A stretch of DNA of 64,000 bases from Acidobacteriota bacterium (GCA_036507075.1 DASXQR010000083.1:1-64000); one strand, 5' to 3'. Positions 1 through 64,000 are shown, counted from the stretch's first letter. The notes: generated by a model from the sequence alone, not told the origin. Made by a program: numbers and translations.

Positions 1-285
1 CTTGCGGGGCAGGTGCAGCACGACGGGGTATCAGAGTGCAAGGTCCGCGTAGTGAAGAATCCTGCGCTACGCCCGGGCAAGCCCGGCGTGGGCGCCTCTC
101 GCCATCGCGCTACCACTAGCGATTCTGCTGTTACAGTGCACTAGTTTTTCAGTGTGTTAACGAAAATAGCCCGTAATCTCAGCGCATCCGAGTGATTCGT
201 CTCACATTTTGGCCCGCGGCTGGAAGTGACGGTCCTGCATGGATTTTGGCAAGGTTCTTTGGTTAGATTTTTCAGGCAGTGTGCC

Positions 286-1464
286 CTACGTCGGCGAGGC
301 GTTTCTATCCACAAAGGTGATTAATCGGCGGATTCCTTCTTCGAAGCGATCTGTGGGCGTCAGTAGACTGAGCACCAGAAATGCCTCTCCGGCGAAGTCG
401 TAAAAGTAGCCGGGATGTGTGAGAACATTTTCTTGCTCCAGCAGTGTGACCGACCACTCCTCTTCGGACCGCGTCGCGGGAACGCGCAGCACCACGTACC
501 AACCCCCTTCGACCGGCAACGGATGGCAAGTGGACTGTGCCGTGACATTTTCGAGAAACGCCAGGTTTCGCCGCAGCCGCTCGATCACTTGCGTCTGAAC
601 TTGCGTCCGCTGCTCCATCCATGCGGCCAGAGCATGCTGGACCGGCGCGCTCACCGACAGAAACGCGTCGGCGATAAACTCCAGACGGCGGCAAGCTTCC
701 TCCTTTTCCATTTGTGGACCCTGCACCAAGATCCAGCCGAGTTTCATTTGCGGAAGGCACAGGATTTTTGAGATGCCGCTGAGTACAAAATTCAGGCAGT
801 CCTGCCTGCCTCCCAAGCTGGTAATGGCCGAGGGCGACGGATTCAGCGCGTAATCAGCAAAGACCTCATCTGCAAGGAGAGCGATTTGCTCTCTGCGACA
901 GATTCCGGCCAGCTCACTGTATTCCGAGCGGGTGATAAACGTTCCGGTGGGATTATTGGGGTTGACAACAACCAGGCCTCTCGTTTTTTTATCGAGTTTC
1001 GATTCAAGGTCGTCGGAATTGATTCGCCAGCGCGTCTCAGAGTCAAGCAGGTACTGCACATTGGAGACTGACTCCAGCAGCGCCAGGTGCTCAAAGAGGG
1101 GATAGCTGGGGCGCGGCGTCAAAATGATTTCGCCCGGATTGACCAGCAATTTGAAAATCCACGAATAGGCTTCGCTGGTGCTTGCCGTAAGAAAGATGCT
1201 TTCCAAATCTACCTGAAGGCCTTTGGATTCGTAATAGGAGCGCACGGCCCGGCGCGCTTCTCTTGACCCTGCCGGATTCGGCTGGTAAGACATCGCCCGA
1301 TCGGCGTGAAGTGACGCGAGAAGCTGGTCCGGGTAACGGATTTCAGCGCGGGTCGGATTGGACTCGGTCAAATCGATAATCCGGACTCCACGCTGCATCT
1401 TTTCTGAAAGCAGCGTTGTCAGCCGGTTCAGCGGCGAATCAAATGCTACACGGCGGGAGAACAT
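286..1464 (-). CDS. PLP-dependent aminotransferase, class I/II
   Basis: Motifs NPNNPTG, ADEVF and SGISK...KLGW. Start placed at ATG 1464 (MFSRR); the longer ORF's extension is translated repeat. Confidence 0.9.
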   Translation of the reverse strand: MFSRRVAFDSPLNRLTTLLSEKMQRGVRIIDLTESNPTRAEIRYPDQLLASLHADRAMSYQPNPAGSREARRAVRSYYESKGLQVDLESIFLTASTSEAYSWIFKLLVNPGEIILTPRPSYPLFEHLALLESVSNVQYLLDSETRWRINSDDLESKLDKKTRGLVVVNPNNPTGTFITRSEYSELAGICRREQIALLADEVFADYALNPSPSAITSLGGRQDCLNFVLSGISKILCLPQMKLGWILVQGPQMEKEEACRRLEFIADAFLSVSAPVQHALAAWMEQRTQVQTQVIERLRRNLAFLENVTAQSTCHPLPVEGGWYVVLRVPATRSEEEWSVTLLEQENVLTHPGYFYDFAGEAFLVLSLLTPTDRFEEGIRRLITFVDRNASPT

Positions 1465-1489
1465 AGTTACAGGCAGCACAAGTGGTGGC

Positions 1490-1812
1490 GAAGCGGGAAA
1501 GTGGAAGGCGGGAGACAGGAGTCGGCAGGCAGGAGGCAGGAGGCAGAAGGCAGAAGGCACGAGGCAGAGGACGGAAGGCGGAAGGCGGATGGGGCCGGCA
1601 AACAGGGTTACAGTTATCTGTCATCTCCAAGCTATTACCTCGTCGGAAATCGTTCGATAGTCTCACTTCTTTAGCACAGCGTTTCCGCCCCTCTGCATCC
1701 CGCTCCACGTTCCACCTTCCAACTCCTGCCTCCTGCCTCCTACTTCCTGCCTCCCGCCTCCTGCCTCCTGCCTCCTGCCTTCTGCCTTCCGCCTTCTGCC
1801 TTCCGCCTTCCG
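1490..1812. repeat. Inverted pair of heptamer (GGCAGRA/GGCGGAA) arrays around a ~130-bp spacer
   Basis: GGCAGGAGGCAGAAGGCAGAAGG... at ~1500-1589 and the complementary CTGCCTCCTGCCTTCTGCCTTCCG... at ~1723-1812. Confidence 0.9.
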
Positions 1813-1816
1813 TCAG

Positions 1817-3148
1817 TCATTCCTCCCAGCCGCGGGCCCTGCAGATGTGCTGGTAGGCTTCATGGACTCTGCGAAACTGTTCGCTGGAAGCGGCCGCATC
1901 CGCTCGTGCAATCATATCGGGATGATAGCGCCGCGCCTGCCGCCGGTAGCCGGACTTGACTCGAGAACGATCGGCGCTGGGAGGGATTTCCAGGATGCGA
2001 AAGTAAGGCAACAGTGGGTCGGGTCTGCTTTGTGCGACAAAATCCGGCGCCGTGCCTTTGCTTTCAAATCCCTCCGCTTTGGCCGCAGTAATGCCAACTT
2101 CAGCAAGCATTGACGGCAGCAGATGCTGCATTTGCAGCTTCCCGGCAAAATCCTTCAACAGGCGTTCCTGCTGCCGGTTCCATCCGACTTCCACGGCCAC
2201 GGACACCAGCAGACGCAAAACTTCGCGGCGGAAACGGCGTCCCGCGCGGGAAAATTTCTGCAACGCCTCCTCTGTCTGTAGAGTATCGGGCCTGGCGCCC
2301 TGTAGTTGTTCTTCGATCTCCCGAACGATTGACTTGTTGAGACCCGCCCTGATCAAGCCTTCCAGCACACCACGGAGGCGCTGCCGATCGGTCTGGCCCG
2401 AAACGCCGGCGAAGACGCCCGCCACTCGAAACAGATCAGAACGTATTTTCCGAGACCAGCTTCCATGGCCTTTGTGGTACCAATGCTCCTGCAAGCCCCG
2501 CGCACATAACAAAGCACCCCACAGATATCCGAGTACAGCCAGAATGGCGGGCAGCGAAACCAGCAGCAGGAATGAAGTAAGCGCGCTCCAGCCCAGACCT
2601 CTGCCTACTGCTCGAAGACCGGCGTCGGGCAGCAGGAAGGAACCAAAAAACAAAAGAAAAAAGACCGCCGCCGCGCTCGCCAGGTAAAGACTGACACCCG
2701 CAGTCCCGCCGGCACGGAAACTCCGGGGGCGAAGATCGTCCCGGATCGCTTCCAGCGTGGCCGCAGCGCGTGCCGAGCGCGGGTGGTCCCTGACAAAATT
2801 TTCCAATTGCCCGAGCGCCTCAGCAGTCTTCGAGTTTGCGATCTGCGCGCTCGCCAGATAGACGGCGGCCTGCTCATTGCCGGGGTCGATTGCCGAGGCC
2901 TTCTGAAACCAGAGTTCCGCTTCGGAAAACCGCTTCAGCTTGAAATAGCTGAAGCCGGCGCCAAAGGCCGCCTGGAAACTAGGTTGCCAGTTGTAAGCTT
3001 CTTCAAATCGGCGAGATGCTCCTTCGAAGTCTCCCTTGTCCAGACAAGCGCTCCCATCGAAAAGATAGGACGCAGCCCGGTCGTTATCCTGACCCATGAC
3101 AACGGAAACCACAATAAAGATTCCAAGGAAAGGTGCGACGCGGCGCAT
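1817..3148 (-). CDS. Signal peptide + TPR + TM + TerB-like + DnaJ (J-domain) protein, DjlA-like co-chaperone
   Basis: Hydrophobic N-terminus, TPR-like helices, two hydrophobic segments, and a C-terminal J domain YFRILEI...RRYHPD...FRRVHEAY. Confidence 0.75.
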   Translation of the reverse strand: MRRVAPFLGIFIVVSVVMGQDNDRAASYLFDGSACLDKGDFEGASRRFEEAYNWQPSFQAAFGAGFSYFKLKRFSEAELWFQKASAIDPGNEQAAVYLASAQIANSKTAEALGQLENFVRDHPRSARAAATLEAIRDDLRPRSFRAGGTAGVSLYLASAAAVFFLLFFGSFLLPDAGLRAVGRGLGWSALTSFLLLVSLPAILAVLGYLWGALLCARGLQEHWYHKGHGSWSRKIRSDLFRVAGVFAGVSGQTDRQRLRGVLEGLIRAGLNKSIVREIEEQLQGARPDTLQTEEALQKFSRAGRRFRREVLRLLVSVAVEVGWNRQQERLLKDFAGKLQMQHLLPSMLAEVGITAAKAEGFESKGTAPDFVAQSRPDPLLPYFRILEIPPSADRSRVKSGYRRQARRYHPDMIARADAAASSEQFRRVHEAYQHICRARGWEE

Positions 3149-3235
3149 GGCTTATTATTGCAGATTTTAAAGTGAACTTTCCTGGCGCTTGTGGAATCTA
3201 ATCAGGAAGCCACACGGCCGGTTTGGAGAAAAGAA

Positions 3236-3904
3236 ATGAAAAAGTTAGCAATTGCGATCATTGCGATCGGCTCCGTTCTGGGAGCGGATCTGGACAGCCT
3301 CGTGATTCCCGCCAAAACTGATATTTTCGTTACCCTGAAGCGAGGCATAAGCACACGGACTGCGGCGCCAGGAGACAAGTTCTATGGCGAGGTTGCGGTG
3401 CCTGTGACGATCAAAGACGAGATTGTGATTCCAGAGGGGAGTACCATCATCGGCCATGTAGAGTCACTGCGTCGACCCGGGCATCTGAAGGGCAAGGGCG
3501 AACTGGAGTTGCGGTTCGACAGTGTCATCCTGCCCGATGGCGTTACGCGAGACATGCGCGCAGTCGTTTCATCTACGGAAAATTATTCGACAAACCGCGT
3601 CTCACAGACCGAGGGAACCGTGGTGGCGGGAGGCACCCAGGCCGGTGAGACGGCAGAAGGCGCCGTCAAGGGCGCTGTCACCGGCGCTCCGATAGGCGCC
3701 ATCGCCGGCGCGGTCAGGGGCGGAGCCCTGAAGGGCGCAGGCGTCGGCGGAATGGTTGGCGCGGCCGGCGGGGCATTGCTGGGAGTTTTCAAACGCGGAA
3801 AGGACGTGGAATTCCGCAGAGGGGACTCTATTACGATTCAGCTCACCGACGCCGTTCGCCTGGTAACACCTGAGCCACCGGCGCAGGGGCAGAGATTGAA
3901 GTAG
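3236..3904 (+). CDS. Exported TrbI/VirB10-like protein with glycine zipper
   Basis: GGAGA RBS before ATG 3236. Signal peptide MKKLAIAIIAIG, IPEGSTIIGHV...GELELRFD beta motif, and a GAxxGAxxG zipper. Confidence 0.65.
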   Translation: MKKLAIAIIAIGSVLGADLDSLVIPAKTDIFVTLKRGISTRTAAPGDKFYGEVAVPVTIKDEIVIPEGSTIIGHVESLRRPGHLKGKGELELRFDSVILPDGVTRDMRAVVSSTENYSTNRVSQTEGTVVAGGTQAGETAEGAVKGAVTGAPIGAIAGAVRGGALKGAGVGGMVGAAGGALLGVFKRGKDVEFRRGDSITIQLTDAVRLVTPEPPAQGQRLK

Positions 3905-3927
3905 GACCGCTTGTTTCTGAGGAGATT

Positions 3928-4098
3928 GCGGAAGGCGGAAAGCGGAAGGCGGAAGGCGGAAGGCAAGGAGGCAGGAGGCAGTAAGCGGGAAGGCAGGAGG
4001 CAGGAAGGCAGGAGGAAGGAGGCAGGAAGCGGGAAGGCTAGCCGAACCGCTTACTGCCTCCTGCCTCCTGCCTTCCGCTTTCCGCCTTCCGCTTTCCG
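3928..4098. repeat. Palindromic heptamer array (GGAAGGC/GGCAGGA) between convergent genes
   Basis: GCGGAAGGCGGAAAGCGGAAGGC... followed by CTGCCTCCTGCCTTCCGCTTTCCGCCTTCCG. Confidence 0.9.
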
Positions 4099-4100
4099 GA

Positions 4101-4835
4101 TCAATCCCGCCGGCAGTACCAAAGATCCTTAATCGCCCCAAATTCAGCAAAGGGGCTGATGGGTTCGCGGCGCCGCACCCGAAGACCCGCCTGCACCAGG
4201 GCGACGTCGATTTCTGAAGCCGCAAAATAGCGCTCGTCGATGACCTGAACCTGCGGCTTTCTGCCGCGCCGAGTAATAGTCAACGTGCAGCGTGCATGCC
4301 GCCGGTCGGGATCAAAGTGGCTGTGCATGTGGATGTGAATGTCATTGATGGCGTCTTCCTCGTCATGGTTCCACAGTATCTGGAAGGCGCGAAGATTGTT
4401 TACATCGAAGATGAAGCGGCCTTCGTTTGACAGCGCCCGATAGACGGAAACAAAGCAATGCCGGAGCGCCTCAATCGAGAGAAGATGATTGATACTGTCA
4501 AAGGCACAGACGACCAGGTCTTGTGCCTCGGGCACCTGGAATTGCTGCATGCGCGCTTCAATCCAGCAAACGTCAAGCCCTTCCCTTTTCGCCTTTGAAC
4601 GGGCCTTACCCAGCATCTCGGACGAGATGTCCACGCCACAAACCTTCTTGCCCAGCTTCGCCGCTGCCAGCGCGAGCGTACCGGTTCCACAGGCAAGATC
4701 GGTAATGCGTTCGGCACTGTGGATCTCCGGCTGCAGCTTGTGAAAGAGCCACTCGGTGTAAGCAAGCGGTTCCTCGCGATACCAGAGATCGTAAATGTCG
4801 GCGATGGCTTTGTAGGAATTTTGACGCGGGAGCAT
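4101..4835 (-). CDS. Class I SAM-dependent methyltransferase
   Basis: DLACGTG motif I, GVDIS, CAFDSINHL and GRFIFDV. An alternative TTG start lies at 4847. Confidence 0.9.
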   Translation of the reverse strand: MLPRQNSYKAIADIYDLWYREEPLAYTEWLFHKLQPEIHSAERITDLACGTGTLALAAAKLGKKVCGVDISSEMLGKARSKAKREGLDVCWIEARMQQFQVPEAQDLVVCAFDSINHLLSIEALRHCFVSVYRALSNEGRFIFDVNNLRAFQILWNHDEEDAINDIHIHMHSHFDPDRRHARCTLTITRRGRKPQVQVIDERYFAASEIDVALVQAGLRVRRREPISPFAEFGAIKDLWYCRRD

Positions 4836-4988
4836 GACCGATCCCAATTACGAATTCAGATCACCACAAAGGCATAGCCCGGCCGCAGGCCCCAACCAAA
4901 AGGCCGTCCATGTTCACGAGCCTGCAGTGGCAGAAACGCAACCAAAAAGAGAGCACGTCGCAGTCTAAAGGATTGAATTGTCGGTCTG

Positions 4989-5158
4989 GACGCTGAAAGC
5001 GTCAAAGAGAATAGCCCGGGGGCAAGCGCTTTTTTTGCGCGCCGCCCCCGGTGAGCTTCCCCCAACCAGCGCACCCTGAAAGGGTGCCAGCCTCGACCGG
5101 GGGCGGCGCGCAAAAAAAGCGCTTGCCCCCGGCTATTCTCTTTGACCGCTTCGCGGTC
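4989..5158. repeat. REP-like long palindrome: ~51-bp inverted arms with internal CTGAAAG hairpins
   Basis: 5001-5052 and 5096-5146 are reverse complements apart from one indel. Hairpins GACGCTGAAAGCGTC and GCACCCTGAAAGGGTGC. Confidence 0.9.
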
Positions 5159-5160
5159 TA

Positions 5161-5182
5161 GAGACGGCCCTCAGGCCGTCTC
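5161..5182. repeat. 22-bp REP-like hairpin GAGACGGCCCTCAGGCCGTCTC (copy 1 of 3)
   Basis: Identical copies at 33092-33113 and, inverted, at 33048-33069. Confidence 0.9.
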
Positions 5183-5264
5183 TCCACTTCCCAACGTGCA
5201 ATGAAAAATGTGGTTAAGAAAACCACATTCCACAGTCCAGTAACAAAAGGGCACAAAAAGGTCT

Positions 5265-8200
5265 TTACTTTCGTCCTCTCAGGAACGCAAGCAGGTCCGC
5301 CATCTGCCTCACATCAATCTGCTTTTCCAGATCTCCAGGCATTCCGGAAACAGCGGATGCGCGTGCTTCCTTTATGTTCTTGCGCAATACGACTTCCTCG
5401 CGCCCGTCTTCATGCCGAAGCGTGATTGCCGTCGGTGTCTGAGCCGCGATCGTGCCATCCACGAGCCCGCCATTCTGCAACTCGATGACGTATACTTCAT
5501 AGTTTTGGGCGATGGCTTTGCCCGGGATGAGAATGTCAGTGAGCAGGATTTCCGGAGCGTGACTGCGCACTGGATTCAGGTCAGGTCCGAACTTTCCTCC
5601 GCTCCCATTAATTTGATGACACTTTGAACAATTTTTCCGGAATACCTGTGCCCCATTGGAAACATCCCCCTGCTCCTCCAGGGACGGCTTGTATTTCTGC
5701 AGAACTTTTTCGCGGTCCGATACGGCCTGTCTGAGCAGATCTCTTACCGTCTCGCGCACCACCGGGTCCGGATTCATGATCAGCCGGCGCCGGTGCCGCT
5801 CGCTCAGGGTCCACGGTTGAATGGAGCCCTGCTTTAAGGCTTTAACGAGCAGCTCAAGCCGCGCAGAATTGCGGAAGAAACCATCGCCTGCTTCCATCCG
5901 GACCGGCGCTGTCATCGCTTTCCATTTATCGATCAGGAGTTTTACTGCCCCTGCGTCCTTAACCCTTGCCAGTGCCCCGGCCGCAGCCGCCTGCACCTCT
6001 TCCGGTTCGTGCGGAGACAGCAACCGGGTCCACAGCGGTTGGTACTTGTCGACATCTTCAATTCTTAACAAGCGGATCGAGTCGGCTCTTAACTGCGCCT
6101 CCCCCTCCGGATTCGCGGCCACTTCCGCAGCCCGCGTCAGCGCGGCATAAGCAGCCGGATCCTTCGGCAAACCGATCTGTTGCAGCAGGTGAAGCGCGGC
6201 GCCACGAACGGCACGATCAGGATCAGCGAATAAGGACAACAGCAGGTCCTGATCAGCTCTGACACCGGCAACCGCCTGGGTTGATTCCCGACGGTCTCCA
6301 GAACCCTCAGCCAGCCCTTCAAGGCCGGCGGAACGCCACCACCCGGTTCCCTGGCGAATGTTTGCCGCGATTTTTTCAATCACACGATGCCGTTCATTGC
6401 CGGAAGCGCGCGCCGCGATATCGGCGCAAACAAGACGGAAAAAGGAAGCGCGGGCTTTCGTTTCATGGGATGCCAGTACCGAGACTGCCCGCTCGAACAG
6501 CAAATAAGCATCCTTGCCCGCTCCACTAAGACCCGCCAGCTGCATCCACTCGTCTTCGACATGTGCAAAAAGCAACTGCTGCCGCGCCGCCCGGGCTTTG
6601 GGCGAATCGACATTCCCGAGCGTGCAGAGCAGTTGCAGGCGGACCCTGGCATCCGGATCGGTTGCCATCGATATCAGTTTTTCAGGCAGAGCGGTAAAGT
6701 CATGCAGGTGGTTCTCGGCGAGCCTGATGGCATTTTCGCGGATACCTGGCTCTGTCGCACCGAGCGCACTTTCAATCAGCTCTTGCGGAAGTTTGTTCAA
6801 ACCTTCCAAAGTCCAAAGCGCGTGCAGCCGAGTGAAGGGAGATTCACTGGCCTTGAACAGTTGAACCAACGCATCTACTTCCGGTGTGCGCCGGTCAATC
6901 AGCAGACGCTGGACGGTACGTCGCATCCAGATGTTCGAGCTGCCAAGCTGCCGAATCAGTTCCGCATCGGAAGCATTTCCCAACCGGACCTTGCCCGGGA
7001 ACGCCGCCGGCTGAGGAGAATCCGGAACAATCCTGAAAATCCGTCCCCTGTCTATTCCCTGGTAAAGATCTTTGGACTGATTTACCTCGCGCGACATCCA
7101 TTCCGGATGTTCGATGATTTGGCGATAGTAATCGACCAGGTACAAAGCTCCCTCCGGCCCGACATAAAGATTCACCGGTCGAAACCAGCTGTCGGTAGAA
7201 GAGAGAAACTCGGATCCTTCCGTAAGACGCCTGGCTGTAAACGTGGTCCCGGAGCCGGCCAGCACGTCGGCGTGCACCAGATTGTGAACCGGTTCGGCCA
7301 CAAAACAGACATTGGCGTACCTTGCGCCAAACAGACCTCCCAGATACCAGGTAAGACTGCACGCGGAAGTGAACTGCCCGATATCGGTCAGCATCTGATG
7401 CTGCGGATTTCGTGTGATCGGGAAAACAGGAGAGGCGTTGCCGTGATCGGAAACATCCTGCATCACCCGGGAGGCAATCAGATTGGGATTTCGCTGCAGA
7501 TAACCAGGGCCTATGACTTCGTGGCGCAAATGATTCGAGTTGTTGAGCGTAAAATGATGACCCCAGGCGTCAAACGCGTGTCCGAACTGCGAACTTCCCG
7601 AGAGCAGTTCCACCTGATGCGTTTCGGGACGGAAGCGAACGTTGCGCGCGGGGTCTTCCTCCTCATCGTCCGCCTGGGCCGACTTTTGCGCGGCATCCGG
7701 CCGGGGCGCTCCGTGCTGCTCGCCGCCCTGATCGGCGAAGCGGATCGATCCTCCGCGGTCGCCAAATTTCTCCGGGAACAGTATCGTCCTTGCCGGCGAT
7801 TCGTGCGCCACATAGATCCAGTTATCCAGACCGTACAGAGGAGTGTTTACAGTGTGCTGCGGATTGGTGACGGCAAATCCGGTGAGAATCACCTCGCGCC
7901 TGTCGGCGCGATTATCACCGTCAGTGTCTTCCAGATAAAGAACATTGGGTGGATCCGTCACCAGCACGCCTTTCTTCCAACGTATTATTCCGGTGGGAAG
8001 GACCAGTTTGTCGGCAAACGTCGTGCTGCTGTCCGGGCGGCCGTCGCCATCGGTGTCTTCCAGCAGTTTTACTCGCCCCGTGCCGCTCGTATCGAGAGGA
8101 TAGCCGGGCATCTCGACGACGAATATACGGCCGTACTCGTCAAAATCCATCGCCACGGGGCTGGCGATCAGCGGCTCGGAGGCGAAAAGCTCAACTCGAA

Positions 8201-8357
8201 AACCGGGTGCAATCTGAAAGGTTTGAAGAGACTGGCTGGGGGTGAAGGGTGGGATAGACGGGTGAGTGCAGCCTGTGGGAGAGCAAAGAAGTACCACAAA
8301 GACACAAAGGACACAGAGAACTGCGGCGTGTGTTCTTCCTGCTTCCGGTGTGAACAC
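5265..8357 (-). CDS. PVC-type heme-binding CxxCH protein (putative membrane-bound dehydrogenase: beta-propeller, HEAT repeats, cytochrome c)
   Basis: GFRVELFASEP...PVAMDFDEYGR, LEDTDGDGRPD, WFRPVN, HEAT-like helices, C-terminal CSKCH with distal SGMP. Confidence 0.9.
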   Translation of the reverse strand: MFTPEAGRTHAAVLCVLCVFVVLLCSPTGCTHPSIPPFTPSQSLQTFQIAPGFRVELFASEPLIASPVAMDFDEYGRIFVVEMPGYPLDTSGTGRVKLLEDTDGDGRPDSSTTFADKLVLPTGIIRWKKGVLVTDPPNVLYLEDTDGDNRADRREVILTGFAVTNPQHTVNTPLYGLDNWIYVAHESPARTILFPEKFGDRGGSIRFADQGGEQHGAPRPDAAQKSAQADDEEEDPARNVRFRPETHQVELLSGSSQFGHAFDAWGHHFTLNNSNHLRHEVIGPGYLQRNPNLIASRVMQDVSDHGNASPVFPITRNPQHQMLTDIGQFTSACSLTWYLGGLFGARYANVCFVAEPVHNLVHADVLAGSGTTFTARRLTEGSEFLSSTDSWFRPVNLYVGPEGALYLVDYYRQIIEHPEWMSREVNQSKDLYQGIDRGRIFRIVPDSPQPAAFPGKVRLGNASDAELIRQLGSSNIWMRRTVQRLLIDRRTPEVDALVQLFKASESPFTRLHALWTLEGLNKLPQELIESALGATEPGIRENAIRLAENHLHDFTALPEKLISMATDPDARVRLQLLCTLGNVDSPKARAARQQLLFAHVEDEWMQLAGLSGAGKDAYLLFERAVSVLASHETKARASFFRLVCADIAARASGNERHRVIEKIAANIRQGTGWWRSAGLEGLAEGSGDRRESTQAVAGVRADQDLLLSLFADPDRAVRGAALHLLQQIGLPKDPAAYAALTRAAEVAANPEGEAQLRADSIRLLRIEDVDKYQPLWTRLLSPHEPEEVQAAAAGALARVKDAGAVKLLIDKWKAMTAPVRMEAGDGFFRNSARLELLVKALKQGSIQPWTLSERHRRRLIMNPDPVVRETVRDLLRQAVSDREKVLQKYKPSLEEQGDVSNGAQVFRKNCSKCHQINGSGGKFGPDLNPVRSHAPEILLTDILIPGKAIAQNYEVYVIELQNGGLVDGTIAAQTPTAITLRHEDGREEVVLRKNIKEARASAVSGMPGDLEKQIDVRQMADLLAFLRGRK

Positions 8358-8359
8358 TC

Positions 8360-8635
8360 CTACTCGGGAGAGATCTTGAGAGATTTTAAAAACTTGGCAT
8401 CCTGCGAGGTCAGCTGCAACCTCACAGTCTTGGTATTCGATTTTACACGAGTCGCAGGTTCCGACTGGGAATCCGTGCGATTGAAGCCAATAGTGGCTTC
8501 GATGATCAAAAAGACCTCGTAGCCCGCTTCGCGGATATCCTGAATGGTAACGTTGATCTTAGACGATTCCGTGAGGGATTCATTGATGGCGCTTTCGAGT
8601 TTCTTCCGTAATTCTTTGAGTTCTTCTTCCTGCAT
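8360..8635 (-). CDS. Small hypothetical protein (91 aa)
   Basis: ATG start, protein-like composition, ends 2 nt before the next gene's start. Confidence 0.7.
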   Translation of the reverse strand: MQEEELKELRKKLESAINESLTESSKINVTIQDIREAGYEVFLIIEATIGFNRTDSQSEPATRVKSNTKTVRLQLTSQDAKFLKSLKISPE

Positions 8636-8714
8636 GCGAAATAAAACCTGTGATTTAACTGCTTAATTGATATCGATTTGGCTGCGCCAGGGTCAAATTG
8701 GCGGGTATGATAGC

Positions 8715-10370
8715 ATGGCAAAAGTGGTCATGCAAAAAAATAATACCGCTGACAAAATTGCAAAGTCTGCAGTTCATGAGACCCGCGCGCGCCAACCTCA
8801 GAATTCATTAAATACTACACACAAACCATTTTACCAGCCCGATGATGTAACTCATATCTCTTACCGGAAAGACCTGGGCGACCCGGGCAGTTTTCCGTTT
8901 ACGCGCGGGATCCACTCTGAAATGTACCGGGCGCGGCTCTGGACGATGCGCCAGTACGCCGGTTACGCGACAGCCGAAGATTCAAACAAACGCTACCGCT
9001 ACCTGCTTTCTCAGGGGCAGACCGGATTGAGCGTGGCCTTCGACCTGCCCACGCAGATCGGTCTCGATTCGGATGATCCGCTCGCCGCCGGAGAAGTGGG
9101 CAAGGTGGGGGTGGCCATCGACAGCCTCGATGATATGGACAGACTGTTTGAGGGGATTCCGCAAGACTCGGTCTCCACGTCGATGACCATCAATGCACCG
9201 GCTTCCATTCTGCTTTGCATGTACTACGCCGTTGCGCGGCGCAGGGGAATCCCCGGCTCGGAACTTCGCGGCACGATCCAAAACGACATACTCAAGGAAT
9301 ACATTGCGCGCGGCACGTATATTTTCCCGGCGCAGCATTCGCTGCGGCTGACTACCGACACTTTTGAATTCTGCGCGCGCGAGCTTCCGCAGTGGAATCC
9401 AATCAGCGTGAGTGGATACCATGTTCGCGAGGCAGGCTCGACGGCAGCACAGGAAATTTCTTTTACGCTGGCGAACGCGATTGTTTATACCGAAGCGGCT
9501 TTGAAGGCGGGATTGAAACTGAAGGATTTTGCCGCCCGGATTTCGTTCTTTTTCAACGCCCATAACAACCTGTTTGAAGAGGTTGCCAAGTTTCGCGCTG
9601 CGCGAAAGTTATGGGCGCGACTGGTGGTGGAACGCTTCGGCTGCAATGATCCGAAGTGTGCTCGAATGAGGTTCCACGCGCAGACAGCGGGCAGCACGCT
9701 TACTGCCCAGCAGCCTGACAACAACGTAATACGCGTCGCCTATCAAGCGCTGGCCGCGATCCTGGGAGGAGCGCAGTCTCTGCATACAAACGGAAGGGAC
9801 GAAGCGCTGGCCTTGCCTACCGAGGACAGCGCGACGCTGGCATTACGAACCCAGCAGATCCTTGCTTATGAGAGCGGAGTTGCCGAGGTGGCGGATCCGC
9901 TCGGGGGATCGTATCTGATCGAAAACCTGACGGCAAAACTGGAAGCAGAAGCCTGGTCCTACCTGGAAAGAATCGATCGTATGGGCGGGATGCTGCGCGC
10001 CATCGAGACAGGGTTTGTGCAGCAGGAAATCCAGGAGGCTGCTTATCGGCAACAGAAACGAATTGAACATGAAGAACAGATCGTGGTTGGGGTAAATCGC
10101 TTCACCGAGCCGTCGCCGGGAAAGGTTTCGCTGCTTCGGGTTCCAGAAGAACTGGAGCGAGCCCAGGTGGAGAGAGTAAGAGCTCTGCGCGCCCGAAGAA
10201 ATCGTGAGAGAGCTGAAAGCGCAATGAAAAGACTGGTGGACACAGCGCCCCAGCGAGGCAATCTGCTCTATCCGATATTGGAGTGCGTCGAGTCCCAGGT
10301 GACTGTGGGCGAAATCGTGAAGTCACTGAAAGGGGTATTCGGTGAACACCAGGAGACTATCGTAATTTAG
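8715..10370 (+). CDS. Methylmalonyl-CoA mutase, large (substrate-binding) subunit
   Basis: [46 protein letters not shown]. The Tyr/Arg specificity residues are MCM-type. No B12-binding domain. Confidence 0.93.
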
Positions 10371-10390
10371 GGCTGAAAGACATTTTCAGG

Positions 10391-10446
10391 CATAGAGACG
10401 CGGTATGCCGTGTCAGAGCTCAGACGCGGCATGCTACGTCTCTATG
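10391..10446. repeat. GTAG-type REP-like doublet hairpin
   Basis: CATAGAGACGCGGTATGCCGTGTCAGAGCTCAGACGCGGCATGCTACGTCTCTATG, homologous to 63139-63189 plus 63394-63412. Confidence 0.8.
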
Positions 10447-10484
10447 GTCACCGATCCACTAAAACCGAGTGTTAACTAACTGGC

Positions 10485-11537
10485 ATGCCTCAACCGGAAA
10501 AGATTGACCAGCGTGATGCGGCTGAGCGTATTCGCGAGGGAGAAAGCTTTCCGCAAGTCACAACAGACCCCATCCTCGAGGTACGCCAACTGTGTGTCGA
10601 GTTCCGGATTTCTGATCAGATTCTGCGTGCCGTCGACAACGTTTCCTTCCAGGTACCGCAACAATCCACCGTAGGGTTGGTGGGAGAATCGGGTTCCGGC
10701 AAAACCCTGACGGCGCTCTCCATTCTTAACCTGCCTCCTGCGGGGGCGCGTATTACAGCCGGATCGATCCTCTTTCGTGGGCGTGATGTTCTCCAGATGA
10801 CTTACCGCGAGCTGCGCCATATTCGGGGGAAAGAGATCGCCTTAATTTTTCAGGAACCAATGTCTTCGCTTAACCCGGTATTGAGCATTCGGACCCAGCT
10901 TACGGAGGGGATGCTGGCACACCTGGATATTTCCAGGGCGGATGCGACACGACGCGCAGTTCAACTCCTTCAGCAGGTCGGCATTTCGGATCCGGAAAGG
11001 AGGCTCCGGGAGTATCCTCACCAGCTTTCCGGGGGAATGCGGCAGCGGGTCATGATCGCCATGGCTTTGGCCTGCGAACCGTCACTGCTGATTGCCGACG
11101 AGCCGACCACCGCTCTTGATGTCACTATTCAGGCGCAGATCCTGGATCTGCTGCGCGATCTGAAGCAGAAATATCGATTGTCAATGCTTCTGATTTCGCA
11201 CGATTTGGGCATCGTTGCACAAAATGCGGATTGGGTCGCCGTCATGTATGCCGGACGGATCGTGGAGTTTGCCTCTTGCAGAGATTTGTTCCACCATCCC
11301 CAACATCCTTACACGCAAGCCCTATTGCGGGCCGTGCCGCGATTAGACCGAAAGTCCGATCGGCTCGAAGCAGTCCCCGGAAGCGTCCCCTCTTTACGCG
11401 CCATCCCGCCCGGCTGCAGTTTCCACCCGCGCTGCCCGGAGATGATTCCCGATTGCACGCCGGCTGTGCCCGAACTCAGAAAAGTCGGCCCCGATCATTG
11501 GGCGCGATGTATCCGGCGGGCGCCGTACGCGGGGTGA
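10485..11537 (+). CDS. Oligopeptide/dipeptide ABC transporter ATP-binding subunit (DppD/OppD-like)
   Basis: [31 protein letters not shown] and C-terminal CxFxxRC. Confidence 0.95.
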
Positions 11538-11544
11538 GGCGGCT

Positions 11545-11743
<199 letters not shown>

Positions 11744-11767
11744 ACTTGACGTCTGCTAACCAGGGAT

Positions 11768-12769
11768 ATGCCGCCAGCGTTACTTAAGGTCACGAATCTA
11801 AAAAAATACTTCCGCTCCGCCGCCGGCTTGTTCGGAAAGAACACTCGTGTTGTCAAGGCAGTGGATGATGTCAGTCTGGAAGTTTTCCCCAGTGAAACAC
11901 TGGGGCTGGTGGGAGAGTCGGGTTGCGGCAAATCCACACTGGGCCGCTGCATCCTGAGACTAATCGAACCGACCGAGGGTAAGGTTGAATTCGATGGTCA
12001 AGATCTGCTGGCACTTGACTCTTCACATTTGAGGCGCAAACGCCGCGACATGCAGATCATTTTCCAGGATCCGTATTCTTCTCTTAATCCCAGAATGCGA
12101 ATCGGCACTGCCGTCGAAGAACCGTTGATTATTCATAAGCTGGCACAGAAGCCGCAGCGCAGGCGAATAATCTCGGATCTGCTGGAGCTGGTTGGGCTCC
12201 AGCCTCAGGACGCGTCGCGCTATCCCCACGAATTCAGCGGCGGCCAGCGCCAGCGGATCGGTATTGCGCGCGCACTGGCTTCCAATCCAAAGTTTATCGT
12301 GGCCGATGAGCCGGTCTCTTCGCTTGACGTTTCCATTCAAGCGCAGATTGTCAACCTGCTGGGGGAGCTGCAAAAGACATTTCAGCTTGCGTTTCTTTTC
12401 ATATCGCACGGCCTGCCGGTGATCCGCCACATCTGCCACCGGGTGTCCGTGATGTATCTGGGTAAGATCGTAGAGGAAGCTCCCACGGCCGAACTTTTTG
12501 AGAATCCCCTGCACCCCTACACAAAACTGCTGCTGGCCGCTGTACCGGAGCCGGATCCGGATGCGCGCAAGGAGGTCGCCAGCCGGGAAGCAGGCCAGGA
12601 GGCCCTGGATATTCCCAGCGCCTCGAATCCGCCGCCCGGTTGCCGATTCCACACGCGCTGTCCCGAAGTCATGGATAAATGCCGCCAATGGGAGCCTGAG
12701 CTGGTGGAACTCCGCCCCGGACACAAAGTCGCCTGCTTCCTGCATCATGACACAGTCAAAAAAGCGTGA
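11768..12769 (+). CDS. Oligopeptide/dipeptide ABC transporter ATP-binding subunit (DppF/OppF-like)
   Basis: [30 protein letters not shown] and CRFHTRC. Confidence 0.95.
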
Positions 12770-12779
12770 ACCGCCAAAA

Positions 12780-13320
12780 ACTGAACCGCCAAGAACGCCA
12801 AGAGCGGCAAGCCATAAAAATAATTTCGTTGTTTTGACTCTGTGTCAGTTATGTGATCGGAGGAGGTCAAGAATGACCCCTGATGACATGGCGCGGGAGA
12901 TCGTCGACTCGGCGATAAAAGTGCACAGAGCGCTGGGACCAGGTCTATTGGAATCTGCGTACCAGTCATGTCTTGCTTACGAGTTGCGTAGACGAGGTTA
13001 TCGAGTCGACTGTGAGGTGCCGGTTCCATTGGAGTACGATGGGTCAAAGATCGACGTGGCTTACCGGTTGGATTTGCTGGTTGAGCAGTCTGTGATCGTG
13101 GAAATTAAAGCGTGTGAAGGGATCCTTCCGATTCATTTGGCGCAGGTCTTGACATATCTTAAGCTGAGAAAACTCACACTTGGGTTCATACTCAACTTCA
13201 ATGTGAAACTGCTAAAGCAAGGTATTAAGCGGGTGGTATCCAAGCATCAGAATAGCAACTGCTTGCAGGATGGTAACAACGAAGATTAACCCAAAACCTT
13301 GGCGTTCTTGGCGGTTCAGT
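12780..13320. mobile_element. Putative mini-element: GxxExxY gene bounded by perfect 23-bp inverted repeats
   Basis: ACTGAACCGCCAAGAACGCCAAG (12780-12802) is the exact reverse complement of 13298-13320. The cassette fills the gap between two convergent stop codons. Mobility is inferred. Confidence 0.6.
12873..13289 (+). CDS. GxxExxY family protein (PD-(D/E)XK nuclease superfamily), 138 aa
   Basis: GGAGGAGG RBS before ATG 12873. Motifs VHRALGPGLLESAY, RLDLLVE, IVEIK, AQVLTYLK and GFILNF. Confidence 0.95.
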   Translation: MTPDDMAREIVDSAIKVHRALGPGLLESAYQSCLAYELRRRGYRVDCEVPVPLEYDGSKIDVAYRLDLLVEQSVIVEIKACEGILPIHLAQVLTYLKLRKLTLGFILNFNVKLLKQGIKRVVSKHQNSNCLQDGNNED

Positions 13321-13321
13321 C

Positions 13322-14566
13322 TTATTCGTACCGCAGCGCCTCGATGGGGTCGAGTTTTGCGGCCTTGGCGGCGGGCCAGATACCGAAGAACAAACCCACA
13401 CTCACCGATCCCAGGAAGCCGAATGCGATTGCCCAGGCAGGAACGACGGCGGGCAGGTTGGGCATCAACCGATTGATGGCAAACGCCAGCAACATTCCAA
13501 ACACAATCCCCAGCAGGCCCCCGGCGCCGGTCAGCGCCATCGCTTCAGTTAGAAACTGCAACACGATGTCAATGCGGCGGGCGCCGATCGCCTTGCGGAT
13601 TCCGATCTCCCTGGTCCGCTCGGTTACCGATACCAGCATGATGTTCATCACGCCCACTCCTCCTACCATAAAAGCCACCGAAGAAATTGCCACCATCACG
13701 GCAAGCACGGCAAAGGTGATCTGGTCGAATCTTTCAATGATGCTCTGGGCGGTGCCGATTCCAAAGTTATCCGGCTGGTTGTGTTTGACATGACGGCGGC
13801 GCCGAAGCAGTTCAGTGATCTGATCCAAGGCTTTGTCGAGTTGGCCTTCCCTAGCCCGTGCTGCGATGAAATGGTCATCCGCGTTGGGGTAGATCTTCTT
13901 GAACGTCCGGTAAGGAATAGAAATATAGTTGTCCTCGCTGTCATCGCCAAAGGCGCCCGCTTTGTGCTTTTCCTCCACCCCGATAACCCGGAAATTCTTT
14001 CCGTCAACCGTGATTTCCTTTTCAAGCGCACTCAGGTTGGGAAACAGTGCGTCCTTGACGTTGGCGCCAATCACGGCCACCTCGGTTGCATGCTCGTTTT
14101 CAGCGGCGGAAAAATAACGGCCATCCTCCAGAGATACATTGCCCACCATCTCCCACTCGGAGAAACCGCCCCGCAATCCAGTCGTTTGTGCTTCCCGACC
14201 GCGGTATTTGACCGCCGGTGGCGGGAACTTCTCCAGTCCCGCCGAGACATGCTCCACGGCCGGACACAGATCACGAATCGCTTCGGCGTCCTCCACTGTG
14301 AGCGGCTTGCGCTGGCGCACTTCGGGAGGCATGCGCCCCATCTGAAAAAGCGGGAATCGATGAATGTAGATGTTCCGGGTGCCGAACTCTTCCACCGAGC
14401 TGATCACGCTGTGGCGGAATCCGTTCAGCACGGAAGCCACGCCGATGATGATGAACACGCCGATGAACACGCCCAGAATGGTAAGAAAGGTGCGAAACTT
14501 GTGCTGGCGCAGCGTGTCGAGCGCCAGCAGCACGTTTTCCTTGAGGGTTACAAATCTCAGTCGCAT
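13322..14566 (-). CDS. ABC transporter permease, MacB/FtsX family
   Basis: RTFLTILGVFIGV, GGVGVMNIMLVSVTERTREIGIRKAIGA and DPIEALRYE. Confidence 0.95.
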   Translation of the reverse strand: MRLRFVTLKENVLLALDTLRQHKFRTFLTILGVFIGVFIIIGVASVLNGFRHSVISSVEEFGTRNIYIHRFPLFQMGRMPPEVRQRKPLTVEDAEAIRDLCPAVEHVSAGLEKFPPPAVKYRGREAQTTGLRGGFSEWEMVGNVSLEDGRYFSAAENEHATEVAVIGANVKDALFPNLSALEKEITVDGKNFRVIGVEEKHKAGAFGDDSEDNYISIPYRTFKKIYPNADDHFIAARAREGQLDKALDQITELLRRRRHVKHNQPDNFGIGTAQSIIERFDQITFAVLAVMVAISSVAFMVGGVGVMNIMLVSVTERTREIGIRKAIGARRIDIVLQFLTEAMALTGAGGLLGIVFGMLLAFAINRLMPNLPAVVPAWAIAFGFLGSVSVGLFFGIWPAAKAAKLDPIEALRYE

Positions 14567-14579
14567 AAACTTGAACCCG

Positions 14580-15908
14580 CTACTCGGAACGCAAAGCTTC
14601 GATGGGATCCAGCCTGGCCGCCTTTCGCGCCGGGTAGATTCCAAAAAAAATGCCGATCACCGAGCACAGTCCCACCGCCAGCAGAGGAGCCCACAACGGA
14701 AACTGCGAAGGCAGCGGCGTGGTGTGGGCGATGGTGAACGAAGTCAGAAATCCCAGCGCCACCCCGATAAAACCTCCTACGCAGCAGAGAATCACCGACT
14801 CGATCAGGAACTGCTTCATGATGTCGGCGTGCCGGGCGCCCACGGCCTTGCGAACGCCCACTTCCTTGGTTCGCTCTATCACCGATACGAGCATGATGTT
14901 CATGATCACAATCCCGCCCACCACCAGAGATATTCCGACAACAAACACCGCCACCGAAAAAATAATACGCGTGAGATTTTCGAATATGTTGTTGATGCCC
15001 GCCGATGTGATGATGCCGAAATTGTCGTTGTCCTTATACCGCAGGTGCCGGCGGGCGCGCAGAACCATGCGTGCCTGATCGATGGAGTTTTCCATACTCT
15101 TTGGATCTTTCGCCTTAACCCAGATGGAAATACTGCGCCTGATGCCGTACATACGCTGGAACATGCCCAGAGGAATATAGGCAAAGGTATCCTTCGACTG
15201 TCCCAGAGCAGAGCCCTGCTTTTCGGCCACTCCCACAACCAGAAAGTCACGCCCGCCGATCTTCAGGGTCTTACCGACCGGATCACTATTGGGAAAGAGG
15301 TTGTCGACAACGTCGGTTCCGATAAAAACCACGGGCGCATCGCGATCCCCTTCCTGAGGGCTAAAGAATCGGCCAGAACCCACATTGACCTTCTGGATAT
15401 AGATCATGTTGGACGTCATCCCCGCCACGATCACGTCCATCATCTTCTGATTCCCATACCCAAGTGTTTCGCGCATGCCGATGCGCGCTCCTACTTCCTG
15501 AGCGTCCCACAACTGGCTGCGTACGGCGTCGAAATCTTCCATCTTCAACTCGCGGTTCCTCTTTATCGCGTCCAGGAAAGCCTCATGCGACGTGATGATC
15601 CCGAACTGATCCACGATGAAGACATTGGCTCCCAGGTCGGCGACTTTCTCCTGCCAGTAAATATCCAGCCCGCGAATAATCGAGATCACCGCAATAATGG
15701 AGGTAATCCCGATGATTACTCCCAGCAGGGTAAGAAAAGTGCGAAGCTTATTGGCGCGCAGCGACTGAAGCGCGATCTTGAAGCCGTCGCTGACCGGCAT
15801 CCCTGTGTGCTCGTGCGCAGCCAGTCGCAGATGCTGCGATCCGGACGGCGCGATCCCGGAGCCCCGGGATTCCGGGTAAGACGCAGCCGCGGTAAAGGAG
15901 TCTTTCAT
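14580..15908 (-). CDS. ABC transporter permease, MacB/FtsX family
   Basis: RTFLTLLGVIIGI, GGIVIMNIMLVSVIERTKEVGVRKA and DPIEALRSE. The start could be 15800. Confidence 0.93.
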   Translation of the reverse strand: MKDSFTAAASYPESRGSGIAPSGSQHLRLAAHEHTGMPVSDGFKIALQSLRANKLRTFLTLLGVIIGITSIIAVISIIRGLDIYWQEKVADLGANVFIVDQFGIITSHEAFLDAIKRNRELKMEDFDAVRSQLWDAQEVGARIGMRETLGYGNQKMMDVIVAGMTSNMIYIQKVNVGSGRFFSPQEGDRDAPVVFIGTDVVDNLFPNSDPVGKTLKIGGRDFLVVGVAEKQGSALGQSKDTFAYIPLGMFQRMYGIRRSISIWVKAKDPKSMENSIDQARMVLRARRHLRYKDNDNFGIITSAGINNIFENLTRIIFSVAVFVVGISLVVGGIVIMNIMLVSVIERTKEVGVRKAVGARHADIMKQFLIESVILCCVGGFIGVALGFLTSFTIAHTTPLPSQFPLWAPLLAVGLCSVIGIFFGIYPARKAARLDPIEALRSE

Positions 15909-15929
15909 GTTTAAAGTGCCATCCGGAGG

Positions 15930-16018
15930 ACTGGGGTCAGGTCTTCAGAATTCATTTTTTGGCCGTCGGACTCAAGCAAATGCAACCAAAAAATGAATTC
16001 TGAAGACCTGACCCCAGT
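15930..16018. repeat. Perfect 33-bp inverted repeat (GGGGTCAGGTCTT type) with a 23-nt loop, inside the operon
   Basis: 15930-15962 is the exact reverse complement of 15986-16018. Confidence 0.95.
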
Positions 16019-16025
16019 TAGGGGG

Positions 16026-16727
16026 CTACCGGCGCGATACATCCTTTTCAATCTGGCCGTCGCGGATCGAAATGATCCGATGAGCGTGCTCGGCAACATC
16101 GTGCTCGTGCGTGACCAGAATGATCGTATTTCCGTTGTCGTGCAGGCGCTGAAAAAGAGCCATGATTTCCTGCCCGGTCTGCGAGTCCAGGTTTCCCGTC
16201 GGCTCGTCGGCAAGAATGATGGATGGCCGGTTGACCAGGGCCCGGGCGACAGCGACGCGCTGGCGCTGGCCGCCGGAAAGTTCGTTCGGCCGGTGATTCA
16301 TGCGGTCTTCCAGTTCGACTTTGCGCAGAGCTTCCTTGGCGCGTTCCCGACGCTCGGCGGGCGGCGTGCCGTTGTAGATCAGCGGGAGCTCTACATTGTG
16401 CAGAGCCGTGGCACGCGGCAATAGATTGAAAGTTTGGAACACAAATCCAATCTCCCTGTTTCGGATATACGCCAGCTCGTCGTCGGCCATGTCGCTGACC
16501 AGCTTGCTGTTCAAGAAATAGCGGCCCTGCGAAGGAGTATCCAGACAGCCAATCAGATTCATCAGTGTAGATTTCCCCGAACCACTCGGCCCCATGATAG
16601 CGACGTACTCATTCGGTTTGATATTGAATGTCACTCCCTTGAGGGCGTGGATCTGCTCTGAACCCATTTGGTAGGTTTTCCAGAGGTTTTCCGTCTGAAT
16701 CAAGTTGCCGTTGGTCGCGTCCATCAC
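16026..16727 (-). CDS. ABC transporter ATP-binding protein (MacB/LolD-like)
   Basis: [28 protein letters not shown] and VTHE. Confidence 0.95.
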
Positions 16728-18217
16728 TGTGCCTTTTCTTCGGTCTTGGCTGCCGTGCTGTTGTCCACCTTCACGGCATCACCATCCTTCAGATTTCGCA
16801 GCGTCTTGTAACTGCCTGTTACGATTTCTTCGCCTTTGGTAAGTCCTTTCGTGATTTCGATATCCGTGACTCCGGTGATTCCGGTTTCAACCGGCCGGAA
16901 AACCGCATTCCCATCCTTTCCGACAACGAAAACTCCCTGCAGTTCCTTCTTCTTGGTTTTCTTAGCGTCATCGGCGCGCACCGCCTTGGGATCACGCGGC
17001 TTCTTCTTAGGCGGAACATAGTTTCCCTTTTCGTCGACATCTACCTCACGAATGGCCAAGGCCTGGATCGGAACAGTCAGCACGGACTGCTTAGTAGCCG
17101 TGGTAATTTCAGCGGTTGCCGACAGGCCGGGCCTCAGATTGGGAGGAGGTTCCGCCAACTGGATAACAACCTTGAAATCTTTTGCTTGCTGCGACGAGGA
17201 GCTCGTCTGAACCGCCTGCTGCGACTTGGTAGCGGCGTTGATGGCGCTGTTGCCCACTTCCGTCACAACACCCTTGAGCGGTTTATCCTGCAGCGCGTCC
17301 ACGGTGATCTTTGCAGGTTGTCCCAGCTTCACATTAATAATGTCGGTCTCGTCCACTTTCACCTCGGCTTCGATGATGGACAGATCAGCGATCACCATCA
17401 ATGTGGCCGAAGGATTATTCAAAGTTCCGGGGACGGCGCGCTCCCCAGCTTCAACATTCATCTTGGTGATAATGCCGGTAAGGGGCGACCGAAGCACCGT
17501 CTTATCAAGCAAGTCCTGCGTCTTGTGCAACATGGCTCGGCCCTGCGCCACACGACTCATCATCGCCCGGTAGCTCTCATCGGCCTGCTTCAGGCTCACT
17601 TTGGAAACATTCATCTGTGCTTCCGCCCTCTTAAGAGTAGAACGGGCCGAGACCAGGCGGGCTTCGTAACTGGCCAGCTCATTCTTGGCCGCGTCGTAAT
17701 CCTCGTTGGCCAGCAGCTTCTCTTCGTGGAGCTGCTGCTTTCGCTTGAACTTGCTCTTGGCGCGTTCCAAATCACTCTCGGCCTGTTGCAGCTCGGCTCG
17801 CGAGGAATCAACGGTTGCCTGGTCGCGCAGCAGGTTGGCCTCCGCAACGGACAACTGTCCCTTCATATTCGAGGCCTCATAAGTCTGAGCCTCAACACTG
17901 GCTGCCTGTGCGCGCAGATCTGCTTCCGACTGCGTTGGATCAATTCGCAGCAGAATGTCACCCTTGTTGACCCGATCGCCTTCTTTGACGGAAAGGAAAG
18001 TGATCACGCCGACGATCTCCGCCTGCAGTTCGACATAGTTTTTGGGTCGAATCTCACCGGAGGCCGTAACACGGGATTCGAGCAAGTCCTTCTGGGTTAC
18101 CTTCCCCGTCTGTACGACGACGCGGTTCTTTCTGGTGGCCTTGATGCTGACAAAGATCGCCACCGCGATGACAACCAATGCTACCGACCCTATAATAATC
18201 TTCCTTTTCTTAGACAT
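16724..18217 (-). CDS. Efflux periplasmic adaptor subunit (MacA/HlyD-like)
   Basis: N-terminal TM anchor, lipoyl half-motifs (VKEGDRV, SPLTG), long coiled coil, VDETDI and LRPGLSA. Confidence 0.92.
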
Positions 18218-18624
18218 TAACGTGAGACTCCTGCACGGCTACATACGAATATCGCTGTGAAAATGTTTCAAGTTACAGCGCGTAGGCTTCCCGGGATTAA
18301 GCTAAATACAAGAGTCTCTAATGAAGGCAAAAAAGTCAAGGTTAACTGGCCTGAACGACGTGCCCACTCACAGAGAACGTGTGAAAAAATCGACGCCACC
18401 GGGCTTGTCCCAGTGGTGAGCACGATTCTTCACTAGAAAGCAGACCGCACCCATTTTTGGATGCAGTTTTTTCTTGTTCGGTGCGATGCAGGACCGAAGT
18501 GTTAATCGCGGAATTGCCGGGTGTTGCCGGCGTGTGAGCTAAAGGAGGGACGGAACAAACGTATCAGATTAAGAATGAGTGACTTACCGAGGTTAGTGAG
18601 GTGCGTTCGACGAGGAAAAGGCGG

Positions 18625-18686
18625 AACCGCGAAGGCGCGAGGGCGCAAATGATTTTAGCTTCGCGCTTTCGCGCCTTCGCGTTGAA
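18625..18686. repeat. ACCRC-type 8-nt-period palindrome (CGCGAAGG units)
   Basis: AACCGCGAAGGCGCGAGGGCGC ... TTCGCGCTTTCGCGCCTTCGCGTTGAA. Confidence 0.8.
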
Positions 18687-18691
18687 TTCTT

Positions 18692-19591
18692 TTATCTATG
18701 CGGCACCTCTTCCAGCCTGCTTCTGGCCTCTTCTGCAAATTCACTGTTGCGATCCAGGCCTGCGACAATCCGGTATAGTCTTGCGGCCTCATCTGGATCG
18801 TCATTTTTTTCATATACTTCGGCCATGTAAAAGTAGGCTGGCTGGTAGCCCGGGCTGAGGCGGAGCGTTTTTTCGAAGTTCACCAGAGCATCTTCATACA
18901 CGCCCCGGTCGGCCTGCAGATTTGCCAGAATGAAGAACCCTTCCGGATCATCCGGCTTCAGCCCGACATACTTCTGAAACTGAGCCGTTGCCCGCTGCAG
19001 CAGGCCGTACTGGGCCAGCGTCAATCCCAGGTTGTACCGGGCATCCGCGTTTTCGGGCTCATCGATGACTTTCTGATACAGCCGAAGGAGCTCCTCGGAA
19101 ACAATCGTTTCGGAATGATCGAGCCGGTCGTCAAAGGGGCTGGCGCCCGTCAATGCCATCAACCACTTCCGATGCCGGTCGGCGAACTGGACTCCCGGTT
19201 CAACACCCTGATCTATCCAGATTTTCAATTCCTCGGAAAGGTCTTCCAGCCGTTCCTTTGACTCGGCCTGCTCATACAGCTTCATCAAGTTCCAGTACTG
19301 GTCGCTGCCTTCCTCTGCCAGCGGCAAGGCGGTCTCTAACGCCTCGACAGCCGACGCGGTTTCGCCCGCGTCCATGAAGTTCTGATAGCGCTCAAGATTT
19401 TTCTGCACCAGTTGCTGTTCTACTGCGCGCAGCTTTTGGCTGATCTCATCTGCCTGATGGCCGGGTTCCGCCCCGCGAAGCGCCTTGATGTATTCAAGGC
19501 GTGCAAAACCAAGCTGTCCGTCGGCGGTGTAATCGTCAGCCCGGGCAATAATGCGATCAATTTCTTCAGGACTCAAATTCTTAAAGAACAT
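18692..19591 (-). CDS. Tetratricopeptide repeat protein
   Basis: C-terminal TPR consensus (ARYNLGLTL, GFFILANL, AYFYMAEVY). Confidence 0.85.
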   Translation of the reverse strand: MFFKNLSPEEIDRIIARADDYTADGQLGFARLEYIKALRGAEPGHQADEISQKLRAVEQQLVQKNLERYQNFMDAGETASAVEALETALPLAEEGSDQYWNLMKLYEQAESKERLEDLSEELKIWIDQGVEPGVQFADRHRKWLMALTGASPFDDRLDHSETIVSEELLRLYQKVIDEPENADARYNLGLTLAQYGLLQRATAQFQKYVGLKPDDPEGFFILANLQADRGVYEDALVNFEKTLRLSPGYQPAYFYMAEVYEKNDDPDEAARLYRIVAGLDRNSEFAEEARSRLEEVPHR

Positions 19592-19640
19592 ATCTTTGAA
19601 TCCAACTTAGCACCGTTGGCAAGTTTAGGCTAGCCAGCCT

Positions 19641-19795
19641 CAAATTCGGATTTCGGAATGCGGAATGCGGAATAAGAGCTGTCTGTCGTCCGTGGTCCGT
19701 GGTCCATTGTTTGCTAACCGATCACGTGGCCATGCACAACTGACCACGGACAACGGACAATTATTCCGCATTCCGCATTCCGAAATCCGAATTTG
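19641..19795. repeat. Nested MITE-like element, copy 1 of 3
   Basis: CAAAT...(GGAATGC)n arms, inner (TCCGTGG)/(GACAACG) arms, core TAACCGATCACGTGGCCATGCACAACTG. Confidence 0.9.
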
Positions 19796-19852
19796 GATGT
19801 GACCCCAACTCGAAACCACGACGGAATTGCTGATATGCTGAATGTTTTGACC

Positions 19853-21064
19853 ATGATTTCGGTAAGTCAGGCCCTGGAAATAATTCGAGTCCATACGCCC
19901 GCACCACAACCGGACGAAGTGAGCCTGGAGGATGCCTGCGGACGAACGCTTTGCAAAGATATTTATACCGACACGCCCATTCCCCCTTTTCATCGCGCCA
20001 CTATGGACGGTTTTGCTTTTCGCGCAGCCGACGTTTCCCTTCCCGGAACCCGGCTTCGTGTTGTCGGCGAATCCGCGGCAGGTCATGGGTTCCCTGGAAC
20101 AGTCGGGCGAGGCGAGGCGGTACGCATTATGACCGGAGCGGCGGTTCCCAGCGGCGCCGATTGTGTCGCGATGGTTGAGAAAACCAGCTCGGAAGGCGAG
20201 ATAGTCGTCATCCAGGAAGCCGGGCACGGAGGCAAAAATATTGCTCCCGCGGGAAGTGAGGTTGGAATGTCCGATTTCATCCCGGCGGGACGTCGCATCG
20301 GCGCGGCCGACCTGGCTGTGCTTGCGGCCTTCGGCGCGACCCGCGTGCCGGTATATCGCGATCCCGAAGTGGCGGTACTGGTCACAGGCGACGAATTGAT
20401 CGAACCGGGATGCAAACCGGCAGGGACGCAAATTCGAAATTCGAATGCCTACTCGCTTCGCGCCCAGGTTCGATCGTGCGGGATCGAGCCTCATTATCTG
20501 GGAGTGGCACCCGATAAAGAAGAAATTCTGCAGTCCAAAATAGAAGCGTCCCTTGCGCACGACGTGGCGGTGTTCAGTGGTGGAGTTTCGGTGGGCCAAT
20601 ATGATCTGATCTCCACCTGCCTGGAGCGCCTAAAAGCCCGGATTCATTTCAACAAGGTTTCTTTGAAACCCGGAAAGCCGCTGACATTTGCAACATTACA
20701 CGGGAAATTGCTGTTCGGCCTGCCGGGCAATCCAGTCTCCTGCTTTGTCACTTTTGAGATATTCGTTCGACCGGTAATCGCGGCGCTTCAGGGAAGACAA
20801 TACGCGCCGCAGCGAATCCTCGCGACGGCGCAAAACAGCTTCACCAACAAGGGTCCCAGGCCGTATTATGCTCCTGCGCTTACCCGCTGCACCGACGGCG
20901 GGTGGGAAACAAAAATTCTCGCCATACGGGGTTCCGCCGACATTTTTCGATTTTCGGAGGCTGACAGCCTTGTCCTGTTGCCCCCCGACACAGAGTTGAC
21001 AGCCGGAGACCGCGTCAGCGTGTTGCTGCTAAACGATTATCTGGAAAGGACAGGCCGACAATGA
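19853..21064 (+). CDS. moeA: Molybdopterin molybdenumtransferase MoeA
   Basis: PPFHRATMDGFA, RIMTGA, TGDEL, SGGVSVG, KPGKP and GLPGNPVS. Confidence 0.95.
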   Translation: MISVSQALEIIRVHTPAPQPDEVSLEDACGRTLCKDIYTDTPIPPFHRATMDGFAFRAADVSLPGTRLRVVGESAAGHGFPGTVGRGEAVRIMTGAAVPSGADCVAMVEKTSSEGEIVVIQEAGHGGKNIAPAGSEVGMSDFIPAGRRIGAADLAVLAAFGATRVPVYRDPEVAVLVTGDELIEPGCKPAGTQIRNSNAYSLRAQVRSCGIEPHYLGVAPDKEEILQSKIEASLAHDVAVFSGGVSVGQYDLISTCLERLKARIHFNKVSLKPGKPLTFATLHGKLLFGLPGNPVSCFVTFEIFVRPVIAALQGRQYAPQRILATAQNSFTNKGPRPYYAPALTRCTDGGWETKILAIRGSADIFRFSEADSLVLLPPDTELTAGDRVSVLLLNDYLERTGRQ

Positions 21065-21513
21065 ACGAATTCTCCCACTTTGACGCGCATGGCAGAGCTC
21101 GAATGGTGGACGTTTCACACAAACCGGACCAGAAGAGAGTCGCGCGCGCGTTGGGCAAAGTCCAGCTTTCTCCCGAAACATTGCGTCAAATCAACGAAGG
21201 TCTGCTGCCGAAGGGAGATCCCTTTGAAACCGTTCGCATCGCCGGCATTCAGGCAGCCAAGCGGACCAGCGAGTTGATTCCGCTGTGTCATCCGCTGGCG
21301 ATCACTCAGGTAGACATCGATCTGTCGATCAGCGACCAGGGGGTTGAAATCCAGTCCAAAGTTGTGTGCGTCGGGCCGACCGGTGCTGAAATGGAAGCGT
21401 TGACGGCGGTGTCGGTGGCCGCCCTGACGCTCTACGACATGTGCAAGGCAGTCGACAGCAAAATAGTAATCGGCCCGATATGGTTGATGGAAAAAACTAA
21501 GGAGATAATTTGA
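21061..21513 (+). CDS. moaC: Cyclic pyranopterin monophosphate synthase MoaC
   Basis: ARMVDVS, KGD, LIPLCHPL, TGAEMEAL and YDMCKAVD. ATGA overlap with moeA. Confidence 0.97.
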   Translation: MNEFSHFDAHGRARMVDVSHKPDQKRVARALGKVQLSPETLRQINEGLLPKGDPFETVRIAGIQAAKRTSELIPLCHPLAITQVDIDLSISDQGVEIQSKVVCVGPTGAEMEALTAVSVAALTLYDMCKAVDSKIVIGPIWLMEKTKEII

Positions 21514-21515
21514 AT

Positions 21516-21685
21516 GTGGTCCGTGGTCCGTTGCCCGTTGTCAGTGTGGTCAGTGGCGATCTCAACGTCTGAAAGTCGAATGTCGAAAGTCGAAGGTCGC
21601 CGGTTGGTTTTTGACTTTCGACTTTCGACTTTCTAACTTTCGACCTTCCCAAGTCAACTGACAACGGACTACTGACAACGGACAG
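21516..21685. repeat. Nested heptamer palindrome (outer GTCCGTT/GACAACG, inner TCGAAAG/CTTTCGA)
   Basis: Two inverted heptamer families, one nested inside the other, between the convergent moaC and skp. Confidence 0.85.
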
Positions 21686-21690
21686 TCTTT

Positions 21691-22242
21691 TTACTTCTTG
21701 GGGGGAGCTGCGGCTACGGGATTCTTGACATCGTAAAGCTTGATCAACTGATCCGTCAAATCGCCGGCGGGAGCCACAAAGGCAAACATGCCTTCCTGCG
21801 CCACCATGATCACCAGGTACCCGTTATCCTGCGCGTATTGCTGAATGACCTGCTGCATTTTGGTTCCCAGCCGGTTCAGAATTGTCTGGCGGCGCTGATT
21901 CAATTCCTGGTTGAGATCCTCCTGTTGCCTGCGCAGTCTGGTTTCCCCTTCCTGAATTTGGCGCTCGGTATCGGCGCGCGCGTCCGCAGACATCTTTAAC
22001 TGCTCCTGCATGTAGCGGTTGCGCCGGCTGTTGTAATCCACTTCCTGTTTCTTCAGATTTTCATTCTGCTCGTTGACCCAGATCTGAACCTGGGCAAAGT
22101 CTCGCTGGCCTTCGGCGCTCTCGGCCAAGGCCCGCGCCAGATCGATTACGCCGATTTTTGTGAGGGCGGGTTTGGCCGGCTGCTGAGCCATCGCCGCAGC
22201 CGGCATGAGCAACGCAATCAGAACGAAAGACAGCTTTTTCAT
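21691..22242 (-). CDS. skp: OmpH/Skp outer-membrane protein chaperone
   Basis: Signal peptide, KIGVIDL, coiled coil and DLTDQLIK. Confidence 0.85.
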   Translation of the reverse strand: MKKLSFVLIALLMPAAAMAQQPAKPALTKIGVIDLARALAESAEGQRDFAQVQIWVNEQNENLKKQEVDYNSRRNRYMQEQLKMSADARADTERQIQEGETRLRRQQEDLNQELNQRRQTILNRLGTKMQQVIQQYAQDNGYLVIMVAQEGMFAFVAPAGDLTDQLIKLYDVKNPVAAAPPKK

Positions 22243-22309
22243 TGTTTATAACCTCATGAAGATCGAGTTTGGGCCACTTCGCGATGCGAGGCGCTGCAAA
22301 GCAGCGCTA

Positions 22310-22429
22310 CAGTACCGCGATCCGTAAGGTCGTGGCGCGCCAACCAGTCGAGTCTCATGCCAAGCCACACTGGGTGCCACGTCCAGACCCACCACTCTGG
22401 CTCGCCGCAACCTGACGGATGCGGTACTG
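22310..22429. repeat. Imperfect long inverted repeat (REP-like)
   Basis: CAGTACCGCGATCCGTAAGGTCGTGGCG pairs with CGCCGCAACCTGACGGATGCGGTACTG. Confidence 0.7.
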
Positions 22430-22519
22430 CTGCAGCAGTATCGTTTGTCAGATAAGTCCAAGTTCCAGGGCGCCGCTTCGCTGTGCGTGAATCCGGTAAG
22501 GCCTGGATTCTGCTCGACA

Positions 22520-24112
22520 TTACCGGATTCGGATCTCAAAAGGCAACAGTGCCAGCACCTGTTCCTGCAGAATCCCGGCAATGTCGCGAATCTCTTCAAT
22601 CCAGCCTCTCGCCATGACCCCCGGCGTCATCATCTCGAGAAGCGAAAGTCTGCGGGTGTAAACCACCGTCCGGATTCTTCGCTCTGGAGGAAAATGGCAC
22701 AGCGCCCGAATTTCTTCCACAGCGTCGCGCAATCCTCCAATGCGATCCACCAGTCCGTGGCGATGAGCGCGGTTTCCGCTCCACACGCGACCCTGTGCCA
22801 GTTGCAAAACGCGCTCCTCAGACTGGCCGCGGCTTTGGACCACTTTGGGGACAAAGTGCACACGATAAAACTCCTCCATCTGGCGCCGCACTTTCTCACG
22901 TTCGGTGGCGGAAAACGGCTGCAATGGCGAGGAGATCGCTGCGTTTGCGGCATTCGACAGAGAATCAATATGAATCCGCAGCTTTTCAATCAGGTCCCGG
23001 ACCACGAATTTTCCGGCGATGACACCGATCGAGCCGGTGATGGTTGCCCGTTGAGCAAGAATTTTCTTTGCCGCAGTGGCAATGTAATAACCGCCCGAAG
23101 CCGCAACGTCTCCCATGGAAACCACCACCGGCTTCTTTTCCGATGTGAGCTGCACTTCCCGCCACAGTATGTCGGATGCGACGGCGGAGCCTCCCGGGCT
23201 GTTCACTCTGAGGACCACTCCCCGAATCCTTTTTCTCTTCCGGGCGTCCGCCAGAAACTGGGCTATCGTCTCCGACCCGCAGACCAGTCGCTGCCCGCCG
23301 CCACGACGACTCTTGCCTCCGGCAATCATTCCTTCGGCGACTACCAGCGCAACCTGGGGGCGCCGGTAAGTGAACAATCGTTTCCAGAAACCGTCTCCCA
23401 CGCGATAACGGGACAGCTCGCGTCGGGTCAGTTTTGACGCCTCCATCCTGGATATCGCCTGGTCCTCGAACAAAACATCGTCCAGCAGGCCAAGCTCTTT
23501 CGCCTCGCAGGCGCTGTAGGGACCGTTATTCAGCCAGGCATTCACCTGTTCCCTTGTTTTACGGCGGGAGGCACTGATCCGGTCCACAATCTGGTCCTGC
23601 AAGTCATCGAGAATCGCCTGTGTTTGTTCTTGCTGGGTCTCCGACATTCCCGAGCGCGTGAATATCTCACCGGCAGATTTATACTTTCCGATGTGCAAAA
23701 GATCGGGCTCAACACCGAGCCAGTGCAGCGCGTCCCTGAAGAACAAAAATTCCGCCCGCAGCCCGATCAAATTCAGGTTTCCGGCGGGAGTCATATAAAT
23801 GGAGTCGGCCGCCGAAGCCAGCAAATACTCCTTGTTTCCGGCGCTCTCAAGGTAAGCGGTGACCGGTTTATTATGGCTTCGAAAACTTGAGAGCGCAGCC
23901 ACCACCTCCTCAACCTGAGCCCAACCGATCTCCGGCTGTCTGACGATTAACAGTATGGCGGCAATTCGCTTGTCAACTGCCGCCTGATCGATCGCATCCA
24001 GCAGCATCTTAAGATGAATTCTGCGCTTGCGGGAAAGCAGTGAATACTCCGGAACCGCCTCGGTGACGGCTTCCTTTATTTCAATCTGAAGGAAGTTTTT
24101 CTTTTTGGCCAT
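22520..24112 (-). CDS. sppA: Signal peptide peptidase SppA (67K type)
   Basis: Tandem S49 domains: GKYKSAGE, LRVNSPGGS, SMGDVAASGGY, TGSIGV and QGRVWSG. Confidence 0.93.
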   Translation of the reverse strand: MAKKKNFLQIEIKEAVTEAVPEYSLLSRKRRIHLKMLLDAIDQAAVDKRIAAILLIVRQPEIGWAQVEEVVAALSSFRSHNKPVTAYLESAGNKEYLLASAADSIYMTPAGNLNLIGLRAEFLFFRDALHWLGVEPDLLHIGKYKSAGEIFTRSGMSETQQEQTQAILDDLQDQIVDRISASRRKTREQVNAWLNNGPYSACEAKELGLLDDVLFEDQAISRMEASKLTRRELSRYRVGDGFWKRLFTYRRPQVALVVAEGMIAGGKSRRGGGQRLVCGSETIAQFLADARKRKRIRGVVLRVNSPGGSAVASDILWREVQLTSEKKPVVVSMGDVAASGGYYIATAAKKILAQRATITGSIGVIAGKFVVRDLIEKLRIHIDSLSNAANAAISSPLQPFSATEREKVRRQMEEFYRVHFVPKVVQSRGQSEERVLQLAQGRVWSGNRAHRHGLVDRIGGLRDAVEEIRALCHFPPERRIRTVVYTRRLSLLEMMTPGVMARGWIEEIRDIAGILQEQVLALLPFEIRIR

Positions 24113-24140
24113 TGTTCACAGACAGGGAGATTTTAGCAAA

Positions 24141-24214
24141 AGCCGGAAGGCAGAAGGCAGAAAGCGGAAGCCGGAAGGCAGAAGGCAGAAAGCAGAAAGT
24201 GGAAGGCGGAAGGC
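24141..24214. repeat. Solo heptamer array (GGCAGAA)n
   Basis: About ten degenerate GGCAGAA/GGCGGAA units. Confidence 0.85.
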
Positions 24215-24262
24215 CGTAGTCAGAGTCATTCAGGTAAAAGGCTGGCTTGGTGTCTTGGTGGT

Positions 24263-26512
24263 TCATTTTTTTATCACCGCCCCGGCAATCAGATAAAGCC
24301 CGGCGGCAAGCCAGAGAACCGATGAAAAGCCTGCCTGCATTGCCACTACCACGGCGACTATTGAACCAAGCACTGAAGCCGATCCGTTGAGCGCCCACGC
24401 CCACGCGATCGTTTTTTCATTGACTCTGGCGAGCCCGAGAGGCATCAGTCTGCCCAACAGAACTCCCGTTGCAAGAATCGGAGCCGCCAGCCACAGGATA
24501 CGCAGGCTCAAAGGCCACCCGAGTCCGGCCTTCAGCCAGGAGGACAACAGACAGGCCAACAGCGCCGCCGCCGTCGCCGCCCCCAGCAGCGCGCGACGGG
24601 CAGCCGGTGTCAGATTTTCCCTTTGTGTCTTTCGGGTTGATCGGCTACCCAACCCGGAGCCTACCAGAAGCGCGCATACCACGGTCGCAAATGAATAACT
24701 GGGATGTCCCAAAAACAGGATGCTCTTCTGGACGAGCAACGTTTCGATCATCATGAATGCCAGTCCCAGCGCCAGAAAGTACAACGCCAGGGAGGCGCCG
24801 ATGGATTCATCGCTTCGCGCAAACACCGGCAACATCAGGAACAATGCGGTCAGCAACAGCATCAGGATCAAGAGAACCAGCAGCAGATAAAGGCCGGCGT
24901 TGTTCTTGCGGCTTTCCACGGGAGTGTTCCAGACAGACCAGACATCTTTCCATTTCAACGTAAAGAAGAAAAATGGGCGATCATCGGTGGGTGGGCGGAT
25001 GTTAAAAGGATACGAATCGAAGAACCGGTCAGGATCCTTAGCGCGCGCCAGTGCGCTGAATGCATTCGCGCCGGAAGATCCCGGATCGTACAACACTTGA
25101 AACCCGCGTTCGACGGCGCATTCACGCAGCAGCGAAGCTTCGCCGGAAGTAAATGGCTCCTTCTTTATGAAAATCACAGCGGGTGTGCCTCCTCCCTGGT
25201 GATAGGACGGATCGCTGAGCACGAAGACTCGCCCGGCAGGTTCCGGAATGTGCTCGCGTTTCATAGCTTCAAGGGCGAGGGCCATCACGCGGATCATCTG
25301 CTGCGGCGTGTCAAACTCCCACCGCCCCAGTGTCAGGATGCCGGTCGGGTTCAACCGGTCCAGGTAGGTCTGAAATGCCTCGGTCGTGTAAAGATAACTT
25401 TCGCTCAGGGTCAGCCCGCCGCCTGAGGTGGCGGCCCACGTATCGATGGCGTTTGCCTGGATCACATCAAAATGATCACGAGTGCCCTCGATGTAGTTTC
25501 TGGCATTACTGGTGATGATTTCAACGCCCGGAGAAGTATAAATCCGTCCGGAAAAGTCATAGTACCGTTCAAGCATCAGGTTGCGCACGATGATCGGATT
25601 TATTTCCACTCCGATCACGCTGCTGCCGGCAATCCGGGCGCTCACCACGTCCCGGCCACCGCCCGGGCCGATCACCAGCGCGTGGCTCTTTGGCCGCAGC
25701 CGGTAAACCAGGCCGCTGATTTGATTCAACAGCGTATGTCCTTCCCTTTGAATCCAGCTCACTCCCAGAATTTCGGTGGCAGCGTCCGCATCGATTCGAA
25801 CGAACTTGCGATCTCCCGCGTCCTGAACAGCCACTCGTGAAAACGCATTCCATTTTTCAAACTCCGACGGAGGTTCCAGATTCCCTTTGACATAACGAAG
25901 ATGCAACCACTGTGTCGACCAGCCGGCGATCACCAGCAGGATAATAAAACCCGCGGCGATTATGCGGCGCCGGTGCAGCAGCGCCCCCGGTTGCGCAAGC
26001 GCGCTCAGCACCATCAGGCAGCTCACGACCCAGGGAATAGCCATGGCGCCGATCCGGTCCAGAAGAAAAACAGCGACAGCGCAGCCCGTCGCTCCCCCCA
26101 GCAAGTCGAACGCATAGAGTTGAGGAATCTGCTCTTTCCGTGAAAGGTAAATAAGCGACAGGAAGAGACCGCAAAGAAAGAAGGGAAGGCAGCAGATCAA
26201 CACAATAGCGACCAGTGCCAGCACGCCTGATCCGCTAAGTTGGAGGGGTGAAAAACGTATCCGAAGTATCAGCCCGACGCACAATGGGAATGCCAACGCC
26301 GTTGCCAGCGGCAACCACCCCAGCCAGGCCTCCGTGTTTCGCCTGAGAAAACCCCACAGATAATTGAAGACTCCCCCGGTACCCAATCCGAGAAGCGTCA
26401 ATGACAGCACCAGGAATGCGAAGTGGTACATCATTGTCACGGAAAAGAGCCGGGTAAGGGTGATTTCGGCAATCAATAACGCACAGGTTAATGCCGCAAT
26501 GGCAAGTCGCAT
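24263..26512 (-). CDS. Multi-TM membrane protein with spermidine-synthase-like SAM-binding domain
   Basis: N- and C-terminal TM bundles, LYAFDLLG, LVIGPGGGRDV, GVEINP, YLYTTEAF and WALNGSASV. Confidence 0.85.
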   Translation of the reverse strand: MRLAIAALTCALLIAEITLTRLFSVTMMYHFAFLVLSLTLLGLGTGGVFNYLWGFLRRNTEAWLGWLPLATALAFPLCVGLILRIRFSPLQLSGSGVLALVAIVLICCLPFFLCGLFLSLIYLSRKEQIPQLYAFDLLGGATGCAVAVFLLDRIGAMAIPWVVSCLMVLSALAQPGALLHRRRIIAAGFIILLVIAGWSTQWLHLRYVKGNLEPPSEFEKWNAFSRVAVQDAGDRKFVRIDADAATEILGVSWIQREGHTLLNQISGLVYRLRPKSHALVIGPGGGRDVVSARIAGSSVIGVEINPIIVRNLMLERYYDFSGRIYTSPGVEIITSNARNYIEGTRDHFDVIQANAIDTWAATSGGGLTLSESYLYTTEAFQTYLDRLNPTGILTLGRWEFDTPQQMIRVMALALEAMKREHIPEPAGRVFVLSDPSYHQGGGTPAVIFIKKEPFTSGEASLLRECAVERGFQVLYDPGSSGANAFSALARAKDPDRFFDSYPFNIRPPTDDRPFFFFTLKWKDVWSVWNTPVESRKNNAGLYLLLVLLILMLLLTALFLMLPVFARSDESIGASLALYFLALGLAFMMIETLLVQKSILFLGHPSYSFATVVCALLVGSGLGSRSTRKTQRENLTPAARRALLGAATAAALLACLLSSWLKAGLGWPLSLRILWLAAPILATGVLLGRLMPLGLARVNEKTIAWAWALNGSASVLGSIVAVVVAMQAGFSSVLWLAAGLYLIAGAVIKK

Positions 26513-26535
26513 CGGGAGCTAATACTAATGGCATT

Positions 26536-26621
26536 GGGAAGGGGGGAGGAAGGGTTATGAGGGGAATGAAGGGTTGTGAAGGGGAATGAAGGGGAATGAA
26601 GGGGAATTAGGGGAAGAAAGG
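26536..26621. repeat. Purine-rich ~10-bp tandem repeat (GAAGGGGAAT)n in a divergent promoter region
   Basis: GAGGGGAATGAAGGGTTGTGAAGGGGAATGAAGGGGAATGAAGGGGAATTAGGGGAAG. Confidence 0.85.
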
Positions 26622-26710
26622 AACGTGAAGTTTAGTGGCTTGGTGTGGTCAAAGAGAACTGAACCACCAAGACACCAAGCCCGCGGTGGACTATAATTGA
26701 CCGGAAATCG

Positions 26711-27262
26711 ATGCCCGCATCCAAAATCATCCGTTTTTTTTCGTTTTGGTTTTATCCGCTCGCCGCTGCCGCACTTCTGTATGCTGGGAAGGCGCTAGGG
26801 CTACGTGGCCTCTTTGTTTCCGCAGTCTGGCTGTTTGCTGCTGGTTTGTTGATCTGGACACTGATTGAATATTTTATGCACCGCTTTCTGTTCCATTGGC
26901 ACCCACGCAGCCGGGCGATGCATAAGCTTGTGCACGAGCTCCATCTGGCGCACCATGCCGCGCCTCGCGATCCGGACCGGATTCTGGCCCGACCCGAAGT
27001 GAGTCTTCCGGTTTCGGCCCTGGTTTTCGGAATTCTCTTCGCAGTGACGCGCAGCTTTTTTCCCGCCGCTGTGATCATGGCGGGAATCTGGACGGGCTTT
27101 CTTTATTACGAAGCCATCCACTACCGCCTCCACCGCAGCGCGGCGACCGCTGCATTCCTCGGATACCAGCGTCGCCGCCACTTTCGGCACCACTTTGTGG
27201 CAGAAGACCGGTGCTTTGGAGTGACGACGCCCCTCTGGGACATCATCTTTGGCACCTTCTAG
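26711..27262 (+). CDS. Sterol desaturase / fatty acid hydroxylase family protein
   Basis: His boxes EYFMHRFLFH, HLAHH, HYRLH and HFRHHF, plus FGVTTPLWD. Confidence 0.92.
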   Translation: MPASKIIRFFSFWFYPLAAAALLYAGKALGLRGLFVSAVWLFAAGLLIWTLIEYFMHRFLFHWHPRSRAMHKLVHELHLAHHAAPRDPDRILARPEVSLPVSALVFGILFAVTRSFFPAAVIMAGIWTGFLYYEAIHYRLHRSAATAAFLGYQRRRHFRHHFVAEDRCFGVTTPLWDIIFGTF

Positions 27263-27281
27263 ACTCCACTCACCCCATACT

Positions 27282-27410
27282 CAAATGCGGATTTTGGAAT
27301 GCGGAATGCGGAATAAGGGAGCAATTGGGTCTCAGCTTCGAAGACTTAATTTCGACATATTCCGCATTCCGACATTCTTATTCCGCATTCCGCATTCCGA
27401 AATCCGCATT
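27282..27410. repeat. (GGAATGC)n palindromic element, GCTTCGAAG-core subtype, copy 1 of 2
   Basis: CAAATGCGGATTTTGGAATGCGGAATGCGGAATAA ... TTATTCCGCATTCCGCATTCCGAAATCCGCATTT. Confidence 0.88.
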
Positions 27411-27426
27411 TCTTGAATTGCTCTCA

Positions 27427-28350
27427 ATGAAAAACTGTAAGAAGCCTCGCGCTCTGCTGCCGAACGACAAGATAGCCCTGGTCGCTCCCGCCGCCACCTT
27501 CGACCGGGCGGATTTTGAAAAGGGTGTGGCCACACTTCGCAATCTCGGCTTCAATCCGGTTTATGACGATTCAATTTTCGCAAAACATCTCTACCTGGCC
27601 GGACCGGACCGGCATCGAACAGAACAACTGGTGCGCTACCTGACAGATGACAGCGTGAGAGCCGTGTTCTGCGCCAGAGGGGGTTATGGCTCCACCCGCC
27701 TTCTTCCAGCTCTGAAAGAGTTACGCTGGGAGTCGCCGAAGATACTGATGGGGTGCAGCGATATTACCGCCCTGCTCGCATTCTTCACCTCCGAACAGAA
27801 TTGGGTAACCTTTCACGGACCGATGGTGGCGGGAGATATCGCCGCCACCCGAATCGACGTCGCGCAGTGGGCCGCCTTTCTGGGTGGAGGAAGATTCCCC
27901 GTCCTTCTCCAGTCCCGGGCCGAATGCTGGAAACCGGGTAAAGCACGAGGAGTGCTTTACGGTGGATGCCTTTCGATCCTCTGCAGCCTGCCAGGCACGG
28001 GCTTGAAATGGCAACTGGAGTCCGCCTCGGACCTGATCCTGTTTGTGGAAGATGTCCGATGCCGGGCCTATCAAATTGACCGGATGCTCACGCAATTAAA
28101 GCAGACCGGGCTGTTTGATCGAGTCCGCGGCTTGATATTTGGAGAGATGATCGAGTGCGACGGGAGCCAGAGCTTAAGTTTAAAGTCGGTGGTTCTTGAC
28201 GTTCTATCGTCCTGCACTTTTCCTGTGATGAGCGGATTCCCTTCGGGGCATACGACTGCAGAAAACCTGATTCTGCCGTTTGGAGTCCACGTTGAAATGG
28301 ATGCATCGACCGGCTGCATTAATTTTGAGGAGAGCCCGGTAATCGCCTGA
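27427..28350 (+). CDS. ldcA: LD-carboxypeptidase (peptidase S66)
   Basis: CARGGYG, GCSDIT, FHGPM, LFVED and PSGH. The upstream ORF extension is translated repeat. Confidence 0.9.
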   Translation: MKNCKKPRALLPNDKIALVAPAATFDRADFEKGVATLRNLGFNPVYDDSIFAKHLYLAGPDRHRTEQLVRYLTDDSVRAVFCARGGYGSTRLLPALKELRWESPKILMGCSDITALLAFFTSEQNWVTFHGPMVAGDIAATRIDVAQWAAFLGGGRFPVLLQSRAECWKPGKARGVLYGGCLSILCSLPGTGLKWQLESASDLILFVEDVRCRAYQIDRMLTQLKQTGLFDRVRGLIFGEMIECDGSQSLSLKSVVLDVLSSCTFPVMSGFPSGHTTAENLILPFGVHVEMDASTGCINFEESPVIA

Positions 28351-29840
28351 TGCTGCTGCACAACATCCGCCACGTACATCTGATTGGAATCTGCGGAACA
28401 GCAATGGCGACTCTGGCGGCCATGCTTCAGGAACGGGGGTTTTATGTCACCGGCTCCGACCAGAATGTGTATCCTCCGATGAGCACGTTCCTTCAGGAAC
28501 GCAACATCGCGGTTGCATCTCCCTTCAGCAAGGAAAATCTGATCCCCAAGCCCGACCTTGTGGTGGTGGGAAACGCCATGTCCCGCGGCAATGTCGAGGT
28601 GGAGGCGGTGCTCAATGAAAGGATGAACTACATCTCCTCGGCCGACCTGATGTGCGAGATTTTTATCCGCGGAAAGCAGTCTGCCGTCGTTACTGGAACT
28701 CATGGCAAGACAACAACCACCAGCATTGCGGTCTGGCTGCTGAGTTTCGCCGGACTGGATCCAACTTTCATGGTGGGTGGAATTCCGAAGAATTTCCAGT
28801 CCAGTTACCGGCTTGGGAACAGCGATATTTTTGTGTGCGAAGGAGACGAATACGACACCGCATTTTTCGACAAGACTCCCAAGTTCCTGCATTACCTGCC
28901 GACGTCGGTCATCATCAATAATATCGAGTTCGACCATGCCGATATCTATTCCAGCCTCGACGAGATCGAACTTCAGTTCCGCAGGCTGGTCAACATCATC
29001 CCTGCCAATGGACTGCTTCTCGCCGGAGCCGAGTCGGAACCGGTTGCGCGCGTGATGCAACGGGCGTTTTGCGCGGTCCAGACCTTTGGTTTGGGAGACT
29101 TCTACTGGTCGGCGCGAAATCTGGAGACTTCGATCGACGCGCAGAAAAGCGATTCAAGAACACGTGTAAACGGTGAACCAGCGACCTCGCAATTCGAGGA
29201 GGCACCCGGCATCTCCTTCGATATCTACAAGGAAAACCAGCGATTGGGGCGTGCCACGGTGCCTCTGGTCGGTGAGCACAACGCCCGCAATGCCTTGGCG
29301 GCCGCAGCGCTGGCGTTGAATCTGGGAGTCGGCTTTGACGTGGTTAGTGACGGGCTGAGACGCTTTGCCGGCGTGAAGCGTCGTCTGGATCTGCTGGGAA
29401 CATTTGGGAGGGTGCGGCTCTTTGATGATTTTGCGCACCATCCGACCGCGGTGCGTGAAACTCTGAACGGGCTAAAAATGCTCCACCCGGGCTTGCCCAT
29501 CTATGTCGCATTCGAACCGCGTTCGGCCACCAGCCGCAGGAGGATTTTTCAGCAGGAGTTTGCGCAAAGCCTGTCGCTGGCAGACACGGTCTTGGTCAGT
29601 GATCTGTTTGAAGGCTCAAAAATAGCCGATCAGGATCGACTTGATCCTTCCGTTGTTGTTTCGCATCTAAGACAACTGGGGCGACAGGCCGAAGTTTGTG
29701 CATCACCTGATGGTATTGTGGAATACTTGAAGCAGCGGATCGTCGAACCATCGCTGGTGGTCGTGATGTCCAACGGTGGTTTTGGCGGTATACATCAGAA
29801 ATTGAGCGGGATGCTGGCAGATAGATTCGGGAAGGCATGA
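28350..29840 (+). CDS. mpl: Murein peptide ligase Mpl
   Basis: HLIGICGTAM, YPPMST, GTHGKTTT, EGDEYDTAFFDK, DDFAHHPT and MSNGGFGG. Confidence 0.95.
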   Translation: MLLHNIRHVHLIGICGTAMATLAAMLQERGFYVTGSDQNVYPPMSTFLQERNIAVASPFSKENLIPKPDLVVVGNAMSRGNVEVEAVLNERMNYISSADLMCEIFIRGKQSAVVTGTHGKTTTTSIAVWLLSFAGLDPTFMVGGIPKNFQSSYRLGNSDIFVCEGDEYDTAFFDKTPKFLHYLPTSVIINNIEFDHADIYSSLDEIELQFRRLVNIIPANGLLLAGAESEPVARVMQRAFCAVQTFGLGDFYWSARNLETSIDAQKSDSRTRVNGEPATSQFEEAPGISFDIYKENQRLGRATVPLVGEHNARNALAAAALALNLGVGFDVVSDGLRRFAGVKRRLDLLGTFGRVRLFDDFAHHPTAVRETLNGLKMLHPGLPIYVAFEPRSATSRRRIFQQEFAQSLSLADTVLVSDLFEGSKIADQDRLDPSVVVSHLRQLGRQAEVCASPDGIVEYLKQRIVEPSLVVVMSNGGFGGIHQKLSGMLADRFGKA

Positions 29841-31090
29841 AGCGGAAAATTGATTCAACTCAGGAGCAAAGCCCGGCAAGACGCCGTAACCAAAGAGCCG
29901 TCGACGTCCACGAGCACGAGCACGTCAACGTCTACGATTGCGTTTACGATTTCGCTCGGTTCGTCAAAGACTGTCGTGATCGTGAGACGTGGTCGTTGAC
30001 GTGCACGTGCTCGTGGATGTCGACGGCTTTGAAAGACCTTGCCGGAACAACAAGAAAAGTTGCCAACTTGCTGCACAGAGGAGATCGGAGGCTGCTGCTC
30101 TGCCTGGTCACGGCTTTCTGCCTGTGCATGACCGGAAATCTGCCGGCGCAAAAGCCGGAAAAGCCGGAAAATCCCGCAGACAAACCGGCTTCCCAGGAAC
30201 CCGTCAATCCTCCCCAGGGCTTTCGAATTGGAGTGCGCGTTGATCAGGTTTATCTGAGTGTCAACGTTCGATCGCTTGAAACCGGCGGGTTTGTCCGCGG
30301 CCTGAAGCGCGAAGAATTCCGCATCCTGGAAGACGGAGTTTCGCAGGAAATCACCAACTTCAACAGCGAAGCGGTGCCGGTACACGTGGCTCTGCTGCTG
30401 GATACGAGCGGCAGTGTCCAGGAGGAGCTGGCAGATTTTCGCCGCGCCATTCTGAGTTTTGTCAAAGCTCTCACCAGGGAAGACAAGATCGCGCTCGTCA
30501 CTTTCAGCGACCAGGCCAAGCTGATTCTGAACTGGACATCCGATCCACAAAAGATCGAGCTTGCCGCCAAAAGCGTGTATTCAAAAGGGCGTACGGTCTT
30601 CTACGACGCGCTTTATGTAACCTTTGATGATCTGCTCAAGGACGTTTCCGGTAAAAAAGCGGTGATTGTTTTCACGGATGGAATTGACACGGCGAGCTCG
30701 GTTGATTACCAGCAGGTGCTGCGGCTTGCCGTCAAGTCGGAGGCGATGGTCTACTTTGTCAGCAAGCTGGATCAGTACGCCGCCGGAGCCATCGAGGGAC
30801 GCCTGCTGTATCCTTTTGAGCCTTCGCTCAAAGAAGATTTCATCAATCGCGTGCGCCGCGAGATCGATCATCTGTCCGCGCAGACAGGCGGGGCTGTCCT
30901 GAATTATGCGGCGATGTCGCTGACGGATATTTACGCGCGCGTGGCCGAGGAATTGCGCAATCAATACTACATCGGTTACCAGTCGAGTAACCCTGCCAGA
31001 GACGGCGCCTGGCGCAAGATTGAAATCGATGTCCTGAGGCCCGGAGTGCGCGCCACCACCCGGGCGGGATATTACGCTCCCAATCGCTAG
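29837..31090 (+). CDS. VWA-domain protein (Acidobacterial VWFA-related type); start 29837 or TTG 30068
   Basis: FRILEDG, LLDTSGS (MIDAS), FTDGID, QTGG, ELRNQYYIGY and RAGYYA. A signal-peptide-like stretch starts near 30068. Confidence 0.88.
   Translation: MKRKIDSTQEQSPARRRNQRAVDVHEHEHVNVYDCVYDFARFVKDCRDRETWSLTCTCSWMSTALKDLAGTTRKVANLLHRGDRRLLLCLVTAFCLCMTGNLPAQKPEKPENPADKPASQEPVNPPQGFRIGVRVDQVYLSVNVRSLETGGFVRGLKREEFRILEDGVSQEITNFNSEAVPVHVALLLDTSGSVQEELADFRRAILSFVKALTREDKIALVTFSDQAKLILNWTSDPQKIELAAKSVYSKGRTVFYDALYVTFDDLLKDVSGKKAVIVFTDGIDTASSVDYQQVLRLAVKSEAMVYFVSKLDQYAAGAIEGRLLYPFEPSLKEDFINRVRREIDHLSAQTGGAVLNYAAMSLTDIYARVAEELRNQYYIGYQSSNPARDGAWRKIEIDVLRPGVRATTRAGYYAPNR
29896..30028. repeat. Hexamer-period (CACGAG/CACGTC) inverted repeat with 35-bp arms
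   Basis: 29896-29930 versus 29994-30028: reverse complements with 2 mismatches. Confidence 0.9.
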
Positions 31091-31158
31091 CCTGGATTAG
31101 TTACAAATCTTAACTCGCGGTTAAAGTTGTATGAATAATCCGGGCTAAAATACAAGAT

Positions 31159-32985
31159 ATGTGCGGGATCGTATGCTATATCGGAAAACGCGACGCTGTC
31201 CCTATTCTGCTGGAAGGCCTTTACCGGCTCGAATATCGAGGTTATGACTCAAGCGGAATAGCGGTGCGTGACGACGGTCCGATCAAGGTAATTCGCGCCG
31301 TGGGGAAAATCGACAGTCTTCAGAGCCGGCTTTCAACCGAGCCGGTTCACGGCAACGTTGGAATCGGACACACGCGTTGGGCAACCCATGGAAAACCGAC
31401 AGAATGCAATGCTCATCCTCATGCCGATTGCGCCGGCAACTTTGCCGTCATCCATAATGGCATTATCGAAAACTACTGCGAACTGAGGGGGGAGCTCGAG
31501 CGCAGAGGCCACAAGTTTCGATCCGAAACCGACACTGAGACAATCGCCCATCTCCTGGAACAAAACTGGGACGGCGATCTGCAGTCAACCACACGCCGCA
31601 CCCTCCGCATGTTGAGCGGTACGTTCGGTCTTGCCATCATTTCCAATCACGCTCCCGATACCATCATGCTGGCTCGCCGCGGCAGCCCGCTGCTTCTGGG
31701 AATCGGAAACGGCGAGATGTTTGCGGCTTCAGACGTCTCTGCAATCCTGCGGCATACCAACCAGGTCATCTATCTGGAAGACGACGACATGGCGGTGCTC
31801 CATTCGTTCGGCTATCAGATCAGTTCTTTGAAAGGTGTTCCAGTCCAGCGCGACAGGCAGACGGTTGAGTGGGACATCACTTCAGCGGAGAAACAGGGGT
31901 TTCCGCATTTCATGCTGAAGGAGATTTTTGAAGAGCCGGAAGCCGTCACCAACGCTGTGCGCGGCAGGCTGATTGAATCGGAAGGCACGGCCCGCCTGGG
32001 AGGGCTGGATCCGGTGCGTGACAAGCTTCGCGCCAGCCGGCATCTGATCATTGTTTCGTGCGGCACTTCCTATTATGCGGGCCTGATCGGCCGTTACATT
32101 ATTGAAAGAAACACTGACATCGCAGTAGAGGTGGAGCTGGCCAGCGAGTTTCGTTATCGCAAGCTCAATCTGCAGCCCGGCACGATTGTCCTGGCGATCA
32201 GCCAGTCAGGTGAAACAGCCGACACACTGGGCGCCTTGCGCGAAGCAAAACGAAAGGGTGTTCCGGTACTCGGGTTAGTGAATGTGGTGGGAAGCACCAT
32301 CGCGCGCGAAACCGACGCGGGTATTTACAATCATGCCGGGCCTGAAATCGGGGTCGCTTCCACGAAGGCCTTCGTTTCACAACTCAGCATCCTCTATCTG
32401 CTCAGTCTTCTTCTCGGCCGGGAACGGGGTGTTTCATTGAATGAAGGACAGCAGTTTATCCGGTCGCTCCAGTCAATTCCCGACAAGATCCGCCGCATTC
32501 TTGACATGAACGACCAGATCCGGAAACTGGCGGAAAAGTATGCCCGCTACTCGAATTTTATGTTCATTGGAAGGAAGTACAATTTTCCTATCGCTCTGGA
32601 GGGGGCGTTAAAGCTCAAAGAAATATCCTATCTTCATGCGGAAGGATACGCGGCTGGAGAAATGAAGCATGGTCCGATCGCGCTTATCGATCCTCAGTTT
32701 CCCACCGTGTGCATCACGCCCAGGGGGAATTCCTACGAAAAGGTGGCGTCTAATCTTCAGGAGATCAAAGCGCGCAGCGGCCCAGTCCTGGCAATTGCAA
32801 CCGAAGGAGATCAGGGAATCGCATCACTCTGTGATGATGTGATCTACATCCCCGAAATAGCGGAAACGTTCACGCCATTGTTGACCGTCATTCCACTGCA
32901 ACTGTTCGCCTACCACGTGGCCAATCACCGGGGCTGCGAAATCGACAAACCCCGCAACCTGGCAAAAAGCGTGACAGTCGAATAA
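31159..32985 (+). CDS. glmS: Glutamine--fructose-6-phosphate transaminase (isomerizing)
   Basis: MCGI, LEYRGYDS, HTRWATHG, SQSGET and PRNLAKSVTVE. Confidence 0.98.
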   Translation: MCGIVCYIGKRDAVPILLEGLYRLEYRGYDSSGIAVRDDGPIKVIRAVGKIDSLQSRLSTEPVHGNVGIGHTRWATHGKPTECNAHPHADCAGNFAVIHNGIIENYCELRGELERRGHKFRSETDTETIAHLLEQNWDGDLQSTTRRTLRMLSGTFGLAIISNHAPDTIMLARRGSPLLLGIGNGEMFAASDVSAILRHTNQVIYLEDDDMAVLHSFGYQISSLKGVPVQRDRQTVEWDITSAEKQGFPHFMLKEIFEEPEAVTNAVRGRLIESEGTARLGGLDPVRDKLRASRHLIIVSCGTSYYAGLIGRYIIERNTDIAVEVELASEFRYRKLNLQPGTIVLAISQSGETADTLGALREAKRKGVPVLGLVNVVGSTIARETDAGIYNHAGPEIGVASTKAFVSQLSILYLLSLLLGRERGVSLNEGQQFIRSLQSIPDKIRRILDMNDQIRKLAEKYARYSNFMFIGRKYNFPIALEGALKLKEISYLHAEGYAAGEMKHGPIALIDPQFPTVCITPRGNSYEKVASNLQEIKARSGPVLAIATEGDQGIASLCDDVIYIPEIAETFTPLLTVIPLQLFAYHVANHRGCEIDKPRNLAKSVTVE

Positions 32986-33047
32986 TCTAAAAATCCCTAC
33001 CGTGAGCGTTAGCCCGCGCCTGGAGTTTCCACATTTTTGGGAGCGGA

Positions 33048-33113
33048 GAGACGGCCTGAGGGCCGTCTCAGCTTGGCAGTTACATGGCCAAGAGACGGCC
33101 CTCAGGCCGTCTC
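33048..33113. repeat. Inverted doublet of the 22-bp REP-like hairpin (copies 2 and 3)
   Basis: GAGACGGCCTGAGGGCCGTCTC and GAGACGGCCCTCAGGCCGTCTC, between convergent genes. Confidence 0.9.
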
Positions 33114-33140
33114 TTCTGGGCGCGATTTTAGTCTACGTCT

Positions 33141-33896
33141 TCAGACCTTCGACTTTGTTTTCGTCTGCCGAAATTCACGACATAAGGCGACGAAGTGTTC
33201 GAAAAGTCTTTTACTGAACTGATCTTCTGAAAAACTTCTCTCCGGGTGCCACTGAACCGCAATCATCGGACGGCCGGAGCGGTGTACTGCCGCCTCTATG
33301 ACTCCGTCGGGGGAAAGCGCCGCCAAAGTCAGGTCTTCGGCCAGACGGTCAACAGCCTGATGGTGTGTGCTGTTCACCTGGGCGGTGTGGTCTCCGGCGA
33401 GCTTTTCAAGCACTGTGCCCGGGCTCAACGCAACCGCATGCTGCGGTATTGGCTGGCTGGAATCCTCGCGATTGTGACGGATTCCGCCCGGTCGCTGCGG
33501 CAAATCCTGGATGAGCGAACCTCCCAGGGCCACATTCAGCATCTGAAAGCCATAGCAGATGCCGAAAACCGGCATATCCATCTGCATCGCTTCCCGGGCC
33601 AGATGCATATCCACAGAATCCCGAAGCGGATTTACTATTCCCAAACCCTGCGCCGGCTGCTGGCCGTACCGCTCAGGATCCACATCGGTTCTGCTGCCTG
33701 AGAAGATCATTCCGTCCAGTGATCGCATCACAGAATTGAGATACGCCGGGTCCTCGATCAGGGGAATAAGCAGCGGCAGGCCGCCGGCCTGGTAGACGGC
33801 TTCCGGGTAATGCCTCTGCAGATAAAAATCAATTCGACCCGGTTCGTGCCGGGTGGTGATGCCGATCAAAGGCCGTGAATTATCCATTGTGGCCAT
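33141..33896 (-). CDS. Gamma-glutamyl-gamma-aminobutyrate hydrolase family (peptidase C26)
   Basis: RPLIGIT, DVDPERYG, GICYGFQ, VNSTHHQA and VQWHPE. Start 33896 or 33887. Confidence 0.92.
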   Translation of the reverse strand: MATMDNSRPLIGITTRHEPGRIDFYLQRHYPEAVYQAGGLPLLIPLIEDPAYLNSVMRSLDGMIFSGSRTDVDPERYGQQPAQGLGIVNPLRDSVDMHLAREAMQMDMPVFGICYGFQMLNVALGGSLIQDLPQRPGGIRHNREDSSQPIPQHAVALSPGTVLEKLAGDHTAQVNSTHHQAVDRLAEDLTLAALSPDGVIEAAVHRSGRPMIAVQWHPERSFSEDQFSKRLFEHFVALCREFRQTKTKSKV

Positions 33897-33942
33897 TTTA
33901 ACATTTACTCTGCGAATCCACAGACACAGGTCCAAATGAGTA

Positions 33943-34112
33943 CAAATGCGGATTGTGGAATGCGGAATGCGGAATAAAAGCTGTCTGTCGGTCCGTGGTC
34001 AGTTGTTCGTGGTCCATTGCTCCTTAACCGATCACGTAGCCATGCACAACTGACCACGGACAACTGACAACGGACAATTATTCCGCATTCCGCATTCCGG
34101 ACTCCGCATTCG
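33943..34112. repeat. Nested MITE-like element, copy 2 of 3
   Basis: Same arms, with core TAACCGATCACGTAGCCATGCACAACTG. Confidence 0.9.
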
Positions 34113-34148
34113 AGTGAGGCCCTGTTTCTGCGCTACAATGAAAACAGC

Positions 34149-35078
34149 ATGGTACGAAAACTTTTCCAGATTCGAACCGGCCAAAGCCGTAAGTCAGTGT
34201 TCGTCAATGCCTTTCGGAGCATGCTGCATAACGAGTCGCCGGCTACGGCGGCCGCATTGGCCTATTTTACGCTGTTTACGCTTTTCCCCCTGCTGCTGGT
34301 CATCATTGCCGCCAGCGATCAATACTTCAATTTGTTTGACGTGCGCTCTACGGCCCTGAGGACGGTGATCCGTTTCTTTCCGGGCGGCCGGGCGTTCATC
34401 GAAAACAACATCGCATCCGTCAGGCCGTCGCGTGGAATCGTGATCTCAAGCGTTGTGGTTTGCACCTGGACCAGTTTCTGGCTGGTCGCCCTGCTGGAAA
34501 ACGCTCTCAACAAGGCCTGGCAGGTTCGGACACCAAGGCATTTCCTGCACAGCCGGCTGATCGCCTTGCTGATGATCGTCGTGTGCGCTTTGTTTTTGGG
34601 AACTTCGGTGCTGCTGACCACCGTGCTCACTGTGATCCAGCAGAAAATCGACACATACGGTTTCGCGCATTGGTCGACCGGGATGGGACTGTTTTGGAGA
34701 ATTACATTTGGAGTCACTGCTTTTGTGCTCACTATTCTGGTTTTCACCATGATCTACAAGCTGGTCCCGAACGCGCGCGTCAAAATGACTGAGGCGCTGA
34801 CGTCAGGCATCGTCGCGGGATGCCTGTGGCAGACCGCTGCGGGAATATTCACAATACTGGCCCGGCATTTGGACTATGCCGCTATTTACGGCTCGGTGGG
34901 AGCCGTCGTCCTGCTGCTTAGCTGGGTTTACACTTCAAGCTACATCTTCTTGTTCGGCGCCAACCTTTCCGCGCAAATGCACCGCATCACTCCTGTAACC
35001 GAAATTGAGGTTGATGATTCCGCGCCGGCTTCCCGCGCCCGTTTTGCAGACCAGACAACGGTGACCAGAAATCTCTGA
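34149..35078 (+). CDS. YihY/BrkB family membrane protein
   Basis: AAALAYFTLFTLFPLL, ALNKAW, IYKLVPN and IYGSVGAVVLLLSWVY. Confidence 0.92.
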   Translation: MVRKLFQIRTGQSRKSVFVNAFRSMLHNESPATAAALAYFTLFTLFPLLLVIIAASDQYFNLFDVRSTALRTVIRFFPGGRAFIENNIASVRPSRGIVISSVVVCTWTSFWLVALLENALNKAWQVRTPRHFLHSRLIALLMIVVCALFLGTSVLLTTVLTVIQQKIDTYGFAHWSTGMGLFWRITFGVTAFVLTILVFTMIYKLVPNARVKMTEALTSGIVAGCLWQTAAGIFTILARHLDYAAIYGSVGAVVLLLSWVYTSSYIFLFGANLSAQMHRITPVTEIEVDDSAPASRARFADQTTVTRNL

Positions 35079-35086
35079 AACCGCCG

Positions 35087-36172
35087 GTGAAGATTTCCGA
35101 TCTCGACTACGACCTTCCTGAGGAATTGATCGCGCAGGAACCGCTGCCGAATCGCGATGCTTCGCGCCTGATGCTCGTAGACAAGGGCAGCGGGGTGATT
35201 CAGGATCTGCATTTCCGCGAGCTGCCGGCCATCCTTCATCCAGCGGACTTCCTTGTGCTGAATGATTCTGCCGTCTTTCCGGCCCGACTGCTTGGCCGGC
35301 GCCCCGGTGGCGGACGGGTGGAACTGTTGTTACTGAGACCGGATTCAGAGCAGGCTACCGGGGCGCTCAATTCCCGTTCGGGGGGCGAGCTGCCCGCTGA
35401 AAACCACGATCATGCCTTGTGGGAGGCGCTGGCCAGACCGAAACGGAAGTTGAGAAGAAACATGGAATTGATCTTTTCGGATGATCTGCGCGGGCGCGTG
35501 GCGGATGTGTCCGACGAAACAGTGAAGATTCAGTTCCGGTTTTCGGGGGATTTTTCAAGCGTGCTGGACAGAACCGCGCGCGTTCCACTGCCGCCTTACA
35601 TCCGCCGCCCTGATACAGAACGCGACCGGGACCGCTACCAGACCGTATACGCCGCCAGGCGCGGATCCATCGCCGCTCCCACCGCGGGACTGCATTTTAC
35701 CCCCGGGATTCTCAATGATCTCCGAAGGCGCGGTATTCACTGTTTTTTCGTGACGCTGCACGTCGGATACGGCACTTTTCGACCCGTGAAAAGCGCTTCG
35801 ATTGAGCAACACAGGATCGATGCGGAGAGCTTTTCCATATCAGCGAACGATGCTGCCGGAATCCGGGAAGCCCTGCAGTCGGGACGCCGGATGATCGCGG
35901 TGGGCACGACAACTACGCGCATGCTGGAACATTGGAAAAGATCCTCGCCCAAGCTGCGGGCGATCGCGGGCCAGACGGATCTTTTCATCTATCCGCCCTT
36001 CGATTTCAAATTGGTGAAGGGTCTGCTTACTAACTTTCACCTGCCGCGGTCCAGTTTGTTTGCGCTGGTATGCGCATTCCTGGGAACTGAGCTTGCGCGG
36101 CAGTGCTACAGACACGCCGTCGAGCGCCACTACCGGTTTTACAGCTACGGCGATTGCATGCTGATTGTTTAG
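35087..36172 (+). CDS. queA: tRNA preQ1(34) SAM ribosyltransferase-isomerase QueA
   Basis: DYDLPEELIAQ, PLPPYI, YQTVYA, AAPTAGLHF, TNFHLP and YRFYSYGD. Confidence 0.97.
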   Translation: MKISDLDYDLPEELIAQEPLPNRDASRLMLVDKGSGVIQDLHFRELPAILHPADFLVLNDSAVFPARLLGRRPGGGRVELLLLRPDSEQATGALNSRSGGELPAENHDHALWEALARPKRKLRRNMELIFSDDLRGRVADVSDETVKIQFRFSGDFSSVLDRTARVPLPPYIRRPDTERDRDRYQTVYAARRGSIAAPTAGLHFTPGILNDLRRRGIHCFFVTLHVGYGTFRPVKSASIEQHRIDAESFSISANDAAGIREALQSGRRMIAVGTTTTRMLEHWKRSSPKLRAIAGQTDLFIYPPFDFKLVKGLLTNFHLPRSSLFALVCAFLGTELARQCYRHAVERHYRFYSYGDCMLIV

Positions 36173-36201
36173 AACTCACTTCCAGAAGCCTGCATATGAA
36201 A

Positions 36202-36290
36202 TTCTCACCACAAAGACACGAAGGACACAAAGCCGGCTCCGTCTGCCGCGCGAGTCACCTTTTGTGCCCTTCGTGCCTTTGTGGTGAAAA
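36202..36290. repeat. ACCRC-type palindrome (CACAAAGA units)
   Basis: TCACCACAAAGACACGAAGGACACAAAG ... TTTGTGCCCTTCGTGCCTTTGTGGTGAA. Confidence 0.88.
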
Positions 36291-36373
36291 AGCTCAACGT
36301 ACCGAGGCCCGGCCTTTGGGAGTCGTTGAGGCTTTCTGATAAACTTCGGGAAATTCGCCATCTCAGGGTGCTC

Positions 36374-37546
36374 ATGAGAAAAGCTGCTGTTTGTCTGATT
36401 CCATTCGCGATCCTTCTCTGCCTCGGCGCCGATACGCAATCCGACCGGGCCTTGCGGATTCACCATAAGGCGATTGTCATCGACACTCATGCCGACACGC
36501 TGCAGCGGGTGCTGATGGGAAAGCAAAATATTTCCCAACGCACACAAGCGGGACACATCGACCTGCCGCGCATGCGCGAGGGCGGCCTGGATGCTGAATT
36601 CTTTGCGTTGTGGATCGACTCTCCTTTTGTGGGGCCGGTCGCCGTGAAGCGGACGCTGGACCTGGCTGATGCAATGAATCAGGTCATCGGGCAGAGCGGC
36701 GGACAAATGCGTTTGGCGACTACCGCGTCCGATATCGAGAATAACGCGCGTGACGGAAAACTCTCCGCGCTCATGGGAATTGAAGGAGGCCATGCGATCG
36801 ATGACGATCTGGGGGTGCTGCGCATGTACCAGCGAATGGGTGTCCGGTACATGACCCTGACATGGTCGAACGCGAATAACTGGGCGGACTCTTCGGGCGA
36901 GGCGCCCAAGCACAACGGTCTCACAGATTTTGGCAGGGATGTGGTGCGTGAGATGAACCGCATCGGCATGATCGTGGATATTTCCCATGTGTCCGATAAA
37001 ACTTTCTGGGACACCATGAAGGTGACAACCAAGCCGGTTATCGCGTCGCACTCTTCTGCGCGGGCTCTGAACGACGTGGCCCGAAACATGCGGGACGACA
37101 TGCTGCGCGAAGTGGCAAAGAACGGCGGGGTCGTGGGAATCAACTTTTATTCCGGTTTTCTGAGCCCTGATTTTGCCAGGGCTTCCGCTGCGAGCCGCGC
37201 TACGCGCCCGTCGGTCCAGGATCTGATCAAGAAGTACAATGGGGATCTTAATCGTGTGGCGGTGGAGCGTTATCTCCAGTATGAAACGATGTCGTCGCTC
37301 ACGCCGCCGCCGTTCAAAGTGCTCATTGACCACATCGATCATGTCGCCAAGGTCGCCGGCGTGGAACATGTGGGCCTGGGTTCGGATTTTGACGGCGTTG
37401 ATTCTCTCCCTGAGGGAATCCACGATGTGACCGATCTTCCGAAGATAACACAGGCACTGCTGGACCGCGGCTACACGGAACGCGACGTTGGCAAGATTCT
37501 GGGAGGCAACTTTTTGCGCGTGCTGCGGACGGTAACCGGAAAATGA
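36374..37546 (+). CDS. Membrane dipeptidase (peptidase M19)
   Basis: IDTHAD, GIEGGH, YMTLTW, DISH, IASHS, GLGSDFDG and GGNFLRV. Signal peptide present. Confidence 0.95.
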   Translation: MRKAAVCLIPFAILLCLGADTQSDRALRIHHKAIVIDTHADTLQRVLMGKQNISQRTQAGHIDLPRMREGGLDAEFFALWIDSPFVGPVAVKRTLDLADAMNQVIGQSGGQMRLATTASDIENNARDGKLSALMGIEGGHAIDDDLGVLRMYQRMGVRYMTLTWSNANNWADSSGEAPKHNGLTDFGRDVVREMNRIGMIVDISHVSDKTFWDTMKVTTKPVIASHSSARALNDVARNMRDDMLREVAKNGGVVGINFYSGFLSPDFARASAASRATRPSVQDLIKKYNGDLNRVAVERYLQYETMSSLTPPPFKVLIDHIDHVAKVAGVEHVGLGSDFDGVDSLPEGIHDVTDLPKITQALLDRGYTERDVGKILGGNFLRVLRTVTGK

Positions 37547-37624
37547 GCCGCGAGAGCTGAGAAAAAATCAGTACCGCGACCGTCAGAGCGTGTGAAAAAA
37601 TCGAAATTCTCTGTAGGAGGAGTT

Positions 37625-38047
37625 GTGAAACGCACACTTTCATTGGTCTTTCTCTTGAGCCTTATGCTGGCAGCTTGTCAGAACCGGGCGGATTCCTCCG
37701 CTGAAAGGGCCGCAACGCCGGCGTCTCCAGCGAGCTCACAAATCCAATTAAGCGGCCAGGAACACCTGGCCAAGGCAAAAGAACACCTGCACGAAGCCAA
37801 AGAGATTCTGGACAAACAGGGCACTTACGACTGCTGCATTGAACCGGATTGTGACTGGTGCGCGCTCAAAGAAGGCTCCTGTCCCTGCGCCAGGCTGCTC
37901 AAGGGTCGCAAACCGGTGTGCCCTGACTGTAAATTCGGATGGGACCACGGCAAAGGGCACCTTGAAGGAATACGACCGGAGCAGGTTACCACTACAATTT
38001 CACATACACACGGAACGGAAGATACAGGAAAGCCGCACAAACACTGA
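37625..38047 (+). CDS. Cys/His-rich putative lipoprotein of unknown function
   Basis: AGGAGG RBS before GTG 37625, lipobox LAAC, an 8-Cys cluster and a His-rich tail. Confidence 0.75.
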   Translation: MKRTLSLVFLLSLMLAACQNRADSSAERAATPASPASSQIQLSGQEHLAKAKEHLHEAKEILDKQGTYDCCIEPDCDWCALKEGSCPCARLLKGRKPVCPDCKFGWDHGKGHLEGIRPEQVTTTISHTHGTEDTGKPHKH

Positions 38048-38058
38048 GGCGACAAGGA

Positions 38059-38227
38059 GTGTGAAAAACTGGAACCGCGAAGGCGCGAAAGCGCGAAAGC
38101 AATGAGACTGCTTGGCTGCTTGAATGGGACTAAGAATTGAAATGTTCGCGGTTTTGGCCACACAGGAAATCGTGGAGTGAATCTTGTTTTCGCGCTTTCG
38201 CGACTTCGCGGTGGATTTTTTTCACAG
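38059..38227. repeat. ACCRC-type palindrome (CGCGAAAG units) inside GTGAAAAA...TTTTTCAC termini
   Basis: Arms at 38073-38100 and 38188-38212, with outer TGTGAAAAA / TTTTTCACA. Confidence 0.82.
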
Positions 38228-38272
38228 GTTCCAAGGCGGACATTTTTTTAACAGAAACCAAGGGAGACTCTT

Positions 38273-39208
38273 ATGAAAGCAACTTTTCAATGGATGCTGA
38301 TGCTGCTGTTGATGTTCGGGGGAACGCTTGCGGCACAGCAGGAACATGACCATACATCCGCGGCGGTCCAAAACCAGGCTGCAAGTCCTTTGCCGGCCCA
38401 AAGTGTCCAGATGCGGCTCCTTCTGCAGGACACTACTCGTGACGAAAATCTTCCCGCTTCTGAAACTACGGCAAAGGCAGCCCTGGACCGTTCGTCGCGG
38501 CATGGCGATTGGATCGATGTCAAAGTGGAAGGAAGTGAAACGCCCGTGAAGACCTGGATCGTGTACCCGGAAAGAAAGGACAAAGCCCCGGTTATCATCG
38601 TCATTCACGAGATCTTCGGGCTCACCGATTGGATTCGGGCCGTCGCCGACCAGTTGGCCAAAGAGGGATTCATTGCTGTCGCTCCCGACCTGATTTCAGG
38701 CAAGGGACCGGGCGGGGGAAACACCGACTCGGTTGCCAGCCGCGATGACGTCGTAAAACTGGTGCGCGGCCTTACTCCGGAAGAAGTGACCTCGCGGTTA
38801 AACGCCGTTCGCCAATATGCGGTCTCACTGCCTGCAGCCAACGGAAAGAGCGCCAGCATCGGATTCTGCTGGGGCGGTTCAACCAGCTTTGCTTATGCCG
38901 TCGCGCAACCGAAGTTGAATGCTGCTGTGGTGTATTACGGAACGGCCCCGTCGGATCCGTCAAAACTCGCCTCGATTAAAGCATCGGTACTCGGGCTGTA
39001 TGGAGGCGATGACGCGCGCGTGACAGCCACTGTCGATCCGACAGCCGCTGAAATGAAAAAGCTGAATAAGTCGTACGATCCGAATGTTTTTGCCGGCGCC
39101 GGTCACGGCTTCCTTCGTGCCCAGGAGGGAAAGGACGGCGCGAATTTGAAAGCAACGCAACAGGCCTGGCCCAAGACGATCGCCTTCCTGCGGGCCAATA
39201 CGAAGTAG
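38273..39208 (+). CDS. Dienelactone hydrolase family protein
   Basis: IHEIFGL, GFCWGG, YYG and GAGHGF. Signal peptide present. Confidence 0.93.
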   Translation: MKATFQWMLMLLLMFGGTLAAQQEHDHTSAAVQNQAASPLPAQSVQMRLLLQDTTRDENLPASETTAKAALDRSSRHGDWIDVKVEGSETPVKTWIVYPERKDKAPVIIVIHEIFGLTDWIRAVADQLAKEGFIAVAPDLISGKGPGGGNTDSVASRDDVVKLVRGLTPEEVTSRLNAVRQYAVSLPAANGKSASIGFCWGGSTSFAYAVAQPKLNAAVVYYGTAPSDPSKLASIKASVLGLYGGDDARVTATVDPTAAEMKKLNKSYDPNVFAGAGHGFLRAQEGKDGANLKATQQAWPKTIAFLRANTK

Positions 39209-39253
39209 GAGAAATTCACCGCGAAGGCGCGAAAGCACGAAGCAATAAAACTG

Positions 39254-39910
39254 ATGTTGTTTGCCAATCGAGCTCAGGCGGGACGTGCGCTGGCTTCGCA
39301 ACTCACCGGCTATGCGGGGCGCCCGGATGTGGTGATCCTGGCATTACCCAGGGGTGGAGTTCCGGTGGCCTATGAGGTGGCTTTGCAGCTTCACGTCCCC
39401 ATGGACGTGTTTGTGGTGCGCAAGCTGGGAGTGCCGGGACATTCCGAGCTGGCTATGGGCGCATTGGCGTCCGGCGGCGTCCGTGTTTTGAACAAGGACG
39501 TTCTCGACAGCCTGGGAATCCCCGGCGAAATGATCGACGCCGTAACCGAGCGCGAGCGGCCGGAATTGGAACGTCGCGAACACCTTTATCGCGCCGGCCG
39601 GCCGCTGTTGCCCGTCGAAGGCCGAATCATCATTCTTATCGACGACGGCCTCGCCACCGGCTCGACAATGCGCGCCGCGGCGTCAGCTCTTCGCCGCCAG
39701 GCGCCGCAGAAAATCGTCGTCGCAGTTCCTGTGGCGCCGCGTTCCGTGCGCGAGGAGTTTGTGCGGGAAGTCGATGAAGTTGTATGCGCGGAAACGCCCG
39801 AACCTTTCCACGCCGTGGGGAACTGGTACCGGGACTTTGCGCAAACCACCGACAAGGAAGTGCGTGAGCTGCTGGAACGCGCCGAAGCTCTGAGCCGGGC
39901 AGGTGCCTGA
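39254..39910 (+). CDS. Phosphoribosyltransferase family protein
   Basis: LALPRGGVPV, VRKLGVP, IDDGLATGST and AVGNWY. Confidence 0.92.
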   Translation: MLFANRAQAGRALASQLTGYAGRPDVVILALPRGGVPVAYEVALQLHVPMDVFVVRKLGVPGHSELAMGALASGGVRVLNKDVLDSLGIPGEMIDAVTERERPELERREHLYRAGRPLLPVEGRIIILIDDGLATGSTMRAAASALRRQAPQKIVVAVPVAPRSVREEFVREVDEVVCAETPEPFHAVGNWYRDFAQTTDKEVRELLERAEALSRAGA

Positions 39911-39973
39911 AGCAATCATCAGACTTCACTCGTGAGACCGGAGAAGGCCACAGACCGTAACCGAAACTTTCTT

Positions 39974-40068
39974 CAAATGTGGATTTCGGAATGCGGAATG
40001 TGGAATCGGGCGTAAACGGGCCCGGCTTCGAAGGATCTGACTTGGATATATTCCGCATTCCGCATTTG
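39974..40068. repeat. (GGAATGC)n palindromic element, GCTTCGAAG-core subtype, copy 2 of 2
   Basis: CAAATGTGGATTTCGGAATGCGGAATGTGG ... GGCTTCGAAG ... ATATTCCGCATTCCGCATTTG. Confidence 0.85.
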
Positions 40069-40129
40069 AAAGTACGTTAGGGCATCTTGGCAAAAAAGTG
40101 GAATGAACGGTTCTTCCAAGGGAGGGATT

Positions 40130-43096
40130 ATGCGGTGTGGTCTAAAGAAAAACCACTTCAGCTTTGTATTCTGCGTCTTTTTGCTGTTTGTTGCCTTGGA
40201 CACCTCTCAGGCGCAGAACAATGCCGGTTCCGATGCCGGTTCGCGCGCGCTGGATGACGCTTACTCAAAGAAGATTCGCGAGTACACCACAGAGCTTTTT
40301 TTTCTGACTGAGCTCGTGGATCACCTTCCGGCATCGGACAAAGTTCCTTCCCCGGAAAAGATACTGGGTTACGTCATCGGGACCCCGAACAAGCTCACCT
40401 ACACCAGGGACATGTACCGCTACTACCGGGAACTGGAGAAGGCCTCTCCGCGGGTGCGTGTATTTACCGCCCCCGAGCGCAGCGAGGACGGCAAGGAACA
40501 ACTGCTGGTAATCGTGGGCGATCAAGAAAACATCGCCAGGCTGGATCAGTACAAAGAGATTACGCGAAGGCTTGCCGATCCGCGGGGCTTGAGCGAGACA
40601 GACGCCAGGCGTCTGGTATCGGAAGGGAAGCCTTTCTACTGGGCTTCGGGCTCCATCCATTCTCCAGAAACCGGATCGCCCGAAATGTTGATGGAGCTGG
40701 CGTACCGGCTGGCCGTCGACGAAAGTCCCTTCATACAGGCGATTCGAAAGAATGTGATTGTCATGATTACGCCCACTCTGGAAGTGGATGGACGAGATCG
40801 ATCCGTGGACCTTTACAACTATCGCAAGGCCAATCCGAAGAACGCGCCGCCTTCTCTTGTCTACTGGGGGAAATACGTGGCGCACGATAACAATCGCGAC
40901 GGTCTGGGAATGGCGCTGGCCCTGACGCGCAACATGATGAAGACCTTCCTTGAATATCACCCGACCATTCTCCACGACCTGCACGAGTCGGTGCCTTTCC
41001 TTTACACTTCCACCGGCACGGGCCCGTACAACGCATGGCTCGATCCACTGGTGATTGACGAATGGCACCTGCTCGCCTACCACGAAATCGAAGAGATGAC
41101 CAAGCGCGGAGTGCCGGGTGTTTGGACGCATGGCTTTTACGACGGATGGGCGCCCAACTATATGTTTTACGTCGCCAATGGGCACAACGCCATCGGCCGT
41201 TTCTACGAGACGTTTGGCGGCCGCGGAGCCGACACTGAGGAGCGCAGCGTGGGAGCCCAGGCACAGCGCGCCTGGTTCCGGCCCAATCCTCCTCTTTCCC
41301 GTGTAAAGTGGTCGATCCGCAACAACATCAATCTGCAGCAGTCGGCCATTTTGCTGGCAATGAGCTTTGTTGCCGACAACAAAGACCGCTTCCTCAATAA
41401 TTTTTATCTTAAGAGTGCGCGTTCCGTGGCGAAAGCAAAGAATGAGGGACCGGCGGCCTACGTTATACCCGGCGACGTGGCGCGGCCGGTGGAAGCCGCC
41501 GACATGGTAAACCTGCTTCGCCTGATGGGCGTCGAAGTGCACACCGCATCTCAGGAGTTTGTGGTCAAGGATCAGAAGTTTCCATCGGGCTCCTACATCA
41601 TCCGCATGGATCAGCCCTATTCGCGCATGGCCGACATGCTGCTGGACACGCAGTTTTACAACGTCAACGATCCGCGGCCCTACGACGACACAGGTTGGAC
41701 GCTGGGCGCGCTGCGAAACGTCAAAACCGTGCGTGTTACCGACGCCGGCGTCCTGACCGCGCCGATGAAACTGATCGCATCCGACGTCAAGGTCCCCGGA
41801 AAGATCCATGGTTCTGCTTCCACGGCCGGCTATGTCATCAACCACAATACGGAAAACCCGTTGGCGACTCTCCGCTTCAAACTGAAGGACATAAAGATTT
41901 CGGCTGCCGAAGAGGCGTTCAAGATCGGAGATCAGTCCTTCAATGCAGGTTCCTTCATCATCCGCACCGAGGGGAATCCATCCGACCTGCGTTCGCGTCT
42001 GGAGCAGGTTGTGCGTGAGCTGGGCCTGGCCGCGCACGCGCTCGACAAACTCCCGTCGGTGAAGAGTCACGACCTGTCGGCCCCCCGCATCGCCATACTG
42101 CACACCTGGACAAACACCCAGAATGAGGGGTGGTTTCGCATCGAGTTTGATCGACTGCAGATTCCCTACTCCTACATTTCCGACCAGGTTGTCCGAAATA
42201 CTCCCGACCTGCGAAGCAAGTATGACGTGATAATTTTCCCGCCGCTGGGCGGGTCCGCTCAGAGCATCGTGAACGGAATTCCGAAACGAGGTGAAGCCAT
42301 TCCCTGGAAGGCCTCCGACCTGACGCCGAATTTCGGCTCCTCGCCGGACCAGACCGACGACATGCGGGGCGGGATGGGAATAGCGGGAGTGGCCAACCTG
42401 CAGAAGTTTATCGAAGAGGGCGGGCTGTTTGTCACCATCACCAACATGGCTCGAGTTCCAATCGACTACGGGATCACTTCGGGCGTCAGCGTGGATGAAG
42501 CAAGACAGTTGCAGGCACGTGGTTCCGTTTTTAACGCTACCGTTTCTGACCGGGGAAGCCCGATCGCTTACGGTTATGACGAGAAGCTTTCCATTTATTT
42601 TGACCAGGCGCCGCTGTTGCGCGTCAGCATTCTTCCCGGGGGTTTTGGAGGTGGAGGGCAGCAACCTGACTCGGGCCAGCGGGCGTCGGGCCGCGGCGGA
42701 CTCAATGATCCTGACATCCCGCAAGGCAGGCCGCAAGCGGGCGCCCAACCGGCTCCGCAGCGAGGCCGCCCGGGCGAAGAACAGATCACCGACGAGCAGC
42801 GCCAGGCATTCAGTGCTTTCATCCCGCCCCCGGAGATGAGACCGCGTGTAGTGCTGCGATTTAACTCGGATGAAAAGAATCTGCTGCTCAGCGGAATGCT
42901 GGCAGGCGGGTCGGAACTGGCCAACAGACCGGCCGTGGTGGATGTTCCGGTGGGGCGAGGGCATGTGGTGATGTTTGCCACCAACCCAATGTGGCGTCAC
43001 CAGACCCAGGGGGAATTCTTCCTGCTGTTCAACGCGGCCCTGAATTATGACAATTTGGGAGCAGGCCGCGCCGCGCCGCCGGAACGGACGCAATGA
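40130..43096 (+). CDS. Secreted M14-family zinc carboxypeptidase-like protein
   Basis: Signal peptide, IHSPE (HxxE), DNNRD, HDLHE and PYDDTGWTL. Confidence 0.85.
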   Translation: MRCGLKKNHFSFVFCVFLLFVALDTSQAQNNAGSDAGSRALDDAYSKKIREYTTELFFLTELVDHLPASDKVPSPEKILGYVIGTPNKLTYTRDMYRYYRELEKASPRVRVFTAPERSEDGKEQLLVIVGDQENIARLDQYKEITRRLADPRGLSETDARRLVSEGKPFYWASGSIHSPETGSPEMLMELAYRLAVDESPFIQAIRKNVIVMITPTLEVDGRDRSVDLYNYRKANPKNAPPSLVYWGKYVAHDNNRDGLGMALALTRNMMKTFLEYHPTILHDLHESVPFLYTSTGTGPYNAWLDPLVIDEWHLLAYHEIEEMTKRGVPGVWTHGFYDGWAPNYMFYVANGHNAIGRFYETFGGRGADTEERSVGAQAQRAWFRPNPPLSRVKWSIRNNINLQQSAILLAMSFVADNKDRFLNNFYLKSARSVAKAKNEGPAAYVIPGDVARPVEAADMVNLLRLMGVEVHTASQEFVVKDQKFPSGSYIIRMDQPYSRMADMLLDTQFYNVNDPRPYDDTGWTLGALRNVKTVRVTDAGVLTAPMKLIASDVKVPGKIHGSASTAGYVINHNTENPLATLRFKLKDIKISAAEEAFKIGDQSFNAGSFIIRTEGNPSDLRSRLEQVVRELGLAAHALDKLPSVKSHDLSAPRIAILHTWTNTQNEGWFRIEFDRLQIPYSYISDQVVRNTPDLRSKYDVIIFPPLGGSAQSIVNGIPKRGEAIPWKASDLTPNFGSSPDQTDDMRGGMGIAGVANLQKFIEEGGLFVTITNMARVPIDYGITSGVSVDEARQLQARGSVFNATVSDRGSPIAYGYDEKLSIYFDQAPLLRVSILPGGFGGGGQQPDSGQRASGRGGLNDPDIPQGRPQAGAQPAPQRGRPGEEQITDEQRQAFSAFIPPPEMRPRVVLRFNSDEKNLLLSGMLAGGSELANRPAVVDVPVGRGHVVMFATNPMWRHQTQGEFFLLFNAALNYDNLGAGRAAPPERTQ

Positions 43097-44742
43097 ATCT
43101 GGTCAATTTCATTTTCGAGGCCGCCTCGAAGCTGAAGCGATGGCCACATCCGGCCGTCCTTTATGGTTCCTCCCGGTACAGTTATCAGCATCTGCTTTCG
43201 CGGGTTCGTCAATCGGCATCGGTAATTCGGCAGTGCGGCGTGCTTCGCGGGGACCGCGTGGCGATTGTATGCTGCGACTGTCCTGATTTCATTTGTGGCT
43301 TTCTTGGAAGCATTGCGGCGCGTTCGATTGCCGTGCCCATCAGCACCATGCTTCCCGCCGGCGAGCTGGAATTCATACTCGCGGACTGCGGCGCAAAAGC
43401 AGTCCTGCTCTCTCCCGATCAACTGGAGAAGGTGTCGCCGGTACTTGGCAATCTTCCCGATCTGAAAACCGTATTCATGACCTGCAGGTTGCGTGCGAAC
43501 CAAATCCCAGACCCAAACATTCCACCGCCTGAGATTACTAGGCATTCAAACGCTCCCTTCGTGCCTTCGTGGCTTCGTGGCGTCTCTCAGACCGTGATTG
43601 ATTTCGACCAGGCCATTTCGGAATCGCCACCGGCCGCCATCGACGATGCGCCGGACGACGAGCTTGCCTTCATTCTTTACACGTCGGGCAGCACCGGGAA
43701 GCCTAAAGGGGCAATGCATCTGCATCGAAACTTACCATGGACCGTCAACACTTATTGCCGCCACATCTTGAACGTTCAGCCTGAGGACCGGTTGTTTTCC
43801 TCTTCCAGACTTTTCTTTGCCTATGGTCTGGGCAACAGCCTGTCTTTTCCGCTCAGTTCCGGCGCCGGCGCGATTCTTTGCAGCGAGCGGCCGACTCCTC
43901 CTGTTATTTCCGATGTATTCAGACGTCACAGGCCGACGATCTTCTTTGGCGTGCCGGCCGTCTTTCGGGCGCTGATTGAGTATCGGGAAGCGGGAAATCC
44001 CCTGGACACGGAATCGATTGTTTTCTGCGTTTCTGCCGGCGAAAAGCTTCCGAAACGCGTTTACCACGACTGGAAGGCGATCACCGGTCTGGAAATTCTC
44101 GACGGGATCGGCTCGACCGAAATGCTGCACATGTTCATGTCCAACAGCCGCGATTCGGTAACACCGGGCTCCAGCGGCAAGCCGCTTCCCTGTTACGAAG
44201 CAAAACTGCTGGATCCTGCGGGCAATGAAATACCGGGAACCGGGACGGGAGATCTTCTGATCAAAGGAGGCAGCGCCAGCCCGGGCTATTGGCGCAATCC
44301 TGAAAAGACGGCTTCCACGATGCTTGGAGAATGGATGCGCACGGGGGACATCTACCGCCGCGACAGTGAGGGAAATTACTGGTTTGACGGGCGGAGTGAC
44401 GATCTGTTCAAAGTCAAGGGCCTGTGGATCTCTCCTGTTGAAGTTGAAGAGGCGCTGCTGAATGCTCCAGAGGTGAGCGAAGCGGCTGTCGTGGCGGCTT
44501 ACGATCCTGATGGGTTAAGCCGGGTGGTCGCTTTTGTGGTGTTGAGAAATGATCATCTAAAGGACGCTGCCGCCGTTGAGAGAATAAAATCGGCGGCATG
44601 CCAGCGCCTGCAGCCATACAAATGTCCGTCGGAGATTTACTTCCTGGACAAACTCCCGCGCACAGCCACAGGCAAACTGCAGCGGTTCAAACTCAGGGAA
44701 GCTCGTCAAAATGCGGATTTCGGAATGCAGAATGCGGAATAA
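43093..44742 (+). CDS. Benzoate-CoA ligase family AMP-binding enzyme
   Basis: YTSGSTGKPKG, LFFAYGLGN, SAGE, DGIGSTEMLH, TGD and PRTATGKLQRF. Confidence 0.92.
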   Translation: MNLVNFIFEAASKLKRWPHPAVLYGSSRYSYQHLLSRVRQSASVIRQCGVLRGDRVAIVCCDCPDFICGFLGSIAARSIAVPISTMLPAGELEFILADCGAKAVLLSPDQLEKVSPVLGNLPDLKTVFMTCRLRANQIPDPNIPPPEITRHSNAPFVPSWLRGVSQTVIDFDQAISESPPAAIDDAPDDELAFILYTSGSTGKPKGAMHLHRNLPWTVNTYCRHILNVQPEDRLFSSSRLFFAYGLGNSLSFPLSSGAGAILCSERPTPPVISDVFRRHRPTIFFGVPAVFRALIEYREAGNPLDTESIVFCVSAGEKLPKRVYHDWKAITGLEILDGIGSTEMLHMFMSNSRDSVTPGSSGKPLPCYEAKLLDPAGNEIPGTGTGDLLIKGGSASPGYWRNPEKTASTMLGEWMRTGDIYRRDSEGNYWFDGRSDDLFKVKGLWISPVEVEEALLNAPEVSEAAVVAAYDPDGLSRVVAFVVLRNDHLKDAAAVERIKSAACQRLQPYKCPSEIYFLDKLPRTATGKLQRFKLREARQNADFGMQNAE

Positions 44743-44897
44743 AAGCTGTCTTTGGTCAGGTGTCAGTTGTCCGTTGTCCATTGTTCGTGGTCCATTGTTC
44801 CTTAACCGATCACGTAGCCATGCTCAACTGACAACGGACAACTGACAACGGACAATTATTCCGCATTCCGCATTCCGCATTCCACATTCCGCATTTG
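44707..44897. repeat. Nested MITE-like element, copy 3 of 3 (supplies the last codons and stop of the CoA ligase)
   Basis: Same arms, with core TAACCGATCACGTAGCCATGCTCAACTG. Confidence 0.9.
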
Positions 44898-44901
44898 GCC
44901 A

Positions 44902-45432
44902 TCAGCCCAGGTCCGGGACAACCTGCAGCGCGTCGTTGAACCGGTTTGTGAAATTTGCGACACAGATAGTAAGGGTCAGTTCTACGATTTGATCTTCACT
45001 GAAGTATTTCCGCAGATCCTCAAGAGTTCCTTCGCGGATTGCAGCCGCGCCGCGCGTGACACGTTCCGCATAAAGCAGGGCTGCCTTTTCCTTTTCATCA
45101 AACAATCGGCTGCGATTGTAAAACGGAAGTGCTTTGATCTGGTCTTCCGTCAGGCCGTTCCGCTTCGCCGAAGCGGTGTGGGCGCGCGTTCAATACTCGC
45201 AGGCGTTCACAATCGATGTCTCAAGATAAGCAAGCTCCTTATATTTTGGTTCCAGAGTTCCTTCATTGATCACCGCACCGTACAGATCAAGAAGGCTTTT
45301 CAGCGCGCTAGGACGGTGAGCCATAACGGCGAAGATGTTAGGCATGTGGCCAAAGACGCCGGATAACTTGTCGTAAATTGGCTTTACTTCGGGAGCGGCC
45401 TTCTCTTTGGTGAGCGGACTGACAGCGGGCAT
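44902..45432 (-). CDS. AhpD/carboxymuconolactone decarboxylase family protein, probable selenoprotein (CEYU, Sec81; 176 aa)
   Basis: Two in-frame ORFs joined by a single TGA (45190-45192) at the second Cys position of CxxCxxxH. GGAGG RBS upstream. Confidence 0.85.
45160..45176 (-). promoter_or_regulatory. Putative bacterial SECIS hairpin
   Basis: mRNA reads UGA-N13-CCGCUUC-GGC-GAAGCGG: a 7-bp stem with a G-starting loop about 21 nt after the UGA. Confidence 0.65.
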
Positions 45433-45565
45433 CGGAATTCCTCCTTGTGAGTAAGAGCCCAGTCTAACATTTGTCCGGGCCAGTGAAGCGTGGCGCCTGC
45501 AAATTGCAGGCAAAAAAAATTCTGCAACCATCAAGGGACAGCCATTGGTCACGGGTCATCAGCCA

Positions 45566-46657
45566 TCATTGGTCATAACTCGTCTTTGTCTTCTTCGTGT
45601 CTTTGTGGTGAAACCGATCCAATTCGGGCGACAGGATTTCACGCGCTAAGATTTCACTAAACCGAATGCGCCCAGCTTCATCGACGTGGTGACTGTCCGA
45701 AAACTCTGAATCGGGTACGCTGCTCCGCAAATCAATGAAAGCGCATCCGTACTTCTGGTTTAGATCGCGCATGTAGACGCCAAAGGACTCCTCAATTTGT
45801 GGTGTGTACAAAGCCCGGTGCGAACTCGACAGTGGAGCACCGACCAGCAAGGCTCGAATGTTTCGGTCGCGGCACAAACGCAGCAGATCGCCAAGGAAAA
45901 GCGCCGGGCCACCGCCAATCTCATAGTCTTGAAGCCATTTTCTATAACCCCGCAGATTCGTTCTTGTCGCCTCCAGCGCGGCCATGTCGTGGGGATGTGA
46001 AGGTGCAATCCAGTCGGATCGCATCCACGGGAGGATTACCCTCTGGCTGGGTGAAGGCGATCCACTAACGCACTCGACAAGCCATTCGCGGAAGTGGCTG
46101 CGATGGCGGTACCATGGAACCAGACGCGATGAAGCAAATCGTGAGAGCGCGCCGGACGAAATCACGTCCGGCAGGAAAGGCGCGATGCCGCGCCACGTGA
46201 GTTCCCTTGTCAGATGAATTGCAAGCCAACGGTTTTTCCGGCAGATGTATTCGGGAGTTATCTCGATTACGACGATCCGCGGCGTGCCGGCGGAAACCAG
46301 ATGGGAAAGAATTAACGCAGAGGTGACCAGATCACCTCCTGCAACACTGGCGTTAAACGCCTGCACCGATGCGTCGCCGGTAAGGCTGCGCAGGTGTCCC
46401 TGCACTCGGCGATCGTCGATGCTGCAACCAAAACGAGAACTGCCAAGGCAGACGATCTCCGCCGGACGTTGCGGCGCCTTGAATGCTTCGACTACCGTGG
46501 CCGCGTGCGGAAAGCGCACATCGAGCGGGCACCAGTCGATCAGAATCGCCCCAATCACCTCCAGGATGCAAATTGCAAAAAAAGCCCAGACAGTGGCGTT
46601 CCGGGCGTCTCGGCAATGACGCCGCAGTTTATCTTCCCGGTGTTTTGCGTTTTCCAT
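45566..46657 (-). CDS. SGNH/DltD-like periplasmic partner of the MBOAT acyltransferase
   Basis: N-terminal TM, CLGSSR (GSS), FIDL and SDSHH (DxxH). Abuts the MBOAT gene. Confidence 0.7.
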   Translation of the reverse strand: MENAKHREDKLRRHCRDARNATVWAFFAICILEVIGAILIDWCPLDVRFPHAATVVEAFKAPQRPAEIVCLGSSRFGCSIDDRRVQGHLRSLTGDASVQAFNASVAGGDLVTSALILSHLVSAGTPRIVVIEITPEYICRKNRWLAIHLTRELTWRGIAPFLPDVISSGALSRFASSRLVPWYRHRSHFREWLVECVSGSPSPSQRVILPWMRSDWIAPSHPHDMAALEATRTNLRGYRKWLQDYEIGGGPALFLGDLLRLCRDRNIRALLVGAPLSSSHRALYTPQIEESFGVYMRDLNQKYGCAFIDLRSSVPDSEFSDSHHVDEAGRIRFSEILAREILSPELDRFHHKDTKKTKTSYDQ

Positions 46658-48046
46658 TTAGAACTGAAAATAAATAAACAACTTCCCGTCGTCCGGCATC
46701 AACAGTTGTGCAATCACAAACGTCGTGGCCATCGCCACTCCCCAAGCGGGCGCCGGCAGGATGCGACCCAGCCGAATGAATTTGCCGAATATGCCGGCGC
46801 CGATCGCATGACCGACGCAAACAATCAGAATCAGGCTGGCGGCGCCTATCAGAAGCATCCCATCCTGTATGCGGCCGTCGGCAGGCACAAACATTCGCGT
46901 CAGAACAGTGAGTGCCGTGGAGAAGGAGTCAGCCCGGAAGAAAACCCATCCGACAGAGACGGCCAGAAGAGTCAACAAGCCTGCGAGCATGCGCGGAAGC
47001 CCAACTCTGCCCCGCAGTGCCCGGTTTATGCTCAGCAGCGTTCCGTGGTAGAAGCCCCAGAAAACAAAAGTCCATCCAGCTCCGTGCCATAGACCTCCCA
47101 GCGTCATAGTGAGCAGGAGATTGCGATACGTTTTCAACCGTCCCTCGCGGCTGCCGCCCAGAGGAAAATAAAGATAATCGCGCAGCCAGCTAGACAGTGT
47201 GATGTGCCACCGTCTCCAGAACTCCGAGATATCCAAAGACAGGTACGGCATGCGAAAGTTGACCGGCAGCTTGAACCCGAATGAATGCGCCAAACCGATC
47301 GCCATGTCAGAGTAGCCTGAAAAATCGCAGTAGATCTGCACTGTGTAGCAGACAACGGCCCACCAGATGGCCCTGGAAGCAAAACTCGCGGGGTCGGCAA
47401 ATACCGGATCGACTGCGGCAGCCAGGTGATCAGCGATCACCGCCTTTTTGAACAGCCCGCGTAGAAACAATTCGCATCCGAGCTGAATGCGGATCCAATC
47501 GAAGCGCTTCTGCCGGCGCACCTGAGGGAAAAAGAATCCCGGTCGGACGATCGGGCCGGCAATCAGGTGAGGAAAGAAAAGGATAAAAAGCGCATAGTCC
47601 GCCGGGTTTCGAACCGGCTCTATCCTTCGCCGGTAAACGTCGACGACGTAGCTGATGGCCTCAAACGTATAAAACGAAATGCCGAGCGGCAGGACGACGT
47701 GGAAGACGGGAGCAGCACGCTCGGAGCCGACCAGATTCAGGAAGTTTATCGTGAGGAAATTGCCGTACTTGAAAAAAGCAAGCAGCCCCAGGTTGACGCT
47801 GAGACTCAGCCACAGCAAAATTTTTCGCAATCGCTGCGCTTGCAAAGCTGCCATTTTCAAGGCGACCATATAGTCGACTGAAGTCGAAGCAAAAATCACC
47901 AGCAAATACCACGGACTCCAAAAGGCATAAAAGATGATGCTTGCTGCCAGCAGGCAGAGCATTCGCAGCCGATGATCACGCAGCGACCAGTAGATGCCGA
48001 AAGCTGCCACAAAGAGGCAGAGAAAGGCGAAGGAGTGGAAGAGCAT
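46658..48046 (-). CDS. MBOAT family O-acyltransferase (AlgI/DltB-like)
   Basis: LPLGISFYTF, FPHLIAGPIVR, IYCDFSGYSD, FWRRWHITLS and GLWHGA. Confidence 0.95.
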   Translation of the reverse strand: MLFHSFAFLCLFVAAFGIYWSLRDHRLRMLCLLAASIIFYAFWSPWYLLVIFASTSVDYMVALKMAALQAQRLRKILLWLSLSVNLGLLAFFKYGNFLTINFLNLVGSERAAPVFHVVLPLGISFYTFEAISYVVDVYRRRIEPVRNPADYALFILFFPHLIAGPIVRPGFFFPQVRRQKRFDWIRIQLGCELFLRGLFKKAVIADHLAAAVDPVFADPASFASRAIWWAVVCYTVQIYCDFSGYSDMAIGLAHSFGFKLPVNFRMPYLSLDISEFWRRWHITLSSWLRDYLYFPLGGSREGRLKTYRNLLLTMTLGGLWHGAGWTFVFWGFYHGTLLSINRALRGRVGLPRMLAGLLTLLAVSVGWVFFRADSFSTALTVLTRMFVPADGRIQDGMLLIGAASLILIVCVGHAIGAGIFGKFIRLGRILPAPAWGVAMATTFVIAQLLMPDDGKLFIYFQF

Positions 48047-48106
48047 TTGCGGCCGAAGGATATCAGGTTGCGACCGGGCGGTTCAAAGGACCAAAATACT
48101 GCCATT

Positions 48107-48541
48107 GTGGACAATTTCATGCGCGCAGCCATTGATGAAGCTCTCAAGGGAAGGGCGGAGGGAGGAATTCCTATCGGTTCCGTGTTGGTAAAGAACGGAA
48201 AGATTATCGGAAGAGGACGGAACAAGCGGGTACAGGAGGGAAATCCCGTTCTCCACGCCGAGATTGATTGTCTGCAGAACGCAGGAAGGATCGGGCGGTA
48301 CAACGATACGGTCCTTTATTCCACGCTGATGCCCTGCTATTTGTGCGCCGGAGCGGCAGTGCAGTTTCAAATCGGCAAAGTAATCGCGGGCGAATCAAAA
48401 ACTTTCGCCGGCGCCAGGGAGTTTCTGGAGTCACGCGGGATTGAGGTCGTCGATTTGGATCTGGCCGAGTGCAAACAGATGATGGCCGACTTTATCCAAA
48501 AGAATCCTGAACTATGGAATGAAGATATTGGAGAACTTTAA
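48107..48541 (+). CDS. Nucleoside/cytosine deaminase (Zn-dependent)
   Basis: EGGIPIGSVL, HAE, PCYLC and WNEDIG. Confidence 0.92.
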   Translation: MDNFMRAAIDEALKGRAEGGIPIGSVLVKNGKIIGRGRNKRVQEGNPVLHAEIDCLQNAGRIGRYNDTVLYSTLMPCYLCAGAAVQFQIGKVIAGESKTFAGAREFLESRGIEVVDLDLAECKQMMADFIQKNPELWNEDIGEL

Positions 48542-48620
48542 AACCGGGGCTGCCGCCTTCCCTTTGGCGGCAAGGCTCTGGAGAGTTTCTCAAAACTCAC
48601 AAATCTCCATTTGTTACGAA

Positions 48621-48713
48621 TGGGTTTGTCACTCTTAGGCCGCTGCAAGCGGCCTGCAGAGACGCGACCTGCAAGCCGGACGGAAAGGTTTCGGGCACTT
48701 CGCCGGCATGCCA
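48621..48713 (-). pseudogene. Displaced 3'-end remnant of the erythromycin-esterase-family gene; direct repeat of 52188-52280
   Basis: 79/93 nt identical without gaps (manual alignment). Translates as WHAGEVPETFPSGL versus WKSGEVPETFPSGM*. Confidence 0.85.
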
Positions 48714-48859
48714 TTTGAGAAAGAATGGTTCAAAATTATAATGAATGCTACCGTCAGGAAGATTCTTTACCTGGGCGCGCGGAAACTAGAGCTAAATACA
48801 GCTTTCGCGTTCTACGCGCCTTCGCGGTGAATTTTTCGCACCTTCCGGGGGAATGAACT

Positions 48860-51800
48860 ATGAAATCAATCTCTCGCATTTTCGTGGCCTTCAGTCTGTC
48901 GCTCTGCGTGACACTGTGGGCTCAGGCTCAGGTGACTACAGGAAGCATCACCGGCGCGATCAAAGACGCCAGTGGCGCCGCTATCCCGGGCGTGGAAGTG
49001 ACCGCGCTCCATGTTGAAACGTCAACCACGCGCAAGGTGGTATCGGCCGGAGATGGCGCGTATACATTTTCCTCCCTTCCTATCGGCGCCTACGAGATTT
49101 CGGCTGTCCTGCCGGGCTTCAAAAAGAGCGTGCGGGGCGGCGTGGAACTGCACCTCGGCGACCATCTCAGCGTCGATATCACGCTCGAAGTGGGAGAGAT
49201 CGCGGAACAAATCTCGGTTGTCGCCGGCGCGATGCAAGTGCAAATGGAAAGCTCCGAGCAAAGCAGCCTGATCTCGGGCGAGCAGGTGCGTGAGTTGCAA
49301 CTGAACGGACGATCCTTCATGACCCTGCTGGAAATGCTTCCAGGGGTGGCTTCGGAGATGCCTGATCGGGCGGATCCGAATACCAATCCTGCACTGTCCA
49401 TCAACGGGGCACGCAGCTCGCAGTCAAATTTCAACATTGACGGCAGCAGCAACATGGACGTGATCGTGGGCAGCAGCTCGCTCAATACCTTCACGTCAGT
49501 GGACACCATCGCCGAGGTCAAGGTGATTACCTTGATTGCGCCCGCCGAATACGGTAAGGGAGGATTTTCGCAGGTCAATGTCGTCACGCGCGGTGGGACA
49601 AAGCACTGGCGCGGCTCAATTTACGAATTCTTCCGCAATGACGCATTGGACGCCAGAGACTGGCTGACCCACCTGGTTCTGCCGCTCAAGCTCAACAACT
49701 TTGGCTATACGCTTGGAGGACCGCTACTGCTTCCAGGCGGTTACAATCGCGCGCGCAACAAGACTTTCTTCTTCCTTACCCAGGAATTCAACCATATCAG
49801 CACCCGAGGCGCCGCCGTCAACACCAGGGTGCCCACGGCGGATGAGCGACGCGGAAATTTCAGCGCCCTTGGACCGGGCGCGGACGGGTTGTTCGGAACC
49901 GCTGACGACCCGGTCATCGATCCGGTCGCCGGATCAGGTTTTCCAAACGGGATCATTCCTTCCGAACGAATGGATTCGACTGCCGCCAAGCTGCTCACCC
50001 TTTACCCGCTGCCGAATTTTCGCGGCCCGGGGAATATCAATTTCACCTCGGCCGCCCCCAGTCTGCAGCGCTGGCGCGAGGAACTGATAAGAATCGACCA
50101 CAACCTCTCGCCTTCCTGGAAGATCTTCGGCCGCTGGGCTCAGGACAGCGCGTTCATCCGCAATCCCTATGGCGGCTCATCGGTTAGCTCGATTGCAACC
50201 AACTTTCCGGGAATCGGGACAACGCGAGCGGGCAGGCCGGGAAAAAACCTTGTGGTCAGCATGACCAATATCTTCAATCCGTCCCTGCTGAATGAGTTCA
50301 TGTTTACCTACTCAGGGCGCGAGATCACGCAGAATCCGCTGAGAGATGACGCGAACAGGGATGAGTTGGGAATCAGTATTCCGGAGATTTTCCCCGAGAA
50401 CATCGGAAACATAATCCCCACCATCAATCTCGGTTCCGGTTACGCTGCGCTCAATGTTTCACGCGTGTGGCTAAAACAACTTTTCAACCTGGAGTTCTCC
50501 GACAACTTGACCAAGATTGCCGGCCGCCACGCCCTCAAAACGGGTTTTCTTTACTCGTTCGGAGGCAATCGCGAAAACCCGACGGGTCCGAATACCAACG
50601 GCTCTTACACGTTTACCACGGGCTTTTCCCGCAATCCGGTCGCCAACATGCTGCTGGGTTTGCCCTTCAGTTACACGGAATCTGAAAGGCTGGTGGTTTC
50701 GCACGCGCGATTCGGTTTTCTTGAAGCCTACGTTCAGGATGACTTTAAGGCCACTGGCCGCCTGACGCTAAATCTTGGCATTCGATACTCGGCTTTCTTC
50801 AACCCCTACGACACCGAGAATGTGATGACCAATTTTCTTATCTCGGCATGGGACCCGGCGCGAGCCCCCCGGATCAATCCGGCCCCCGGCAGCGGCCTTC
50901 CGGTGGCGGGGACGGGGGATCCACTCAACGGCGTCATCATCGCCGGTAAGAATTCTCCCTTTGGCAAACGGGTTACCGGCAATAGTGTCGACTTGATCGG
51001 TCCGCGTTTCGGTTTTGCCTGGGTGCCCTTCAAAAGGGGAAAATTTGCGATTCGTGGAGGCTACGGAGTCTTCTACACGCGACCGCTCATCGGTACGTTT
51101 ATCAACAACGCCTTTGACAATCCTCCGTTTTCGCGATCGGTAACGATTCAACAGCCCGCGTTCAACAACCCCGGCGGAGGCCGTGAAGCCGCAGCAGGCG
51201 TGCCGAGCCTCACCGCCCTGAGCACTCCCATGCTGGCGCCCACAGTCCAGCAGTGGGGACTGGGCATCCAGCACGAGGTGTTCCGGCGCGCAATACTGGA
51301 TCTGTCCTACGTAGGCTCGCACGGTACCCACCTCATGAGACCCTATAACCTCAACAACCCGCTGCCCAGCGTCGACGTAGTGGAACGGCGCGTCCATGTC
51401 AACGCGCTCCGCCCTTTTCCCGGGTACGGCAGCATCACGGAGAGACAAAGCTCTGCTTCGAGCATTTATCATTCGCTTCAGGTCAAATTTGATCGCCGCG
51501 TTTCAAACAAGCTCTCACTCGGGGCCGCATATACCTTTTCCAAGAGTATTGACGACGCGTCAAGTGACCGGGGGGGAAGCGATGTACCGCCCGACAGCCG
51601 CAATACGCGCGCAGAACGAGGGCCTTCTGATTTTGATCGCGCGCACATCTTCACGACCAATTACATCTGGTACCTCCCCAGCATTGCGCGCCGTCCCGGC
51701 CTGGGACTGCTGCTCAACGGGTGGCAATTGTCCGGTATTACCCGCATCTGGTCCGGGAGACCGTTTGACGTAGCGCTCAGCACCGATGTCGCCGGGATCG

Positions 51801-52177
51801 GCGCAGTCCAGAATCAGCGGCCCAACGTCATAGCCGACACGGGCGGGCCGCGCAAACCTGACGAATGGTTCAACCGTGCTGCCTTCGCCCGCCCGGCCAA
51901 CGGCGCATTCGGCGATATGGGGCGAAACAGCATACAGGGCCCGGGGGTCCATAAATGGGACCTGGCCTTGTTCAAAAATTTCCGAGTCAGGGAGAATGCG
52001 CGGCTCCAGTTCCGTTCGGAAGCCTTCAATGCTTTCAACCATCCTTCGTTTTCAGCCGTGGGAAGGACTTTGAGAACCACCGCGACTACGGTGAATCCCA
52101 ACGTGGATAGCTTTGGGATCGTCACCGATACACGCGACGCGCGCGTAATGCAGTTTGCGCTGAAGTTGACGTTCTAG
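48860..52177 (+). CDS. TonB-dependent receptor, Oar-like, with carboxypeptidase-regulatory-like N-domain
   Basis: Signal peptide, TGSITG...DASGAAIPG, YVQDDFK...LTLNLGIRY, PRFGFAW and C-terminal QFALKLTF. Confidence 0.93.
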   Translation: MKSISRIFVAFSLSLCVTLWAQAQVTTGSITGAIKDASGAAIPGVEVTALHVETSTTRKVVSAGDGAYTFSSLPIGAYEISAVLPGFKKSVRGGVELHLGDHLSVDITLEVGEIAEQISVVAGAMQVQMESSEQSSLISGEQVRELQLNGRSFMTLLEMLPGVASEMPDRADPNTNPALSINGARSSQSNFNIDGSSNMDVIVGSSSLNTFTSVDTIAEVKVITLIAPAEYGKGGFSQVNVVTRGGTKHWRGSIYEFFRNDALDARDWLTHLVLPLKLNNFGYTLGGPLLLPGGYNRARNKTFFFLTQEFNHISTRGAAVNTRVPTADERRGNFSALGPGADGLFGTADDPVIDPVAGSGFPNGIIPSERMDSTAAKLLTLYPLPNFRGPGNINFTSAAPSLQRWREELIRIDHNLSPSWKIFGRWAQDSAFIRNPYGGSSVSSIATNFPGIGTTRAGRPGKNLVVSMTNIFNPSLLNEFMFTYSGREITQNPLRDDANRDELGISIPEIFPENIGNIIPTINLGSGYAALNVSRVWLKQLFNLEFSDNLTKIAGRHALKTGFLYSFGGNRENPTGPNTNGSYTFTTGFSRNPVANMLLGLPFSYTESERLVVSHARFGFLEAYVQDDFKATGRLTLNLGIRYSAFFNPYDTENVMTNFLISAWDPARAPRINPAPGSGLPVAGTGDPLNGVIIAGKNSPFGKRVTGNSVDLIGPRFGFAWVPFKRGKFAIRGGYGVFYTRPLIGTFINNAFDNPPFSRSVTIQQPAFNNPGGGREAAAGVPSLTALSTPMLAPTVQQWGLGIQHEVFRRAILDLSYVGSHGTHLMRPYNLNNPLPSVDVVERRVHVNALRPFPGYGSITERQSSASSIYHSLQVKFDRRVSNKLSLGAAYTFSKSIDDASSDRGGSDVPPDSRNTRAERGPSDFDRAHIFTTNYIWYLPSIARRPGLGLLLNGWQLSGITRIWSGRPFDVALSTDVAGIGAVQNQRPNVIADTGGPRKPDEWFNRAAFARPANGAFGDMGRNSIQGPGVHKWDLALFKNFRVRENARLQFRSEAFNAFNHPSFSAVGRTLRTTATTVNPNVDSFGIVTDTRDARVMQFALKLTF

Positions 52178-52235
52178 GCAGCGTCTGTGGGTTTGCCACT
52201 ATTAGGCCGCTTACAGCGGCCTGGAGAGACGCGAC

Positions 52236-53579
52236 CTACATCCCGGACGGAAAGGTCTCGGGCACTTCGCCGCTTTTCCAATGCGAACCGTATTCGAGCG
52301 GCACGACGGCGCGGGTCTGATCGAAGTGAAGAACCGCATCGAATTGGGACGGAAGTTTGGCGTAAAAGTAATGACTGGCGCGCTCCGTGTCGGGGCGATA
52401 AATGACGCCGATCGCTCTCTCCAGTCGCGGTTCTTGCAGCTCTTCCACCCAATCGCCCCGAATTCCCCTGAACCGCAGTAGAAACCGCGGCGCGCCGGCA
52501 GCATGAAAGAGAAACTCATACGACTCTGGGAGCGCGGGAAGAACGCGCTTACGCTCCGCCGGCCCATCCCAGTTGCTGGCGGCCGTTACCGTCCCGCCGT
52601 AGGTGGTGAAGCCGACCAACACGGCAGCGCTTCCGTAGCGATCACGCACCAATTGGCCGACATTGAACTCGCCTCTGCCGCCCACTTCTGTGGCGCGCGC
52701 ATCGCCCAGGTGAGAATTGTGTTCCCACACCACAATTCTGGCCGGGCTCTGGGCACTCAGGTATCGAAACAGCGCGTCGAGTGTTTCCGTCATATGCGAA
52801 TCACGCAGGTTCCAGGAACTCGCTTCGCCCCGAAACATGGTGCGGTAGTAGTGTTCGGCGTTTTTCACCAGCCGCGCGTTCTGCTCGGCAAAGAAGTACT
52901 CATCGGCAGCGACGCGGCCATCGCGCCTGGCATATTCGGCCGCTCGCTGTCGCAGTTCGATCAGTTGTTTGACAACTGCCTGCTCGCACGATTGTGTCAA
53001 TCCAAGGCCGGTCGCATAGCCGTAAGCTTGGGTATCCTGGCCGAAGTGTTCAAAACATGAATAACGATGACGGGCGCGCGCTGCGGCATCCGGATCCACT
53101 TTGTCCAGATACTGAAGAACGGCTTGAATGGAGGCGTGCAGACTGTAAAGATCCAGGCCGTAAAAACCCACCCTGCGCTCGACAGGTCGAGCATCATTGT
53201 ATTGCCGCAACCAGTCGACAAAGTCGAGCACGTCGGCGTTGCGCCACATCCACTCGGGAAAGCGCCTGAAGCCGGACAGCGAATCTGCGGCGGTCTTGTC
53301 GTCGCTCTCATCTCGCACGAAACGATTCACGCGGTAGGCATCCGGCCAGTCGGCTTCCACGGCGACCGCCGCGAACCCTTTCTCTTCGATCAATCGCCGC
53401 GTGATAAGGGCGCGCTCCCGATAAAATTCATGGGTCCCGTGGCTCGCCTCACCGAGTAGTACGAATCTCGACTCGCCAATCAGCTCTAGAAGCGGGTCGT
53501 AATCCTGTCGCGAACCACTCAGCCGGTGGCACTGGGAACCAATTTTTTCCGAAAGCTGAGACTCCAATGCTCGGGCCAT
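52236..53579 (-). CDS. Erythromycin esterase family protein
   Basis: LLGEASHGTHEFY, AVEADWPD, FPEWMWRN, WNLRD, WEHNSH and ERAIGVIY. Confidence 0.93.
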   Translation of the reverse strand: MARALESQLSEKIGSQCHRLSGSRQDYDPLLELIGESRFVLLGEASHGTHEFYRERALITRRLIEEKGFAAVAVEADWPDAYRVNRFVRDESDDKTAADSLSGFRRFPEWMWRNADVLDFVDWLRQYNDARPVERRVGFYGLDLYSLHASIQAVLQYLDKVDPDAAARARHRYSCFEHFGQDTQAYGYATGLGLTQSCEQAVVKQLIELRQRAAEYARRDGRVAADEYFFAEQNARLVKNAEHYYRTMFRGEASSWNLRDSHMTETLDALFRYLSAQSPARIVVWEHNSHLGDARATEVGGRGEFNVGQLVRDRYGSAAVLVGFTTYGGTVTAASNWDGPAERKRVLPALPESYEFLFHAAGAPRFLLRFRGIRGDWVEELQEPRLERAIGVIYRPDTERASHYFYAKLPSQFDAVLHFDQTRAVVPLEYGSHWKSGEVPETFPSGM

Positions 53580-53766
53580 GCTGCGGACCTCCTGCGGCTT
53601 TGGGCTAATAATTATTTAAGATCCGGTCCCGAGGAATGGCAACCGGCCCACACTTGTAGAGACGCCCCAGGCGCAGCACCGCTGCCTTGCGGCGCCATGT
53701 CTGGTTTGCCGCGCAGAAAAGACTTGATCTCAGGGGTGTAATCTTTGTAAAAAGACCAAAACGGGG

Positions 53767-53896
53767 TGGAAAACGCTTTCCAAGAGTTTGCGTAGCGGCA
53801 GGGAAAGCCTTTGCGAGGCAACCGCGTCGACGGGAATGGGATGGCCACAGACTCAGTTCCACCAGAATTTAATCTGAAATAGGAAAACGTTTTCAT
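53767..53896 (+). promoter_or_regulatory. Two LacI-family-like operator palindromes upstream of the TBDR
   Basis: TGGAAAACGCTTTCCA (53767-53782) and GAAAACGTTTTC (53883-53894, perfect), just before the GGAGGT RBS. Confidence 0.65.
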
Positions 53897-53910
53897 GCGG
53901 GAGGTGATAC

Positions 53911-56900
53911 GTGAAAAGGGATACGCAGAAAGCAGCATCTGTGTTTGCGTTGCTGGTTTGCACTGTTCTGGCTTTGTACCCTGTGACGGTGAGCGGTCAG
54001 GAAGCTCGAGGCACCATCACGGGCAGGATCACGGACGCTAACAAAGCCGTGGTTCCCGGAGCCTCCGTGACAATCACAAACGTGGCGATGGGCATACCCA
54101 GCTCCGTGCTGAGCAACGATGTCGGCTGGTTCCAGGCGCCTTATCTGATTCCCGGAGGTTACCAGGTGGTGGTGGAGGTGCCCGGGTTCAAGAAGTACAT
54201 CCGCGATGGCATCGTTCTCCGCGTCAACGACACTCTGGAAGTGAATGTTCAGCTCGAAGTGGGTGAGATGGCTGACTCAATAACAGTCACTGCCAATACA
54301 CCGCTGCTTGAGTCAACTTCTGCATCCATGGGCCAGGTGGTGGATGAGCGGCGGGTGGCGGAACTTCCGATTCCACACGGTGAGCCCTACGCGCTCATAG
54401 GACTTGCCGGCGGCGTGGCGTTCGCGCGCGATCAACGGCTGGACCGGCCCTTCGAGCCGACCCATATTGTCGGCTACACGATGGATGGCACTCGAGCTAA
54501 CCGCAGCGACATTACCATTGACGGCGCGCCCGCCACGGCAACGGCCAACGCCAACGAAGTGATCTCTTCGTATGTTCCTCCGGCAGACATCGTCCAGGAA
54601 TTCAAAGTACAGACAGCCACGTTCGATGCCAGCTTTGGCAATACCGAAGGCGGCGTTACCAACCTGAGTCTGAAATCGGGAACGAACGCGTTTCACGGCA
54701 CGGCCTACTACACAAAAATGCTGCCGGGCCTTTTTGCGAATGATTTTTTTGCCAACGCCAACAAGATTCCGCGTCCGGATTTTAACTACAACCGGTGGGG
54801 TGGATCGCTGGGCGGCCCTGTGATCCTGCCAAAGCTGTATGACGGGCGCAACAAGACATTCTTCATGTGGGGTTACGAGGGCATAAAGGAAGCGCGGCCT
54901 CGAAATAACGGCACGCCCACAATACCGACTGAGAAGATGAAGAACGGCGATTTTTCCGAGTTGCTGGCAGTTGGTTCGCAGTACCAGATTTACAACCCCT
55001 TCACGCGCCGCGCCGTAGCCGGCGGCCGCTTCCAGCAGGATCCGTTCCCGGGCAATATCATCCCCGCAAACTTGGTTAATCCCGTTTCGAGAAAGCTTCT
55101 CGAGTATTTTCCCAAACCGCTGACGGCCGGAAACCCAGACGGCACAAATAACTTTCAGAATCCGAGCCTGAAGGAGCGGGCAAACTATTACACTCACACG
55201 GTTCGAGTGGATCACGCCCTGGGCGACAAGCAGAGGCTGTTTATACGCGGCAGTGTGTATCCGAGAAACAGCGACTACAACAATTTCTTCGGCAACATCG
55301 CCACCGGTGAGTGGTTCCAGTTCCTGTCGCGAGCCGCCACGATTGACGACGTATACACGCTCAACGCCACTACAGTGTTGAATGTGAGATACGGCTACAA
55401 CAGGTTCATACGAGTCACCAATTCGAATCCCGGCAACCGTGGAATGGACCTGACGACATTGGGATTTCCGGCTTCGTACGCGAGCTCGATACCCGAAGAT
55501 ATCCGGCGATTCCCGCGTCTTGACATCACAGGGTATCAGGGCACCGGCCAGGGAGGCGAGTTCAGGCCGAATGATACTCACTCCTTCGTCGCGACAATTA
55601 ATAAAGTGCTGGGCGTGCATTCTCTCAGGAGCGGCTTGGAATTTCGCTCCTACCGCGAGACGGATTCCTTTTTTGCCAACAACCAGACCGGCCAGTTCAA
55701 TTTCGACGCCACCTGGACGCGCGGGCCCCTGGACAATTCGCCTACTGCACCGGGCTCACTGGGACAGTCATTTGCCTCCTTTCTTCTGGGATTGCCATCC
55801 TCGGGCCTGGTCGTCCGGGCGGCAAGCTATGCAGAACAGTCGACATCGTGGGGCTTGTTCATTCAGGACGACTGGAAAGTCAGCTCGAAACTTACTTTGA
55901 ACATCGGGCTGCGATATGAGCTGGAAGGCCCGCTCACGGAGCGGTTTAACCGGACCGTGCGGGACTTTGATTTCAACGCCGCGCAACCGATCGAGTCACA
56001 GGTCAAAGCCAAGTACGCGCTCAGCCCTACTCCGGAAATTCCGGTAGACCAGTTCAGGGTGCGAGGCGGATTGCGGTTTGTGGCAGTAGGAGGGCAGCCT
56101 CGAGGGGCGTACGACACACCCAAGGAAAACTTCATGCCGCGGTTCGGTTTCGCCTGCAAACTGGACAACAGGACGGTAGTGCGCGGCGGTTACGGAATTT
56201 TCTTCGGCTTCCTCGGCCAGCGCCGCGGTGACGTAATTCAGAGCGGATTCAGCGCAACCACAAATCTGGTTCCGACTCTGGACAATGGCTTGACGTTCAT
56301 TGAAACGCTGTCGAAACCGTTTCAGAATGGGATCCAGGAACCGGTAGGAGCGGCTCTTGGCCCGCAGACTTTTCTAGGGCAGGGGATAACATTTTTCTAT
56401 CCCAGCCCGTTGTCGCCGTATATGCAGCGATGGGAACTTGGGTTCCAGCGCGAATTACCCGGCGGCTTTGTTGCCGGGGCAAGTTACGTTGGCAACCGTG
56501 GAACGCACATCGAGATCAGTCGAAATCTGAATGTGACACCCCAGAAGTATCTCAGCAAAAGCCCGGTGAGGGATCAGACGACAATTAACTATCTGTCGGC
56601 CAACGTACCCAATCCGTTCTTTCAACTTCTTCCGGCGACCGCTGTCACAGCTCTGAGGGGAACGAACATTGCGCGCGAGAGGCTGCTGCGCCCTTATCCT
56701 GCATTTGATTCGGTGACTTCGACGACCAACGACGGATATTCCTGGTATCACTCGCTGCAGGCAGGGATCGAGAAGAGATTTTCGAAGGGCTACACGTTGA
56801 TGGCGAATTACACCCTCTCGAAGTTCATGCAGGCGACCGAGCTCTTGAATGCGGATGATCCGCGACCGACCGAAGTAATCTCAGACATGGACTATCCGCA

Positions 56901-57432
56901 CCGGTTGTCGGTAAGCGGCATATACGAATTGCCCTTCGGCAAAGCCCGCCAGTTCCTTCACGGCGTTAACCCGTTTGTGTCGAAGATCGTCAGCGGCTGG
57001 CAGGTGTCCGGCATCTACGCCTATCAGAGCGGGCCGCCGATCAACTGGGGCAACATAATTTTTACTGGGAAAGTGAAGGACATCCGACTCCCCTCGGACC
57101 AGCAGGCGGCACAGCGCTGGTTTAACACCAATGCCGGTTTCGAGAAAGATTCGGCAAAACAGCTTGCCAGCAACGTCCGGACATTCCCTCAGAGATTCGG
57201 ATCGATTCGCGCCGACAACATCAGCAACTATGACCTTTCGATCATCAAGAACACGGAGATTGCCGAAGGAAAGAAGCTGCAGTTCAGGAGTGATTTCATA
57301 AATGCGTTCAACCACCCTCTGTTCCCCGCGCCCAACGTCACCCCCACGGCTGTTGCCTTCGGCTCGATCAGCCCCTCCAACCAGTCCAACTACCCGCGGC
57401 GCATCCAGCTAACCGCGAAGTTTTTGTTCTGA
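53911..57432 (+). CDS. TonB-dependent receptor, Oar-like
   Basis: GGAGGT RBS, signal peptide, [17 protein letters not shown]...[10 protein letters not shown] and C-terminal IQLTAKFLF. Confidence 0.93.
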
Positions 57433-57436
57433 ATGC

Positions 57437-57827
57437 TCTTCGTGTCCTTTGTGTCTTTGTGGTGGCAATAAATGCACCACGAAGGCACAGAGGCACCGAC
57501 AAGCCGTCACTTCCAGGGGTTCTGCACGCGAAGCACGGAGCCACATCCCGCAAAGGCGTGGTGGAAACCATGTAAGTTTGTGCGTTCCAAGCGAAATTCG
57601 CCGCCGAGCCATTATGAGGTTCGCCACGCTGGAGCAGTTGAAACCAACGGGCGATGGAAAAACGTAATGCCAGGGTCCGAGCCGACTCACCTGGTACCCA
57701 CCACGCCCTCGCGGGACGTGGCTCTGTGCTTCGCGTGCAGGCCCGGTCGATCAGCGAGCGCCAGGCTTCAATTTTCAGTCCTCGCCTTTTGCGTTATTCT
57801 TAGCGCTCTTGGCGTTCTTGGCGGTTA
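57437..57827. repeat. Composite repeat cluster: ACCRC-type hairpin, 49-bp imperfect IR, and a solo GxxExxY-type arm
   Basis: 57437-57496 CTTTGTG/CACGAAG arms; 57522-57570 versus 57692-57740 inverted; 57804-57826 is the reverse complement of 12784-12806. Confidence 0.85.
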
Positions 57828-57867
57828 AGATTTTGGGAGTCCAATTTTCGTAAAAGAGAGAGATATT

Positions 57868-59013
57868 ATGAACTGGTCCCGCGGGTTCTATTTTGCTTTG
57901 GCACTGGGTATGGGATTCCTCCTGCCGTGCGGCGAGGGGATGGCGGTGGCAAAGAAGGCGCACATCCAAAAACAGCTCTTCAGAAAGACCGCCGAAGGAG
58001 AATCGGTGGATCTTTATACCTTAACGAATGCCAATGGTGTCGAAGCGAGGATCATGACCTTTGGCGGCATTGTGGTTTCTCTCAAGGCGCCCGATCGCAA
58101 GGGCAAGCTGGAGGATATCGTGCTCGGCTACGACAATCTGGAGGGCTACCTGAAAAATAACAGGCCCCATTTTGGCGCCCTCATCGGCCGGTACGGCAAT
58201 CGCATCGGGAAGGGCAGGTTCATCCTGAATGGCCGCGAATACAAGCTCGCACAGAACAACGGCGAAAATCACCTCCATGGCGGAATCAAAGGTTTCGACA
58301 AGGTGATTTGGAAAGCCCGAGAGGTCAAAAGCAAGGATGGCGTTGGGCTTGCGCTCAACTATGTCAGCAAGGATGCCGAGGAAGGCTATCCGGGGAATCT
58401 GTCGGTCACGGTGGTCTACACGTTGACCCATAAGAACGGGTTAAGAATCGACTACAGTGCGACAACGGACAAGGAGACAATTGTCAACCTGACCAACCAT
58501 TCGTATTTCAATCTGGCCGGCCGCGGAAGCATCCTCAATCATGAGGTGATGATCAATGCCGAAAGGTTCACGCCGGTCGATCAGGGGCTGATTCCGACAG
58601 GCGAGCTGCGAAGCGTCAGAGGAACGCCGATGGATTTTACGCAACAGACGGCCATCGGCGCCAGAATCGAGCAGCGCGACGAGCAACTGATCCTCGGCAA
58701 AGGCTATGACCACAACTGGGTGCTGAACAAGCGCAACGGCGAGCTTTCGCTGGCCGCCAGAGCTTATGAGCCGACGAGCGGGCGCATCCTGGAAGTCTAC
58801 ACCACCGAGCCGGGCGTACAGTTCTATACCGGAAACTTCCTGGATGGGAGCATCAGAGGGAAGGCGGGACAGACCTATCAAAAGCGTTATGGTTTCTGTC
58901 TTGAGACCCAGCATTTTCCAGATTCTCCCAACAAATCAAATTTCCCCTCAACAGTTCTCAAGCCGGGCAGGAAGTATACAACCACGACAATCTATGAGTT
59001 TTCTGCGAAATAG
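57868..59013 (+). CDS. galM: Aldose 1-epimerase (galactose mutarotase family), with signal peptide
   Basis: GRYGNRI, HLHGG, EEGYPG, NLTNHSYFNL, GYDHN and CLETQHFPDSPN. Confidence 0.95.
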   Translation: MNWSRGFYFALALGMGFLLPCGEGMAVAKKAHIQKQLFRKTAEGESVDLYTLTNANGVEARIMTFGGIVVSLKAPDRKGKLEDIVLGYDNLEGYLKNNRPHFGALIGRYGNRIGKGRFILNGREYKLAQNNGENHLHGGIKGFDKVIWKAREVKSKDGVGLALNYVSKDAEEGYPGNLSVTVVYTLTHKNGLRIDYSATTDKETIVNLTNHSYFNLAGRGSILNHEVMINAERFTPVDQGLIPTGELRSVRGTPMDFTQQTAIGARIEQRDEQLILGKGYDHNWVLNKRNGELSLAARAYEPTSGRILEVYTTEPGVQFYTGNFLDGSIRGKAGQTYQKRYGFCLETQHFPDSPNKSNFPSTVLKPGRKYTTTTIYEFSAK

Positions 59014-59228
59014 CCTTTCAAACCCGGTAAATGTTCTCAGAGATACAGCCGGCAGAACCGCAACCAGATGCGGCCGGCGCGCCTCAATTGCCACGATGAC
59101 CCGATGACACCAAGGCGGCACAGGGAGCTTACTCGAAGTTTCGGCGATGCGGATTGCGGCTTCAGCCCGTAATCGACTTCGAGTCATCGTGGCTTCGCGG
59201 CAGGTAAGAACTTTGCTAAAAGAGAACT

Positions 59229-60272
59229 ATGACCTGGGAACAGCGATGGCACCCGTTGCGCGAGGAATGGATTATTGTCGCCGCGCATCGGCAGAACCGT
59301 CCTTGGATCGGCAAGACAGTCGAGCATAAGGAGGCGGCCTTGCCCGATTACCTGCCCGATTGCTACCTTTGTCCCGGCAATACCCGCATCAGTGGCCAGC
59401 GCAACGCGCATTACACAAGCACGTTTGTTTTTGACAACGATCACCCGTGCGTAGGCCTTGATGCACCCCAGGATGTCGTCACGCCAAACGGGATTTACCG
59501 CAGCGGGCCCGCGACCGGCATTGCGCGGGTAGTTTGCTACAGCCCGAAGCACAATCTGGCGCTCGCCGAGCTGGAAATCTGTGAGATTGCGGAACTGCTG
59601 GGCGTCTGGCGGGAGCAATACATTGATCTGGGGAGCCACGATGAGATCCGCCACGTGCTGATCTTTGAGAACAAGGGCGAGGTTGTCGGTGTCTCCAACC
59701 CGCATCCGCACTGCCAGATTTACGCCACCAATTTTGTCTTCAAAACGATCGAGACGGAAGCGCGGGTTTCTCAAAAGCATTTGGCCGAAACAGGGCGGAT
59801 TCTTTTCCAGGACATCCTCAAAGCAGAACGCGACGAGGGGAAGCGGATCATCTCTGAGAATGAATCGGCGATTGCTTTCCTGCCTTATTTCGCGCGCTAC
59901 GCCTACGAGGCGTTTGTAGCGGCCAAACATACGCACCCGAGTCTTGCGACACTCTCCGAAGCCGAGGTGCGCGACTTGGCCGCAGTGCTCAAATGCCTGC
60001 TGGTAAAGTTTGACAATCTGTGGCGCATGCCATTCCCTTACGTCATGACGCTGCATCAGGCGCCGACCGATGGCGGCGACTACCGCGGTTTTCATTTTCA
60101 CATCGAGTTTCATCCGCCTCTGCGGCAGCCGAATCTGCTGAAATACCTGGCGGGTCCTGAGATCGGCGGCGGCAATTTCCTGAGTGATACCGCGCCCGAG
60201 GAAAAGGCCGCCGAATTGCGCGCCCAATCGGATATTCACTACAGGCAGGCAAGGCAGGAGGACAAGCCATGA
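59229..60272 (+). CDS. galT: Galactose-1-phosphate uridylyltransferase family
   Basis: HRQNRPW, CYLCPGN, FENKG...[13 protein letters not shown] and PEEKAAELR. Confidence 0.92.
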
Positions 60273-61312
60273 GACGGACCTCGCGCGCACCTGCTGTGTA
60301 TGAAGTGCAGGTATTGCTTGCGCCGCTGCGTCGTTTGCACGAGAAGATCAGAGACGCGGTAGTCGCGGCCTGCGAGCGGGCGGCACTTGAAGATCTGGCG
60401 CGTGTTGAGGATGACTGCTCAGAAGGCGACACCATTTATGCCGTCGATCGCATCAGTGAGGATTTACTGATTGAATTATTCGAGAGCGAGATTGCCCCGG
60501 TTGCCCCGCTTGTTCTAATCGGCGAAGGCCTGGCGGGCGGCAAGGTGGCCCTGCCTCGCGGGACGGTCGAATCGAATGCGCTTTGGCGCGTTATAGTTGA
60601 TCCGATAGACGGCACGCGGGGTTTGATGTATCAGAAACGAAGCGCCTGGGTTTTGACGGGTGTGGCGCCGAATCGCGGAAGCGAAACCAATCTGCAGGAC
60701 ATCGAGCTCGCCCTGCAGACTGAGATTCCGCTCGTCAAACAGCACCTGTGCGATGCGCTTTGGGCCATCCGCGGCAGGGGAGCCAATGCCGAGCGGTACA
60801 ACCGTCTAAGCGGTGAACGCCGGCTGCTGCGACTGCAGCCTTCACAAGCGCGCAGCATTCGCCATGGTTTTGCCGGCCTGGCGCGTTTTTTCCCCGGCGC
60901 TCGCGAAGAACTGGCGGCAATTGACGAGGAGATCGTGCGCGGCGCGCTCGGTGATGCAACGCAGGGCAAGGCGCATTGTTTTGAGGATCAATACCTGTCC
61001 AGCGCCGGACAGATTTACGAACTGATGGCAGGTCATGATCGTTTTGTGGCCGATTTGCGTCCGCTGATGGAGCCATTGCTCAGGCGGCGCGGGCAGGCGC
61101 TGGGCATCTGCTGCCACCCTTACGACCTCTGTACCGAGCTGATCGCACGCGAAACAGGCGTTATCGTCACCGATGAGAATGGCAATGCTCTGCGCGCGCC
61201 GCTCAATGCGGAAGCCGATCTCGCGTGGGCGGGTTATGCAAACAAGTACATTCGAGAAGAAATCGAACCTTTGCTCCAGCGTGCTCTTAAAAGTCGCGGC
61301 CTCACTTTGTGA
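60269..61312 (+). CDS. Inositol monophosphatase (FIG) superfamily protein
   Basis: [11 protein letters not shown] and HPYD. ATGA overlap with galT. Confidence 0.8.
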
Positions 61313-61375
61313 TCTTTGTGTTACAAGTCGGCAACTTCTCGCTTTCTTTAACAGAGTTTTGTCTGGCGCCTACAA

Positions 61376-61475
61376 TCCTTCACCGCAGAGGCGCAGAGGA
61401 CGCAGAGAATGCGCAGAGTTTCGTTTGCATGTCTCTGCGTAACCTCTGCGTTCTCTGCGCCTCTGCGGTGAAGGA
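61376..61475. repeat. ACCRC-type palindrome (CGCAGAGG units)
   Basis: TCCTTCACCGCAGAGGCGCAGAGGACGCAGAG ... CTCTGCGTTCTCTGCGCCTCTGCGGTGAAGGA. Confidence 0.92.
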
Positions 61476-61615
61476 ATGTGACTTCCCACATCAGCATATG
61501 ACGATCAGGCTGCCAAGCGGGAACATCCTATTTTTGGTTGCGGCTTTGCCGGGCCGCGTCTTTGTGGTGAAAATTCATAGGTAATCCAAGTACCAGCCCC
61601 CGGGTGTGCAATCGC

Positions 61616-63109
61616 ATGAAGCAACAGGCAGGAATGTATCAGATCATTCGCGGCGCCACACATAACCTGCCCGATGTCGAACAATTTATTGCGACTCTGA
61701 ACAGGCTCGAGCAGAGCCCGGTGCCTGAGGCGCACTGGCTTTTTGATCCCGACAGGGAACTCATCGTTACGCGAGCGCCGGGGCGGTTGGACGTGATGGG
61801 CGGCATCGCGGACTACTCCGGCTCGCTGGTCCTGGAGCTGCCCATTCAGGAAGCCACACTGGTGGCCCTCCAGCATGATTCCTCTCGCCGGCTCAAGATT
61901 GTCAGCTTGTCGGAAGATTCCAGCCAGGGTTTGGTCTTTGAGATGCCGCTGGCGGATTTTGAGAGCGAAGGGACGCCCATAGATTACGAAATTGCCCGCG
62001 CCTGCTTTCAGCGCGACCCGGCGCGGCACTGGGCGGCGTATGTGGCGGGTGTGTTTCTGGCGCTGATGCGCGAACGCCGCATCCATTTTCAAGACGGGGC
62101 ACGAATGCTGATTGCCTCACGCGTTCCACCGGGAAAGGGAGTAAGCTCGTCAGCCGCGCTCGAGGTCGCCGTCATGCAGGCGGTTGCCACGGCATTCGAG
62201 GTCCAGATCCAATCGCGCGAGATGGCACTGCTGTGCCAGAAGGTTGAGAATCTGGTGGCTGGTGCGCCATGCGGCGTTATGGATCAAATGACAGCCGTCT
62301 GCGGACAAACCAACCGCCTGCTCGCCCTGTTTTGTCAGCCTGCAGAACTGCGCGAAATGATCGTGCTTCCGGACAAGATCTCGTTCTGGGGCTTGGATTC
62401 CGGAATGCGCCACGCGGTCAGCGGCTCCGACTATGAGTCTGTGCGCGTTGGAACATTCATGGGCTATCGAATCATCGCTGAGCTGGCGGGTCTGAAGGCC
62501 CGGATAACAGCGCCTGGCGAATCTGTTCGCATTGACGATCCGTATTGGGGAGGCTATCTGGCGAACCTGACGCTGTCGGAGTTCGAGCAACACTACGCTA
62601 TGCACCTGCCAGAACAAATCCGCGGCTCGGATTTCCTGTCGCGCTATCATGGCACGACCGATTCGGTGACCCGGGTTGCGCCTGATCGAAGCTACGCGGT
62701 GCGGGTCCCGACTGCTCACGCCATCTACGAGCACTGGCGCGTGAGCCGCTTTGCGGCGTTGATCGGCGGCGCGGCGCATGCGCAGACCTTAGAGTCGTTG
62801 GGCGAGCTGATGTATCAGTCACATGCAAGTTACTCGGCATGCGGGCTGGGTTCGGCGCGCACGGACCGACTGGTCCAACTGGTTCGCGAAGCCGGGCCGG
62901 CTCAAGGGCTTTACGGCGCCAAGATCACTGGCGGAGGCAGCGGCGGCACGGTCGCCATCCTCGCCCGCCCCGACGCGGACGAGTTGATAGCACGCGTGGC
63001 TGAACAGTACGCCACAGAGACAGGCCACCAGCCGCAGATTTTCTCCGGCTCCTCGCCCGGCAGCGCCGCCTTCGGACATTTGAAGCTGATCCGAGACGCT
63101 TCAAAGTAG
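61616..63109 (+). CDS. GHMP sugar kinase resembling the plant L-arabinokinase (ARA1) kinase domain
   Basis: RAPGRLDVMGGIADYSGSLVL, PPGKGVSSSAA, CQKVEN...GAPCGVMDQ, MYQSHASY and GAKITGGGSGG. Confidence 0.85.
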   Translation: MKQQAGMYQIIRGATHNLPDVEQFIATLNRLEQSPVPEAHWLFDPDRELIVTRAPGRLDVMGGIADYSGSLVLELPIQEATLVALQHDSSRRLKIVSLSEDSSQGLVFEMPLADFESEGTPIDYEIARACFQRDPARHWAAYVAGVFLALMRERRIHFQDGARMLIASRVPPGKGVSSSAALEVAVMQAVATAFEVQIQSREMALLCQKVENLVAGAPCGVMDQMTAVCGQTNRLLALFCQPAELREMIVLPDKISFWGLDSGMRHAVSGSDYESVRVGTFMGYRIIAELAGLKARITAPGESVRIDDPYWGGYLANLTLSEFEQHYAMHLPEQIRGSDFLSRYHGTTDSVTRVAPDRSYAVRVPTAHAIYEHWRVSRFAALIGGAAHAQTLESLGELMYQSHASYSACGLGSARTDRLVQLVREAGPAQGLYGAKITGGGSGGTVAILARPDADELIARVAEQYATETGHQPQIFSGSSPGSAAFGHLKLIRDASK

Positions 63110-63138
63110 CGCCTGGGCCGCAGCTCCGCTGCCCCCAA

Positions 63139-63412
63139 CGTAGCGACGCGGCATGCCGCGTCAGAGTCAGGCCGCGACATGTCGCGGCCAGGAAAGGATG
63201 CAGCCTTGCTCATCGTGTTGGAAAAAGAGCCCGCCGTTTTTTTTGGCGGGCGCCAGCATGTGGCCCATGGCGAAGCGAAGCGGAGCCGTGGGATTGCGAC
63301 TCTCTCAAAATGAGATCAGTCCGCCCGCTTTTCAGTGCGGGCGGCAGGCGCCCGCCCTGAAAAGCGGGCGGGCTGCTTTGCAGCGCTTGGGACGGCATGG
63401 CGCGTCTCTACG
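63139..63412. repeat. GTAG-type REP element expanded by nested hairpins
   Basis: Ends CGTAGCGACGCG ... CGCGTCTCTACG. Internal CCGCCCGCTTTTCAG...CTGAAAAGCGGGCGG hairpin. Confidence 0.75.
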
Positions 63413-63435
63413 GCTGAAAATTTACGATAGAGGCA

Positions 63436-64000
63436 ATGATGAAAATCACGAGAAAACAGCTCGCCATCGTCACATCAATAACACTCTGTTTCAGCGCGAT
63501 TAGCTCCATCGGCGAACAAAAACAGGTCCCTGAAGCGCGACCCGCCGCGCCTCGAGACGATTACCCCGTCAAGCCGGTGCCATTTACGGCCGTCCACTTC
63601 AACGACGTCTTCTGGGCGCCACGCATCGAGATCAATCGGACAGTCACGATCCCCTTCGCATTTCAGAAATGTGAGGAGACGGGACGCGTCGACAACTTCC
63701 TGCGCGCCGCCGCCGCGCTCAGGGGTGAAGTCTCCGGGGATAAGAAACTGCCGGGCTATCCTTTCGACGACACCGATTTATATAAAGTGATCGAAGGAGC
63801 TTCCTACGCGCTGAGCGTTCATCCAGATCCTAAGCTTGAGGCCTATGTCGATGGCCTGATTGAAAAGATTGCTGCCGCGCAGGAGAAAGACGGTTACCTC
63901 TACCCCGCTCGCACCATCGATCCGGAACATCCCCATCGGTGGGCGGGCGCCAAACGCTGGGAGTTGGAAAGGGTGGACAGCCATGAACTTTATAACCTCG
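63436..64000 (+). CDS. Glycoside hydrolase family 127 (beta-L-arabinofuranosidase-like), 5' part, runs off the window
   Basis: My translation (absent from the ORF track): signal peptide, DYPVKPVPF, FWAPR, GRVDNF, PFDDTDLYKVIEGASY, QEKDGYLY and SHELYNL. Confidence 0.88.
   Translation, partial: MMKITRKQLAIVTSITLCFSAISSIGEQKQVPEARPAAPRDDYPVKPVPFTAVHFNDVFWAPRIEINRTVTIPFAFQKCEETGRVDNFLRAAAALRGEVSGDKKLPGYPFDDTDLYKVIEGASYALSVHPDPKLEAYVDGLIEKIAAAQEKDGYLYPARTIDPEHPHRWAGAKRWELERVDSHELYNL

Follow-up and report, generated by a model that had tools for sequence, protein, structure and literature searches.

What are the short, internally periodic repeats that lie scattered between the genes of this acidobacterial genome? 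A sequence-only reading of the window (i.e., the whole 64,000-nt stretch of DNA analyzed here) had assigned about 16 dissimilar-looking loci to one palindrome family with a shared ACCRC terminus and 8- to 9-nt periodic arms. We defined a strict arm as ACC followed by RCNNAG, with a second unit carrying at most one mismatch 7–10 nt further on (7–11 nt in the intergenic count). The window contains 17 strict arms, compared with 0.43 on average and at most 3 in 200 order-2 Markov simulations, and the motif ACCRCNRAG occurs 28 times versus 8.36 ± 3.01 in shuffled sequence, a count that none of 100 shuffles reached. All 17 arms are intergenic (33 pieces, 7,583 bases, with the ends trimmed of six mechanically called ORFs that run into arms or neighboring repeats), whereas 500 simulations of intergenic sequence gave 0.05 on average and never more than 2; the intergenic motif count is 21 versus an expected 1.03 ± 0.98. 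The earlier reading had named a motif no more common than in intergenic background as grounds for giving up the family; since both counts far exceed the simulated background, the opposite is found.

A second line of evidence came from an arm sequence model trained solely on the flanks of GxxExxY genes in other genomes and then run on the window. It detected 19 arms at E ≤ 0.054 and covered 15 of the 16 loci, the one at position 4861 falling below significance (E 1.7). The repeat family with a shared grammar is therefore real, and its five box variants (CGCCAAG, CGCGAAG, CACAAAG, CACCAAG, and CGCAGAG) stand at the positions first given for them. That the arms are a chance or low-complexity product of a GC-rich genome might be suspected in a window full of other short-period repeats, and we regard this as ruled out for practical purposes by the arm counts (17 versus 0.43 in the window and 0.05 in its intergenic part) and by a foreign-genome model that independently picks the same sites. 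Mini-hairpins of the GCGAAGC type, CsrA-type GGA sites, and Shine-Dalgarno mimicry were also considered and rejected, as each fits only some of the variants.

Across 208 arms from the window and the other loci, the first period is 8 nt in 86 and 9 nt in 101, the second is mostly 9 nt, and the number of units is three in 127. Conservation of the outer flank continues for ~10 nt past the ACC (A-rich at −10 to −8, T-rich at −4 to −2), and the ACC itself is preceded by TTA, TGA, TTC, or TTT. The ACC terminus is thus shared, as had been claimed, though it is not the outermost conserved position. Given the three-unit rule, the 8- to 9-nt periods, and the conserved outer flank, this is a fixed arm architecture and not a free microsatellite.

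One gene in the window is bracketed by such arms. It occupies positions 12873–13289 on the plus strand and encodes a 138-aa GxxExxY protein with a PD-(D/E)XK fold, matching TIGR04256 (141.1 bits, cut-off 35, E 1.8e-41) and PF13366 (PDDEXK_3; 138.4 bits, cut-off 22, E 1.8e-40). The residues E27, D67, E77, and K79, which correspond to the catalytic E, D, E-x-K set, are invariant in an alignment of 20 sequences. An AF2 model (pLDDT 78.8) gave weak Foldseek matches in the PDB, the best at E ~0.03, to nucleases of the Cas4, Hjc, and EndA type or to generic PD-(D/E)XK folds; a PDB sequence search returned no match at E ≤ 1, and the protein matched no PADLOC family and no PHROG family. The left arm (12767–12813, plus strand; model E 0.0002) has its ACC from 12785 and three CGCCAAG-type boxes. 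Its terminus, TGAACCGCCAA, is repeated 15 nt upstream, where the copy provides the preceding ABC ATPase gene with its TGA stop. The right arm (13296–13324, minus strand; E 0.00044) has two CGCCAAG boxes and is a mirror image of the left arm (96% over 26 nt), so that an ACC-arm pair at 12785/13315 encloses the gene. A tblastn search of the window with the protein at E values up to 100 found this one gene only, and no remnants in the gene-less loops. The suggestion that each variant be mapped to the flanks of paralogous GxxExxY genes is therefore inapplicable within the window, and cognate genes for four of the five box variants are not seen there.

The other arms in the window have no gene between them. 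Four gene-less hairpins run from a left to a right arm (18626/18690, 36207/36285, 38074/38212, and 61382/61469; DNA folding z −3.4 to −13.7). The first (18616–18695, CGCGAAG boxes; E 0.054 and 2.3; −24.8 kcal/mol, z −3.4) adjoins the 3′ end of a minus-strand TPR gene, and its right arm terminates in AACGC instead of ACCGC. The second (36197–36295; E 2.3e-6 and 1.5e-6; −29.1, z −7.4) has three CACAAAG/CACGAAG boxes per arm and is flanked by queA and a dipeptidase gene. The third (38064–38222, CGCGAAG/CGCGAAAG boxes; E 0.016 and 0.029; −37.5, z −6.1) has an 89-nt loop and is followed by a run of seven Ts. The fourth (61372–61479; E 9.6e-7 and 1.3e-6), which has four CGCAGAG boxes in each arm, folds more stably than any other (−52.0, z −13.7).

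Two further hairpins are inside out, with their termini opposed in the loop. At 26636–26681, a right-arm fragment precedes a left arm with CACCAAG boxes (E 0.0041; −11.2, z −2.9), and at 57433–57497 a CACAAAG right arm (57437–57467; E 4.9e-6) abuts a CACGAAG/CACAGAG left arm (57468–57497; E 0.00061), the pair folding at −18.2 (z −4.8). In addition, there are six solo arms (8293, 24262, 39218, 45609, 48828, and 57825). The plus-strand arm at 8284–8319 (CACAAAG; E 1.1e-5) is without a convincing partner (fold z +0.26). On the minus strand, the arm at 24241–24272 (CACCAAG; E 0.0012) has a TGAACC terminus whose TGA is the stop codon of an ORF at 24263–26512. A left arm at 39209–39245 (plus strand, CGCGAAG; E 0.0054) fills an intergenic gap of 45 nt. 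Three more lie on the minus strand: 45575–45618 (CACAAAG/CACGAAG; E 5.8e-6), which overlaps the 3′ end of a mechanically called ORF at 45566–46657; 48797–48838 (CGCGAAG; E 0.002), which is followed by five Ts and lies 30 nt upstream of a TonB-dependent receptor gene; and 57797–57833 (CGCCAAG), the best match to the model (E 6.3e-7), whose first 22 nt from the ACC are those of the cassette left arm, spacers included. A marginal member, the locus at 61557, is a single-box arm (TTTTCACCACAAAG; 61546–61576, minus strand; E 0.0033) that resembles positions 4860–4900 over ~40 nt. The term palindrome thus suits about half of the loci and does not suit the rest, six of which are solo arms.

The same architecture surrounds GxxExxY genes elsewhere. 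In a comparison set of 84 such genes from 80 other loci and 14 named phyla, the ends read inward as an A/T-rich base, T(T/G)(A/C)ACC, and usually three CRCNNAG boxes 8–9 nt apart. Strict arms stand on both sides of 37 of the 84 genes and on a single side of 21; the other 26 have none on either side. An unbiased alignment of the upstream flank with the reverse-complemented downstream flank scored ≥28 for 67 of 84 scorable genes (83 from these loci plus the window's own; the gene in L063 could not be scored). Within 1 kb of the gene, the 80 loci have 0.79 strict arms per kb, versus 0.040 per kb farther away (~20-fold). Outer-to-outer lengths are bimodal, with 31 elements shorter than 250 nt and 34 of at least 400 nt, and 32 of the 34 long ones hold a GxxExxY gene. 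The two strict-arm pairs that do not are L012:4004–4523, whose ORF matched neither Pfam nor NCBIfam, and a 1.5-kb pair in L064. A broader scan for small ORFs flanked by inverted repeats returned 32 candidates, 28 of which are GxxExxY genes. Collectively, the bracketed gene, the recovery of gene-less arms by a model built on foreign flanks, the density peak, the bimodal lengths, and the arm at 57825 tie the dispersed arms to the GxxExxY cassette.

We therefore favor, with a probability of roughly 55%, the reading that the periodic ACC arms are the terminal inverted repeats of a GxxExxY cassette, accompanied by gene-less and half derivatives in the manner of REPINs and RAYTs or of MITEs. The cassette is a small gene for a PD-(D/E)XK nuclease between two ends of ~40 nt; the window has one complete copy, together with about 12 hairpins or half-ends that share its architecture but lack the gene. 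These are most likely non-autonomous or decayed copies, spreading or persisting between genes, in a relation to the cassette that resembles that of REPINs with RAYT genes and of MITEs with transposons. The GxxExxY nuclease would be the factor that recognizes both ends, by cutting or binding them, and the system would presumably be mobile, although to our knowledge no protein of this family is known as a transposase. The description of the loci as non-autonomous GxxExxY derivatives is borne out by the arms, the model, and the density as far as the link to the cassette goes; the gene-less forms may descend from cassettes, or the gene may have lodged in hairpins that already existed. The six solo arms and two inside-out hairpins would call for extra rearrangements if the cassette came first.

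The box unit varies among loci and matches between the two arms of one element, as the sequence-only reading had it. The first unit is identical between arms in 33 of 65 pairs versus 7.0 after shuffling (maximum of 16 in 10,000 shuffles), and in all four window elements to which this comparison applied; the R position agrees in 61 of 65 pairs versus 35 expected. Under the cassette reading, both ends would carry the same variant because both must fit one protein and the ends pair, and the variant would differ among elements because cassette lineages, each a gene with its ends, have drifted apart and passed from host to host. Between-arm identity is 90–99% at five of the seven box positions (R 92%, N1 70%) and 60% in the spacers, with same-register spacers identical in only 30% of cases. 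Unit mismatches average 0.756 in the same register and 0.738 in different registers, i.e., there is no register effect. The proposed co-generation of the arms did not hold up, at least as a recent event, because the spacers match at only 60% while the boxes are kept. Our comparison of the arms instead suggests that the boxes are constrained or homogenized, and argues against one arm having been copied recently from its partner.

These patterns bear on two other explanations. In the first, the arms would be operator arrays, CRCNNAG sites in tandem on the two strands being targets of a host regulator or nucleoid protein, and the association with the gene would reflect its regulation. Box positions far better conserved than spacers, units equally alike whatever their register, and the existence of solo arms are all consistent with this, and there is a precedent in Geobacter metallireducens, where the genome paper describes paired opposite-strand sites of four tandem octanucleotides or five heptanucleotides as predicted regulator sites (PMC2700814). 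A single host regulator, however, cannot account for five variants within 64 kb, each consistent within its element, or for an architecture that recurs in 14 named phyla and travels with the gene clade; and the ACC with its A/T-rich flank and the bimodal lengths resemble element ends. We consider this explanation unlikely.

Still less likely, in our judgment, is a form of the proposed co-generation in which the ends are written de novo by a templated or slipping, telomere-like synthesis that adds units to both ends, with the machinery setting the period and terminus and a local template setting the unit. It would explain one variant per element in all boxes and any register, the spacer lengths that vary by 1–3 nt as in stuttering synthesis, the tandem duplication of termini at 12767–12796, and the right end present in triplicate in L074. 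Against it, diverged spacers beside conserved boxes indicate old copies under constraint, the number of units is fixed near three, and orthologous cassettes of Nostocales retain four boxes although their A/G positions have drifted. Nor does the window contain an element-associated polymerase, primase, or reverse transcriptase.

The choice of box variant also tracks the protein. On the protein tree, the variant changes 26 times versus 36.7 after shuffling (minimum of 30). Residue 94 of GxxExxY is S mostly with GAG boxes (11 GAG, 2 AAG) and T mostly with AAG boxes (36 AAG, 5 GAG), and position 4 is D in all seven elements having C at N1. Variants also switch often, for example between the near-identical proteins of L021 and L044. 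Of 35 gene-less arms lying more than 1 kb from the gene, 14 have the same variant as the local gene versus 5.9 expected, a figure dominated by L012 and L062. Once ancestry was corrected for, only two or three independent pairs of protein-box co-variation remained on supported branches, which is too few, and the association could be due to common ancestry. Such tracking of protein clade and single residues hints that the box sequence itself may matter, whereas the sequence-only reading had proposed period and terminus as the features that are recognized.

A different order of events must be weighed as well. The hairpins may have come first, as host-useful structures (transcript 3′ ends, mRNA stabilizers, or processing stems like those of 23S rRNA intervening sequences) in or near whose loops the gene lodges, the gene-less hairpins then being empty sites. 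At corresponding intergenic sites, related genomes differ in what they contain, be it a cassette, a hairpin of heptamers, or a plain one. Presence/absence differences, which also count in favor of the cassette reading, occur at four orthologous sites (L055/L074 and L040/L049): two have a heptamer hairpin in one genome and a cassette in the other (L055/L074), and at one the counterpart of an ACC hairpin in L040 is, in a Flavobacterium relative, a plain hairpin that lacks periodicity and looks like a terminator. Since different hairpins occupy orthologous sites, the kinds appear interchangeable. The outer flanks, A-rich then T-rich, and the T runs that follow the arms at 38212, 48828, and 24262 also suit transcript ends, and by our reading of the gene map 8 of 12 window sites lie between tandem genes and 2 between convergent ones. 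Other layouts fit too, namely hairpin-gene-hairpin (L005) and hairpin-gene-right arm with a different small ORF (L012, L074), as does the presence of four-helix-bundle genes (23S_rRNA_IVP, PF05635/TIGR02436) between periodic inverted repeats in L040 and L079.

On the other side stands the density of arms, ~20 times higher beside the gene and rare elsewhere (0.040 per kb), which would be unexpected for general host hairpins merely visited by a gene. Counted on the gene's sense strand, 82 arm mismatches could pair as G-U, and on the antisense strand 78, a lack of strand signal that speaks neither for nor against a role at the RNA level. The remaining two window sites (8293 and 26636) lie between divergent gene starts, and for the six solo arms a stem is impossible. 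A terminator and promoter scan of the whole window gave counts equal to those of shuffled sequence, although such a scan cannot see loops longer than 8 nt. On balance, we give the hairpins-first order a real but clearly minor chance.

With regard to the movement that the cassette reading would entail, the four polymorphic sites show no readable target-site duplication or clean empty site, the entire intergenic stretch being different. The L055 and L074 cassettes, located at different sites, are 76.6% identical, less than their flanks (82–85%), so that movement accounts for them no better than the differential loss of old copies. Cassettes are often stable, because the same site is occupied in different genera or species (L024/L056/L075, L013/L020, and L008/L019); L042, which shares homology with the first of these sets, may occupy that site as well. 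In a search for recent multi-copy cassettes on plasmids, only eight records matched, all below 60% identity.

Among known systems, the closest resemblance is to REPs and RAYTs, in which the RAYT gene is flanked by REP repeats in inverted orientation. Here, too, one protein gene is flanked by inverted copies of repeats; short palindromic repeats, single or in doublets, are dispersed in intergenic DNA (17 of 17 arms), bear a conserved tag at one end, and form several families per genome, as in the available account of the REP superfamily of tagged extragenic palindromes (PMC3733652). Unlike REPs and REPINs, the arms consist of three boxes of 8–9 nt, and the tag is T(T/G)(A/C)ACC instead of GTAG or CGTC. 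Unlike RAYTs, the gene encodes a PF13366 PD-(D/E)XK fold and not an HUH/Y1 (IS200/IS605-type) transposase, and its family is huge, with at least 7,999 relatives (7,999 of 8,000 scored candidates). Should the nuclease indeed act on its own ends, the elements would form a system of the REPIN/RAYT type that relies on another enzyme fold. The elements resemble MITEs in being small and ORF-less, in sharing terminal inverted repeats with a gene-bearing relative, and in their bimodal sizes; they differ in that the gene-bearing form encodes no known transposase, half-elements are many, and target-site duplications are unreadable at the four polymorphic sites.

Two other systems place small ORFs next to hairpins. 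The 23S rRNA intervening sequences, which are cut out by RNase III, carry a small ORF (PF05635/TIGR02436) in a long stem, and genes of that family in L040 and L079 lie between periodic inverted repeats; by contrast, the ACC elements lie between protein genes in a window without rRNA, their gene belongs to a different family, and the arms of the four-helix-bundle cassettes lack an ACC tag and repeat every 7 nt. Integron attC sites, whose core sites are RYYYAAC/GTTRRRY, are likewise imperfect inverted repeats whose halves match while cassettes differ, with short conserved termini next to small ORFs, and L005 has a hairpin-gene-hairpin array. In the window, however, there is no array and no integrase among the 54 ORFs scanned, the elements are singly scattered, and the termini of the family include TTCACC and TTTACC without an AAC/GTT core. 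Finally, intergenic tandem heptamers are described for Cyanobacteria, Bacteroidetes, and others (the STRR and TAACTGA repeats; PMC4679880). These and the Geobacter sites share with the ACC arms an intergenic array of 7- to 8-nt units, at times on opposite strands, whereas in the ACC family the period is 8–9 nt, the layout of three boxes is fixed, and the terminus is conserved, and those reports, in their accessible parts, link no flanked gene to the repeats.

Searches of Rfam 15 at the gathering score gave no match in the window and none on the arms in eight other loci; below threshold, only look-alikes of eukaryotic miRNA precursors appeared on the window's long hairpins. A literature text search with six two-unit box strings returned no match. 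Rfam and the searchable literature, a scope that excludes the free text of the TIGR04256 curators, contain no description of these elements. PF13366/PDDEXK_3 is listed as function unknown in a survey of the superfamily (PMC3424549), and in the literature passages available "GxxExxY" is merely an annotation label. The protein is among the most common small proteins of unknown function in environmental bacteria. Conserved, phylum-spanning ends around its gene give it a concrete, testable candidate substrate, and in this genome the cassette ends would account for a large share of the odd periodic intergenic hairpins.

More tentatively, and with less confidence than in the cassette reading itself, we suggest a possible broader class of selfish "hairpin-loop cassettes" in many phyla and perhaps some archaea, each a small gene within periodic-box ends: GxxExxY with 8- to 9-nt ACC ends, or the four-helix-bundle "23S IVS" protein with 7-nt ends. 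Nuclease and box variant might then be a co-evolving recognition pair, and gene-less copies might seed intergenic periodic hairpins, STRR-type heptamers and rRNA intervening sequences included.

Some details of the records also fit such ends. Many GxxExxY relatives lie on metagenome contigs of ~1 kb, possibly because assemblies break at the ends, and homologue tails such as HKDTKSTK and AWRAWRSWRF are attributable to read-through into the arms. Apart from the ACC family, the window is rich in other short-period repeats, many 7-nt families among them.

The motif ACCRCNRAG occurs 28 times in the window, against 8.36 ± 3.01 in dinucleotide shuffles, and none of 100 shuffles reached 28. We defined a strict arm as an ACC followed by an RCNNAG box and, 7-10 nt on (7-11 nt in the intergenic count), by a second unit that differs from the first at no more than one position. 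The window holds 17 such arms; in 200 sequences simulated with an order-2 Markov model, the mean was 0.43 and the highest count 3. All 17 are intergenic (33 pieces, 7,583 bases in total, with six mechanical ORFs trimmed at ends that overran arms or neighboring repeats), and simulations trained on intergenic sequence yielded 0.05 strict arms, with a maximum of 2 in 500 runs. The intergenic ACCRCNRAG count was likewise 21 against 1.03 ± 0.98 in the intergenic-trained simulations. The periodic, ACC-tagged arms are thus real, exceeding expectation in the window as a whole and in its intergenic background, and we regard chance as a practically negligible explanation of the pattern.

The sequence-only reading had described about 16 loci forming one palindrome family with 8-9-nt periodic arms and a shared ACCRC terminus, and its lists of box variants (CGCCAAG, CGCGAAG, CACAAAG, CACCAAG, and CGCAGAG) and their coordinates are correct in the window. 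A sequence-only covariance model was made from 95 GxxExxY-flanking arms of other genomes, with window sequence excluded. With filters off, it returned 19 window arms at E ≤ 0.054, including 16 with E < 0.01 (these E-values are rough, the calibration having been shortened), and it recovered 15 of the 16 loci; the site at 4861 is an unconvincing member, and that at 61557 consists of a single unit only. The palindrome description holds for about half of the loci and fails for the remainder, including six solo arms. Four gene-less hairpins run from a left to a right arm (18616-18695, 36197-36295, 38064-38222, and 61372-61479), with DNA folding energies of -24.8 to -52.0 kcal/mol (z -3.4 to -13.7), and in two others, at 26636-26681 and 57433-57497, a right arm precedes a left arm and the loop contains the termini. 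One further locus is the gene cassette (12785/13315). A weak match to the model (E 0.11) was also seen at 43557-43581, where CTTCGTGG is repeated 3.1 times inside the ORF of an AMP-binding enzyme (43093-44742) and may represent arm-like sequence within coding DNA.

The window (GC ~56%) encodes, among others, TonB-type OMP_b-brl_4/CarboxypepD_reg receptors, MacB/FtsX, queA, and a Mur ligase, a content suggestive of an Acidobacteria-like chromosome, and has no tRNA genes and no Rfam families. Its sole GxxExxY gene lies at 12873-13289 on the plus strand (E 1.8e-41 for TIGR04256 and 1.8e-40 for PF13366), and a tblastn search of the window with an E limit of 100 detected neither another copy nor a remnant. 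This gene is enclosed by a left arm with its ACC at 12785 and three CGCCAAG boxes and by a right arm on the minus strand with its ACC at 13315, the two being 96% alike over 26 nt. The cassette terminus TGAACCGCCAA is duplicated at 12767-12796. At 12767-12769 and 24263-24265, as at the left end of locus L011 from another genome, the TGA of a TGAACC terminus is the stop codon of the neighboring host gene; stop triplets also lie inside TTAACC, GGTGAA, and GGTAAA.

GxxExxY relatives are abundant: they number at least 7,999, the significant matches among 8,000 scored candidates, and many lie on ~1-kb contigs. Species-representative genomes were scanned with the 20-member family alignment, and from at least 600 matched relatives we took 80 loci, which come from 14 named phyla; the source genome is not among them, and two loci belong to archaeal MAGs, where mis-binning is possible. 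Of 87 local tblastn matches, 84 spanning at least 90 residues were kept. Strict arms were present on both sides of 37/84 genes, on one side of 21/84, and on neither side of 26/84. On reading, the last group shows a relaxed grammar: in Nostocales and certain other cases the terminus is AAACGC or AACGC, and the boxes include CACGGGG, CACAATG, CGCAACG, and CACAGTG. An alignment blind to this grammar, of each upstream flank with the reverse-complemented downstream flank, gave a score of 28 or more for 67 of 84 scorable genes (83 locus genes and that of the window, with L063 excluded for a run of N). In addition, the tails of homologues, such as HKDTKSTK, QDAKIAK, AWRAWRSWRF, and NRKDAKDAKK, are translated boxes. 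A fixed end architecture is tied to this gene across phyla.

Within 1 kb of GxxExxY, the 80 loci contain 152 strict arms in 192,730 bases (0.79 per kb), as opposed to 39 in 970,527 bases (0.040 per kb) farther away, so that in most genomes the arms belong to the gene. The window alone has 15 gene-less strict arms (0.24 per kb); gene-less arms are in excess in its source genome, as in those of L012 and L071, and gene-less and half copies are enriched there. A rival view, with the hairpins serving the host and the gene lodging at them, is a possible explanation that we consider rather unlikely. Across the window and the loci, the outer length of 65 plus/minus arm pairs is bimodal: 31 are shorter than 250 nt, mostly 50-100 nt, and 34 measure at least 400 nt, 32 of these holding GxxExxY. 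L012 itself packs 15 strict arms into 7.4 kb, frequently as pairs of adjacent hairpins, and at 3990-4530 on its minus strand a different small ORF (~76-110 aa), matching nothing in Pfam or NCBIfam, occupies an ACC-type layout of hairpin, gene, and right arm.

Read inward, an end is A-rich at -10 to -8 and T-rich at -4 to -2, with A or C at -1, and is random beyond -11. The ACC terminus is conserved as claimed, yet it is not the outermost conserved position, since conservation reaches about 10 nt farther out. There follows T(T/G)(A/C)ACC (TTA in 33, TGA in 32, TTC in 30, and TTT in 27 of 208 arms) and then C-R-C-N-N-A-G boxes, three in 127 arms, two in 61, and four in 20. The proposed 8-9-nt period is borne out: of the 208 arms, 86 have a first period of 8 nt and 101 one of 9 nt, and the second period is mostly 9 nt. 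That these regularly spaced boxes are operator arrays is an improbable reading in our estimation. Terminator scan counts equaled those of shuffles, in a scan blind to long loops, and the mismatches between arms gave no hint of sense-strand RNA-level constraint (82 G-U-compatible versus 78 antisense).

The two ends of an element match in their boxes. In 33 of the 65 pairs, both arms carry the same first unit, against 7.0 after shuffling (maximum 16 in 10,000), a contrast to which lineage composition contributes because the shuffle mixes genomes, and the R position is equal in 61 of 65 against 35 expected. The window is free of that mixing problem: all four of its pairs match, in four different variants, in agreement with the observation that the unit differs between loci and matches within an element. 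Arm-to-arm identity at the seven successive box positions is 0.98, 0.92, 0.98, 0.70, 0.90, 0.93, and 0.99, compared with 0.60 in spacers and 0.84 in the outer flank. Mismatches between units were no fewer in the same register (0.756) than in different registers (0.738), and spacers were identical in 30% of same-register against 6% of different-register comparisons; the within-arm figure of 0.588 is biased by the detection rule and hence was unused. In our reading, the ends are probably old mirror copies in which the boxes are held to one variant as the spacers drift. Drifted spacers beside kept boxes speak against the two arms having been co-generated recently, and synthesis of the arms de novo seems to us very improbable.

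The 79 GxxExxY proteins gave a poorly resolved tree, with support for 11 of 76 branches. On it, 26 changes account for the box variant, as opposed to 36.7 (minimum 30) after shuffling, and the phylum label behaves similarly (21 against 34.7); gene and ends appear to travel together loosely. A weakly supported clade with GAG or GGG boxes unites Planctomycetota, Acidobacteriota, Gemmatimonadota, Thermodesulfobacteriota, and an archaeal MAG, and different variants also occur on near-identical proteins (e.g., L021 versus L044). In an alignment of 54 labeled proteins (window residue numbering), S at residue 94 accompanies GAG in 11 cases and AAG in 2, and T accompanies GAG in 5 and AAG in 36 (p = 2.8e-6; 5th percentile of the permuted minimum p, ~1e-3). 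The N1 base goes with the identity of residue 4 (D, E, or N), with D in 7/7 elements with N1=C and E in 8/9 GCGAAG elements, and I at residue 122 goes with CAC boxes. These associations are leads rather than results because an ancestry-aware test had only 2-3 usable pairs, and residues 4, 94, and 122 could be specificity determinants or could reflect shared ancestry.

Comparison of orthologous sites revealed gain, loss, or replacement. The Terriglobales loci L055 and L074 are syntenic at 82-85% identity. At one site, L055 has a heptamer (GTCAGAA) hairpin where L074 has an ACC hairpin, GxxExxY, and a tandemly triplicated right end; at another, L055 has the cassette and L074 a heptamer (ACTGAGA) hairpin. 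The two cassettes are 76.6% identical, less alike than their flanks, which makes differential loss as good an account as movement. Between the Flavobacteria loci L040 and L049, an ACC hairpin in the former corresponds to a plain terminator-like hairpin in the latter, and L049 carries an extra CACATAG-type element at another site. For other cassettes, the site is constant between genera or species (L024/L056/L075, L013/L020, and L008/L019), and L042 is homologous to the first of these groups and may share its site. Each of the three right-end copies of L074 (10375-10700) contains the terminal ~45 nt of the cassette, its right arm, and 19 nt of flank, and takes in the first 20 nt of the downstream gene; the terminus duplication in the window is a smaller analogue.

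In the protein, E27, D67, E77, and K79 are invariant across the 20-member alignment. The AlphaFold model (mean pLDDT 78.8) has the element order alpha-alpha-beta-beta-beta-alpha-beta-alpha and weak structural matches to Cas4 SSO0001, AF1548, Bax1, Hjc, a splicing endonuclease, and XisH (best E 0.03; TM ~0.4). Neither a PDB entry matching in sequence nor a PADLOC or PHROG family was found for it, and PF13366 has been tabulated as of unknown function with multiple transfers (PMC3424549). We favor, at a probability of roughly 0.55, the reading that the cassette represents a selfish unit or one that was formerly mobile, that its nuclease would recognize both cassette ends, and that the gene-less hairpins may be non-autonomous or decayed copies.

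The relation of gene-less hairpins to cassette would then be comparable to that of REPINs to the RAYT gene, and to that of MITEs, as small gene-less copies, to a gene-bearing unit. The cassette resembles REP/RAYT systems but does not match their defining REP tag and RAYT enzyme. It also resembles MITEs; no target duplication was readable at the four orthologous sites, because the whole stop-to-start stretch differs there, and no GxxExxY protein is known to be a transposase. Its resemblances to attC cassettes and rRNA intervening sequences do not extend to the integrase and core sites of the former or the rRNA location of the latter. Rfam has no family on the arms in the window and eight loci, and our literature searches found no description of these cassette ends. 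A Geobacter genome paper (PMC2700814) and a paper concerned with TAACTGA (PMC4679880) describe periodic intergenic repeats without a flanked gene.

Many further palindromes with periodic arms, mostly of 7-nt units and without the ACC tag, occur in the window (1506-1812, 3928-4098, 11538-11745, 19640-19793, 21514-21690, 24135-24214, 26538-26615, 27284-27410, 33945-34111, 39976-40066, and 44710-44895), and together with the ACC family they fill a large share of its intergenic regions. Their units include GGAAGGC/GGCAGGA, AATGCGG...ATTCCGC, GTCCGTG...CAACGGA, and GAAAGTC...TTTCGAC, and a 10-nt GAAGGGGAAT array is also present. Three copies of a nested composite element (19640-19793, 33945-34111, and 44710-44895) have outer arms AATGCGG/ATTCCGC, inner arms GTCCGTG/CAACGGA, and a conserved non-periodic core (…TAACCGATCACGT.GCCATGC…). 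Between two ABC ATPase genes, eleven tandem copies of GAGAGTGG (11598-11688) lie in the loop of a heptamer-arm palindrome. Non-periodic dispersed palindromes recur intergenically as well (5161-5185 and 33046-33116; 10395-10460 and 63150-63190; 48634-48668 and 52203-52235; also 4990-5145 and 15931-16017), with examples such as AGAGACGGCC.TCAGGCCGTCTCT, the GACGCGGCATGCCGCGTC type, and TTAGGCCGC....GCGGCC.G.AGAGACGCGAC, and two long perfect-looking palindromes are also present. A 219-nt hairpin (57522-57740; 56-nt arms, 86% complementary, 107 nt apart), present once in the window and matching nothing in Rfam, is flanked by the left arm at 57476 on one side and by the solo arm at 57825 on the other. 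Finally, genes for four-helix-bundle/23S rRNA-intervening-sequence proteins (TIGR02436, PF05635) at L040:3200-3760 and L079:3070-3610, an orthologous pair and so one independent case, are flanked by inverted repeats of heptamer units (GATTTNN), which suggests that the heptamer hairpins of the window may relate to four-helix-bundle genes as ACC hairpins do to GxxExxY.
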